A stretch of DNA of 64,000 nt from contig PS015222.1 in NCBI GenBank assembly GCA_048213135.1, positions 1 through 64,000 of the forward strand, read 5' to 3'. This document shows positions 1-64,000 of this stretch, one piece after another. The notes beneath the pieces were generated by a model, which worked only from the letters and a program-made list of their open reading frames with translations, did not search any database and was not told the DNA's origin. A program made the translations under genes and the position numbers. The stretch comes from Reclinomonas americana ATCC 50394 (taxonomy: Eukaryota). How positions within the stretch are numbered: the first letter of the stretch is position 1; every line of letters begins with the position of its first letter.

Positions 1-228
1 TCAACAGAGCAGCATCACATCGCAGCGCAACATGGATCGTCGATACGACGCCCGCGCGATCGACTTGGTCCTCCTGCGCCCGCCTCCTCCTCATCGCGTT
101 GTCGCGACTGTCGTACTCTGCGTCGCACAGCTGCCGACGAGGGCGTCTCCACGTGCCCATTCGGCATCGTGATGCGCACGTGATGAGCGGCCGGCAGTGA
201 TACCGTTGTCTGTTGAATAACACATGTG

Positions 229-261
<33 letters not shown>

Positions 262-671
262 TGTGTGTGTGAGAGAGAGAAGGCCTCTGCCACCACTTGC
301 ACACACTTACGGCGGGGTGCATGCGTGTCTCTCTCTCACTCTCTTTGTGTGCGCTTGCTCACCACGACAGGCGGTGGCGTGACGGCCTCATCAACCACCT
401 CCGATTCCTCGTCGTGTGCTGTGCGTGCGTGCGTGAGTGAGCGAGAGAGAGAGAGAGTGCGCGTGTGTGTGACGATCGCAATGACCATGGCAGGGGCGCG
501 CACACACACACAACGCGCTGCAATGATAAAAGAGCACCATGCATGCCTCCATTATTCTCTCGCATGGGCGACGAGGCAGGGACGGAGGAGGCTGTTCATC
601 ATCATCATTGCAAAGTGCTCACCTTGCGATGCTGGTGATAATGGCGGTGGTGCCTGCTCTGGTGCAGACAT
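1..671 (-). CDS. 5' part of a multi-exon hypothetical protein (runs off the window)
   Basis: Exon-like low-complexity segments (MSAPEQAPPPLSPASQ, HDEESEVVDEAVTPPPVV, MPNGHVETPSS...) separated by GT..AG, CT/GT-repeat-rich introns. No family recognised. Confidence 0.35.
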
Positions 672-926
672 TACCCCTCCCGACGACTCCCCAAAGTGCG
701 ACGACGCCTGAGTGGCGCAAGAATAGAACAAAAGAAGTGCCAGCAGGACTTGCGCGCGTTTACTCACGTAAGTCACGCATATCATTCACCGCCATCACCC
801 GTCATCCATCCATCACTCAACAAGTGCTTCTCCCTCCCGCGTGCATGCGCCTGTCGCCATCAACAACAACGACAACAAAGAACAAAGAACGTAGAGGAAC
901 GTCACTCGACGAGAAATACGAGTGTT

Positions 927-1637
927 TTAGTGGTGCTCCTCCTTGCCGCACTGTATAACAAGTAAGCAACCCACTCATTGGAGGGCATGTAGCTCTCTCT
1001 CTCTCTCTTGCTGGGACGCAACGTCAGGCTGGAAGAGAGTGCAGTCCTTGTTGGCCCAGGGGAAGGGCTTGTGGGACACCGTGGCCTGCTTGTGGAACGT
1101 CTTGTAGGCGAACGGCTTCTGCTCGTGGTGGTGGCTGTGGTCACTGTGGAGCACACCAGGCAAAAAGAGACACGGGGAGGGAGAGCGTGAGAGAGTGATG
1201 CGCCATCTCGATGCCCCGTCTCCCTCTCCCTCTCTGTGCGTGCGTGCGTGTGTGTGTGCACAAGTGGAGCGTGTTACGCAACCCGCCAAAGAGCACCACC
1301 GCGCCCTGTGCAACAACACAGAATCAGTTTCATCACAAGTTGCATTTCTCTCTCTCTCTCTTGTATGTCGACGCAACAAACACGGGCACGGCGACCATGC
1401 CGGCGTAGCTGACCAGCCGCCAGGTGTTGGTCGAGTTGCCGTGGCCACCAGCACCTACCACACACAAAGTGTGAGAAAAGAGAGATACGCTCAAGATGCA
1501 AGATGCGGTCGACAGTTAACATGACACTCACACACACACACAGAGGAAGGAGTGTGCATTCACACAGGCACACAGACAGAGGAGACGCAACTCGATGACA
1601 TTGCGCGTCGCGCACCACGAACGAAAGCGCCTGACAT
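927..1637 (-). CDS. COX6A: Cytochrome c oxidase subunit 6A (5 exons)
   Basis: Spliced product MSGAFVRGARRAMSS-SAGGHGNSTNTWRLVSYAGMVAVPVF-GAVVLFG-GDHSHHHEQKPFAYKTFHKQATVSHKPFPWANKDCTLFQPD-CGKEEHH*. It shows a mitochondrial presequence, a W-x-x-x-S helix and the KPFPW..C.LF motif. All four introns start GTTGCG. Confidence 0.8.
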
Positions 1638-1839
1638 TGTCTTTGTGAAGAAGTGTTTGTATGAATGGGGGTCACCGTGACCAGGCAGTGGAATGAAATC
1701 GCGCGACGGCAACCCAAGATCAAAAAAAATCCTTCTTTCGCACACTCTCGCTCGGTTGCTCTTTACCACGGTCTGCGCGCACGAGTGTGTGTGTGAGTGA
1801 GTGAGAGAGAGAAAGAGAGAAAGAGCACAGCAGAGAAAG

Positions 1840-4800
1840 ATGAGTGGAGCTCCCACAGAATCAAAAGCAGCTGACGCATCGTCACCACCACCTCCACGGC
1901 GTCCACTGAGAAGAAGACCCGGTGCTGGTAGTGGCCAACAACAGCAGCAGCAAGCGGCCGACGGCGACGACGAGTACGACAGCGATGATGACCGCACACA
2001 GCGGGAGATACTCGAGGAGTTGGCCGCACAACTCAGTCGCGGCAGCCGTCGTGGACTCGCCGCCAGTGACAGTGGCATTGGTGACGAGGATGACGAGGAT
2101 GAGGAGGTGTATGACCCGCATGCAGGCGACGACGCACTCACACGCAGGCAACGCGCGGCGGCCGCGGCCGCAGCACTGGCGGCGTTTGGTGGGGTTGGCT
2201 CGTTGGGCGCGGCCGGGAGTGAGCTGCTCTCGGTCGACGAGTCGTGGCTGCGTGGTCTCTCCATGTCGCTGCCGACGCAGTTGTGTGAGCAAGGTGTGTG
2301 TGTTTGCCCTTGCCCCCTTTCGCGCCATGTCGCCTCTCTCTCTCTCCACTGCTCTCACACGCCAGCGCGCAGTGCTGTTGCGTGGGCGACGTGCGTCGGC
2401 GGTGTATCACACGGCGACGCACAACTCGCCGACGACGCTGTCGGGTGTGGCGGCGAGGAATCGTGAGAGTGCGGGTGTGCTGCATCACTCTGATTTGCCG
2501 TACTTTGGCGACGATGATCAGCGCGTGGCTGGTGGTGCTGGTGGTGGTGCGGGCGATGGCAGTGCAGGTGGTGATGGGCGGTTGATGGGCGCGCTGGGCA
2601 GTGGTGGGAGTGTGGGCGCCGGTGGCTACGGCGGCGGAAGTGATACGTCATCGCAGACGGGAACGGCGCTGGCTGGCACGTCGCCGCCACCCGTGCCGGA
2701 GCCTCTAACGCGTGCCGAGCGGTGCGTCTGTGTGTATGTGTGTGGACAAGCGGAGGGGAGAGGAGCCCTGGATTCATTCCTTCTGGTACTCATCGCTGTT
2801 GTTGTTCCGCAGCGATCGATCGCTGGGCATTCTGTTGAGCATTCCTGCGGAGGACTTTACGCCACCGCGACGCAGTGGTGATCGCCGTCGGGGACTGCTC
2901 AGCGGCGGTGTTGGCGGTGGCGGCGGTGGCGGTGGCGGCGATGATTCTCCCGAGCCTGCGGATGCGACGCACTCGTCCTTGTCGCCGTCACGTCGCATTG
3001 GGCGGGCATCGTCGGCGTCACCGTCGGCCTCGCCGGTGCGATCGTCACCCAAGCACGGTGCAGGAACACCGGCGTCTCCCAAAAAGGGCACACCGGAGGG
3101 AGTCGGTGGTGCTGCGGCGACGGTTCGTCTTCTCAGTCCGGCGGCATTGACACGCGTCCCCGCCCCCGCGATGTGCATGTGACTCATTTTTCTCGCACTG
3201 CGCCACAGATTGGTGTATTCGAGGCTAGTGCACTGGTCGGGCACACATTTCCTGTCACGCCAGCACCCAAGACACGCCGTGCCATGCCCACGCCGGCGGG
3301 GAGGTCGACACTCTTTGATCGGAGGTATGAGCAAATCATCTGTGTATTTTCCTCGTCGTCCTTCTCATCCAGGAGTGGCAGAGTACGCAACGCGGGCACA
3401 GCCGGCACCGAGACAGTAGACGCGCTGGAGCGACGATTGGCCACACTGAAGCAGCAGACGGACGAGGACATTCGCGTGTTCTTGCACGACATTGAGGGAT
3501 TCGAGACCAAGGCGTGCACGAGTGAGGGCCAGATTCGTGGCATCCGACTGTTGAAGGAGAAGTCGCAGTTGATTCTCGACACGCCTGTGCAAGAGTTGCG
3601 CAATGGCGAGCGGTTACGCAAGCTCATTGAGGAGATTGAGAATGTGGAGGAGGACAAGTCGTACGTCAATGGCGACGAAGTGAGCAACATTCTGCGCAAA
3701 TATGCGCGCAAGCTCATGTTCCTCCTGTCGCGCATCACTCGCCTGACGGCCTACCTGGTGCGTTGTTGGCTATCTTTCGCCCAGTGCGTGTGTCGCTGTG
3801 ACTCACTCGCTTGCGTCTCCCGTAGACGGAGAACGTGCCGGCCAGCGGCACGCCAGTCGGCACAAAAAACGGAACTACGTCGTCTCGCAGCAAGATGCGC
3901 AAGCAGAATACGTTTGTTGGGTTGCCTGGTGGGCCTCCACACCCGCCGAACAGTCCAACATCGCGAGCGCGGCGTGGGAGTGGCATTCGACGCAACCCGA
4001 CCATGGGCGAGCTGGCGGATCCTCTCACGGAAATCAGCGGCCATTTGGATGTGCAGGTGGCCGACCGCGTCGCCGAGGAATCGGGGTTCAAGCCGCAGCA
4101 TCTATCGCCTCCGAAAGCCTCGGGTGCCACCGATCGAATGGCGGTGTCGGCGGAAGGGGTGCGCCGTCGCCAGCGATGTCGTCATTTTTGCACCTCCCCC
4201 TCGGCTCATACTCTCCCCCACGCAGACACCGGCAACCACACCGAGTCAAACGCCTCCCAAGTCGCCACACTTGCTCTCCAGGAAATCCCCGCCACCTGCC
4301 GCCGACCACGGAGCGGCCTCGCTTGAACCACTGACTCCCTCGACGATTTTCATTCCGCCGCCACCGGCCTCGGTCCACAGATTATCCGTCACCACCGCAC
4401 CGGCGACCACTACCACCACCACGACGACAACGACAACAACGCCGGCAGCAGCAGCAGCAGATTCGGCGACACCATCAACACCTCCCGCGCTGGCGGTGTC
4501 AACGCCATTCACTCCCGTGCCAAGAGGTTCAGGTCCCCTGCAGATCTCATTAACTCGAGCGAGTGGTGGCGATGGAGGTAGCGAAGGAGGCAGGGGTCCG
4601 GGCGATGGCGGTAGCTCGGCACTCGACGCTTCGGCCGTCACATTGGATTTCACGCCGCCGAGTCAGACTGACCGTCCACAGACGCCACCGCCATTATCGC
4701 CGATTGACGTGGCGTTGCATGAGCGAATGCCGACGGCCACTGGAAGCGATGAAACGGTATCGCCGTCGGATGCCACATCGCCCAACACACCCAGCGACGT

Positions 4801-7800
4801 GTTGTCGCCGGCTTCGCCTCCCGAGAGTGTATCGTCGGTGGGCGGCTCGGCGAAAAAGGTGACGCACACGCACGCACACACACACAGAGGTTGGAAACCC
4901 TGTTGATCATTATTTTTTGCTGACACATTGTGTTGGTCATTTTCGTGATGATGCCAGGGTACTTGGTTGACTCGCGTATTCGCCAAATTGGGCCTGCGGT
5001 CCAAGAACACAGATGACGCCAGCGGCAGCGGCTCGGCCACTCCCTCTGCCGCCGCACCGCAGGCTGGCCGCGCAGCCGCCGACACGCCAGCCAGTTCCAG
5101 GGGGATGCACACGCCGGCCTCTGCCTCGAGTGCCGTCGTGCCGCTTGGTTCGCCCGGTCAGGTGCTCTCGTCGCCGGAGAGTGACGGACTCGGACGCAGT
5201 ACCGTGTTCACACCGGATAGCATGGCCTCAGTGCCGCCGCTCTCGCCGACAGGCGAGCTGAGTGGCACCGGGCAGTATCGCGGACGTCTTCTCGCGGGGA
5301 ATGATGATGATGATGACGACGACAGCAGCAGTGCTGCGCACCAGGTACATTGCCGTGTCGTGCGTGACTCCAGGTGGTTCCACACAAGCTGACTCGAAGA
5401 AAACAAATGTGAACAGGCTGCGCTGGAACCGCTGCACCCGATCGCTCTGCAAGTTGGTGGCGTGCCACCTCAGCCAATGTCTACTGGATCTATCGATTCA
5501 GCAGGTGTGTATCATTCTCTCTCGCCCATTGCGGTGACTTTGCCACCCGCATCATTCATTGACACCTGCACGCAGATGGGTCAAGTCCCACAGTCCCGCC
5601 ACTTTATCACAATCGCCCGCGCACAGCTGTCGGCAGCTACACGTATTCACCACCGACGAGCGCGCGATCAGCACCTCCACTTATTCGACGCCACTCGGAC
5701 TTGCCGGCTCCGACGCCGCAGAGTCCGGTGGCACTCGATCTCTTGTGCCGCATCTGCGAGGAGGTGGTGCCAGTGGACATGCTGGAGGAGCATTCGCGCC
5801 ATTGCACCAAGTTCAGCAACAGTGGTGTCAAGGCATCGAGCTGCGACGAGAGATTACGCAAGGTGTGGCGAAGAGAAAGTGTGTGGGCGTGTTGAGTGTG
5901 CGGGCGACGTGCTCATCTCCGCCGCAGCTGGCACGAGCGTTGCGCAAGAAGATGCCGCAGGGAGCCGAGAACTGGGTACGTACTCTTCTCCCGTGCGCAT
6001 CACCACCCCTTATTTCACTCATCTGTGTCTGTTGCAGGACGAGGCCACGGTGAATGCTTGTGAGGATGCGGACATTCCGGTGATGCGAAACTTGTACCTG
6101 CTGGCCATGCAGTTGAGTGTGCTGTCGCCCTACTTCCATTGATCTTTTCACATCGCTCACCACATTTCGTTTGTCGGCACACAGCGTCTTGAAGCTGAAC
6201 TGTGGCCCGTACGAGTCGCCCGTGGCTTGCCAGACGCTCTTCTCACACATTAGCCATCTCATTCAAGTGCGTACTCTCCTCGATTCTCGCCATTACGAGC
6301 TGTCTGTCACTCACCCTCCCCCACACAGGAGAGTGCACCACACATCAACGAAAACCTCATGGTGTTTGCGCGGCGTATCGAGAGTGTGGTGGCTGACAAG
6401 CTGGCGGCACTCAAGGATGGTGCCGCGTCGGCTGCCGGTCGTTACATGTCGACTGTGGCGGGATCGAGGACGCACTCGCGTCGCAACTCGTCGTCGTCAC
6501 TGGACCAGTTCCAACCGGATTCAGTTGCGACGCGCAGAGCTTTTTGCTTTATTTGCCTATTGCGTTGCTCACACATGGTAATGCTTTGTGCTAGTTACAG
6601 CTTGGCCTGATGCCTCCCAGTCCGAATCCCGAGCTCGGAAGGAAGAGCATGGACTCGATGTCGCCGCGTGTGCCTCGAGGACGCGAAGAGATTGACTCAC
6701 CGGTGAGTGCCAATTGATTGATGTTTGTCGTTTTGTCTGTCGCCCTGATCACTTCTCACTGATAATGACATGATTGGTGGCGTCAGCTGTCGAGCCGAAG
6801 TCAAGAGCACCCGCACATCTCGCTGGACTCGAATCCATTCGGGATTGGTGTTACGGGTGCCGGTTCTGGGTCGGATTACAACTCGCCACGCCTGCCGGGC
6901 TCGTCGGACTCGCCGCAGTTGTTTGGCTCCGAGGCGCAGTCGCCCAACATGCACGGCGATCACACGTACCACATGTCTGGCCAGTCGCACTCGCCCTTTG
7001 CGCACGACTTTGTTGGCGACGACACGTTCTGTTGCGTAGAGGAAGGCATGTCACAGAACAGAAGTTCCTCGCTTACCGATCGAGTGTCGCAGCGTCCAAC
7101 ATGAGTACCCCGCGACGATTCGAGGAGAGCGAGGATGCGAGCTTCCTGTCGGAGCCGAATACCCCGCGCCTGTTGTCAAGGGTGAGTTGGGACGGCGGTG
7201 CTATCCTTTCTCTCCCCACTGGTGGGTGGCTGGCTCACCTCGTGGCGCTCACACAGCCCAAGTCGCGTGGCATGTCGATTCGCGACTTCCGTGTCATCAA
7301 GTGCATCTCTCGAGGTGCATTTGGGCGCGTGTTCCTGGCGCGCAAGCTCTCGACTGGCGACCTGTACGCCATCAAGGTGCTGCGCAAGGACGAAATGGTG
7401 CGGCGGAAGCAGGTGAAGCGCGTGCTGGCCGAGCGCGATGTGCTGGCACAGACCAGCAACCCGTTCCTCGTGCGCTTCTACTACTCGTTCCAGGGCAAGG
7501 TGAAGCACAAAAAAAGATAGCTTTTGTGTGTGTGTGTGTGTGTGTGTGGCGTGTTGTGATGATGCTGACTCGCAACCCGCTTGCATCGCAGAAACATTTG
7601 TATCTGGTGATGGAGTTCCTCAACGGCGGTGACTTGTTCGCGCTGCTACAGCGTTTCGGCGAGTTCCCCGAAAACATGGCACGGCAGTACATTGCCGAAG
7701 TCGTGTTGGCTCTCGAGTATCTGCATTCGCACGACATTTTGCACCGGTGTGTTTTTGTGTGTGAAACGAAAGAAAAAATATGTCAGTGGCCTCGCACTCA

Positions 7801-10800
7801 TTGATTGTTTGTCCCACCGCAGTGACATCAAGCCGGATAACATGCTGATCACAACCGATGGGCACGTGAAGCTGTCTGACTTTGGCCTCGCTCGTGCCGG
7901 CCTTGTTGACGGTGACGTACTGCATTATCACTGGTACTCACCGTCTTATAACTGAACCCATCTTTGTGTGCATCTGTGTATCAACCACACAGACCCGTTC
8001 ATGGACGAGACGGTGGACATGACTGGCAAGTCGCCGATGCGCCCACCGCCGTCGGCCATGTCGCCAACTGGTGAAAAAGAGGGTCGACGCGAGCGTCTCG
8101 GCAGCGCGTGCGGCAGTCCGGATTATATGAGTCCCGAGGTGCTGCTCGGCCTCGAACAGAGTTGCGTGCTTTTGCTGGGCTCCATCGTGTATGTTGTGCA
8201 CGGCGGCGGCGAACTCATGCACGACGCAGGTGCCGCGATCGATTGGTGGTCGGTTGGCGTCTGTCTGTTCGAGTTCCTCACCGGCTGCCCACCCTTCAAC
8301 GACGCCACGCCCGAGGCAATCTTTGACAACATTCTCTCACTGAGTTGAGCCACCGACGTGCACTCTATTGCACTCTACGTGCGCGATTGTGCTCACTTCA
8401 CCCTGCCGTAGACATTCCGTGGGACGATCTGCCGGAGGATGTGTCGGAGGATGCACGCGACTTGATCAAGCAATTCTTGCGTCGTGATCCCAATCGTCGA
8501 CTTGGAGCGCATGGTGAGTGTGTGATAAGGACTCTCTAGTTGCCTTCTCCCGCCGCATCCTCACGGCATTGTCATCGCGTGTCGCAGGTGCTGCTGAAAT
8601 CAAGGCACACCCGTTCTTTGCGACCATTGACTGGGAGAACATTCATCGTCAGCGAGCCGAGTATGTGCCCGAGACTGGTGACGACGAGGACACGTCGCTG
8701 TTCGAAGGTGTGAACCCGCAGTCGCGCAATGATGCTGTGCGTGTCGCCCTCACTCATCACCACTCGTGCAGAGAGACACGCTGTGTATCCCATCAAATCC
8801 GACGTCATTTCCGACGACGACGAGTCCTCGAGCTCGGACTCCAGCACCAAGGAGGAGCGCAGTGCAGCCGCCGACGCAGAAACAGTGCGTGAGCTTTCTT
8901 TTGCGTATTCACCCCTTCTCCCGCAAGCTCACTGGCTCGCCTTTATCGAGCAGGTCGATTCGGACGACAGTGATGCCGACGAATTCCTGGGCTTCAACAT
9001 CACGAACGCCACCAACTTGGCAAAGCTCACCTCCGAACAGGCTCCGGCATACAGCAGTGTGGCCGCAACCATGGTCGACAGCACCGGCTCGTCGGGCATG
9101 ACGCCGGGTGGGTCGCCGCACATGGGCGGCACGCTGAGTGACCGCGGCGTCACGCCTGAATCGTTGTCACTGGACCAGGTGCGGCGTGCCCCCACCCCTA
9201 TTCTCCATTGCTTCTTCTCACTATTTTTTGTGACTGGCTGTAGGTCACAATGACACCGAGCACGCATCTGGATGTGTGCTACACGAGTGACAGCGAGGCA
9301 GCCGACAGCAGTGAGCACAGTTCGCGTGAAGTTGTNNNNNNNNNNNNNNNNNNNNNNNNNNNNNNNNNNNNNNNNNNNNNNNNNNNNNNNNNNNNNNNNN
9401 NNNNNNNNNNNNNNNNNNNNNNNNNNNNNNNNNNNNNNNNNNNNNNNNNNNNNNNNNNNNNNNNNNNNNNNNNNNNNNNNNNNNNNNNNNNNNNNNNNNN
9501 NNNNNNNNNNNNNNNNNNNNNNNNNNNNNNNNNNNNNNNNNNNNNNNNNNNNNNNNNNNNNNNNNNNNNNNNNNNNNNNNNNNNNNNNNNNNNNNNNNNN
9601 NNNNNNNNNNNNNNNNNNNNNNNNNNNNNNNNNNNNNNNNNNNNNNNNNNNNNNNNNNNNNNNNNNNNNNNNNNNNNNNNNNNNNNNNNNNNNNNNNNNN
9701 NNNNNNNNNNNNNNNNNNNNNNNNNNNNNNNNNNNNNNNNNNNNNNNNNNNNNNNNNNNNNNNNNNNNNNNNNNNNNNNNNNNNNNNNNNNNNNNNNNNN
9801 NNNNNNNNNNNNNNNNNNNNNNNNNNNNNNNNNNNNNNNNNNNNNNNNNNNNNNNNNNNNNNNNNNNNNNNNNNNNNNNNNNNNNNNNNNNNNNNNNNNN
9901 NNNNNNNNNNNNNNNNNNNNNNNNNNNNNNNNNNNNNNNNNNNNNNNNNNNNNNNNNNNNNNNNNNNNNNNNNNNNNNNNNNNNNNNNNNNNNNNNNNNN
10001 NNNNCAATGTGGTGATGCCGCAGATGCAGAGCTCACGGCACGCATCGACTGTTGGTCCATTTGTCGGTGGCTCGTTTGTGTCCACGGGTCACAATCAGCA
10101 GCACTTCCACCAGCAGAATCTGCCGCCCGGTGCGCGCATGCCTCTGCATGCACGGCGCAAGCAGCAACAGCAACAGCAAGTGCACTCGGCTCACTCGCAT
10201 CACGCGTCGACCGGCAGCAGCACCGCCCCATTCAGTGCCGTCGTGTCGCGTGGGCAGTCGTCGCCCAACATTGCCGCCACCGTGGATCCGGCACTGTTGG
10301 TGAACCGCGGCAACATTTGGCTGCGCCACAACACCAATCCCGACGGCCTGTACCCGATGGAGGACGGCGATGTGAGTTCACCGCTCTCCTCCTCCTCCTC
10401 GTCGTCGCGGCCTCGCTCGTCGTCGCTGCCGCAGGGCACGGTGTCGCCACCGGCGGCGCTCATTGGTGCACACATTGAGCCGCTGAGTCGGGAGCTGTGT
10501 GGCGATGCGTATTCGCCAGAGCCGGCGTTCTCCGACCCCGGTGACGACGACCACTCGAGCGATGCGCTCGATTCCAGTGCCCTCACCGGCAGCTTCGCGG
10601 CGAGCACGCCAGCCGGTGCCGATTTGTCAATAGGCAGCGCCTCTGCTGGTGTATCCGGCGGTGGCGCCGGCTTGTCGGGTTCGCTGAGTGTGGGAGGCAC
10701 CACTGGTGCAGCCGGTGGTGGTGGTGGTGGTGGTAGTGGACTGGACTCGAGCTTGTCGTGCAACAGCACGGCGTCGAGGTGCGTAGTTGGTTTACTTGTC

Positions 10801-11393
10801 ATGCATGCATAGGCGGGGCCAAACAATGTGAGAATTCACACCGTGTACCTGCAGCTTTGGCGACGATCTCAGCAGCCCAGCATCGATGGGACTCGTTGGT
10901 TCGCCGCGTGCACTTGTCGGACCACCGCCTCCTCCGCGACGGCCGTCTCCACGAGGGTCGCTGATGGTTCCCATCAAACACTCANNNNNNNNNNNNNNNN
11001 NNNNCTTCGTCGTCGGCACATCAACAACAACAACAACCGCAGCAGCCGCAACAGCAGCAGCAGCAGCATCCTGCAGCACATCCGTCTCGATCGGAACCGA
11101 TTCTGCGTGACGTGCTGATGGGCGACGACGATTTGGACGACGACGAAACCACGGGCGACGACGACACTCCGGACCAGGTGCAGATCCTGTCGGATCGTCG
11201 ATTCTCACCGCAATTCGGTCGTCCGCGTCGCGCCGAATCCGATCCCACCGTGCCTCATCGACAGCTGGTGGTGCCCCCACTTCCCAAGCCTCCCTCCGCG
11301 CCCAAATCCCCAGAGATGCCGTCGGCAGCGACAGCGGCACGCGCTGCGCCAGCCCCGAGTGGTACCGGCGGCGGCGATCGCTCATCACGATAG
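1840..11393 (+). CDS. Large AGC Ser/Thr kinase of the IRE/IREH1-Rim15-Greatwall type (multi-exon, spans two gaps)
   Basis: Kinase motifs at ~7270-8630: [24 protein letters not shown] followed by an insert, [15 protein letters not shown]. It also has the C2HC finger [20 protein letters not shown] (~5745-5805) and an IRE-like helical N-domain ([12 protein letters not shown]...[12 protein letters not shown]). Confidence 0.88.
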
Positions 11394-12124
11394 GGCGTGG
11401 TGGTGTATCATTATTGTTGCTTGATTTTTTGTTCTGCATGTATTCTGTTTAACGTCCCTAATCTCTCTCTTCTCTCTCTCTGTTCTCTCTCCATTTGTAT
11501 CCTGTTTCGCAATACTTTCGTCTTTTCTTTATATACGTGAATCGTATTTTTCTTTATGCAGGTGTGTGCGTGTGTGTGCGTGTGCAGCGTGAAGGAATGA
11601 AATTACCGCTTGTGCACTGTGTATGTACTAGGCGGGCGCTCGACACACGACCAATGTGTGCTATGCAATTGAAACAACAGTCAGACAGATTCACGGCAAA
11701 GACGACAGCGGTGCGACGGACGCAACATGGAGACCGCACGATACCGATTCGACAAACATTTCGCCCAGTCCACTCACTACAATGCACAGTGAGGCGCAGC
11801 GATGCAACCCAAACTGCATGGCACATAACGTACCGAGGGTGGGATTGTACTGGTCAAAGAGATTGCCGAGACCGAGCTGGAAATGACCGCCGTGGCCCCA
11901 CATCCACAGCTCGCCCGAGGCTGCATTCCAGTGGCGCGGCATCAGTGGCAGTAACGAGTGAGACAAGAGAGAGAAACAGCGTCGCGTAACTGGTCGTGGC
12001 GCCGGCGTGAGCTAAACCTAGCGACAAGCTGGCCACTCGTCTCTCCGCACCACGCAGTTCGTCAATTGACAGCGGTATCTGTCACAACACAAAGGAGAGA
12101 CAGTCGGCGATCTATTTGGGGTGA

Positions 12125-12480
12125 TGTGTGGCGATCAACGCGCTGCTGACCCTCTGCACGGTGATACCGCTGCCGAGTCCCAGTTTTCCGTGGTCACCTT
12201 GGCCCCACGAGATGACTCCTTGCGTGTCTGCGAGTGCNNNNNNNNNNNNNNNNNNNNNNNNNNNNNNNNNNNNNNNNNNNNNNNNNNNNNNNNNNNNNNN
12301 NNNNNNNNNNNNNNNNNNNNNNNNNNNNNNNNNNNNNNNNNNNNNNNNNNNNNNNNNNNNNNNNNNNNNNNNNNNNNNNNNNNNNNNNNNNNNNNNNNNN
12401 NNNNNNNNNNNNNNNNNNNNNNNNNNNNNNNNNNNNNNNNNNNNNNNNNNNNNNNNNNNNNNNNNNNNNAGGTACGTTTC

Positions 12481-12517
<37 letters not shown>

Positions 12518-12619
12518 GCACGCGCAGAGAGCACTGACCACGACAAGACGAGTCGCGAAGACGAAGGATTCTTTGTCGCATGTTTGTGCTGTTGCTCCTG
12601 GTGGTGGTGGTGGTGGTGA
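12125..12619 (+). CDS. Possible small gene interrupted by a gap, ending ...FFVACLCCCSWWWWWW*
   Basis: Donor GTACGT just after the gap and an acceptor at ~12526. The product is not recognised. Confidence 0.2.
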
Positions 12620-12758
12620 CTGAGAAGACGCGACTGTAGCACCCACGAGTGTCGCAGAGGCGTCACTAAAGCCAAGGAAGACCGCACTGCTCTCCGTGCA
12701 AACATCTTCCGTTGTTGATTGTGTCCTGTGCCCTCCGTTCACTTCAAACATCGTATCG

Positions 12759-13754
12759 ATGTCTCGCGCGCCACTACTACCACAAGCAACCACCGACGGT
12801 GTGTTCCTCACCGACGGCGGCATTGAGACCACACTGATCTTCCACGAGGGCTTTGAGCTGCCGCACTTTGCGTCGTTTGTGCTGTTGGAGACGGAGAAAG
12901 GGCGAGCGGCGTTGCGTGCATACTATGAGCGCTACGTGCGCGTGGCAGTCGCTGTCGAGTGTGCAGGCTTTGTGCTGGAGACGCCGACGTGGCGCGCCAG
13001 TCGCGACTGGGCCGCCAAGCTCGATCTCACCGAGGAGAGCATCGCGGAGGTCAATCGTCGTGCGGTGCTCCTCATGCAGCAGGTCCGCGACTCGTTCTCC
13101 GGATCCGGCGCCTCTGTGGAGCACATGGCGATGGTGATCAGTGGGTGCGTGGGACCGCAAGGGGACGGGTACCGCCCATCGCGGCTGATGGATGAGGACG
13201 AGGCGCAGCGGTATCACAGTGCGCAAGTGGAGACGCTGGCCGGCGCCGCCGTGGACATGGTCACTGCCATCACCATGACGTATCCGGCCGAGGCCATTGG
13301 AGTGGTGCGTGCAGCGCGGGTGGCTGGCGTGCCCGTGGCGGTGTCGTTCACGGTGGAGACCGACGGGAGGCTGCCGAGCGGCCACTCGCTGCGCGAGGCC
13401 GTGGAGCAGGTCGACGCGGCCACCGACTCCTACTGCGCCTACTTTATGATCAACTGCGCACATCCGACGCACTTTACGCACGTGCTGCTGGGGAGCGGAG
13501 AGGAGAGCGATGATGCGGGGTGGCTGCAGCGAGTGCGTGGCCTGCGTGCCAATGCCTCCAAGTGCAGCCACGCCGAGCTCGACGAGTGCACCGAACTGGA
13601 CGCCGGCGATCCCGACGAGTTGGCCGCCGACTACCGTCGTCTCCGCGAACGCCTGCCGTGGCTGACGGTGCTCGGCGGCTGCTGCGGCACCGACCATCGG
13701 CACCTCGAGAGAATTGCGGCCTGCGTATGCTCACCATCACCTCCCCATTCATAA
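12759..13754 (+). CDS. Homocysteine S-methyltransferase family protein, intronless, bacterial-like
   Basis: Single uninterrupted ORF with LTDGGIETTLIFH, GPQGDGY, SFTVETDGRLPSG and the Zn-ligand motifs INCAHP and GGCCG. Confidence 0.93.
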   Translation: MSRAPLLPQATTDGVFLTDGGIETTLIFHEGFELPHFASFVLLETEKGRAALRAYYERYVRVAVAVECAGFVLETPTWRASRDWAAKLDLTEESIAEVNRRAVLLMQQVRDSFSGSGASVEHMAMVISGCVGPQGDGYRPSRLMDEDEAQRYHSAQVETLAGAAVDMVTAITMTYPAEAIGVVRAARVAGVPVAVSFTVETDGRLPSGHSLREAVEQVDAATDSYCAYFMINCAHPTHFTHVLLGSGEESDDAGWLQRVRGLRANASKCSHAELDECTELDAGDPDELAADYRRLRERLPWLTVLGGCCGTDHRHLERIAACVCSPSPPHS

Positions 13755-14693
13755 ACTATACCATCACCCTTTTTTCCTGCACGATTCACTTCACACACNN
13801 NNNNNNNNNNNNNNNNNNNNNNNNNNNNNNNNNNNNNNNNNNNNNNNNNNNNNNNNNNNNNNNNNNNNNNNNNNNNNNNNNNNNNNNNNNNNNNNNNNNN
13901 NNNNNNNNNNNNNNNNNNNNNNNNNNNNNNNNNNNNNNNNNNNNNNNNNNNNNNNNNNNNNNNNNNNNNNNNNNNNNNNNNNNNNNNNNNNNNNNNNNNN
14001 NNNNNNNNNNNNNNNNNNNNNNNNNNNNNNNNNNNNNNNNNNNNNNNNNNNNNNNNNNNNNNNNNNNNNNNNNNNNNNNNNNNNNNNNNNNNNNNNNNNN
14101 NNNNNNNNNNNNNNNNNNNNNNNNNNNNNNNNNNNNNNNNNNNNNNNNNNNNNNNNNNNNNNNNNNNNNNNNNNNNNNNNNNNNNNNNNNNNNNNNNNNN
14201 NNNNNNNNNNNNNNNNNNNNNNNNNNNNNNNNNNNNNNNNNNNNNNNNNNNNNNNNNNNNNNNNNNNNNNNNNNNNNNNNNNNNNNNNNNNNNNNNNNNN
14301 NNNNNNNNNNNNNNNNNNNNNNNNNNNNNNNNNNNNNNNNNNNNNNNNNNNNNNNNNNNNNNNNNNNNNNNNNNNNNNNNNNNNNNNNNNNNNNNNNNNN
14401 NNNNNNNNNNNNNNNNNNNNNNNNNNNNNNNNNNNNNNNNNNNNNNNNNNNNNNNNNNNNNNNNNNNNNNNNNNNNNNNNNNNNNNNNNNNNNNNNNNNN
14501 NNNNNNNNNNNNNNNNNNNNNNNNNNNNNNNNNNNNNNNNNNNNNNNNNNNNNNNNNNNNNNNNNNNNNNNNNNNNNNNNNNNNNNNNNNNNNNNNNNNN
14601 NNNNNNNTTTGTACATCATTCGACTGCTCTGCAGCGGCAACAACAACAACACTACGCTATTTTCCACCTCTCATTTTTCCTTCCCCAGCACAG

Positions 14694-15906
14694 TTATTTG
14701 CCATACTTTGCCTTGAATGCCCTCACAAAGGCTTGCAGCTGAGAGGAAAGTGAGTTGTCACAGCTGCTGCTGATNNNNNNNNNNNNNNNNNNNNNNNNNN
14801 NNNNNNNNNNNNNNNNNNNNNNNNNNNNNNNNNNNNNNNNNNNNNNNNNNNNNNNNNNNNNNNNNNNNNNNNNNNNNNNNNNNNNNNNNNNNNNNNNNNN
14901 NNNNNNNNNNNNNNNNNNNNNNNNNNNNNNNNNNNNNNNNNNNNNNNNNNNNNNNNNNNNNNNNNNNNNNNNNNNNNNNNNNNNNNNNNNNNNNNNNNNN
15001 NNNNNNNNNNNNNNNNNNNNNNNNNNNNNNNNNNNNNNNNNNNNNNNNNNNNNNNNNNNNNNNNNNNNNNNNNNNNNNNNNNNNNNNNNNNNNNNNNNNN
15101 NNNNNNNNNNNNNNNNNNNNNNNNNNNNNNNNNNNNNNNNNNNNNNNNNNNNNNNNNNNNNNNNNNNNNNNNNNNNNNNNNNNNNNNNNNNNNNNNNNNN
15201 NNNNNNNNNNNNNNNNNNNNNNNNNNNNNNNNNNNNNNNNNNNNNNNNNNNNNNNNNNNNNNNNNNNNNGCATGTGCACAGTGCATTGACCCCCTCCTTT
15301 GTAGGTTTCTCGAGACCTCACAACGGCGGCTTCAAGAACTGCAGACGCAGTTTGGGAAGCCAGACTCGCAAGTGGATCCTGTCGGTCAGCCCGCCTGCAA
15401 CCTCCTCCTCCCTGTCTGTGCTTGGGCACTCACTGTCGTCGTGCGGTGCGCAGAGGCGCACGAGAGCTCACACGACGTCAAGGGTGCATCATCGACCATT
15501 GGCTGCAACAAGATCTGCCACTTTGCCACGATTATTAACGAGGTGATTGACGCGGTTTCATGCGTATTTGTTTTCATCGATTCTCACACGACGCTGCAAC
15601 AGGCTGTGCGTGCCGACAAGCCCGACTTTGCCGTGTGTCGGCAGGCATTGCCACAGTTGGCCGGCGCCATTGACCAGGTGTGTGTGTACGCTCGCNNNNN
15701 NNNNNNNNNNNNNNNACGTGCACGCGCAGCGAACACAGCAGCCATCGCAACTCTTCCAATAGCTGCGCTCCAAATAAAGTAAATCGTGCAATGAGTGGAA
15801 CATATAAAATCCAACTCGTTGGTCAATCGCACACACTAACCTCCAACAGAAACTCGTTGTCGTTGTCGGTCTGCTCCGACGCAAAGTCCAGATCAATAGC
15901 CCCCAT
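14694..15906 (-). CDS. Histidine phosphotransfer (HPt) protein, RdeA/Ypd1/AHP-like. Exons 1, 2 and 6 are on -, exons 3-5 (15305-15677) on + within a gap-bounded contig
   Basis: The joined product is MGAIDLDFASEQTDNDNEFLLE-LLEEFLETSQRRLQELQTQFGKPDSQVDPVEAHESSHDVKGASSTIGCNKICHFATIINE-AVRADKPDFAVCRQALPQLAGAIDQ-LQAFVRAFKAKYGK*. It contains the H-x-x-KG-x-S-x-x-IG phosphoacceptor motif, and intron phases match across the strand switches. Confidence 0.85.
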
Positions 15907-17392
15907 ACACAACGCCTTGCCTGTATTCGACCAAATCGGCAAACCGAGGAACGCACGCAAGCACAATGTGAAACAAAAGGGCACGCCGCACCTTCCCATT
16001 GTTCCACTTGGTCGAGACTCATTTCGTCGACAGTGCAGCTTTCTCGCACTCACTGGGAGGGAGGGGCCAATACAGTGAGAACGCCAGCACACACACTCGA
16101 TCTCCGATTGGTGATACAGAAATCAACGGAGACCGGAAAGTAAGCAACACCGTTATCATTGGCGGGTCCGCTCAGCCTCTCCCTCTCTCCCTCTACTCGC
16201 TAACGAACATGCACTCACTTGCATATAAGCGCACATGCATCTCCGCACACTGAGTGGGAAACCCACAGGACAACTTAGCAAAACATGGAGTGACATATCC
16301 GTCGACGCCGTGCGCATCGTTGCTATCGCAGCATCTTTTCCTCTCACACTCACTCACTCACTGGCGTGCATGCAACGCCTGACAGTCAGTGCACGCATTT
16401 GTGCGCCGAGATGCTCTCATCACATTGCACAACAAAGAAAAAAGACAAGAAGAGCGCAGCAGGTTTTTCCTCTCACTCTCTCACTCTCTCGCGCACACAC
16501 ACACTCGCCCTCAACCAACGACTGACAACGTGCGCACACATTGCTCTACGAGTCTCTCTCTGTGTGTGTGTGTGTGTGCCACAAAAGCGCCAAGTGTCTA
16601 CAGAGTGAGTGAGAAGAAAATGGCCGGCACCGGCAAACACCCGAAAGGAGGAGGCATTTCCTTCCCGCCCCTGCGCGCGCTCTCTCTCATTTACACCTCT
16701 CCTCTTCCCCCTCCCCTGCCACTCACGCACACACACCTCACACTCGCACACTCACCAATCGATAGTTAATTGGGACTGGAGTGCCGGTCGACGGATGTGA
16801 GGATGATTCGATGACGTCATTGATAGGGCGGCTCGCAGACCTCGCAAATCAAGACCTCGTGTGAAACAGCGGTGTGTTCCTCTCTCTGTGTCTCTGTGTC
16901 TTGTGTGTGTCTGTCTCTGCACGTGCGTGCGAGTGAGTGAGAGTGAATGAGCACATGCATCGTGGCGCAGTGAGCAGTTTGTTTTCCTCCGTGTAATAAG
17001 TCGTTTTGCTGGCTCTCTCACACCACAAAAGTGTGTGCATCCACTCACACGCGCACATACGCACGTACACATACACTTGTGCACATACACGCGCACTGTG
17101 AGATACAGTTTGCTGGTGGGCGGAGAGAAGCGGGGTCGGGTCTGTGAGTGTGCGACATGAACCCTGTGTCATGTGCGATCTCTCACTCACACACACTCTT
17201 TCTCGTCCAACTGGAACACACACACACTTCTTTTGCACACTTGACTCGCACGCACGTGTACACAAACAGTGACTCCTTCTCTCTGTGTGCCTGTGTGTTG
17301 TGTGGAGAGAGAGAGCACACACTTGCGGCGTCAGTTTGTCTGCAACGTTTTTTAAGCATTCGTCTCAACCAAGCCTCTCACACACAGATACT

Positions 17393-20371
17393 CTAATCCA
17401 GCGCACGGCGACATGCAGCGACTTGAGAGACGGCCACCGCCCTCGCTGGCAGTGGTGAGTGTGTGCAAGAGAGAGTGTGTGCGTTCTCGATCAGTTTGCC
17501 AACGTCAGGTGCAGGATTGTGAAGGCGATGTGGAGCGTGCGCAGCGTGCTCGTGCGCTAGTGGATATGGTGCTGCAGCAGAGACGCAAGCNNNNNNNNNN
17601 NNNNNNNNNNNNNNNNNNNNNNNNNNNNNNNNNNNNNNNNNNNNNNNNNNNNNNNNNNNNNNNNNNNNNNNNNNNNNNNNNNNNNNNNNNNNNNNNNNNN
17701 NNNNNNNNNNNNNNNNNNNNNNNNNNNNNNNNNNNNNNNNNNNNNNNNNNNNNNNNNNNNNNNNNNNNNNNNNNNNNNNNNNNNNNNNNNNNNNNNNNNN
17801 NNNNNNNNNNNNNNNNNNNNNNNNNNNNNNNNNNNNNNNNNNNNNNNNNNNNNNNNNNNNNNNNNNNNNNNNNNNNNNNNNNNNNNNNNNNNNNNNNNNN
17901 NNNNNNNNNNNNNNNNNNNNNNNNNNNNNNNNNNNNNNNNNNNNNNNCCCATCGCTGCCACTCCAATCTTCTGCTCCCGACACGCACATCGAGTGAGTCG
18001 TTGCACCGTGAGATGCAAAGCAGCTCGCAACACAACTGTAGAAGCGCGCGAAGTGGCCGCTCTGCCGTGCTGGCACAGTAGCGTCGGCCCCGGCGTGCAG
18101 GAGAATGATTGCGGGCGTTGGCAGACTCGTCTTTGGAGCTGCAACACAGAACATGTGTGTGGTCGGTGAGAGGAAGGCGCGTGGCAGCTACGGTGGCACG
18201 TGTGCGCATACCGTAGAAGGCGCACTGCGAGGCCCACCACGACGGTGAGAAGTCGTTGAAACGGTCTTCGCCGCCCATGGCACGAGCCATTGGCGAGAAT
18301 TTCTCCACACCTGCGTTGCCAGTCGTCAGCGACACATGAGGCGACGACTAAAGAGTGTGTGCTCGTTCACGCAACAGCGATACGACTCGTGCTTGAAATG
18401 GTCCTCAATGTCATACACGCCATTGATGCCGATCATGGTGCGCAGCGAGCGAATCCAGCTAGCTGTGGTGCGCAGCACGGAACAAAGGAGAGAACCGTGA
18501 GCAGCAGTGGTAACAGGCAGGAAACGCGTGCAACGCATCACGCAACGTGACGAAGTGAGACCACACTCGTAGAGCACATTGTCCAGGCGGTGCTTTTCGG
18601 CAGCAGTCGGGTTGATCTTGGCGTCTTGGCACAGTCGCAGCATGGTTGTCAGCGCGACAAGATGCGCGCCAGCGCTGTGCCCGACCAAGTGTATGCAACC
18701 GGGATCTGACGGCACCATCATCGGAAGGAGATGTGCGGCACACACATACACACGAGCGTACACACAAGATGCAACAACAAACCTCCGCCGTAGCGCGGCG
18801 CAAAGTCGCGTGTCCACTGCACACAAGCATCAATGTCGGCCACCATCTGTTGCACATTACCCTGCACGCCGCACAATGAGGGGACTGGAATTCGCGGACA
18901 ACAACAGACGCTTGTGATTCGCAGGCACCTTTGGGAAGAGTGTGTACGACGGGATGACGCACACAAAGCCCATGGTCTGCAAGAAACGACCGACGAATGC
19001 ATACTCCGTACGAGAGCCCCAGCCCCAAGCGCCGCCGTGCACAAAGATCACCACTGGTCGCATGCCCGGTTCGCCCGGTGGACCCTGCGTGTTTTGCAGA
19101 TACACATCCAACAGCGCGGCTGGACTCTGCTCCCACACGCGATACCGAATGTCGCGCTCCACAGCCGCCGAGCAGTTAACCAGCGCGTAGCGATAGGCAC
19201 ACAACCAAATCGGGGCGACGATAAAGTGCTGCGTCGAACGGTGAGTCTGGGTTGCATACCACCCGTCTTCCACGGCAGGGAGACTGACGCACCCACAAAA
19301 CGTGCCACGCCATCTGCAGCGCAGTCCAGAATTTGCGGTATGCCGCGCGCACAACACGGAACACCACGTTCTCACTGAAGCGCACAGGAGACGAGACGCG
19401 CACCACATTGGGAATCGACGTCTCAATCGGCATGGCCGTAGCAGCCGGCTCGTACGGTTGTCGCGTGGGCGACACGCGACGCACAACTTTCTGTGGAGCA
19501 GAGAATGTGAGTGGAGTGGACGAGAGACGCCCGCACACACGAGACGGCGCACCACTGGGTCTGGATCGGGGGTGATGGGTGGCGGACCATCATCATCATC
19601 ATCATTGTCTTCGCCATCCTCGCGGAAGCTCTGATGACCATGATACCACTGATCCATCTCGCGCAGACTCTGCTCCACTTGCAGGTACTTGTTGTGCAGC
19701 TCTTGCAAGAACTGCACGTAGACACACACGAAGGTATGAGCCTCCTCTCTTCCCCTGCTCCTCTTCACGAGAACAACTGACCATCCGCACAAGAGGCCTG
19801 CGTGAAATCGCACTTGGTCAGTTTGCAGAGGCAGGTTGAGAGTCTCTCTCTCTCTTGCAAACTCACCGAATCTGCTCCTGAGTGATTGAGCCTGTGCGCT
19901 GCGTGTCGAGCTGATGAAACACTGCGCGTGGAGTGCGTCAGTTGTCTCTTCACACAGCGATATTTTGTTGCTCTCAACGCAACTGCGACGAATGTCGGTG
20001 TTGCTGGGAATCTCACGTGGCGCCACCGCCAGTCTCTCGTAAAAGTCATTCACCAACTACCATGAAACACACGAGTGCGCATGTGTGTGTGAGAGAAACA
20101 AGAAGAGAGCGACATGGCTTCTTCACGCGCGCGCGTGTGTGTGTGTGCGTGCATACGTTACCTGGTGGAACTCGCGATGATCGACCACACCGTCGCCGTT
20201 CATGTCAGAGGCATTGAAGAATTCCTGTGTGTGCAGAGATCCGGTGATGACGTGTGCTGCGTTGCATGCACGATGATACGTGACCGCACGCACCTCCACA
20301 TAGCTGTCGAAGGCTTCAGGGCGCGAGAGAATGTCACGCAGCTGTGCACTCAGCGGCGCAGCAGTTGTCAT
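17393..20371 (-). CDS. EF-hand pair fused to an isoprenylcysteine methylesterase (ICME)-like alpha/beta hydrolase
   Basis: EF loops DMNGDGVVDHRE and DTQRTGSITQEQ. Hydrolase motifs LDVY, VIFVHGGAWGWG, LVGHSAGAHL, GINGVYDIEDHF, LLHAGADATVP. The 3' part crosses a gap. Confidence 0.82.
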
Positions 20372-20463
20372 TTGTCACAGCGCGCGCGTGATCGCAGAAA
20401 ACGAAGGGGATGAGGACAGGGGATAGGACGCAGTGATTCATTTCGTCATTTCGTTCCCGCCGG

Positions 20464-23400
20464 CTACCTCTTGCTGGCAGGGAGCATTGGCACGCCACTT
20501 CGGCGGCGATTGCGAGAGTAAAACTGCAGCGTCTGCAGGCCCGGTGGCCCAATGTACGCAATGTCTCCATTGCTGGCAACTGGCGCCTCGCGTTCGGCTG
20601 CAACAGAAACGTGAGAGCAGACTCTGCATAGAGGGAGAGGGAATGAAATACCATCACCCTCTGGAGCATGTCGAGGCTTCTTGTGTGCATAGCGGAAGCT
20701 GCTGGCTCGCATCTGCGCGTTGCCGGAACGTCGCAGCATGCCAATTTCCTTCTCCGAGGTCGAATGTGAATCACTGTTGCCGCAGCACGAGGAAGAAGAG
20801 CAGTGAGAATGCTGCTGTCGTAACAAGAGGTAGATGTAGAACGCAACTGGCGATGCAGTTTGGCTCCCGGCAACATCTGCGTCACTGTGCGAGTCGCCGG
20901 CGGTGTTACCACTGACGCAGAGCCACTGCGTGAACGCGGCTCATGGCCAAGACGCTGCGCAAGTGCAGGCATCGACCTGTGTGGTACGACAGAGTCAGCA
21001 ACTGTCACATGCTCGTACTCAAGCAGAGTGCACTCACCACTCCGAGTCATCGGCCAGCGGCGGCTGCAACACGTGGTTGACTGCTGCTGCTGCGGAGCCG
21101 CCTGTGCAGTTTGCAGAACCATGCGTCACATACGAGAAGCTCACAGCACCAGGAGAATGACGCGAATACACACCAGAAGCACCACCACCAGGAGGTCCGA
21201 GAGCCGGCGGCTGCAAGACAACGTGTGAGCAACTCGCATCAATAGTTACTTGCCTCCACGCAGCAACGATCAGCAAACCTGCGGGGCGAATTCCTTCATT
21301 CTGTACACACAACGCAGTGAGTACACACAGCAGATGTGTGCTACAGACTGCACGAGACTTGAACGCAACAATACAGCGCCGCCGGGCAACAACGACAAGT
21401 CTACAGACACCACAATCCCTGTCTATTAGCACAACAACTTACAGAAACAGAGTTGCGGCGCGACGCCTGCACGCACCGACTCCCGCTTGAATGAGCTCGC
21501 GTAGCGCGGCCTCGTCGGCTTCCTGTGCCATCTGAATGTGCTCGCGAACAGTCAGACGCACTGCGTTACGCACCTGCACACGACACATGCATAACAAACC
21601 TGGAACATGCGCTCCTCAAACAAAGCCTGCTGTGCAGCCATGCGACGCTGCGTTTCATCCTGCGATCGCTGCTGCTTTGGCTTGGCCGTGTGGCGCGGCA
21701 CATATCGCAATCTGTGGCCATGCAAGACAGTGCGTGCGTGAGACAGAGAACGTGGACTGCAACGCAGGGTCACGATCACCGCAACTTGGTGTGCAGTGCA
21801 TTGGCCGCGACGGTTGGCGTCGGCTGCGTGGGAATCGGGAACTGGCGCGGCGACAAGCTGTACCACACACACATTGTGAGACGTCAGACGCGCATGCCAC
21901 ATGGTCGGAAGAGAGCACGATACAACAAACCTCAACAGGTCGCGCCCCGGCGTCGACAATGGTCTCAACGTGAACATGGCGGTGGAGGGTGTCGGGTGGT
22001 CGCCAGCAGTGCCCAGAGCGGTCACGGCCCGACCACCACTCAAACGGACGATCTCATCCAAATCCAGTTGCTCCTCACCGGGCGGTGGTGGAGAGGTGGA
22101 GCTGTCGACTGGCGACCAACCGCGTGCAAACGGTGGTGGTGGGGCCGGTGGCGGGGGTGACACGGATCGTTGGCGAGCATACCCTGGCGGCTTGGGCGGT
22201 GGTCTGCAAGCGTGCTCTGCGGGGTGAGAATGCAGACCAGGAAAAAAAAAGGGTGGGTCACAAAAAGAAAAGGCACGCAACGACATGGTCACGTCGTTCA
22301 GTTGCGGAGGACTGGCTGCATGTGGCAGAATAATGTGAGCGAGACCGCCGCTGGCTGGCGAGTTCATGCCGCTTGCCGACGGCTCAAGTGGCACCCTGGA
22401 CATGCCGGTGGCGACGTGGCCGAGACTGCTGCGCCGCGCACCCAGTGTCGCCTTGAACTGCCCGTGAGACTCGGTGTGGGCGGCGCGCTCCACAACTGCT
22501 TCTGCCTCGAGTTCGTAGTTTCGTTGCGCCACCATGCCCTCAATCGACACGTCGGCGTGCGCCAGCAGTTGACGCTCCAGCAAATCGTCCAGTGGATCTA
22601 CGGAAGGCGCTTCTTTGGAGAGCGTCACTCGGCTCATGCGCGGTTGCACAGCCGCCAAGTACGTCTTGGCAGTTTCTCTGGCGACACACGCGGTCAGTGA
22701 GCTGCACAAATCACTCCAAATACAAGAAAATTCCGCTGACTCACCTCGCCTCGTCCGTCGCCGCCGACGCTGAGCTGGCCGCCGGTTCTCCCTCTCGGTA
22801 GTTCGGATCCAGACGCACCAACACCGATGATGAACCGGGTGGACTGGAGGGTGGTCGGTGGAAACGCTCTGCACGCAACGACTGTCCGTGAGGAACCATG
22901 CAACAACAGAAAAGGAACAGTCATTCCGTCATTCAGTCACTCACCAGCTGCACCGGCGTGCATTGTGGCGGATTCAGCTTGCACCGACAGCCGTTCTCGT
23001 AACCTCGGCGCCGAGTGCACTCCATGACGGTGACGTGGACTGAGGTTCTCCGTGGGCTCTGTGGACTGACCGCGCGGCGGTCGTGGCGACTCTCGAGGTG
23101 AGTGGGGCGGTGAAGTGGGTGGACTTCGTGTCATGGACCGCGGTGTCAGACGCGGAGCATCGACAGTCGGAAAGCGATCGACATTGGCCGTCGCTACCGC
23201 CCCAGCAGTGGTCGACTCTGCATGTGCACCGGCCGTGTATGTCGAGCGCTCATTTAGGTGAGCCGGGAACACCAGGCGACTGAAATATGACAATGCATCA
23301 CCAATGAGTCAACACGACGTGAGCACAAATCATCGCCAATGAAACACAACGGTGGCGGTGGTTTTGGGGCGAGTGGAGAGCCGCCGTTCGGGTGCCTGCG

Positions 23401-26400
23401 CGTACCAGCAAACCAGCCAACCACAGAATGAACAAACATGGATCGGGTTTGCCGAGGAGTGGGCATACGCGCACCTGTCTGAAGCGTGACGACCGACAGC
23501 ACCCTCGTCTTCCGAGCCCTCCAAGTCGCCAGCATCATTGACCGACACGGGTGAGCCGAACCCAGGCGGACCGCTTCCGCGACGACCGCCGCGTGGAGAC
23601 AATCGCGGTGATGCCTCGCCACCTGCACGAGTCGAGTGAGCACGAGTCACCAGTTGCTATTCGCATGCATCATAACTGTTGAGCGGTGGTGATCCACTGA
23701 CGGCCGCTCCCGCGACAAACAGCTTGCTGCCGGCGTACGATGCGATATCGTAAGCAGAAATGTTGCGCACTTCACCGCGCACTCGGCGGTCGGTTGCAGA
23801 GGCACTGATCAGATGCTCGCGAATGCCCGACTGCGCAATTGCCGCCGAATTCCTGTGCAAGCATGCGTGCCACTCAGCAAGTGTGCATCCACAACTGATA
23901 CACAGAAAGCCAGCCAGCCACGCAACGACTTCTTCTTCCGCTTTCTCCGACTGCGGGCCGAGGATTCATCCGACATTTGCAAGTCATCCATTGGCGGCGG
24001 TGGCACATGCGGTATTACGGGCATGCGGAAGTGATGCTGCGTTGGTGGCACCGCTCTCCTGTCCGAATACGGTCTGCGTNNNNNNNNNNNNNNNNNNNNN
24101 NNNNNNNNNNNNNNNNNNNNNNNNNNNNNNNNNNNNNNNNNNNNNNNNNNNNNNNNNNNNNNNNNNNNNNNNNNNNNNNNNNNNNNNNNNNNNNNNNNNN
24201 NNNNNNNNNNNNNNNNNNNNNNNNNNNNNNNNNNNNNNNNNNNNNNNNNNNNNNNNNNNNNNNNNNNNNNNNNNNNNNNNNNNNNNNNNNNNNNNNNNNN
24301 NNNNNNNNNNNNNNNNNNNNNNNNNNNNNNNNNNNNNNNNNNNNNNNNNNNNNNNNNNNNNNNNNNNNNNNNNNNNNNNNNNNNNNNNNNNNNNNNNNNN
24401 NNNNNNNNNNCGCACTGTGTGTCAGCATGCACCTCTTACAAAGCACGCAGCAGGCACACGAACCGCCTGCATTGCTGTCGACTGACATTGTCCACCCTCC
24501 ACCAAGAGTACCACTCGTACGTGTGGCACTCGGATGTCTTTGCAATCTCGACATCGACTGCCCGCTGGCTCCGGCGATGGCCAGTGGATGCTCCAGTGGG
24601 AATTCGATGACTCGTTGACTAACTGCACGCGGCGATGTCTGACCCGACACATTCGGTGGCGACACCGACACTGCAAGGAGAGAGAGAGAGGAAGGGAGGG
24701 AGAGAGAGAGCACAGATCCTGTCAGCAAACATCCCACGCGCACGTGCACAGAGCAACTCGCACACAACTGCGAGTGGCTGGTGACTGTCGTAGCTTGCCA
24801 CTCTTCGATCGGCTGAGCGGCCGTCCTCGCTGTGCGGCAGTGAATGAGTGCACCATTCTTCTTCAGCAACAACCTCGAGTATCGAGCTCTCAACTCCTGC
24901 ATCTGCTCCCTCTGTCTCGTCGTCGGACGGCACCAGTGTAGCTGGCGAGGAGGGATCATTGAGCGGTGGATTGAAGCCGGCGGCCCCGGGATCGAACACA
25001 AACTCCGTCTGCCACAGGCCCACCCATCAGTGTGTCAACAAAGAGACTGCCACAATGGTAACACGAGGCGCACCGGAGGGTTGATGGGCCCGCCGGAAAA
25101 CGCCGTAGCTTGACGAGACCGTGGACGTTGCTGCTGCTCGTAACTGTGACAACGCTTCGTGAATAGCATGCCCCAGTACTCTCAAGGTGTGGTGCGTCAA
25201 CCAACCTGTGTTGCCTGGCCGAGGCCGAATCGTGCGCAGTGTACTCTTGCAGCGAGCGCAACTTCTGTCGCAGCGTCTTGATCGACTGCACGTCCGACCC
25301 TGCCGCCACCAATTCCTGCAGGCTGCGTACGATGCTCTCGTACAACTCATCAAGCGCCTTGTGTGAGAGCTGCACACACCACAGTGTGAGTCTGCATGCT
25401 CACTCAACACTGCTGTGTGGATGACGTAGCGACCGCCCACCTTTTCAAACTCGGCCCAGTCGGCTGCCATGTCGGCGGCACTGGAGATGGACGAGGCGCT
25501 CATCAAGTGCGACGCCGAATACTCTGCCGTGTCCATCTCCAGCGTCCCTGACGGTGGCAGCTGTGACAAATCGAGACTCGGCACACCCATCGCCAGCGAA
25601 GAACTGCCATTCTGCTCTCGATCTGCCCACAGCAATCACACGAGCGTGAGCAATCTCCAGCATCGCCCTGAGCTGTCGCATCGCATTCCCCCGCAAGCAC
25701 ACAACGTTTCGGATCGAGAGCTACACCACGCAGGGCCGACGAAGAAACGGAGAAGGCTGCGGCGGGAGAACGCCGACGGAATCGCGCACCCATGTCGGCC
25801 GAAGAGGGCGCATTGCGGGCGACCAGACCCGTTCCATTCGATGACCACGCCTCGTCGAGGTGCGTTGGTGAGATGGTGCGGCCGGGCGGCACCGGAGGCG
25901 AGGAGGCGGAGCGTGGACCCGCTCGTGAGCCCACCAGACCACCAGCCGCCACAATCATGCGGGGAGTCGGGTCGGTCCACGACTCCAGCAACGCCGACAC
26001 CTGCATGCGCACCGCACGATACGACGGATCCTCTGCCGATTGCGAAGCGGCCGCCGCCGCCGCCGACATCCCCCCACTACGCGCCGAGTGGAAGCCCGTG
26101 CTCGAATGAGCCTGCGAGCGACTCACTGCACGACTCGGCTGCCCCGACAGCGGCGCAAGCATCGGTTCCTCGGCGGCTGCGGCCGCGGCCGCCGCCATAC
26201 TCGCCATCACTCGACTCGCCAGCGTATTCCCCGACGACGACGCCGTGGTGACCACCGTCCCACTCGGCGACGACACACTACCACCCTCCAACGAAGGCGG
26301 ATTCCGCGTCGGCAGCGAGCCTCGTCGCTGCTCAACGAACGCCACTGTACTCGGCTGCTGCTGCTGCTGGAGCTGCTGCTGGCTACGCTGCCCTTTGCGC

Positions 26401-26846
26401 GGTGACAGTATCCGCTTGCTCCCCTGCAATCCCATCTGCTCCTCGAGATTCACCGACGCACGAGCCGTGTTGGGTCGCTTGGTGCTGAACCGACGCCGAT
26501 GCTGACCACGGAGAGAGAGTGTAAGCGTGAGCGAGAGTACATTGCAAACGATCATCCGTTATATATGCGTGGATGAACTCCCCTTTCCTCGCCCCCCTCC
26601 CTCACCCACACACACATGTGACGAAACTTCACGGTCAACGGCTTGAAAGCGTCGCGCGGCAGCCTCTTGCTGTGCCAGGGCGGCGTTGCTGGGCGGCACC
26701 AACACCGGCAACGCCAACGGATGATGGTGATGACTCTGCTGCGGCTGCTGCTGTTGACTGTTGTGTGCCTGCTGAGAGGGGTGTTTCGCCTGCGCATGAC
26801 GCGCAGCCGTCGCCACCGCGGAGAGCGCGTGGTGGCCACCCGACAT
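20464..26846 (-). CDS. Large multi-exon low-complexity hypothetical protein (Ser/Pro/Gln-rich, short coiled coil)
   Basis: A chain of minus-strand exons with GT..AG introns from MSGGHHALS to ...PMLPASKR*, including the helical segment LDELYESIVRSLQELV..LRQKLRSLQEY. It could be two genes split at the 24080-24410 gap. Confidence 0.5.
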
Positions 26847-27033
26847 CAAGTGACTGCGTGATTTTATTTTATTTGTCCGGATTGTATCGGCCGGTCCGGC
26901 AGAGTGGTGGACTCACCCATCGTTTGTCTGTCGCGGTGAGAGCACAAATNNNNNNNNNNNNNNNNNNNNNNNNNNNNNNNNNNNNNNNNNNNNNNNNNNN
27001 NNNNNNNNNNNNNNNNNNNNNNNNNNNNNNNNN

Positions 27034-28776
27034 TGCTGCTGCTGCTGGCAGTGGTGGCGCTGCCGCTGCCGGCGCCGCCGCTGGTGGCAGTGCTGGTGCT
27101 GGTGGTGCCTCTTCATCGCGCGCGCACGGTGCTGACGCCTCGGGTGGACCGTCGCACTCTCGCCGCTTCCCGAACCTGCAGGCCGTACTGAACGCCAAGG
27201 ATCTGACACACGAGGAGCGACTGGCTGCGCGCCGTCCATTGCTCATTGCCAAGGCCGACACCCGTCCGTGGCACGCGCAGCGAAGGAATGAGGTGTGTGT
27301 GTGTGTCTGTGTGCAGCAGCAGCCACATGTCCGTCTGACCATTGTGTGTCTGTGTGGCAGATGATGAAGACGGCGGTGATTACGGACTCGGCCAAGACTG
27401 CCGATTTGGCGCATGCGATTGAGGAACGCAATCTGTGCAAGATTGTCGATCCGAGCGTCGAGCTCACGGATCAGATTTGGGTGCGTGACTATCGCGTGTT
27501 CGGTTCTTTCATTGGTTTTCGTGTGTACTCACGGGTTCGGTCTCCTCAGCTGTCCCGTGGACTGGTGGCATCTGATCACTTTATCCACACACATCGACTG
27601 CTGGATTTGCTCTTCAACACCAAGTGCATTGTGCACTCGGTCACCGAGGACCACTTCCAGCAGACGCTCGATCGCAACGATCTCACGTGGACCACGCACT
27701 GGCGCACACGTCTGTTCCCGCGCGGTGGCGTGGTGATTGTCGACCTGCACAGTATTTTCCAGAAGCGTCTGCGGTACGCGATGAAGGACTTGGCGCGCAT
27801 GGTCTTGGTGCGTGACGGTGTTGACAGTGGGAGCTAAAACAACAGACGGTGGTGGTCTCACACGTGGACGTGCGCTGTGTGCAGGAGTTGAACGCTGCCG
27901 AGAACAGGATCAACCCGTGGAACATCATGGTGTTTGACATTGATTACGACGACATTTTCGATGCCGATGTGCCGGCCGTGCTTCGTCCGTTGCGTTGGCT
28001 GTGCAAGTCGCATTCTATCACAACGGGAAGTGTGCCAGGAGCTGACGACCGCCATTCCGTTGACAGTGTGCGCTCGGATCTCATTGGCAGCATCTCCGAC
28101 AACCACCGTCAGGGCCTGCTGCGCATCGTCGGACCGGACATGTACGGTCCGATTCCGCCGCCGAAGCCCGGCGCCAATCAATCCGAGGCTCGTGCGGAAA
28201 TGATTACGCAGTTTGCCATCTCACACGCATACGCTGGTGAGTCTTTCATCTCTTTTTATTGTGAACGCGCGCACACACACACACACACATTCAGTGTCTC
28301 ATTCCGTCACCGCGCAGAGCGTCGCAACATCCGGTCCACCATTGTGATTAGCGAGAGCTACCGAGCCATTTCCAAGTGCGAGAAATTTGGCGTGGTGAGT
28401 GTTCTTTGTGTGGTGCGCTGCCTCGATTTTTTTGTTCACCAGGTGTGCGTGCACAGCCGGCCTTCTTTGCCGGGGAAATGGATGTGATTCGCGCGTGTTG
28501 GGAGCGTCTCTTCCCGTCATTCCGCAGTTGCGTCCACATTCTCTCTCGTGTATCATCTGGTCGCACGCGCGTATTCACACTCGCCCTCACGCTGCAGAGC
28601 TTCACGACAATCGCGCACGCGGTGGCGACGGCGGTGGTCCTGGCGGTGGACGAGACAATCGTGGTCGTCGAGGTACTGCTTCTGTGCGCGCTTGCTTGCA
28701 TGTCCACCTACCAAGTGCAGTTTTTTTCTCACACGCGGTTGTGTGTGCGTTAGATTCCGGTCCCCCACCTCCGCCA
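27034..28776 (+). CDS. Hypothetical protein with a possible degenerate HAD-like fold and an RGG-rich tail (both ends in gaps)
   Basis: Contiguous spliced frame with the motifs IMVFDIDYDD, TIVISESYRAISKCEKFGV and C-terminal RARGGDGGGPGGGRDNRGRR. Confidence 0.55.
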
Positions 28777-29048
28777 NNNNNNNNNNNNNNNNNNNNNNNN
28801 NNNNNNNNNNNNNNNNNNNNNNNNNNNNNNNNNNNNNNNNNNNNACACACACACAAACGCACACACGCACACATGCGCGCGCGCACACGTACCTGCTCTG
28901 CTGACCATATCGCCTCCACGTCCATGTTTGTTGCTTGTGTGTGTGTGTGTGTGTTTGTGCTGCACGCGCCAAAGAAAACTGCTGCTTTCAATGAACCGGA
29001 ATCTCGTCAATAAAATTGGCTAACATCATCATTTGGGCATTATCAAGT

Positions 29049-32000
29049 TTACTCCTGTGCAGCTGCGTGATCGGCAAATGTTCTGGCCTTGCCCACTCCC
29101 CGCGCAATGTACGTGTGACCGCGCCAGCCCTTTTCGCTCTGCGACTGCGCCGTCAGCGACTCAGACACGGTGCCGGCGGCGGCAGCGGCGCGTCGATCGT
29201 GCGAGTGCGTTTCCTCGTATCGTCGCAGCGCCATCTGTGCCACGTCTGTGGCGGAAAGCGCAGCACTGCCACCATCTGGTGCGTCAGGATCGTATTTGGG
29301 CGAGGGTGCGCGACGGTTTTCGACCGTTTTCTGAATCGAGCTCTCCGTGTGCGAGATCAGCTGGTGGCTGGGCGGACCGGTGACCACCGCCGGCTTCTCG
29401 TCCAGCCGATCCAAGTTGACCTCGGCGTCGGCAAAGGTCGCTGCGGTGCGCACGCGGTCCAGAAGCACGCGTGTCTCCTCCACGGCATGATCGTAAAGGT
29501 TTTCCTGGAAAAACTGGCGCGAGAAGCGTCCGAGCTGTACCGGCCCCCCGTTCGGGACAGCAGCATCCGTCTCCGCTGTGCTTTCGTCGCCACCGCCGGT
29601 TAGCAGGTCACGACCTGATAGCAGCGCAGGCGCCGCCCGGACAGCACGCGGCTCTGTAATTGTTGTCTGCAGAATCCAATTCATAAAATGAGAACGCATC
29701 CTGCTGGAGTGCGCACACTTCCGAGTCCGTTACGCACCGCTTTGCGCAACAACACCAACTTGTTGGCGGGCACAAACAGGCCGAACCCGTCGGGGCAAGT
29801 GAAATACCGTCGGCCATCGACCTCGCCGTCGTGTCGGCCGTCTGCAAACAACACACACGGTCAGATCCATACAGCGCAACCACTCTTTTCGAGAACACAC
29901 GCACCTCGGGTTAGCAGCACCACGCCCGCCCACAGGCCCTCCGCAAAATCGGTGGTGCCCACGTACGCCACCGTGCCCTTGACCGCCACCGGAGCCGCCC
30001 GACTCAGCAGACCGCGATTTGCGACACTGGAGGCAATCGACAGCATGGAACCGACACCATCGGCAGCTGACAACTCGTCGGCCGCAGCTGCTGCCGTCGT
30101 CCCCCGCGGCGTTTGCGGGTTGGAGGACGCCGCACTGCCGGCTGTCGGCACGATCGCGGCTCGCTTCTTAATGTACACCATGACACGATCGCCCACGCCG
30201 ACATCCGGAATGGTCTCCGGACTCTTTCTCCATGTCGGTTTCGCCGCTTTCTTGGACTGCCACGAAGTACGCACAAAACATGAGCAGAGATAGATATGCG
30301 CAGACTCCACACAAGCGTGTATGTACCGCTTCAATCGCCGCCAGCGGATCCCACGTTGGTTGCTTGTGCGCAGCAAGTGGTGCCTGCACCATCGGTGAAC
30401 ACACATGGACACAGACGAGGAGGTGACGGAACATGTCGACGCACTGCGTAGAGCCGTGTGGAAATGGCTTCGGCGCGGGGCGACAGCGGGGTCGACATGG
30501 TGATGCGCTTTCGCACACGTTCGGCGGCACTCTTGGGCTGCCGTCGATCAAGTAAAGGTAAGAATCAAGTTCACAGAGAGAGAANNNNNNNNNNNNNNNN
30601 NNNNNNNNNNNNNNNNNNNNNNNNNNNNNNNNNNNNNNNNNNNNNNNNNNNNNNNNNNNNNNNNNNNNNNNNNNNNNNNNNNNNNNNNNNNNNNNNNNNN
30701 NNNNNNNNNNNNNNNNNNNNNNNNNNNNNNNNNNNNNNNNNNNNNNNNNNNNNNNNNNNNNNNNNNNNNNNNNNNNNNNNNNNNNNNNNNNNNNNNNNNN
30801 NNNNNNNNNNNNNNNNNNNNNNNNNNNNNNNNNNNNNNNNNNNNNNNNNNNNNNNNNNNNNNNNNNNNNNNNNNNNNNNNNNNNNNNNNNNNNNNNNNNN
30901 NNNNNNNNNNNNNNNNNNNNNNNNNNNNNNNNNNNNNNNNNNNNNNNNNNNNNNNNNNNNNNNNNNNNNNNNNNNNNNNNNNNNNNNNNNNNNNNGAGAG
31001 ATGGAAACACACACTCACCGCAGCAGCTGCGGCCGCAGTCCGTCGCGGAGAGCCTGGAGTTGACGCGATTGGCGATCCGTCCTTGGAGGTTGGGGGAGAG
31101 AGTGACGATCGGCTGCTGCTCAGCGGCGGCGCGAGGTACTGCTCGTGTCGCACAATTCCGCGCTCAGCGTACAGCAGGCGCATCGTGTCGAACTCGGAGT
31201 CGAACTGCAGACGACGCAACACGCACGTGTGTGAGTGGAAGGACATCCACAACTGGCATGCATGGCGTTGGTGCCCGCGTACCTTGTTGACGAAGCGAGT
31301 TGGCGACGACAATTGTGCATGTGTCACCGCAATATCAATCACAGCCTCGTTCAGCTCCTCGCGCTTCTCCAGAGCCTCGGCACACTTGGCGCTCATGGCA
31401 GCGGGCACAAACGGCTCCAGCAGGTGCGTGAGTGCCTCCAGCTCGCCGATGCTGATGAGGTCGGCGGCAAACTCCAACAACGATGTCAACTCACGCACAC
31501 GAAATCTCATCTCGCGCCGCCAGCCTTCGCGCACATGAGATCCATCGGCGTCCGACATACCCAATGCCGCCACCGTGCGCTGCAGCAGCGCCAGCGAAAG
31601 GCGCGCGTGCGCGTGGTACAGGCCCCAAAAGTCGCTCTTGGAGTTCTGTGTGCACGCACACACAGTCGTTCAGCGACTCATTGCCCCAAAGGATCGGGCG
31701 CACATACACGCAACATCGGCCCACAGAAGCGCCACCGACGACGGTTTCACAAAGGCTCCGTGCCCGGGTGGACACGCAAAGTACCGCACGCCGTCCACCT
31801 CACCGTCGTGCTGGTGCGGCGTGCGCTTGCTAGTCAACACATCACGCTCCGCCGTGGCCACCCCAAGCCACATGCCCGCCGCAAACTGCGTGTGACCGAC
31901 AAAGAGAACACGGGCAAGTCGATGATCGCGACCCACAGTCACCGCATCGCCCTCGTGATACAACTGCGCAAACTCGGCCTCGGCATCGCCCGCATCGCCA

Positions 32001-32202
32001 CCGCTACCGCCCTCCGTCTGCACCAACCAATGTGAGTGTGTTCCTGTGGAGAGACAAGAGTGTGTGGATCGCCGAGTGGACGCACTGGTCGGGCAAACTG
32101 CTGGAGAGCGACTTGCGTGGCGGGGAAGTCGGTGTTGGTGACAAACAGGTCGGCTAATGCATCCACTTGCCGCTCCTGCGATGATGACGAGAAAATAGAC
32201 AT
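29049..32202 (-). CDS. Protein with two CAP-Gly domains
   Basis: Domain 1: VLFVGHTQFAAGMWLGV..HDGEVDGVRYFACPPGHGAFVKPS (~31740-31960). Domain 2: VAYVGTTDFAEGLWAGVVL..GRHDGEVDGRRYFTCPDGFGLFVP (~29760-30200). Confidence 0.85.
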
Positions 32203-32686
32203 GAGTGTGTTGTGAGGGAGTGAGAGAGTGTGTGTGTGTGTGTGTTGACGAAACCAGTTCGGTCTCTCGCGCGCACAGCAGCTGATCGTCCTCTGCTGGA
32301 GAGCACAGAGGGTGTGAGTGTGAGTGAGAAGAGTGTGAGCACTATATATGAAACCAATTGCCAACGAACCTGTTGATGCCATGCGTCTCTCTGCGCGCGT
32401 AATCAGACACAGACACACACACAGCGATCACAGAGACACAGGCAGAGAGTGAGTGTGTGCAGCGACAACGCGCTGCTGTCTGAGACTGTGCATGTATGTG
32501 TGTTTGTGCTCACCAGAGGAAGGGGGTTTCGGAGCAACTCCAAGACAAGAACAACACACTGAGGCAAGGGAAGAGACAGTGGCGAGTGCGCGACTGAGGA
32601 AAGAGCAGACAGGTAATATAAGGCCCGCGGTTTGTCGTTCATTGAAGCAGACCGTGGATATCCGGATTCCACAATCTCACTGCGTC

Positions 32687-35488
32687 ATGGAGCTCGCGTC
32701 ACTGCGACACACGCTGCCTGCGAGTGAGCAGCAGCAACAGCAGCAGCAGTCAGGCAGCACCTCCTCCGTGCGTGGCACCATAGTGGCAGCATACCAGTAC
32801 CCGGCGCCCAACAAACAGGCAAGCAGCGACCCCACCTTTGAGAGTGAGCTGCGCGAGGCCATTGCTGCGGTGCGTGAGAGTGTGCGTGCGCACGCAGTAG
32901 AAGACATGCCTGTTGCGCTCATGTGTGCGTGCGTGCGTTAGTTGTATCATCATGTGCTTCCCAACCTGGAGCTGTCGGCGGTGCTGGAGATGTTGGACGG
33001 GGGGCAAATGCAGACGATTGCGTATCTGCGCTCGGTAGCCGATGTCAAGGCGGAGCGAGGGGCGTTGGAGAGGCAGCAGAGTAAGCGGTTGGTGGCGGCC
33101 GCCGCGGCAACGGCTTCGTCGGTGCATCGGCGAGGGGCGCATCGACAGCAGCGGTCGCCGACGGGCGCCATGCGGTTGAAGAAGAAGAAGAGGAGTCGGA
33201 AGGATGATGATGATGATGATGACGAGGAAGAGGACGAGGAAGAAGACAGTGATGAGGACAGCGATGATGATGATGAAGAGGAAGACGAGGATGAGGAAGA
33301 GGAAGACGACGATGACGACGACGACGACGAGGAGGAAGATGAAGAGGATGAGGAAGAGGAGGAGGAGGAAGATGGTGCGGTGTGGTGTTTGTTTCTCGCT
33401 CGCGGTGCGGCGATGATGCTTACACGTGCGGCACAGATGTGATTGACAAGGAAGACAAGGGAACGCTCAAGTTCACGGCACAGGAGGCTGTGGTTCGTTG
33501 ATCTTGAAGATGTGTGTGTGCCTTTGACGCTGGCTCATTGTGGGCTTGCGGTGTGCAGACTGCGACGCATCGCATTGTGGGCGCGGTGTCGTGGGAGTGG
33601 CCGACGCACTTCACCACGAGGTTACGCGTGTTGCAAATCACGCTTGTCGGTGTGCGGCTCAAGTACCAGTATGCGCGCCTCGGAAGCCATTTGCTCTCGG
33701 TGAGCGTGTGTGTCTGCAGATCGGTGTGTTATGTGTGTGCGTCGGTGCGATGACTGACGCGGAGCGAGTTGCGGCAGATTGCCACCGACCCGAAAGTCGT
33801 CGGCAGCTTCGATGTGGCCATGACGTACGCCGATGTCACCTCTCTCAACTTTTGGCGCCGCAACGGCTTCAACGATGATCCCATTCTCAATCATCGGTGC
33901 GTGCACACCTCCCCACCCCATTGCCATTCGCTTTGTGTGTGTGTGTCTGTCTCACTCGCTGCGCGACGCAGCTTCGCGGGTGTGAGCAACGAGTGGGACG
34001 GCAGCTTGCTCATGTGCAAGATGGGGAACACTGCGTATCCCGACTCGCAGTCTCGTCTGCCACCCGGGGCACAAGCGTTTGATTACATGGCGCTCAACGA
34101 TGAGTGGAGCGACATGAAGGCATGGTGCGTGTGCCATGACGGCTGTCGAAGATTTTTTGCCAGTGGGTGTTGTTGGCACTCACAGGCGGGTTGACAGGCG
34201 TGACAAGCAAGTGGATGCGTACGCACAACAGTTGTTCATGATGGAGCGCATGCGCGCCGAAATCATGTATCTGCGCAAGCGGGTGAGTGAGGGGTGTTGG
34301 CAAGAAGAAAATAACGAGGATACTCACTACATGTGGTGCATGCATGCAGGTGGTTGACAGCGACATGCAAGTCGAACATCTGATGCGAGACAATGTGCTG
34401 CTCCGCACGCAGCTCGACGAGATTCGCCGCAGTTGCGTCGACTGTTCTCCACCTCTGCCCGTCACGCCTTCACTCACGGGTATTGTTGTGTTACACAGCC
34501 GGTCGCGTGGAGGCCGCCGCTGCAGTCAAACCCGCCGCGTGGACTTCGTCGCTGGTCATGGGCGTGCCGACGCCACTAGTGGTTCCCCTGCTGACGCCGC
34601 TGGGAAGCGAAGGCGCGCCCCCAGCGTCGTCACTGTCGGCACCGGTGTCGCCCAAGTCGCTCTCGCACAGCAACAGTACGCCTCCACCCGAGTCTGCCTT
34701 GCGTCGGCGCTCGTCGGTGAGCAGCGCCGACGGCAGTCCACTGAAGGCGTCGGCGGCCAAGGTGGATTCGCCCGGCGATCGCAAGCAGGCTAGCTCACCG
34801 GCCGATGCCAGCAAGCGCGTGGCGCGGCCACCGGTGGTCGGCAGCCCGGCCCGCAAGGCCGCGCCCGTGGTACAAACAGGCGTGGCGGTGCCCGACGCCA
34901 AGTCCGGCAGCTCATCGCGTTCATCTGCACATGCGCGCGACAGGAAGAGAACCGATGATCCCACCACTGCCTCCTCCTCCTCGTCTTCCTCCTCAAGGTG
35001 AGTCTTTCTCGGCCTCGCCTGAGAGTGGCTCAAGGGAATAAAACTAATGAGCCTACGCGCTGTGTCTCTTCTTTCGGCTCGTCTGCAGTGGAGCGCGCAA
35101 GGAGCAGGAGGACGCGGTGCGCGAGTTTACCGCATCCATGGCCGCCGTGGCCGTGAGCGCCAGCTTTGATCCCGCGGCTCCATCCGACGCACCGGCCGTC
35201 AGTGTGCTCGACGTGCAAAAGGTGTTGCAGCAGTGCGGTCGGACGCATTGCACCCCAGTTTTTTTGGTTCTCACCAGTGCTGCAGTGTTCATTCTCCTCG
35301 GGCGACATTCGTGACCGTTTCTTCGCCAAAGTGGCAAGTCTCGGCGAGGACACTCGATCCTGCCGCCTATATTTCGTCGCCGATGTGCGAACCATTGAGG
35401 TGTGTAATCGTATGCACCACAACTACTCAAAAATCAGCTCACGCCCACGTAGAATGTATTCCATTCTGGCTTCTCCGTTTCGCGACCC
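32687..35488 (+). CDS. GNAT (GCN5-like) acetyltransferase-domain protein with an acidic insert, a coiled coil and the start of a PARP-like domain; 3' end in a gap
   Basis: LQITLVGVRLKYQYARLGSHLL (motif A), TYADVTSLNFWRRNGF (GCN5-like motif B), a poly-D/E tract and a coiled coil. The start codon may lie further upstream (~32348). Confidence 0.7.
33203..33373 (+). repeat. GAN trinucleotide tract encoding an Asp/Glu run of about 55 residues
   Basis: Run of GAT/GAC/GAG/GAA codons within the GNAT gene. Confidence 0.9.
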
Positions 35489-35523
35489 NNNNNNNNNNNN
35501 NNNNNNNNAAGCGCTGGGTCTCT

Positions 35524-37105
35524 TCAAGTTTGAGTATATGCTTTAGTTCCCTCGTCGATCACGTCGGCGCCGGTGAAGTGCGCAAAGCCGAGTCCGAATT
35601 GCTTGAGTGCCACTGCTTCGCCATCGTCGGCAATCAGCAGCCCGTCGTGCTTCTCGCCGTCCACGAACACGCCAATCTCCGTGAGGCGATCGCCAAATGT
35701 TGAGCGCACTAGTGGCACTTGGTCGGCCGGTACGGCAAACACTTGATTGAACTGGGAGGGTGCGGTAAGAAGAAGCCCGACAAAAATCGGAACGAGACGT
35801 GACAACTCGATTGGTTGGTACCTCTTCGCCACCGAGCAGCGCATCGATGAGCAGGCGACGCGGATCATCGTGTCGTACTTTGCGAGCCGCCGGATGGATC
35901 TGCCACATGGGTGCCGGTGTGAGAGAGAGAGACAAAGGAGCTCAAGCAACAGAATCGGCATGATCACGCAACTGGAATCGCCGAGGCGCGCAGCTCCGCC
36001 GACAGTGGTGCCTCGCCATGCGACGCTGCCGCCGCACACATGTCGTTCAGCGTACGCAACAGGCCATCGGAGGTGTCGCACGATGCCGAGGCGACGCCGA
36101 GACGCGCCATGGCAGGCCCAATGTCTCGCTCCACCGTCGGATTCCGAATGGCATCGCAGCACTCCTCCAGTGACCTGTGAACACATGCACCCCTCTCGAG
36201 TGTAAGCAACCTCTACCAACCGGCCTCCCTCTCTACTGCAATGGCGAGCGCGGGCGCAACTCGTCCACTGCCAAGTCCGGTTCGCGGTCCAGCATGAAGG
36301 TCAAGCCGATGCTCTCGCTGCATGCACGAGTGAGCGACTAAGCAAAGGAGGATCTCGCCGCCGCCCGCCACGCACTCACCGCCCGTACATGCCACTGGTG
36401 AAGATCACATCGCCGACGCGTGCACCGCGGCGCGGAATGTACGTCTCGGCCTGACCCCACGCGGTCACCGAGATGATCTTGTCGGAGGCGCACTCGTTAA
36501 TGTCGCCACCGAGGTAGCACACCTCCAGTTCGATGCAGCCGTCGACGAGTCCCCGACAGACCTCGTCAAAGTCCGCCACCGTCATCGTGGACGGCAGCGC
36601 CAACGAGGTGACCAAGGCCTGCGGCTGCACGCCCTTGACAATCAGATCACTGCAGGCGCTGACAATCGCCTTGCGCGCCGCCTGGCGAGAGCTCATGCCG
36701 CGCGGCAGTGGTGGCACATCGGTGGACCACACCAGCATGTCGGTGTTGACAAAGAGTGGAGCCGGTGGCAGCGGTGGTGGCGAGTCGACAAGTGGCGCAC
36801 TTGATTCTCCGACGGAGACATGTACAGTCGTCGTCGAACGCATCGCCAGCGGCATTCCCACCACATCGTCGGGTCCCGGCACGAGTGGAGAGCCCCACAT
36901 GCCTCCGCAGCCTGCAGATTCGCCAATGATCTGTTGCAGGCGCTCGATCAGCGGGCGCTCTGCAGCAGTCGCGATTGGTCAATGAGGAGGAGGAGGAGGA
37001 GGTGAGAAGGGAATCAGGCAGTGTCTCACCGCCAGCCTCGCGCAGCGTGGTCTCTGGTGTCCATGAGGAGGACGAGGTGGCGGCTGCAGCTGCTGATGCC
37101 GACAT
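35524..37105 (-). CDS. thiL: Thiamine-monophosphate kinase (ThiL, PurM/AIRS superfamily), 5 exons
   Basis: LREAGERPLIERL, PDD, NTDMLVWSTDVP, ARKAIVSACSDLIVKGVQP, LGGDINE, RRGARVGDVIFTSGMYG, DTSDGL, GGEEF, IG, GFAHF. The four GT-AG introns keep the frame. Confidence 0.9.
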
Positions 37106-37192
37106 GTTCTCTCGATGCGGGAGTGTGAACGAAAGAAACGTCAAGTTGTCTCGACAGAAAGATGGAAACAGGACAGCGAACGTGACAGGATT

Positions 37193-38625
37193 ATGAGCAG
37201 CGAGGCGAAGTGGGTGCGTGCTTCTCTGTGTGTGTTTGGGTGTGTAAGTGTTGAGTTGTTGACTGTGCCACACAGAGCATTCCACTGATTGACATTTCGG
37301 CATTCATCGGTGATGCAGCAAGCGCGGAGGAAAAACAAGTGAGTGAGTGAAGCGCGCAGTGTGATCACACTGCTGACGACGAGTGTGTAGAGAGTGATCG
37401 CTGCCTGGCATGCGGCATTCTCCACTGGTGCGTCGTCCATCATGCGATTCTCGCATCTTTGTTTTTGCATGCACACTCATCCATCCATGACACTCTCCGT
37501 AGTCGGGTTCGCCACGATTGTGGGACACGGGGTGAGCGACGAGCTGCAGGAGCGCGTGTACAGAGCTGCACGCGACTTTTTCGATCTGCCGCTGGAGGAG
37601 AAGCAGCGGTACAACTTGGGCAAGGGGTGAGTCTCTCTTTCTTGAGCTTGCATCACCTTCATTCCGCTGACTCTGTGTCGCAAAAGGTACGGCTTCGGAG
37701 GGTACATTCCGCAGGGTGTGGAGCGTGTGAGTGCCACGCAGACGGCTCCAGATGGATCGGTGCGATGAATGCTACCGTTTCGTGACTGACTTGACGACTA
37801 AGTGATTGTTGGCAGCGACTGGCCACTGCGACGCCACCGAGACCGGCGGATCTCGTGGAGAACATTCTGTACCATCATCGCCCCGCCGACGTGATCCCCG
37901 AGAGACCGGCGGGATACGCAGAAACCAGTTCGTGTTTTTGTTGAGTCATAAATTCACTCTGCTGTGCACGCACTGATCTTTGTGCGTGCAGTGAAGGAGT
38001 ACTGGGCCGCCATGACGCGCCTCCTGAACTCGCTCATGGAGCTCACGGCGTGCGCACTGGATATGCCTCGCGACTTCTTTGCGCCATTCTTTGCCGAGAA
38101 CCCGAGTTGCGTGTTGCGTCTGGCCCACTACCCGCACATTGATCCGGCCGATGCGCTGCCTGGCCAACTGCGGTACGGGGAGCACACAGACTACGAAGGT
38201 GTGTGTACACGTGCAGTGCAACTGTGTTTTCACGTGTGCTCACCGAGGGGATGTGCGTGCAAGGGTTCACGATTCTGCGCCAAGACGACGCTCCCGGCGG
38301 CCTGCAAGTGCGCATGCCCGACGGAGAATTCATCGACTGCCCGCCACTGCGTGGCAGCTTCACCGTGAACGCCGGCGACCTGATCCAACTATGGACCAAC
38401 GACCGCTTCGTCTCCAACACGCACCGGGTGGCGCTGCCGCCGGTGCAACCCGGCGGACGCGACACCGATCGCATCTCGATTGTCTTCTTCACCGGCCCCT
38501 CGCCCGACACGGTGGTCTCGTGTCTGCCATCGTGCGTCGACGCCGAACACCCGGCCAAGTACGAGACCATTCGCAGTGGCGATCATCTGTGGCGCAAGCT
38601 CACCGCCTCGAATGCTGCCGAGTGA
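37193..38625 (+). CDS. 2-oxoglutarate/Fe(II) dioxygenase (IPNS/DIOX-like), paralog 1
   Basis: IPLIDIS, GFATIVGHGV, LRLAHYP, HTDYEG (HxD), NAGDLIQLWTNDRFVSNTHRV, RISIVFF. Confidence 0.92.
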
Positions 38626-38689
38626 AGCACACGGAAAGAACGTCGACCAACAGTTGTCCTCGTTGTGTTTTTCCGATCACTTTTCTCCA

Positions 38690-40388
38690 ATGAGCCGTGT
38701 GTGGGTGGGTTGAGTGGGGGACTGTGTTGGTCTTTTGTGACTTTCCAAGCTCAAGAGTTCCATGCCTCCACAGCGCATTCCTCTCGTCGACATCTCAGCA
38801 TTTGTCAATGACGCGCCTGGGAAAGAGGTGGCCTTCCTTTCACTCGTGTGTGTGTGCCTCTCGTGCCCTCATTCGATACTATGTATGACGCAGGAGGTGA
38901 TTGCTGCGTGGAAGGCGGCATTCTCCACTGGTGAGTTGTCCAATCACATCGCATCGTCATCGCATCTCGATCTCTCTTCTCACTCGCACAACAGTTGGCT
39001 TTGCGAATGTGGTGGGGCATGGAGTATCCGACGAGTTGCAAGAACGTGTATACGGCGTGGCGCAAGAGTTCTTCTCACTTCCACTCGAGGAAAAGCAGCG
39101 GTCCAACCTCGGGAAAGGGTGAGTGACCGTGTTCGGAGTTGATCGTCGCGCACCTCACTGACTCTGCGCGTTTTCGCAGCTACGGATATGGAGGTGTGCA
39201 TGAGAAGGGCGTTTGCAACCTGCACGGCTGGTAGAGCGCTAATATCACGCCTTGCGTAGGATACGTGCCGCAGGGAGTCGAACAAGTCAGCGCCACGCAG
39301 AGTGCCGCTGATGGAACAGTTGCGCCTCTCTCTTCCTCCTTTGTTGCCTCGACTTGGCAGCACGCTTTGTTGATTGTGTTGATCCACAGCCACTGGCCAC
39401 GGCAACGCCAGTGCGACCGGCCGACTTGGTGGAGAGCATCGAGGTGCATCACAAGCCCACCGATGTTTTTCCGGAAACACCCGCTGGGTACAAGGAGACA
39501 AGTGCGCCAGCGTGCTCTCCCTCTCTCTCTGCGTGTGTCTGCCTCACAATCGCACTGTACGCAGTGTACGAGTACTGGGCGGAGATGACGCGGCTGTTGC
39601 ACACCATGATGGAACTGACAGCGTTGGCTCTGGATATGCCTCGCGACTTTTTCGAGCCCTTCTTCACACAACCAAGCTGCTCTCTGCGACTGGCTCACTA
39701 CCCGCACGTGGAGCCCTCACAGGCGCTGCCAAGACAGGTTTGGCGATTGAGCAATTGATGGCCACCTCCGTGGCACACTCACCTCATTGTCCTCGACGAT
39801 GCAGCTTCGGTACGGCGAGCACACGGATTACGAAGGTACACACACTGCTTGCGCATGCCGCCCAGTCTCCTCGATAAAACAAGCTTCGTGAACTCGCTGT
39901 GATCAATGCAGGATACACCATTCTGCGGCAGGATGACGCACCGGGCGGACTGCAGGTGTTGATGCCCGATGGCGAGTTCATCGACTGCCCGCCGATCAAG
40001 GGCGGCTTCACCGTCAACTGCGGCGATCTCATTCAGGTTCGCTCCGTGAAGAGACTCCTGTGTGTGTTGTGTGCGTGGCAGCTGAAGCAATGGTCACCGA
40101 TCTTCGCAGCTGTGGACCAACGATCGTTTCGTCTCCAACATGCATCGCGTGGCGCTGCCGCCATCGTCGCCCGACCGCGGCAACGACCGCATCTCCATTG
40201 TGTTCTTCACGGGGCCGTCGCCAGACACCGTCGTCTCCTGCCTCCCATCGTGTGTCGATGATGAGCACCCGCCAAAGTACGAGACCGTGCGCAGCAGCGA
40301 GCATCTCTGGCGCAAGCTCTCGGCGTCGAGCCTGCCAGGTGTGGATGGTGATGGAGGCGAGGGTGGCAATGGTGGCGGCGAAGAATGA
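38690..40388 (+). CDS. 2-oxoglutarate/Fe(II) dioxygenase (IPNS/DIOX-like), paralog 2 (tandem duplicate)
   Basis: Same motifs as paralog 1 (HTDYEG, SNMHRV, RISIVFF) and colinear with it, with three extra introns. Confidence 0.92.
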
Positions 40389-40446
40389 ATGAATGCATGT
40401 TTCCTTGGACAACAGTTAACTAGTTGGCAGGCATTTTCAGTATTAA

Positions 40447-42027
40447 CTACACCTCAAGCTTGAAGCGTGCGACACAGTAGGCTTCGATGTCCATTCCACC
40501 CTCTAATGCCGACACGGATTCCTCGTCGATTTTGAAAAAGGCCTTGAAGAGGCTCCCACCACGACACCGGACCACACGGCCGCCGGTGATTCGATTGAGC
40601 ATGTAAAGGCTCTTCGATCCCGGCATCAGAGAGAAAAACTTCCTGTAGCCCTTGACAGCTGCACCAGAGGCAGGAACCGGATAGATGTGCCACTGTCCCC
40701 AATCCAGAAGGCAGACAGCGATGTGGAGCGGATCGTTGCGGTGGCTGTGAAATCCTGCAGACAGGAACTTCCGCGGTGCTTGACGCCAGAGACGGAGAAA
40801 CAGTGCTGCCTGGGAGCTCTGCTGTCGGCCGTTCTCGAGACAAGACTCCAGGAACATCTCCACCATCGTCGCTGTGACGCGTTGGCTCCCGTAGCCCTTG
40901 TGGTGGAAGGCACCCGTTTCGTCGATAAAGCCTGTTGGTAAACCCGTGACAGCATCGTATACGGTGTAGGGAACCTGGTAGGCCACATAAGACTCTCCAT
41001 GCACTGCGTGGAAGGAGCACACATGATCACAAAACCTTGTGAAGGTGGCAAAACGCCTGCTCCTGTGTTGTCGGTTGGCGTGCGATCCTGACGCTTGGTC
41101 CTCCGCCGGCATTGACCCGACACCAGCAGTCGTCATCGTCCCTCTTGATCATGGATATCAGCGTTGCGCGCTCTGGAATGTGCTGGCCCGTGTGAGTAGT
41201 GAACTCACTCCGCGTCAGCTCGCGGATTATTGCCATCGAGTCTTCCTCCGAATCCTGCACGCATGCAACATCGTCAGCACTCAACAAACACAAGTACACC
41301 ACACGTGAGGAACAGACCTCGTCTTCGGCAGGCGCGCGCCCCGAGCCGGAGCCTCCAGAGCCGGAACCATGGCTGCTGCGATATACGGAACGACTGGAGG
41401 TTGAAGTGGTGGACGACGATTTCGAACTGCGGCTGGATGAGTTGGATGACGGCACATCGCGGCCGGGAGCTGGAGCTGACGCGGCACGATGTCGGAATCT
41501 GAGCACACGTCGTAGTTCAGCACGAGGCCGCAAGTCTCCGGGCAACTGATCGGCAATGCAGTCAGTTCTTTGAGCGCAGCACACTTTTGCCGCACTCGCT
41601 TGCCTGCCATCATATCTCGCAGTGCAGCAAGGCATTCGATGAATAGCCTCGCATCTATGAAACACTGAGACGCTGCTGGTGCACTCTGGAGAGCGAGACG
41701 AACAACGGCGACGACACACCGTAAGGAACGAAACGGATCAGAATGCGCATTGCACTGTAGACGTGCCGCCGAGATGCTTCCTGAGGAGCAACAGAGGTGA
41801 CACAAGGTGCATGGACGTGCTGCAGCTGCCATAGTAACAGCACGCACCACGAGACAGTCGACAGCAAGTCGGTGATGCGTCTGCACACGAGGCATGAGTC
41901 GAAGCACGCCTTCCATGTCGCGTGTCTTGAGCGCCTCCAGGAGCAGTGGGAAGACATCCTCTGGTCCATCGACAGAGCGAGAGTGACCACCCTCTGCGGC
42001 ATCGCTTGACGAGGAGCCACTCGACAT
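40447..42027 (-). CDS. Hypothetical protein with short 5' exons and a long terminal exon
   Basis: Spliced frame from MSSGSSSS.. into the 229-codon ORF ending ..ARFKLEV*. No family recognised. Confidence 0.55.
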
Positions 42028-42099
42028 GCTCCTCTCACGTGCACGGAGAGAGAAAGACTGAGTGAAGCAAATTTCCGAGATATCGATAATCTTCTCGCG

Positions 42100-43829
42100 A
42101 TGCACTCAGGCGGCGCCGTCACCACGTCGCCACACGTGCGACTGGTGCTCATGCTCTCATGCGTGCTCACGGCCAGCGTGGTGATCTTCTGTGCGTACGG
42201 GTGGCACCAGCAGGCGCAAGCATCATCGGCTCCGCGCGCAGGCTCCCTCGTGTTGATCGGCGGTCCCTCGGGCGACTGGGTACGTGCATGCACACAAGTA
42301 CTCTCCTTGTCTGTCCCTCTCTCTCTCTCTCTCACACACACACATGCACGCATTGCGCACATAACAGGACGACCAGCCCTTGATCATCCAACAGATTGTC
42401 GACTTGGCCGGCGGCAAGGGCGCTGCGGTCATTGGCGTGATCACCGCCGCCGACATTGATCCAGTACGTCCACCCCTTCCTCTCCCCTCTCTTGCCCGTG
42501 TGACTCACTGCGCCACACACCAGCCTTCTGCATGGGAGGCCATGCAGGAGATTTTCCTGTCGTATCACCCGGCGGCGGTGCACTGGATTCCCGTCGACAT
42601 GCAGCACCGCGCCAACAACTCCAACCCCGATGTGGTGCACATTGCACAGCAGTGCACTGGCTTCTTCTTCTCCGGCGGCGATCAGATCCGCATTGTGTCG
42701 TCGTTTTACAACACAGACGACAGTGGACAGCGTGTGGTGTCGCCGGTGCTGCAGGCCATCATGGACCGGTTCCAGCAGGCTGGCGCCGTGATCTCTGGCA
42801 GCTCCGCCGGCACCGCTGTGCAGACGGCCAAGGTGATGGTGGAGGGCGGCTACTCGTGGGATGCGCTGCTGGACGGAGCGGAAGTGTACGGGAAGCAAAC
42901 GCATCCCTACACGGTGGTGTATGTGCCGGAGGGTGGCATTCCGTCGTTCCCGTGGGGCCTGCTCGACACGCACGTGGCACCGCGAGGCCGTCAAGGTGAA
43001 GCGCGTGTCGTGGCGATGTGGCTGAGGAGAAAAGATTCACACAAATTGCTGCGCCACAGGTCGCCTCCTGCGCCTGGCATGGGACACACGATACTTGCCG
43101 CGTGGCTCGCAGTTTGCAGTGGGCATGGACGAGGACACGGCGCTGGTGATTGTTGGAGTGAATTCGCCGGATCCAGTGGGTGTCGTGGTCGGTGCCGGTG
43201 GCGGCATCTTCATCAACATCACGGCCGCCGCCGAGCGCTCCAACCCGCGCGGCTTCGCCCTCGACAATGCCTCCATGACGTACCTCACGCAAGATGACCG
43301 AATCCATCTGAAGACGGGCGTAGTCGAGTTTGCGCCGTGGAAGGTGCGTGTGTGATTTTTGCGTTGTTTACTTAATGTGCTCACGATCGTCGCAGTCGCC
43401 ACTGTTGGGACGCGAACGCCACATTCGCGCGCTGACGTGAGTCTTGCGTCGTACATGCATGCCTGCCTATCACGTCTTCCAACTCAATTCATCCAGGTCG
43501 GCCAACATTTTCAACTCGCCCGACGGTCCCGACGACGCGCAACACGAATTCGTCGCCGTGTCCACGAGTCTGGTCGACGCCCGCGACGACTCGTTCCGTT
43601 CTCCTCTCGCATGTCGCACAGCTCGTCGAGTACCTCACGTGTACAACACGCACGCACGCACAGATTTACAAGCGCCTTCACGTTCGAGACGGACCCCGTG
43701 CAATTCAGGGTCACGCTGACCAAGGTGCCCGGCCGGACAGCCGGGTACGCCGGAACAAATCCCTACACGAACAAGGACTCGATCTCGTATGTCAACATGA
43801 GAGTCGACATTGCACCGGCGTCAACGTAG
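42100..43829 (+). CDS. Cyanophycinase-like serine peptidase (S51) with an N-terminal signal/anchor
   Basis: GSLVLIGG, FFFSGGDQIRI, GSSAG (Ser), LDTH (His), RGRQGRLLRL, GMDEDTAL (Glu), plus a hydrophobic N-terminal helix. Confidence 0.85.
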
Positions 43830-43889
43830 TGAACGAGTTGTCCTCTGAATAGTTTGTATTTGTGCTCGTGAGAGAGAACAGAGAAAACC

Positions 43890-44861
43890 ATGCAACACCA
43901 GGAATCGACTTTGCGATCAGAGCCGGCGATCCTCGCCTCTTCCTCGCCACTCTTCTGGGAGGTCAAGTCCGCGCTGGAGAAGCGTTTCCGCGTGGTGCGA
44001 GGTGCGTTGCATGATGGAGATTGGTCGACTGGTCGGAACAACCCGCAACTTCAATTCGTGCAGTGTCGGAGACCATTCGCGACGCACACTTGATTCTGCC
44101 GACACATGGGCTCGGTTTGTGCTTGGTGGACCTGGCGCAGGTGCGTCGAGTGGTGATGGTGGAGGACGAAAGCGTTGACGACAGCAATATGGAAGAGGTA
44201 TTGCTGACATGGCGAAGTGGTTGACATGGTGGTGTGCTCACTGAGATGGCGCGCACAGCGGCTCGACAGTGTGCTGCCACTGCACACCATTCAACAGAGT
44301 GTTCGAGTTTTCGCACGCCCTGTGCTTCTCATAGGTATAAATGCGTTCGCGGTGTTCGAAGTTGTTCACTTCGCCCACCAATTTCCGTAGTGAACCACAC
44401 GCGCGGAGGCGACGGTCCCTCGGCAGTAACGCCAGCTGCTGTGCAAGAGCGGTACGTTCTCCTGCCCAGCAATACACAGCACTACGATATTCTTCACACG
44501 ACTGTTGCGCAGTGTCGAAACCTTCCTCAACAGCACGAGCGATGATTCTGACGCGCCACGACGACCACTCCCGGTCATCGCCATTGGCAACTGGCGCGCT
44601 CTGGATGCTGCTCTCGATGCGCTACTGGTGCCCGACGCATCCACACTGGCCATCAGCGGCAACGCAGACATCGAGAAGCGAGTCGAAGAGGTAAATCCGA
44701 CGGGCCACTGTCTCATTTTTCGTCAGCCACACGCTGACCCATCATCTTGGCAGGAGTCACTGGCGGCCTTTCGGCGCTTCATCCGGCACGAGTGCGGTAC
44801 TGCCGTGTCCACCTTTGCCGACGGACTTGCGGTGGTGGAGCAGCACGCAGGCAGTGGATAG
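43890..44861 (+). CDS. Hypothetical protein, weakly SPO16/SCRE (XPF-ERCC1-like)
   Basis: The N-terminal exons ILASSSPLFWEVKSALEKRFRV-VSETIRDAHLILPTHGLGLCLVD resemble, from memory, C1orf146/SPO16. The middle exon structure is ambiguous. Confidence 0.35.
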
Positions 44862-44867
44862 GCAAGA

Positions 44868-47030
44868 TCAATCTCCTTCTTGCTCCTCCTCGTCATCTTG
44901 CATGGCGTAGCTGCTGTCAGCCTGTGTCAGCTTCGGAAAGTGAGTGAAGATGAATGCACATTACTCAAGTGGGCGGCTGACCTGCAGCTGGCTGTGACGG
45001 CGCTCGAGCTGCGTTGCAAACACTGCGTCGATGGCTTGCAGATCGTCGTCCGTCAGCGCACCTGCGTGTGATCGGAAGTGAGAACCACTGAGGCGAGCAC
45101 AACGAGCCTGTGTGTGTGCGCAAACCAAATTCGAGCGAAATCGTGTCGGGCTGACGGACAACGTACTCTGGCGGCAGCAGGCCCGGCGGGATCAACACCG
45201 GTGCTGTCACGCCGTAATCAGCAAAACAAGCACACTCTTTCTCGTGAAGAAAACACAAGCAGCACCTGAACTGAATCCGTGACAGTCGGGGTCCCAGCAG
45301 CGCTGCACAACGTGTCCGCGACTGAAGCCACAATGCTTGTTGAGCGCACATCGAATAGGGTACAACGAATAAATGCCACGCAACCCCAAGTCACACACGA
45401 GATACACGCCGTTGCTCCTGTGCTCGCGACCAACATTGCGGCAGTAACGCGAGCCGGCGACTGCCAGCGTCAGCGTCCGTGTGCTCGGCGACAGCTGCCA
45501 CGACCGAAACGAGACCTGGAGAGAGAGAGAGGGAGGCAAAGGGTGAGCGCTCCTGTTAAAGATCATTGGATGACAACCTTCCTCCGCATCTCACCGAGCG
45601 ACCTCCGGCCACCGGCACCACCATGGTCTGCATCACGTACTCGTCAAGTCGCGGAAAGGGCGACACAGACTCCACACCCGACTGTGCTCCTGTGGACTCG
45701 GCGGCAAATGCCGAGCCCCACACGAAGCGCGAGAGGAGACCAGGCGGCAGTGCACTGGTGAACTTCTCTGCGTCTTCGCGCAACGTTGACTCGGGCAGCT
45801 CGAGGAGGCGCCATGAGCGACGATGCGCACGCGGAAAATAGGTGACCAGTGAGGCGGCAAAGTACTCGGCATCGTGCTCCATCGCCAAGTACGGCTCCTC
45901 GTCGCGAATGGCCGACATGTCGTATGCGCAGTCGTCGGCGCGACACAGCTGTGATTGTTCTTCAAGATCAGCAAAGCCGTCTGTGATTGCCAACACGGTG
46001 GTGCGCCGCGCAACTGTCGCCGCGTGCCCATACTTGCTCGATCCCCACACCCGAAAGTTGCGGTTGCGCGTGTACACTGCGGCATCGACAATCCACTGCA
46101 TGCCGTGCTGCAACAGCGATCGCTGCGTCTCCGGCACTCGACGAAGCAGCGCCGTCACAAAGCGACCGACTGTGCGCGCGAGTGTTCAGTCAACACTGAG
46201 GAGAGCAGCACAGGGCCGAAGCGCGCGCACCATGCACGTTGGACGCAAACGCCACGCCAGGCACGCGAAAGATCAGGTGGCGAGAGAACTTTTCCGGCGT
46301 CGACGAGTCCAACACAATGACATGCGAGCTGCGAAGCGCCCGAGTGACGACAGCGAACACAAACAAGAGGATCGTGCGCGTGCGTACCGAGAACACTCCA
46401 CAGCAAACAGATCAGCAAACGCTCGGATGGCGGCCTCCACCAGCACCTCGCACACGCGTCGCGAATGACCCGCGTCCAGCCACTCGGCACTGCTTTTCCA
46501 TCAGTCGCCGTCGCCGATCAAAACAGCACAGCAGCAGCACTTGACGCAACGGCGCAGAGTCTCGCATGTACTCGGCATCAATGTACAAGCAGCACGGCAT
46601 CCCCTCGCGAATGATCTCGTAGAAATGGCGCCGCGACTGTGCGCCAACATGCTGCGATGAGAAGGAGACTGCCGTGCATGAGATCTGAGACAAGTCGTCG
46701 CACCACTGGAATGCTCTTGTATCGGAACCACAGATCCACCACCGTGGTGACCAGGAAGCGCCTGCATGCGGTGATGAGAAGCCCTGCCTGCATGCATGCA
46801 TGCAACACAGCGATCTTCATACCTCACGCCATCCTCATCGCCATCCTCATACGTGAAATACAAGCACTGCGCTGCATGCTCGTCGGCATACTCAAACGCC
46901 TCCTTTTGTGTGCCAAACTCCTGCCACAGTCGCCTGCACGAGCGTGAGAGGATTTGTGTAAGGTTCTTCATCTCGACACACACAGCTCACCGCTTGGCAT
47001 GATACGCCGCTCGTCGCTGGTCAAGAGTCA
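44868..47030 (-). CDS. PRIMPOL: PrimPol (AEP primase-polymerase, CCDC111-like); 5' end uncertain
   Basis: HFYEII, LYIDAE (DxE), KFSRHLI (SxH), VDAAVYTRNRNFR..SSKYG, and the Zn finger RYCRNVGREHRSN...QRCWDPDC. Confidence 0.93.
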
Positions 47031-47138
47031 CACGCAGCACATGCGACATCGACCTCTGTCTGTCTGTGCGTCAAGTGCGACTCTGGTGTCCTCCGTTGAC
47101 CCGCGCGGAACATCTTATCATTTTCTTGACAACAAAGA

Positions 47139-48323
47139 ATGTCGCGCCAGAGCACCTCGCTTCTCTTCCTCGCGCTCGCCTGCATGTTTGCACTGGTGTT
47201 CACCAGCACTTTGCTGGTGGAGCAGGCGGCTGCGGGTGAGCTCGAGCATGCGCTGGCCTTGGGCGACCCCGACGCGCCTGTGTGGCCTGCGTTTTTCCAG
47301 ATTGGTGAGCGAGTGTGTCTCCGTGTGTGAGTGTGTGCGTGCGTGTGTCTCACTTGGCTCCTCCACCCACCGCAGACTTTAGCGAGACCACCAAGATCAT
47401 TGGTGGCAGTCACACGACGACAGGAACGTGGTGGTATGATGCGGTGAGTGCATTGTGTGCCTCCCCCGGAGTCTCGCTGTCTGTCTTCTCAAGTTCTCTT
47501 TTGGTGGGCATTAGGTGCACAACTACACGCGCATTGACCGCGCCAATGGCCGTCACGACCGCTGTTGCGTTTCCTCTCCTCTTTCTTTGTTGGTGCTTCA
47601 CGTGAGCTGATGCAGCAACAACACAGATTGCGGCAGCATTCACCCGTTGCGCCTGCTCTGCCTTTTTCTCTCTCTCACACTCACTCCTCCGTGCGTCTCT
47701 CACTTGCGCGGCGACACAGGCTCACCAACACGAATTGCACGCACCTGGTGGTCGCCGGCATGCGATATCTCGTGTTCCCCGAGCTCAAGTCGTGCTGCGC
47801 GTGCTGCAACGATGCCAAGGGCTGCGGTACCATTCGCCGCGACTGGCTCCATGGTGCACAGTACCTCGGAACGCAGCAGATTGGCGGCTACATGACCAAC
47901 AAGTGGAACCAGAAGGTCTGCGCAAGACATTGTGAGGGAACAGGGGGCCTTGCAGGCGCTGATTGTCGACCGTGCAGGGTCTGCAAGACAACTTTTACTA
48001 TGCCACCGTGGACTCGAACGTGCCGGTGGAGTTGCGTGTGGTCAAACAGGTCGAGGGTATACTCTGCAATTGCAGCTGAACGTCGCACCATTGTATGCAG
48101 GCTCGACATGGCGCCGAATGACCTGTTTGAGTTCAACCCGCAGACGTTGCGCATACACGGCGGTCTCCTGTTCCTCCGCCTTCTCTCCCTGCTGCTAGCT
48201 GACACTGGCCTCTGCAAACACAGGTACAAGACCGACCCGATCAATGGCAGCATCTTTGCGCTTCCGTCGTACTGCTCCGCGTCGGCCTCATGCCCGACGC
48301 TCTCCGTGTGCACCGTGGCCTGA
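47139..48323 (+). CDS. Secreted Cys-rich protein, ependymin-related/LolA-fold-like
   Basis: Signal peptide, then PVWP..F, GTWWYD, RIDRANGRHDRYCGS (built with a 19-nt microexon), CCACC...GCG....DWL..AQYLG, C-terminal IFALPSYC. Confidence 0.6.
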
Positions 48324-48419
48324 GCCTGCTTTCCACACGCACGCGCAGACAGACAGACAGCGGAACACCTGTCGACGTCCAGTCCTGCACGAGTAAAAAA
48401 CGCACTTTTGTTGCTCATT

Positions 48420-49461
48420 ATGTTTCTCGTGGACGAAGAGGCACTGTTAAAGGCATTGGTGCTGACGGTGCTCCTCGCCAGCCTGCTCGCCATGTGCGCC
48501 GCACTGGGGTTCCTTCTGCGTCGCGTGCTGAGCTCACGAGCAGCTCGCATTCTCTCTGCTGCCTGCGCAAACGGTGAGCAACTAACTCACAGTCACTTGC
48601 ATGTGCTGCATGTGCATTCATTCTCTCTCTCTCTATGTGTGTGTGCATCGTAGTGTCGTCGCCACATGCACTGCTGGTGATTGCGCACCCCGACGACGAG
48701 TCCATGTTCTTTGCGCCCACTCTGGCCACTCTGCGGGAGTCTGTGGGCGCTCGACTCAGTGTCTTGTGCCTGTCTAATGGCAACGCCGAGGGCCTCGGAC
48801 AGCGTCGCGAGGAGGAGTTGTATCGCGCATGCCATGTGCTCGGTGTCAAACGCGACGATGTGACCATTGTGCGCCACGAGGAGCTACAGGACTCGATGCG
48901 TGCCATATGGCCCGTGAACACCGTGGTCAGTGGGAGGGAGAGCGCAGTAGACTTCATTGTTGCTTCTTCACTCATTGTGCAATGGAGGAGAGCAGGCGGA
49001 TGTGGTGGCAGAGCATGCGCGTGGGTCGGCGTTCCAGTGGGTGGTGACGTTTGACGAGCGTGGCGTGAGCGGCCACCCGAACCACATTGCAGTGTCGCGT
49101 GGAGTGGTCGCGGCGTTTCGACGCGGTCAGCTGCGACCGGCGCAAGTGTGGCTCCTCGACAGTGGTTCATGGTTGCGCAAGTACACGGGCTTCTTCGAGC
49201 TGCTGCGCTCCGGTGTGGCCGCTGTCATGTTTGGCAGTGGAACGTATGTGCGCGGTGGATCGTGGCGTCGTGCGGCGGCCTCGCGCAAAAAGAGCGACGA
49301 TGACGTTGACGACGACGGTGACGGCGGCGACGACAGCGGCAGTGATCATCGCAAAGGTCAGGCGGTCGTACCCGCTGCTAATGCTGGTGGTGGTGGCGAC
49401 GGTGTGCACGAGGAGCTGGTGCACGAGATGGTGTCGCTTCCCGGGTCGGGGACCGAGGCGG
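48420..49461 (+). CDS. PIGL: GlcNAc-phosphatidylinositol de-N-acetylase (GPI biosynthesis); 3' end in a gap
   Basis: N-terminal transmembrane helix, LLVIAHPDDESMFFAPT, LCLSNGNAEGLG.RR.EL, TFDERGVSGHPNH, LRKY. Confidence 0.92.
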
Positions 49462-49718
49462 NNNNNNNNNNNNNNNNNNNNNNNNNNNNNNNNNNNNNNN
49501 NNNNNNNNNNNNNNNNNNNNNNNNNNNNNNNNNNNNNNNNNNNNNNNNNNNNNNNNNNNNNNNNNNNNNNNNNNNNNNNNNNNNNNNNNNNNNNNNNNNN
49601 NNNNNNNNNNNNNNNNNNNNNNNNNNNNNNNNNNNNNNNNNNNNNNNNNNNNNNNNNNNNNNNNNNNNNNNNNNNNNNNNNNNNNNTATATAACAAGGAA
49701 GGAGAAGGAGAGGGGGAA

Positions 49719-51820
49719 TTATACAGAGATGAAGACCTTGACACGCTGGCGAATGGGTGTGCGGCAAATAGGGCACGGTGTGACCTGTCGTGCACAGCCC
49801 TCGCAGCACCTGTGGCGCCACAGAATCGGTGAGTGAAAGCGGTGAATTAACGCACGACAAGGCACGGTGACGCACACGACATGTCCGCACGGCACAAAGC
49901 ATATGCACCGACTCTCCGCCAGGCACACCACACAGCTGCGCGCGCGCATGCAAATTCCAGAGTCAAACACACCCATAATATCGAGGACACGACTGCCACG
50001 GCCTAGTACGCAACATGCTGTCCTTCTCCTTCTCCTTGGCCTTCTTGGCTTCCTCGTCGCGCTCCACCGCCAACTCGTCGACCTTGTGACGCAATGCCTC
50101 CAGCTCGAGTCGCAGCATGCGTTCCTCTTCTGTTTTCCGCAGTCGCTTCCGCGCATCGCTCTCCACCTCGCCCTCGGGTGTCGGCGCAAACGCCGACTCG
50201 CCGGGCGCCAGTGGCAACCGCAGAATCTCCCTGCCGGCCACGTACTTGCAGCGGAAGCGCAGCGTGCGCTTCGGCTCCCGCGGATCCGGCGTCCTCACTT
50301 CGGCGTCGCCCTCCTCCTTGTCGTTGACAAAGCCGCCGCGGTAGTGCGTCTGGTTCGGGTAGTGCAGCAAGCCAAACACGCGCTTCCCGCTGTTCCACTC
50401 GCCCTCAAAACACGCTCCATTCGGGTACTCCATTTTTCCTGCATGTCGGTCAATATCGGCAGGGTGATGCACGGTAGGGAATCGTGCGCCTGCTCACACA
50501 CACACGCACCGTATCCGTGCGCTTTGGAGGCCTTCCACTCGCCAACATACACACGACCGTCGGCCCACTGCACAACTCGTCGGTGAGCAGATGCTACACA
50601 GAGATACATCTTCTTCATGCCTGCCACGCACCGTCATTGTGCCCTCGCCCTCCATGGTGTCCTCCACGAACTCGCCGTCGTACTCCGACACCCCGTCGGC
50701 CAGCGTGAGCACACCTTGCCCGTGGCACCGATTGTTCTTCCACTCGCCGACATATCTGCCGCACGCATCGCACAGTGAGACACTGCATCACCAGCTGCCG
50801 CGACGGATGACGCGGTGACGGACAGACCTTCTTCCGTCGTGCCACCACTTGGTCTGCGCGGAGTGAGAGAGCGAGAAATAAGGATCAATAAACCGACCGA
50901 TATAGGAGGAATACAGGAGATGAAGAACGAGGAGAAGGGGAAGGAGTGGAGTGAAGTGGGAGGAGCAGGTGGTGGTCGGTTGGCAATAATCAATCAAGTG
51001 ACAGGTGGCGGCCAGGCATTCACAGGGTGGTTGAAACGGGGCGCACATGGGCGAAAAACGCCCATCAATTCACGCCAAATGAGTGTGCGCATAAAAAGGC
51101 AACGCCGATGACGGCACGACGACAAGGCGGCGAAAGGCCGACAGATCACAGGAGGAGGGTAAAGAGAGGAAGGCAGAGAGGAAGAAAGGAATCAAGTGTC
51201 ATGATCGAACACGCACCCCTTGTCCCTCCATGCGATCCTCGACAAAGGAGCCTTCGTACACTCCATCGCTGCTTGCAAATCGCCTGTGAACACAGACAGA
51301 CAGTGAACAAACAGGGACCTCTCTCCCTCGGAAGACGATGATGACAGGTCATCAATCGTCAGTCGCGCATTCGGTTGACTGAGAGAACGAGTGCCACATA
51401 ACACAGGCAGAGAAACAGCGTCTTCCTCAATGGCCTCTCGCTTACAGTGTATACCGCTGCTGCGTATATCGCGCACACAAGACAAAGAAAAAGTGGGGCG
51501 GCACTCACCCTCGACCGTGGCATTTCTGCGGGAGAACAGAGAGCAAGATGAGTATGAGTGAGAGAGTGAGTGAATGGGACGTTTCGCAAAAGCGTGATTG
51601 GTGACGCAACGTTGTTGCAAAAGTCGCCGCTGTACTGCCTGGTGTGACACGCAGACACACACAAAGAGAGAGACACACACACACACAAAGAGAGAAGAGT
51701 CGTGAGGGGACGCGGAGACAGAGCACGTGAGCAAAAATCGCGACTGAACCTCCCGTCTGGCCACGTGCACGTTCCCACTCCGTGTGGCACACCCCGTTCG
51801 TTGCGTTGCCCGCTGTACAT
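49719..51820 (-). CDS. MORN-repeat protein with a coiled coil and a C-terminal C3HC4 RING
   Basis: Multiple YxGxW/F..HGxG repeats and CVVC...PCGH.CCEGC...CPICR. Confidence 0.85.
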
Positions 51821-51945
51821 GTTGCTTCTCTGTCTCCGTCGGCTGCGATTCTTCTCTCGCACGACAACACAATTCGCGACAAACTGTCCGTTTCGCTCGC
51901 GGCCTCATTGTACCCGCCGAGTGAGGGTGCTTCGTTGTGTGTGTG

Positions 51946-54900
51946 ATGGAGACCGTGCAGCTGCTTGAGCAGGTGCTGAGTCGACCTGATCTGCATCCGG
52001 AGGTGTTCATCGCGGCCAATGTGCGTGCGAGATCAACACACACAAAGTGACTCATCTTCCGTCTTCCGTCGGTCTCCCTCTTCCTTGTCTCTCTCTCGGC
52101 ATCATCACTGTGTGTGTGTGTCTCTCTCTCTCTCCTCCTCGCTCTCTCCCTCCTCCTGTTTGCAAACTGGTGCATTTCGGGGTTTCCCGCGCGCCAACTC
52201 TCTCCATCATGACAACTCACGGATGCTGCTGTGCAAGCACGTGCACTGTTCCCTTTCCCTGCCCTCGCTCTCCCTGTCTGTCCCTCTTCTCCACTCCCCA
52301 GAGTCAAGTGCCAATTGTCCCATTCTGCAATTCATGTATTTCTGGTGCAGGCACATCCCGCCGGCTACGTCTCTCTGCAGTTCCTGCTGGTCAGTGCACC
52401 GGAGCTGAGCATGGGCGACGAAGAGCAGCTGGCGACGGCGATTGAGGAGCACGGTTGGCGGCAGCGACTGCTGCAGCTGAGTCGATGTCGACGCATGGTG
52501 CGAGTGCGCGACCCGGTGGAGCGCGTGCGTCACGTGATTGAGGAGGCCATGCTGCGTGCGTTGGTGAGTGCCCGTGGCGGGAGTAGTGCTGCTGGTGATG
52601 GTGGCGGCGATGAAGTGATGGCGGCAATGCTGGCCAAGTGCGACGGTGAGGGCTTTGTGGCGCTGGCGGATGTGGCGGCGGTGCCGGCGGTGCAGGAGGC
52701 GCTGCGAGCCACGGCGCACTTGGCGACGAAGAGTGACGACGAGTTCCCCATGGTGGGTGACGACGGGCGCACGGGTGCCGATGTCACGGCGGCGGCTGGA
52801 GGCAGTGCCGTGCAGGCGGTCGCGCATCCGGATCTGTCGCACGCGCTGGCCTCGTCGCCGTACGTGCACATGGATGTGGTCGGTGGTCGCATGCGTCCAC
52901 TGCCGCGTCTGGAGGCCGTACAGCGGCAACTCGAGTTTTGGTTCTCCGACGACAACCTCGCCGGCGACGCCCATTTGCGTCAGCTGATCGAGACGTGCAA
53001 GTTTCCGGCGCAGTTGGCCGACTCGCACGCGGGTGTTGTGCGCGCTGGCGACCTGCTGGAGTTCCGCCGCCTCACCAAGATGCAGGCCACTCGCGATGAT
53101 CTCGCTCTCGCCACACGGCGCTCCCCTGTGCTCTTGTCGGCGGGCGAGGGAGGCTGGATCGGTCGTCGTCGAGGTTTGCTCCCCGTGACTGCGAGTGATG
53201 GAGTGCGTCATGAGCCCCAACAAAAGAAACGCGTGTGAACGTAGCGTACAGGCTGGCCGACTTGTCGCAATACATGCAGCGACAAACCGACTTGGCCGTG
53301 CACCGACAGGTCCGACGCCAGATCGAGTTCTGGTTCAGCGACACCAATGTGCTGTACGACGCCACACTGCGCAGCATCATGCAGAGACATCCGCGCGGAT
53401 TCGTCAGCGTGGCTTCTCTGGCGAGGCTGCCCACCATCGAGACGTTGCGTGTGTACGACTCGGTGCAAATGAGGTACTGCTGTGGGAGCTAACGCGTATG
53501 CGCAGCATCTGTCGCGAGGCCGAGTGCGAGCAGTCGCCTGAGCAGGTGACGGTGTATGCGCTGCGAGGATCATCGGTGTTGGAGTTGAGCCATGACGAGC
53601 GCATGGTGCGAAGGAAGGCTCGTTTGCCCGAGTTGAGGCGCATGGTGGCGTGTGCTGCCGATTTTGATGAACTGCGAAGTTGCGTGCATTGTTTCTGTAC
53701 AATTCGTGGCAGAGTGGGCATGTGAGCTCACGCTGCCGCAGCTCTCATGCCAGCCACACCGCCACCACAGCCGCTAACTTTTACACTGATGACATACAAT
53801 GTTACGTGTGCATGCACACCATTTTCTCGCTGCATATCGCCGACGGTCTTCGTGGCATTGTGCAGGTGCTGGCTGACTACCTGGCTCGTCCCGATTGGTT
53901 CCCCGGCGTCAAGGCCGAGTACATGAGTGCGTCTTTGTGGCGTTGTCGTCATTTTTCCATTCTTTGCTCACCCCGCACGCGCATCACTGCAGCGTGGGCC
54001 TACCGGAGACGACTGATCAAGAGCGAGATTTTGTACCACTCGCCCGACATTTTGTGTCTGCAGGAAATGCAGAGCACGCGCAACTGGAGAGACGACCCGG
54101 TGAGTCCCCCCGCACGCACGTGCGTGTGTGTGTGCTTGTGCTGATGACTACGGCAGGAGACAACGGGAAATCACGCAGCATTCTTCCTCGAGTTCCTGGA
54201 ACAGGCCGGCTACTCGGGCCACCACATTCGCAAGACGAATCGACGTGGCAAGCAAAACTCGGATGTGACCATTGGCAATGCGGTTTGTGTTCCTCCCGCC
54301 TTGTGTGTGCGCTTTTGCTTGTCAGCCGTTGTGACTACCGGCCGGCAGATCTTCTTCAAAGTCGATGCGTTCGAGTTGGTGGCGCAAGAGGAGATCATTA
54401 TTGCTCTGCACATGAGCAAGTTGTTCTCCTCGATCGACGACTACAAGGTACTGGGGGAGAATAAGCTGGATCTTTATTGTCTTTTTCCTGCGCTCACACG
54501 CTTCTCTGTTTGTGTGTTTTGCAGTCCAACATGCACTCGTACGATCACGTTGCACTATTCACACTGCTGCGACACCGCGCCACCGAACACCACGTGCTGG
54601 TGTGTACGGCGCACTTGTCGCCCGACTGGAGAAGAAAGCACGTGCCGACTGTGCAGGCCTACGTGTGCCTGCGTGAGATGGAGCGCTGGCGTCGCGAATG
54701 GTGCCGTGGCGGCCGTCTGATCAACGCAGTCGAAGCACCCGAGGACTGCACCCCACTGCCGGTGATTTTCGCCGGCGACCTGAACATTATGCCGTGTGAT
54801 GGCGCGTACGAGTTGATTCAGGAGGGGCATGTTGCGTGTGTGTCAGTGGTGGCTTGCTGCGCACGGATCGTCCATTTATTTTGGTTCATTTTTGTGTGGT

Positions 54901-55416
54901 CGCCGCGCGCAGCTCGCCCCGACGCACGAGGACCTGCAGATGCTCAGCGAGATCCGCCTCAACCGCGTCAACCTCTTCAATGTGCACGCCATGGACACGG
55001 ACGAAGATGGCGATGGCGATGGAGAGGCTCGTCCGCCGTTCGCGCACAACATGCCGCTGGACAGCACGTACCGCTTGGTGTTGGAGCAGGAGCCACGCGC
55101 GACGAACTGGACGCAAAAGTTTTCGGTTGGTATTCTTTTGTGGGGGGGAGGGAAGGGGGAGGGTGAAGGTGGTTGATTTGTATCGGTTGGGTGGGTGGGG
55201 TGGAAGGTACAGTGGTGATTGGCTGATGATGATATGTACATGCAGGAGTGCCTCGATTACATTTTCATCAGCACCGACGGACTGGTGCCGGTGGCGGTTC
55301 TGGATGTGCCGTCGGTCAGCTGCATGTCGGCCGAGGGCAACACACTGCCCAACTCACGCTTCCCCAGCGACCACGTGCCGCTGCTGGCTAGACTGAGGTG
55401 GCGAGGCGAAGAATAA
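51946..55416 (+). CDS. Fusion of tandem La motifs (2 clear, 2 degenerate) with a CCR4/Angel/nocturnin-type EEP nuclease/phosphatase
   Basis: La motifs QLEFWFSDDNLAGD and QIEFWFSDTNVLYD..GFVSV..ALRGSSVLELSHDERMVRR. EEP motifs TYNVLA, LCLQE, AHL, GDLN, LDYIF, PSDH. One spliced frame. Confidence 0.85.
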
Positions 55417-55801
55417 TTGAATTCGTCGTTTTTGTGTGAAAACGAGGCGCGCGGCATATGCTTGTCGTGTTCGAATCGATTGCCGTTTTTTCTTCTGTAA
55501 CATTCGAAAGTGTGTGTGGTGGCGCGCATGCATGTTGCGTCGCAGACAGACCGCGGCGCGCACGTCGGAAGAACGTGTGAAGACCACCATGTCGTGTGGT
55601 GGCGAACGAATTAATTAGTCCGCGCGATTTCGGACACTCATTGATAGACAAGCTCGAAACGCAACAAAGAGGCTGGTTGCACCCGAAGTCGGTTGCTGCT
55701 GCGTTTCGCTTGAGGAGAGAGAGGAGAAGGAGTGGGAGAGAGATCGAGTCAAACACAACACACACACGCACGCACGCACGCACACACACACATCACACAT
55801 C

Positions 55802-56214
55802 ATGTCGACCAGCGCTCCCACCACTCCCCGCTCGCGTCACACGTACAGCCGCCAGGAGATGCTGGCACTGGTGCGTGTGCTCCCTCTGCCTTGCTCAACA
55901 CTCTCGGTCTCTCACACACACACATCCACACAGAGGGCCTCGCCGCTCTCACAGGCACCACCACCGGCCTTTGCGTGGATCGACGGCCTCTCGCGTGCGT
56001 CGCCTGTCAGTTCGCCGGGGACGCCCGACGAGTCGCCACCCTTTATGAAGAAGCGCTCGCCCTTCTTTGACGACGGTGCAGGTTGGTTGTGATTGCTCTG
56101 CGCAAGCTCGTGATCGCGATCGCGATCACCCAGCGATATCACTCACACACACCCTGCTTGCATACAGCGTCCACGTCTGGCTCCTCGGCCGCCGCACCAC
56201 ACGAGGCGCACTGA
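55802..56214 (+). CDS. eIF4E-binding protein (4E-BP)-like small protein, 3 exons
   Basis: Spliced RHTYSRQEMLAL-RASPLSQAPP matches the 4E-BP YxxxxLphi plus R.SP...PP signature, with several SP/TP sites. Confidence 0.7.
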
Positions 56215-56504
56215 GCAGAGCAGACGCGTACTGTGCCACACAGACAACAAGAGAAAAAGAACCACCACCATTATAGATCGATAGCGAGATCGCAATCATA
56301 GAGAATGTAAAATGATAATGTGTACCTTCCCCGCATAGCAGCACTCCCCTTGTGTGTGTCATCCAGCGCTGTGCCAGAGCGATCACGTCCACAGCAAGAG
56401 TCATGCACCGTAAATCCCGCGCTTTGCGTGCGTTTCTTAATTTCGATTTGCGCGAGTCACGCGCGGCGTCAATAATTGCGTCCCCCACTTGCATTGTCGA
56501 CATC

Positions 56505-57986
56505 ATGAAGGAGAGCTTGTTCGGCTGTTTCGATGACATGGGCATCTGCTGCTGCACGTGGTGCTGGTGAGTTGTCTGTCGCGCTGCACGCACTTGCCCG
56601 TGCGTAATATCATCGAAGCAGTTTCGAGTCCAGGATTTGTGTACTCTCTCAAACCATTGCTCGTCGGCGTAGGCCTCCTCCTACACTCTCCTCTTCTTGT
56701 ACTCTTTCTTCGCCTCTGACTGCTCCTCCGTGCACGCCACTGCGATCCCTGTTTGCAGCGGGGCAGGGAGAGGGGGGAGCCATGTACATGTCACCCCACC
56801 ACGCACATGTCCCCAGCCTAGGCCAAAGCCTCTCCTTCCTATCACTAACTCTTCGCCTGTACACACACGCACACAGCTTGACTCGGTGCTGCCAGATTGG
56901 TCGCAACCACTACGGTGTGTCTGCAGATTGTTTCTCTAGATCTTCCTTGTGTTTCGTCGTCGGAAAAATGACGAACGTGTTGTTGGTGTTCTCAGCGGTG
57001 CAGCAGCTGGCTCGCGGCGATGCCGTGACCTGGGGCGAAGGGACGGTGGGCGGAATGTGCTGTGCAGGTGTGCACGCGTGTCTGCGTTATCTTGCCTCTT
57101 CTTCACACGCACTGCTGCTCACTGTACATGTGCAGACCACTGCTTCTGTGCAATTGTTGCGTCGCCTATAGTTGTCCTTGTCAGCAAAACACCTGTGCTT
57201 CGTATGAATTGTCTCTCACATCGGCTTGGCGTGATCGTGATCGTGTCGGATCCGGATACAGCCCGTTGCGTCACTCCTGCTTTCGTCATCCATTTCATGT
57301 GGCTCGTCGGACTGAAGTGTATCAACGTTGTTGCTGTTCGAACAGGGCTGCTATCTCACTGCCTGCGACCATCCGCAAATCATCCGCAGCAACCTCGGCT
57401 ACGAGGGTGGTGACGGCTGCACTGACTGCCTCATCGGTAAGGCTGCACGCGCGCTGCAGCACTTTGAGTATTATCACAAAAAATGACCGATATCATTTTT
57501 CTTTTTGCAGGCGTCTTCTGCTACCAGTGCCGGTAAGTCGCTGCGGTCACTCTTTGTAGTTTGCACATTCTCTCTTACACCAGACAATGCAGCGTGTGCC
57601 AGCTGGCTCGCGAGCTCAAGTACAACGCCACCGACATGGGCGCGAGGAAGCCGAGGAATACCGTGGGCAACATCCTGGGCGGACAGAGTGCCTCTACCAA
57701 CGCCGGCCCGAGTGTGAACAACATCAACGTGACAGTGTCGCCGACCATCTCGCCGCAGATGAACATGGCGCCGCAGATGACGATGGGCTACCAGCAGGCC
57801 CCACCGGCAGCGGCCTATCCCGCCGCCCCGCCGCCACCTGGCTACCAGCAAGGCTACCCGGCTCCTCCGCCCGGCTACCCCTACCACGATCCCTCTGGGC
57901 AGGGTGGATACGGCACGGCGGCTCCGTCGGCCCCTCCTGGGTATGGCGCGATGGGCTCTGGCGGCACCGGTTACAGCAAGATGTAA
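56505..57986 (+). CDS. PLAC8/cornifelin Cys-rich protein with a Pro/Tyr-rich tail
   Basis: LFGCFDDMGICCCTWC and C..CSVCQLARELK, followed by a PPPGY-rich C-terminus. Confidence 0.8.
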
Positions 57987-58144
57987 TGCTCTCTTGCCGC
58001 GCCTCCTCTTCCTCCTCCTCCTCCTCCTCCTCGTTGTGACTGCGACTCCAATGCCGTGTTGGTTCACATCTTACCGCAATCAGTGCCAATGAAAGCGAGT
58101 GCACCACACACAGACTACACCACGACATTTTACAGATCCACTCG

Positions 58145-59596
<1,452 letters not shown>

Positions 59597-59603
59597 CGTC
59601 GTC

Positions 59604-62326
59604 ATGAGTTCGTCGCCTGAGCTTGCACAACTGGTCCACTCGTGGCTTGCGCTTGGTTGCGTGCACCAGACATGCACACGCACACATACGCACGCACACA
59701 CATGCTCATGTTCTTGTGCAGATCGCGACCCGGACACGCGTGAGCAGATTCGTCAGCTGGCGGTGCGTGCAGGCATTGCGCTTGGTGAAGATGCAGAGGC
59801 GGCGGTGAGCGAGGCCAGCACGCGTGAGTCGGCCACAGAGGAGCTGCGTGCGCGATTGGGCAAGCGCATTGCATTTGGAACTGCAGGTCTCTGTCTCTTT
59901 CTCTCTTGCTTGCGCGCTCTCTCTCTCTCTCTTCGGCGACTGATGCGTTGCGTTGGGTGCAGGCTTGCGTGGACGCATGGAAGCCGGCTTCAATCGCATG
60001 AATGGTCTCATTATCATGCAGGCGACGCAGGTGCGCATCTTTTTCTCTCTCTTCTCACTTGTGCGAGCTGTGCTGTTCATCATTGTTGCGTGGCAGGGTC
60101 TGTTTGTGCATCTGTGTGATGTGTTTGGCGAGGAGACTGTGCGCAACCGCGGCATTGTGATTGGTCACGATGCGCGGCACCATTCGCTCGAGTATGCTCG
60201 CTTGACAGCGTCGGTGTTTGTGCAACGTGGTGCGCGTGTGCATCTCTTCTCCAAGATTGTGGCGACGCCGATGGTGGTACGCTTGTGTCTCTTCTCTCTC
60301 TCTTTCTGCTCTTTCGCTTCGTGTTGCTGATGGCTCTGTGCAGGCGTATGGAGTGCGCAAGCTGCAGACGGTGGCCGGTGTCATGGTCACGGCGAGTCAC
60401 AACCCGAAAGCCGACAACGGCTACAAGGTGTACTGGGAGAATGGGTGCCAGGTGTGGACTCGACACACAGTCTCTCGCGCTGTGTGGCATGCACGCCTCA
60501 CTGTTGCATGCCTGCAGATCATTCCCCCTCACGACGCCGGCATCGCGAAGCGCATCGAGGAAAATCAGGAGCCATGGGCGGGCGTGTACGAGCAGGCGGA
60601 GCATGTGCGCGAGTCGGCGCTGTGTCACGATCCGTTTGACGAGGTGTGCGATGCCTACTTCAAGGCCGTGCATGACGAGTACTGCCACAAGCGGTGTGTG
60701 TCGGCTTTTTTTGATTGCATATTTCTCTCTGCCGTATCCGCTCACTGCGAGACACTGTGCACAGCTCGCAGAACCAGCAATCCGACATGAAGGTGGTGTA
60801 CACGGCCATGCACGGTGTTGGTGCGCCGTTTGTGGCTCGAGCGTTCGAGGCATTTGGCCTGCCACCGTACATTCCCACGGTCGAACAGATCAATCCCGAT
60901 CCCGAATTCCCCACTGTGCGCTTCCCTAATCCCGAGGAGAAGGGTGCCATGGTGCGTTGTGCAGTGTGTGTGTATGGTAGCAATGACGAGAAACGTTGAC
61001 ACTGAGGTGGGGTGCGACAGGATCTGGCAATCAAGACGGCCACGGAGGTGGGTGCCGATTATGTGGTGGCCAACGACCCCGACGCCGATCGACTGGCCGT
61101 GGCGGTGCAGGAGAAGTTGCGAGGACTTTCTGCTGCGCTGTTGACTACCTCATGTACTCACGATGCTTGGCGCGCGCGTGTGTGTGTGAGCAGTGGCACG
61201 TGGTACGTGTTGAATGGAAACGAAATCGCCAATCTGTTTGCCGAGTATGCATGGCGCATGTGGCGCGAGCGCAACGCCGACAAGGAGCCAGGTTTGCACA
61301 TTGCGCTTTCTTCGTCTCTTATCTTAAGCTGACGGAGATTCCCGTTGTCTGCGAGCAGGCTCGGCGGTGATGGTGGCGAGCACGGTGTCGTCCAAGTTTT
61401 TGAAAGCCATGGCCGACGCGGAGGGATTCGAGTTTGCCGACACGCTGACTGGATTCAAGTGGATGGGCAACAAGGCCGACGAGTACGTGCGTCGTGGCTA
61501 TCACTTCCTGTTTGCCTACGAGGTGGAACTCGGTGAGAGCTCGTGTCACTGTAGCGTCATTGTTGGGCGGCAGCATGCTGCTGACACCTCGTTGTGTTAG
61601 GGTTCCTGGTCGGCGACCTGAACCTGGACAAGGACGGCCTGCGCACCGCCGCCATCATGACGGAGCTGGTGCTGGATCTGAAGCGACAGGGCATCTCGGT
61701 CAGACAACACTTGGACAACATGTACCGCAAGTTGCGTGATGAATCAACGCGGCGCTCTCTGTCGACGCATTGCACTGACCCTTCTGCTGCAGATACGGCT
61801 ACTTCCACATGATCAACAAGTACTTTTTCTGCTACCACACCGAGGACTCGGATGCCGTGTTCAAGCGCCTGCGCACCGGCGGTCCGGATGGCGGATACTT
61901 GCGTGAATTCGGACCCTTCCGGTGAGCCAGTCGTGAAATTTGTTGTCGGCGCTGCCTCTCGTCTGACCACGCACGCAGTGCGAAGAACATTCGTGACGTT
62001 ACGCTCGGGTTCGACGATGCATTCGAGGATCACAAGTCGCGCCTGCCGCTGGTCACCGACAGCCAGGCACGTTCCTCGTTTCTTCACGTTCCCATAAGCA
62101 CTCTGTCTCACCTGCATTCGTTCATGCACTGCAGATGATCACATACACGGTGGAGGGCGGCGGCACGGTGACGCTGCGCAACTCGGGCACCGAGCCCAAG
62201 CTGAAGTACTATGTGGAGTGCTCGGGCCCCGACGCCGCCACGGCTCGTGTGCGATCCGAGGCCGTCGAACAGGCCATGATTGAGCACTTCCTGGAGCCGG
62301 AGAAGAACAACCTGGTGAAGCCCTGA
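59604..62326 (+). CDS. PGM2: Phosphoglucomutase-2 / phosphopentomutase (PGM2 family)
   Basis: FGTAGLRG, TASHNP (phosphoserine), [44 protein letters not shown]. Confidence 0.95.
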
Positions 62327-62464
62327 GCCAGCCACGTTTGCTCATGTGGCGTACGCCTCGGGCACACCATGAATTCATTAAACAAAATCGACTACCGAGT
62401 CCCCTGTCCTCCCGCCACACACAATCGCAATCCGCGAGACAACTCGTTGTCGCTGCGTGTCACA

Positions 62465-64000
62465 ATGGACGTGGATGACGATGGTTTGCGTGCCCAGTCC
62501 TCTGCACAATCCCTTCGCGTGCTCACTCTCTTTCCCGCTCAGTCTCCGCAGTGCGCAGTGAGCGCGATGCCGAAAGTCTGAACAGCAGTCGCCTCTCCTC
62601 TGGCGCCGTCTCACCTCGCGACGACGACGGCGAGGAGTTTGATGAGGACGACGGTGACATGGACGACGAAGATGACGAGGAGAACATCAATGGCGATAGT
62701 CGCGAGGTCACTCTCACACACGCACTCACGCACTCAAGCATCCACTGTCTCTGATGCACACGCGTGTGTGGCAGGTCTCGCGCAGTGCCACGCCCATGGA
62801 TGCCGGTGAGCACGCCGGTGAGCATGCTGCATCGGCATCATCAGCATCATCGTCGCAACGCATGCGCGGCAGGCCATCGCGCGCGGCCGCTGCTGCTGCT
62901 GCCGAGGAGTCGGCTGCGGCGGCTGCAGCTGCCGCAGGGCCGCTGTTCGCCTATCGCTCGTTTGATCGGCTGGTCCCCATTCGACTCGATGTTGACTGCG
63001 GCGAGTTGGGGCGTTTGCAGGATGTGTTTCTGTGGGATCTGGGAGGTTTGCATGTACAGCGCGAGTGTGTATCTACGTGCGTACGTGCTGAACGATGATG
63101 CGCGCGCGACTGTAGGTGACGCAGAGGAGGACGAAGAGGAGACGCGTCATCTGTACGAGGAGGGCCTCAACAACTTTGTGCTGCGACTGGCCACCGAGTA
63201 TCGATTGACCTCCGAGTACATGCATCAGGTGGCGGAGACGTGTCGTGGTCAGATCGAGTACGCCGCTCGTGTCTTGTCGCACCCGGCGCCTGTCGGTCGC
63301 TCCTTTCGTGTCAACATTTCGGTGCGCATGACTGTCGTCGCTGTGCCGTCTCTCTCATGAGCTGCTCACTTGTTTTGCTCAGCTGAACCTGCGTATCGGC
63401 CTGACGGTGTTGCAAGACAACTTTGAGTGGGACATTAACAATCCGCATGCCAGCCCTGAAGAGTTTGCCACGTGCCTGTGCGCCGAGATGGCTCTCGGAA
63501 CCGAGTGGTTGGTGCCGATTGCACACTCCATCCGCGAGCAGGTGCTGCAGGCGAGGAGAGTTGCGTCGATCCGCAATGTCATGTCGCTGCCGGCTTCCTC
63601 CTCATCGCTATCCTTCCTTTTGCGGTTCTCTTCGTAGGAGTACATTCAGAATGGCTATCCTGCGGATGCGAACGACGAGATCAGCCGCGGCATTGTGCTG
63701 GTTCACGAGCCCAGCGACGAGTACTCGCTTGTGCGTGATGAACTCGAACAGAGTCAGTTCGAGCCGGTGGTGGCCAAGGTCAATCGCGACGATGTTAGTC
63801 GCATCGAGCCGATCGAGGAACGGCAAGCGCGGTACGTGGCATCATCGCGCGCACGCCTGCCGATGGCAGTGATTGATTGTGGAGTGCAGATATCGGCGGC
63901 GAAACATGGACGTGTTTGTCGACAGTGGCGCCATGCGCGTGCAGAGGAAATGTTGCGGTCACTCGCTCACGCGCGTGAGTGTGTGTATGTGTTCTCACCA
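62465..64000 (+). CDS. SNF5: SNF5/SMARCB1/Sfh1-like chromatin-remodelling subunit (3' end at or beyond the window edge)
   Basis: LVPIRLDVD..LQDVFLWD (repeat 1) and LNLRIG..LQDNFEWDI....PEEFA..LCAEMAL....IAHSIREQ (repeat 2). Confidence 0.9.

What the first reader, a model, noticed from the sequence alone, without database searches (positions are those of the whole stretch)
1017..63565. Abundant one-base-shifted 5' splice-site class (N|GTTGCG) lacking the conserved +5G
Seen: besides ordinary G|GTGCG, GTGAG and GTACG donors, about 20 introns start GTTGCG, with the position forced by conserved reading frame in many cases. Examples: all four COX6A introns (1591, 1377, 1282, 1022 on -), 6524, 8161, 15751(-), 28527, 34432, 36260(-), 35972(-), 39319, 47564, 47646, 53679, 54831, 61116, 61731, 63560. 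Variants GTTACG (53811) and GTTGAG (8345) also occur. Nearly all are preceded by a non-G base, mostly A, so A|GTTGCG aligns with AG|GTGCG shifted by one base. The homologous intron in the two oxygenase paralogs uses TCG|GTGCG in one and ACA|GTTGCG in the other. Known: +1 shifted or bulged U1 pairing is described for a small minority of atypical human donors. Inference: here it is a major class, which implies flexible or variant U1/U6 recognition.
Basis: partly seen in the sequence, partly recalled or inferred. Interest (0 to 1): 0.72.

Follow-up and report, generated by a model that had tools for sequence, protein, structure and literature searches.

The report
Frequent one-base-shifted GTTGCG splice donors
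In this intron-dense protist-like genome piece, roughly one intron in six starts with GTTGCG instead of the usual GTGCG, which looks like the normal donor signal read one base out of step, a mode of splice-site recognition that is only a rare curiosity in humans.

Summary
All 19 listed GTTGCG sites exist on the stated strands. The two variants are slightly mis-numbered: GTTGAG is at 8344 and GTTACG at 53801.

Thirteen GTT[G/A]NG donors are fixed by homologue, paralogue or profile alignments that demanded only GT..AG. A gene finder with no donor model puts GTTGCG at 13 of 137 donors. Expected counts are 1.5 from all GT sites, 1.7 from intron composition and 0.65 from independent positions. The class is about 10-19% of introns.

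The inserted base is specifically T. The downstream tail copies the GTGCG tail one base later. Base -1 is A in 15 of 24 and G in 1 of 24, against G in 35 of 50 ordinary donors.

Best reading: AG[U]UGCGU is recognised in a +1-shifted register on U1, and cleavage falls at the only GU.

No RNA reads, no genome and no U1/U6 genes were available. The mechanism is therefore inferred, and a dedicated variant U1 is not excluded. It is a new variant of a known kind, because in humans such registers are well under 0.1% of donors.

The parts
59656..59661 (+). GTTGCG donor, PGM2-like gene, -1 G
   Evidence: 31 of 45 homologue spliced alignments. 20 of 30 with GC donors also allowed. Called by the donor-blind HMM.
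61116..61121 (+). GTTGCG donor, PGM2-like gene, -1 A
   Evidence: 44 of 45. 23 of 30 against 7 for a GC donor at +3. Donor-blind HMM.
61731..61736 (+). GTTGCG donor, PGM2-like gene, -1 A
   Evidence: 43 of 45. 29 of 30. Donor-blind HMM.
47564..47569 (+). GTTGCG donor before a 19-nt micro-exon, secreted Cys-rich protein gene, -1 T
   Evidence: Gap-free spliced alignment to the single homologue P0391. The result is the same at three intron penalties with GC donors allowed. Manual frame reading agrees.
47646..47651 (+). GTTGCG donor after the 19-nt micro-exon, -1 C
48031..48036 (+). GTTGCG donor, same gene, -1 A
   Evidence: donor-blind HMM
48146..48151 (+). GTTGCG donor, same gene, -1 C
36255..36260 (-). 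GTTGCG donor, AIRS-domain gene, -1 A
   Evidence: 20 of 40 homologue alignments
35967..35972 (-). GTTGCG donor, AIRS-domain gene, -1 A
   Evidence: 10 of 40 homologues (against 15 for a GTGCGG site at 36037). Called by both HMM runs.
63560..63565 (+). GTTGCG donor, SNF5 gene, -1 A
   Evidence: 30 of 40 homologues when only GT is allowed. With GC allowed, 18 of 30 prefer GC at 63563.
39319..39324 (+). GTTGCG donor, 2OG-Fe(II) oxygenase paralogue B, -1 A
   Evidence: Same phase-0 position and equal exon length as the intron of paralogue A.
37760..37765 (+). Ordinary GTGCGA donor of the homologous intron in paralogue A, -1 G
8161..8166 (+). GTTGCG donor of a 69-nt in-frame intron in the kinase domain, -1 A
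   Evidence: Pfam Pkinase match spans 78 residues for 55 profile positions, an excess of 23 codons. Sequence reading agrees.
8344..8349 (+). GTTGAG donor, kinase gene, -1 A
   Evidence: An in-frame TGA overlaps the donor and there is no other GT nearby. Called by the HMMs.
6524..6529 (+). GTTGCG donor, -1 A
   Evidence: donor-blind and EM HMM
7031..7036 (+). GTTGCG donor, -1 T
   Evidence: donor-blind and EM HMM
6112..6117 (+). GTTGAG donor, -1 A
   Evidence: EM HMM only
20842..20847 (-). GTTGCG donor, -1 A
   Evidence: donor-blind and EM HMM
18541..18546 (-). GTTGCG donor, -1 C
   Evidence: donor-blind HMM only
21780..21785 (-). GTTGCG donor, -1 A
   Evidence: EM HMM only
31709..31714 (-). 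GTTGCG donor, CAP-Gly gene, -1 T
   Evidence: donor-blind and EM HMM
34432..34437 (+). GTTGCG donor, -1 A
   Evidence: donor-blind and EM HMM
53444..53449 (+). GTTGCG donor, La-domain gene, -1 C
   Evidence: EM HMM only
53679..53684 (+). GTTGCG donor, La-domain gene, -1 A
   Evidence: donor-blind and EM HMM
54831..54836 (+). GTTGCG donor, La-domain gene, -1 T
   Evidence: donor-blind and EM HMM
1586..1591 (-). Claimed GTTGCG donor, COX6A-like intron 1
   Evidence: Frame-consistent. Not forced: there is an in-frame G|GTGCGC 24 nt upstream. Not called by the HMM.
1372..1377 (-). Claimed GTTGCG donor, COX6A-like intron 2
   Evidence: Frame-consistent. Not independently verified.
1277..1282 (-). 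Claimed GTTGCG donor after a 23-nt exon, COX6A-like intron 3, -1 G
   Evidence: Splicing is needed to reach the next exon in frame, but another frame-compatible GT lies 21 nt downstream.
1017..1022 (-). Claimed GTTGCG donor, COX6A-like intron 4
   Evidence: The upstream exon matches COX6A1 chains weakly (E 0.5-1.2). Read-through is also open, so the site is not forced.
28527..28532 (+). Claimed GTTGCG donor, -1 A
   Evidence: Local test only: a 71-nt intron with a good acceptor.
53801..53806 (+).
   Evidence: Local test only: a 65-nt intron.
15746..15751 (-). Claimed GTTGCG donor
   Evidence: The intron runs into the N gap at 15696-15715, so the site is unverifiable.

Best explanation
GTT[G/A]NG sites, overwhelmingly GTTGCG(T), are genuine U2-type 5' splice sites and make up roughly 10-19% of the introns in this window. 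They are the organism's ordinary donor element AG|GUGCGU(G) with U in place of the first intronic G. That leaves AGUUGCGU(G), in which the only GU lies one base further upstream.

I propose that the 5' end of U1 pairs with this element in a register shifted by one. The pairs would be -1 A with U10, +1 G with C9, +3 U with A7, +4 G wobbling with U6, +6 G with C4 and +7 U with A3. Base +2 U lies opposite C8. Cleavage is then set at A|GU when U1 is exchanged for U5/U6, so U6 has to tolerate one extra nucleotide between the cleavage site and its pairing partner.

What is shown: the sites are used as exon ends in homology-constrained models; they are strongly enriched; and they carry the shifted flanking preferences.

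What is inferred: the U1 and U6 pairing. This assumes the canonical ACUUACCU end of U1, which could not be checked here.
For: 1. Real donors. Thirteen sites are fixed by alignments that required only GT..AG.
   - PGM2-like gene: 31, 44 and 43 of 45 homologues.
   - AIRS gene: 20 and 10 of 40.
   - SNF5: 30 of 40.
   - Secreted-protein gene: 4 of its 7 introns, aligned gap-free.
   - Paralogue pair.
   - Kinase: a 23-codon insertion and a forced stop.
2. Enrichment.
   - 13 of 137 donor-blind donors against 1.1% of all GT sites (p = 6e-9). Intron composition predicts 1.7 and independent positions 0.65.
   - Six same-composition hexamers give 0, 0, 4, 0, 0 and 0 donors.
   - A signal-only EM anchored on acceptors gives 15.0 of 137 against 1.5 expected.
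3. The extra base is specifically T. GTNGCG at donor-blind donors: T 13 of 93 window copies, A 0 of 12, C 0 of 86, G 1 of 137.
4. Shifted flanks.
   - Base -1 is A in 15 and G in 1 of 24, against A in 6 and G in 35 of 50 ordinary donors (p = 4e-8 for G).
   - In the homology-only sets, G is 1 of 13 against 21 of 23.
   - Base -1 of the class resembles base -2 of ordinary donors (A 12, C 8, T 3, G 0 of 23).
   - +7 T and +8 G (16 and 12 of 24) match +6 T and +7 G of GTGCG donors (13 and 8 of 18).
5. Exon bases fit the shifted alignment better than the same-register alignment by 14 nats.
6. All three phases occur (6, 5 and 4), so GTT is not a codon effect.
7. Counting pairs on the canonical U1 end (ACUUAC pairs with GUAAGU; preprint 10.1101/2022.06.08.495308, passages read) gives 5 Watson-Crick plus 2 wobble pairs in the shifted register. 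The canonical register gives 2 plus 1 (my inference).
8. Shifted and bulged U1 registers are experimentally established in human cells (Tan et al. 2016, PMC4856993; introduction and results section 18 read).
Against: - There is no RNA evidence of any kind, so every junction is a model.
- U1 and U6 of this organism were not seen.
- The fit of exon bases to the shifted alignment beats plain background by only 3 nats when the noisier donor-blind reference set is used.
- The A preference at -1 (62-69%) is stronger than the A preference at -2 of ordinary donors (28% in the donor-blind set, 52% in the homology set). A simple slide therefore does not explain everything.
- With a standard U1, GTTGAG should pair better than GTTGCG, yet GCG dominates the class even more than it dominates ordinary donors.
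- For 63560, homologues prefer a GC donor 3 nt downstream (18 of 30).
- In the paralogue pair the exon boundary is unchanged and the difference is a T insertion or deletion inside the intron. In evolutionary terms that looks like an insertion rather than a slide.
- My gene finder is imperfect. It recovers 24-32 of 36 validated donors depending on the donor model.
Confidence: 0.5

Rival explanations
1. A dedicated or co-evolved U1 snRNA. The genome would encode a U1, or a second U1 variant, whose 5' end is directly complementary to (A)GUUGCGU, for example with A in place of C8 or with an extra nucleotide. GTTGCG introns would then be cognate sites of that snRNA, not mismatched sites of the standard one.
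For: - There is precedent for donor and U1 co-evolution. Entamoeba pairs GUUUGU donors with U1 ACAAAC, and Mastigamoeba pairs GUGCGC donors with U1 ACGUAC (preprint 10.1101/2022.06.08.495308, passages read).
- The class has a tighter consensus than ordinary donors: A at -1, T at +7 and G at +8.
- It is dominated by the GCG tail more than a standard U1 would predict.
Against: - No snRNA gene is in the window and no genome is held, so there is no direct support.
- The same preprint reports standard U1 ends in other lineages with +4C donors, Thecamonas and the Mamiellales.
- The class differs from the ordinary element at a single position, which a standard U1 can tolerate.
Confidence: 0.2
2. Bulged-U register. 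U1 would pair with -1, +1 and +2 in the normal register, one of the two U's at +2/+3 would be bulged out, and pairing would resume at +4..+7. This is the human 'bulge +2/+3' register.
For: - The tail is displaced by exactly one base.
- In the paralogue pair the difference is a T insertion or deletion inside the intron with the exon boundary unchanged.
- T-specificity would follow if either U can be the bulged one.
- The register is validated in human cells (Tan 2016, Table 3).
Against: - It predicts that the strong -1 G preference of ordinary donors is kept. Instead -1 G is 1 of 24 against 35 of 50, and 1 of 13 against 21 of 23 in homology-only sets.
- The same-register likelihood of exon bases is 14 nats worse than the shifted one and 11 nats worse than background.
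Confidence: 0.12
3. No register logic. The spliceosome of this organism would need little more than GU, and GTTGCG would simply be a common T/G/C-rich word at intron starts within a degenerate donor matrix.
For: - Donors are degenerate. GTCTCT, GTGTGG, GTTTGG, GTTCGC and GTACCA are supported by homologues or paralogues.
- T at +3 also occurs with +5 G in the normal register.
- GTTGCG also occurs inside introns near 3' ends.
- G before GTT is somewhat rare window-wide (227 of 1366).
Against: - Intron composition predicts 1.7 and independent positions 0.65 of 137, against 13 observed.
- Other bases at +3 before GCG are not used.
- -1 A is enriched in donors against non-donor GTTGCG copies (15 of 21 against 13 of 63, p = 4e-5).
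Confidence: 0.08
4. Annotation artefact. The true donors would lie elsewhere, for example GC-AG introns beginning 3 nt downstream (GTT|GCG), nearby in-frame GTs, or assembly errors adding a T.
For: - SNF5 homologues prefer GC at 63563 when GC is allowed (18 of 30).
- GC-AG introns do exist here: PGM 62067, 28 of 30.
- Several COX6A sites have frame-compatible alternatives.
- There are no RNA data.
Against: - GT is preferred at 3 of 3 PGM sites (20, 23 and 29 of 30).
- GT is preferred at 4 of 4 sites of the secreted-protein gene, where an extra residue would break a gap-free alignment.
- The paralogues have equal exon lengths.
- An invariant exonic GTT in all three phases has no rationale.
- Random sequencing error cannot hit one intron position in more than 10% of introns and co-vary with base -1.
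Confidence: 0.05

Closest known systems
Shifted-register 5' splice sites of human genes (Roca & Krainer 2009, Nat Struct Mol Biol). Seen only as reference 10 and as described in the introduction of Tan et al. 2016, PMC4856993. The paper itself is not held.
   Same: The donor lacks good canonical pairing. All U1 base pairs are moved by one position, and cleavage is still at the GU. Here the flanks (-1 like -2, +7 like +6) fit that geometry.
   Different: In humans these are a tiny minority of donors. Here the class is about 10-19% of introns and rides on a GC-rich GUGCGU-type core. No suppressor-U1 or any other experimental evidence exists here.
Bulge +2/+3 and +3 registers of human 5' splice sites (Roca et al. 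2012; Tan et al. 2016, Table 3, read)
   Same: There is one extra nucleotide, typically U, just after the GU, with the downstream pairing displaced by one.
   Different: The curated human numbers are 54 (+2/+3) and 36 (+3) of 201,541 donors, about 0.04% together, and all noncanonical registers together are 1.5-2.1%. The bulge model predicts that -1 G is retained, which is not seen here (1 of 24).
Lineage-wide transformed donors with co-evolved U1: Entamoeba GUUUGU with U1 ACAAAC, and Mastigamoeba GUGCGC with U1 ACGUAC (bioRxiv 10.1101/2022.06.08.495308; passages read)
   Same: These are protists with U at +3 or C at +4 in the donor. They show that the U1 5' end can change together with donors. 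GUGCG-type donors are also the main class here.
   Different: In those lineages one consensus replaces the canonical one. Here two register classes coexist in the same genes, for example 4 of 7 introns in one gene, and U1 is unknown.
+4C donors with a standard U1 in Thecamonas trahens and the Mamiellales (same preprint)
   Same: There is a GC-rich donor core (GYGCGY, +4C) without a compensating U1 change. This shows that such cores can be read by a canonical U1.
   Different: In the passages I read they are described as intron-poor, and no one-base-shifted subclass is mentioned. This window is intron-dense, with about 14 introns in one 600-codon gene.
STAT3 tandem donor with proposed noncanonical U1 and U6 registers (NAR 2024, PMC11162779; seen only in the search listing and the start of the abstract)
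   Same: It raises the same issue: U6 as well as U1 may have to bind out of register.
   Different: It concerns a single human tandem site 3 nt apart, not a genome-wide class.

Membership tests
Shifted-register U2-type 5' splice sites | The site is really used as a 5' splice site | tested here: inconclusive
   Thirteen sites are fixed by homologue, paralogue or profile alignments. No RNA junctions exist (no RNA holder was listed).
Shifted-register U2-type 5' splice sites | Poor pairing in the canonical register (no +5 G) and better pairing one position over | tested here: met
   +5 is C or A and +6 is G in all 24 sites. By my count on the canonical U1 end there are 2 Watson-Crick plus 1 wobble pairs in the canonical register and 5 plus 2 in the shifted one. 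The U1 of this organism was not seen.
Shifted-register U2-type 5' splice sites | Flanking preferences move with the register (-1 behaves like -2, +7 like +6) | tested here: met
   Base -1 is A 9, C 2, T 1, G 1 of 13, against base -2 of ordinary donors at A 12, C 8, T 3, G 0 of 23. +7 T is 16 of 24 against +6 T at 13 of 18. The likelihood favours shift over same-register by 14 nats.
Shifted-register U2-type 5' splice sites | Rescue by compensatory U1 mutations in the shifted register only | not testable with these tools
   This needs experiments.
Bulge +2/+3 register 5' splice sites | Canonical pairing of -1, +1 and +2 is retained, so the -1 G preference is kept | tested here: not met
   -1 G is 1 of 24, against 35 of 50 in ordinary donors (p = 4e-8).
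GC-AG introns (as an alternative reading, GTT|GCG) | The intron starts with GC, and the exon keeps the three preceding bases as coding | tested here: not met
   With GC allowed at equal cost, GT wins at 3 of 3 PGM sites and 4 of 4 secreted-protein-gene sites. GC wins at 1 of 1 SNF5 site. The AIRS sites were not retested.
U12-type (minor spliceosome) introns | Extended donor of the RTATCCTT type (consensus recalled, from no call) | tested here: not met
   Every site reads GTTGCG, GTTGAG or GTTACG. No U11, U12 or other snRNA hit was found in the window.
Donor and U1 co-evolution (Entamoeba type) | A U1 gene whose 5' end is Watson-Crick complementary to the atypical donor | not testable with these tools
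   No genome is held and there is no U1 in the window.
Introner-like mobile introns | Sequence similarity among copies beyond the splice signals | tested here: not met
   By inspection of the intron sequences printed, similarity ends after GTTGCGT(G). No formal alignment was run.

The most novel reading that the evidence does not exclude
This lineage would run a two-register 5' splice-site code as a normal part of gene expression. About one intron in six would be marked by U1, or by a second dedicated U1 variant, one nucleotide out of register, with cleavage fixed independently by the GU and the catalytic snRNAs. That would make the organism a natural system in which U1 marking and cleavage-site choice are uncoupled genome-wide. 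It would imply adapted U1, U1C or U6 components.
Probability: 0.2. Interest if true: 0.8.

Novelty: new variant of a known kind. Interest (0 to 1): 0.62.

Why it matters
How one U1 snRNP recognises thousands of different donors, and how the cleavage position is fixed when U1 pairs out of register, has been studied almost only on rare human sites with minigenes.

An organism in which 10-19% of introns carry a uniform shifted-type donor, A|GUUGCGU(G), next to ordinary AG|GUGCGU donors in the same genes would give hundreds to thousands of natural test cases. It would also give a clear prediction for the 5' ends of its U1 and U6. The paralogue pair shows that a homologous intron can differ between the two classes.

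There is a practical side as well. Gene finders trained on a single donor matrix will mis-annotate such genes. My own model without this class recovered 24 of 36 validated donors, and 32 of 36 with it. Micro-exons of 19 and 23 nt flanked by these donors are easily lost.

Tried and rejected
Data sources that gave nothing:
- RNA evidence: no RNA holder was listed for window:1-9335, so read laying was never used.
- Whole genome: none is held.
- snRNAs: there are no Rfam matches at gathering scores. At E <= 0.5 there are only two microRNA families (three matches) and one snoRNA match, all far below gathering scores.

Literature:
- Full-text searches for GTTGCG with 'splice', GUUGCG, and bulged / U1 / intron-rich / protist returned only primers and unrelated papers. 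I therefore found no description of this donor class. These searches cover open-access text only, and supplements are closed.
- Roca & Krainer 2009 and Roca et al. 2012 are not held.

Lineage:
- The PGM2 homologues that score best over the whole gene are unnamed metagenome or EukProt entries, and no close relative appeared.
- The only homologue of the secreted-protein gene is from Naegleria lovaniensis, at 58% identity over one exon.
- The Plasmodiophora search and the Acrasis paper gave nothing useful.
- Pfam has no model for P0391 or for the other three queries.
- The organism stays unidentified.

Methods that underperformed:
- The first HMM pass with a flat length prior found 3 of 12 PGM introns.
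- The EM donor table reinforced spurious words such as GTCACT and GTGCTG, and missed 63560, 36260, 39319 and 8161.
- In the signal-only EM, the most probable donor agreed with the coding-based donor in only 54 of 137 introns.
- SNF5 and AIRS alignments are ambiguous at several other junctions.

Hypotheses rejected:
- Introner-like mobile introns: no similarity beyond the signal.
- Homopolymer sequencing error: it cannot co-vary with base -1.
- U12-type introns.
- A GTTTGCG 'two-T' series: those donors have +5 G in the normal register.

Full report
**What the window is.**
- It is 64 kb at 59% G+C (excluding N) with 14 N gaps.
- It is a gene-dense nuclear eukaryotic stretch, with about 22 gene models.
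- Introns are very short and numerous. The PGM2-like gene has about 14 introns of 47-78 nt. Most are 62-78 nt, with a CTRAY branch motif 10-25 nt before a YAG acceptor.
- Pfam on 302 stop-to-stop ORFs of at least 100 aa identified these genes:
  - a protein kinase;
  - an RCC1 protein;
  - a homocysteine S-methyltransferase;
  - a CAP-Gly protein;
  - an AIRS-domain gene;
  - two tandem 2OG-Fe(II) oxygenases;
  - PIG-L;
  - a RING protein;
  - a La-domain gene;
  - guanylate kinase;
  - PGM/PMM;
  - SNF5.
- No genome is held for the window. No RNA run was listed. No Rfam family reaches threshold. Everything below therefore rests on DNA and protein comparison.

**Are the sites there?**
- GTTGCG occurs 43 times on the + strand and 50 times on the - strand.
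- The two variants are slightly mis-numbered: GTTGAG is at 8344 and GTTACG at 53801.

**Are they donors? Homology evidence.**

I wrote a protein-to-genome spliced aligner that demands only GT..AG and uses no donor matrix.
- PGM2-like gene, 45 homologues. It returns GTTGCG donors at 59656 (31 of 45), 61116 (44 of 45) and 61731 (43 of 45). These sit beside ordinary GTGCG, GTACG and GTGAG donors and some odd ones such as GTCTCT, GTGTGG and GTTTGC.
- AIRS-domain gene, 40 homologues. It supports 36260 (20 of 40) and, weakly, 35972 (10 of 40; a GTGCGG site at 36037 got 15).
- SNF5, 40 homologues. It supports 63560 (30 of 40).
- Secreted Cys-rich protein gene at 47.2-48.3 kb. Its one available homologue has 225 aa and 58% identity over the query exon. 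It aligns without gaps over 7 introns, and 4 of them start GTTGCG (47564, 47646, 48031, 48146). These include both sides of a 19-nt micro-exon. The result is the same at three intron penalties and with GC donors allowed.
- Tandem oxygenase paralogues. They share a phase-0 intron at the same codon boundary, with TCG|GTGCG in one copy (37760) and ACA|GTTGCG in the other (39319).
- Kinase. The 69-nt stretch from 8161 is in frame and stop-free. It corresponds exactly to a 23-residue excess over the Pfam kinase profile (78 residues against 55 positions). It has a branch motif and a CAG acceptor.
- Kinase, next donor. The GTTGAG at 8344 overlaps an in-frame TGA and is the only GT nearby.

That makes 13 sites with support independent of any donor model.

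**Weaker cases.**
- The four COX6A sites give an in-frame 291-nt coding sequence.
- The three best PDB matches of the 40-aa exon are COX6A1 chains, but only at E 0.5-1.2.
- 1591 has an in-frame canonical-looking donor 24 nt upstream. 1282 has another frame-compatible GT. 1022 can be read through. These sites are plausible, not forced.
- 15751 runs into an N gap.

**Is it more than chance? Donor-blind evidence.**
- I built a self-trained gene finder. It uses a 3-periodic Markov coding model, an intron-length prior, an acceptor matrix and no donor information beyond GT.
- It recovers 9 of 12 PGM introns exactly and introns.
- GTTGCG is at 13 of them, tied with GTGCGT as the most frequent hexamer.
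- Window-wide, 93 of 8314 GT sites are GTTGCG (1.1%; binomial p = 6e-9).
- Among 978 intronic GT sites that are not donors, 12 are GTTGCG (1.2%), so the expectation is 1.7.
- The product of single-position frequencies predicts 0.65, or 0.16 if the class itself is left out of the matrix.
- Six same-composition hexamers (18 to 104 copies each in the window) sit at 0, 0, 4, 0, 0 and 0 predicted donors, against 15 for GTTGCG.
- A separate EM used only distance to the predicted acceptors and the word after GT, with no coding information. It assigns 15.0 of 137 donors to GTTGCG against 1.5 expected. That EM is noisy: its best donor equals the coding-based one in only 54 of 137 introns.

**How large is the class?**
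- With a flat donor model: 16 of 168 introns.
- With a model informed only about ordinary donors and nearly neutral to this class: 22 of 164.
- With the class included: 32 of 172.
- These three models recover 24, 30 and 32 of 36 validated donors (both strands, overlaps not resolved).
- Among the 36 validated donors, 13 belong to the class.

**Anatomy of the class.**
- The extra base is specifically T. Before GCG at donor-blind donors the counts are T 13 (of 93 window copies), A 0 (12), C 0 (86) and G 1 (137).
- GTTGAG and GTTACG exist as minor members. The class is therefore GT+T+[RNG(T)], mirroring the ordinary GTGCG, GTGAG and GTACG donors, but GCG is over-represented.
- T at +3 also occurs in the normal register with +5 G. 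GTTTGG at 39738 and GTTCGC at 40037 have boundaries fixed exactly, because the other paralogue lacks those introns.
- All three intron phases occur.
- I saw no similarity among these introns beyond GTTGCGT(G), by inspection.
- The motif is not sufficient on its own. Two tandem exonic copies at 38106 and 38113, and one at 12911 inside a single-exon gene, are not spliced in the models.

**Flanks, the key to mechanism.**

| Set | n | -1 A | -1 G |
|---|---|---|---|
| Class, homology plus gene finder | 24 | 15 | 1 |
| Ordinary GT[AG]NG donors, donor-blind run | 50 | 6 | 35 |
| Class, homology only | 13 | 9 | 1 |
| Other donors, homology only | 23 | 2 | 21 |

- The Fisher test for G in the first comparison gives p = 4e-8. 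In the homology-only comparison it gives p = 9e-7.
- Base -1 of the class (A 9, C 2, T 1, G 1) looks like base -2 of ordinary donors (A 12, C 8, T 3, G 0).
- +7 T and +8 G (16 and 12 of 24) look like +6 T and +7 G of GTGCG donors (13 and 8 of 18).
- -1 A is also enriched against GTTGCG copies that are not donors (15 of 21 against 13 of 63, p = 4e-5).
- The log-likelihood of exon bases -3..-1 is -99.9 for the same-register (bulge) alignment, -86.0 for the shifted alignment and -89.2 for background.
- The whole element therefore reads AG[G or U]UGCGU(G), with cleavage before the first GU.

**Mechanism (inferred).**
- On the canonical U1 5' end, ACUUAC pairs with GUAAGU (passages of preprint 10.1101/2022.06.08.495308 read). 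The full 11-nt numbering I use is recalled.
- A|GUUGCGUG makes 2 Watson-Crick and 1 wobble pair in the normal register.
- It makes 5 Watson-Crick and 2 wobble pairs when slid by one. That is one pair fewer (at C8) than the ordinary AG|GUGCGUG makes in the normal register.
- This is the geometry of the 'shifted register' proven for a few human donors. It differs from the 'bulge +2/+3' register, which would keep the -1 G preference (Tan et al. 2016, introduction and section 18).
- After U1 leaves, U6 would meet its usual partner one base further from the cleavage site, so some tolerance there is implied too.

**What fits less well.**
- A at -1 is more frequent than A at -2 of ordinary donors.
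- GCG dominates where a standard U1 would pair better with GAG.
- The paralogue difference is an insertion or deletion inside the intron.
- These points keep alive a dedicated U1 variant, for which Entamoeba and Mastigamoeba give precedent, and to a lesser degree the bulge model.

**Artefact checks.**
- GC-AG introns exist here. With GC allowed, the last PGM intron is cag|GCACGT, 68 nt, in 28 of 30 alignments.
- I therefore tested whether the class could be GTT|GCG introns. GT wins at 3 of 3 PGM sites (20 of 30; 23 against 7; 29 of 30). It also wins at 4 of 4 secreted-protein-gene sites.
- GC wins at the SNF5 site (18 of 30), so that one site is ambiguous.
- A sequencing error that adds a T cannot explain a class of this size that co-varies with base -1.

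**Comparison with what is known.**
- In humans the curated bulge +2/+3 and +3 sites number 54 and 36 of 201,541 donors. All noncanonical registers together are 1.5-2.1%.
- GC-rich donor cores with +4 C are described for Mastigamoeba, Thecamonas and the Mamiellales. U at +3 is described for Entamoeba.
- I found no description of a coexisting one-base-shifted class in any lineage. They cover open-access full text only, and supplements were closed.
- The organism could not be identified, so a lineage-specific report may exist that I could not look for.

**Verdict.**
- It is a new variant of a known kind, and interesting mainly because of its abundance.

Noticed in passing
62067-62134 (+): The last intron of the PGM2-like gene is probably a GC-AG intron (cag|GCACGT, 68 nt). 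28 of 30 homologue alignments choose it once GC donors are allowed. The GT-only alternative at 62088 gives an atypical 47-nt intron.
   Followed up: partly
37600-38620 and 39250-40390 (+): The tandem 2OG-Fe(II) oxygenase paralogues differ in intron content. Copy B has two introns (39738-39804 and 40037-40109) that copy A lacks at exactly collinear coding positions, so intron gain or loss followed the duplication.
   Followed up: partly
47627-47645 (+); 1283-1305 (-): There are micro-exons of 19 nt (confirmed by the homologue alignment) and 23 nt (COX6A-like gene, model only). Both are flanked by GTTGCG donors, and my gene finder missed both.
   Followed up: partly
47184-48323 (+): For this secreted, Cys-rich protein gene, the search of 5.8 billion proteins returned a single homologue, from Naegleria lovaniensis (58% identity over one exon). 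The held Pfam copy has no model for it.
   Followed up: partly
12759-13754 (+); 42365-43294 (+): There are long intron-free coding stretches in an otherwise intron-dense region. One is a homocysteine S-methyltransferase (Pfam E 3e-36), which lies between N gaps. The other is an ORF that looked to me like a cyanophycinase or S51-type peptidase (recalled resemblance; no Pfam hit). Both are possible bacterial acquisitions.
   Followed up: no
38106-38118 (+): Two overlapping exonic copies of GTTGCGT lie in oxygenase paralogue A. They are coding (conserved with paralogue B) and apparently not used as donors.
   Followed up: partly
59887-59962 and 60031-60096 (+), and several others: TTGCG words also recur between the branch point and the acceptor of several introns. 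Introns and UTRs carry many (CA)n, (GA)n and (CT)n runs.
   Followed up: no
28853-28958 (both strands): There is a sub-threshold Rfam match to the mir-3149 precursor (40.6 bits against a gathering score of 100) on both strands, directly beside the N gap at 28777-28844. It is most likely a simple palindromic repeat.
   Followed up: no
39738, 40037, 37928, 61292, 15857 region (-): Donors with T at +3 but G at +5 in the normal register (GTTTGG, GTTCGC, GTTCGT, GTTTGC, GTTAGT) are fairly common. Position +3 is unusually permissive in this organism, apart from the shifted class.
   Followed up: partly
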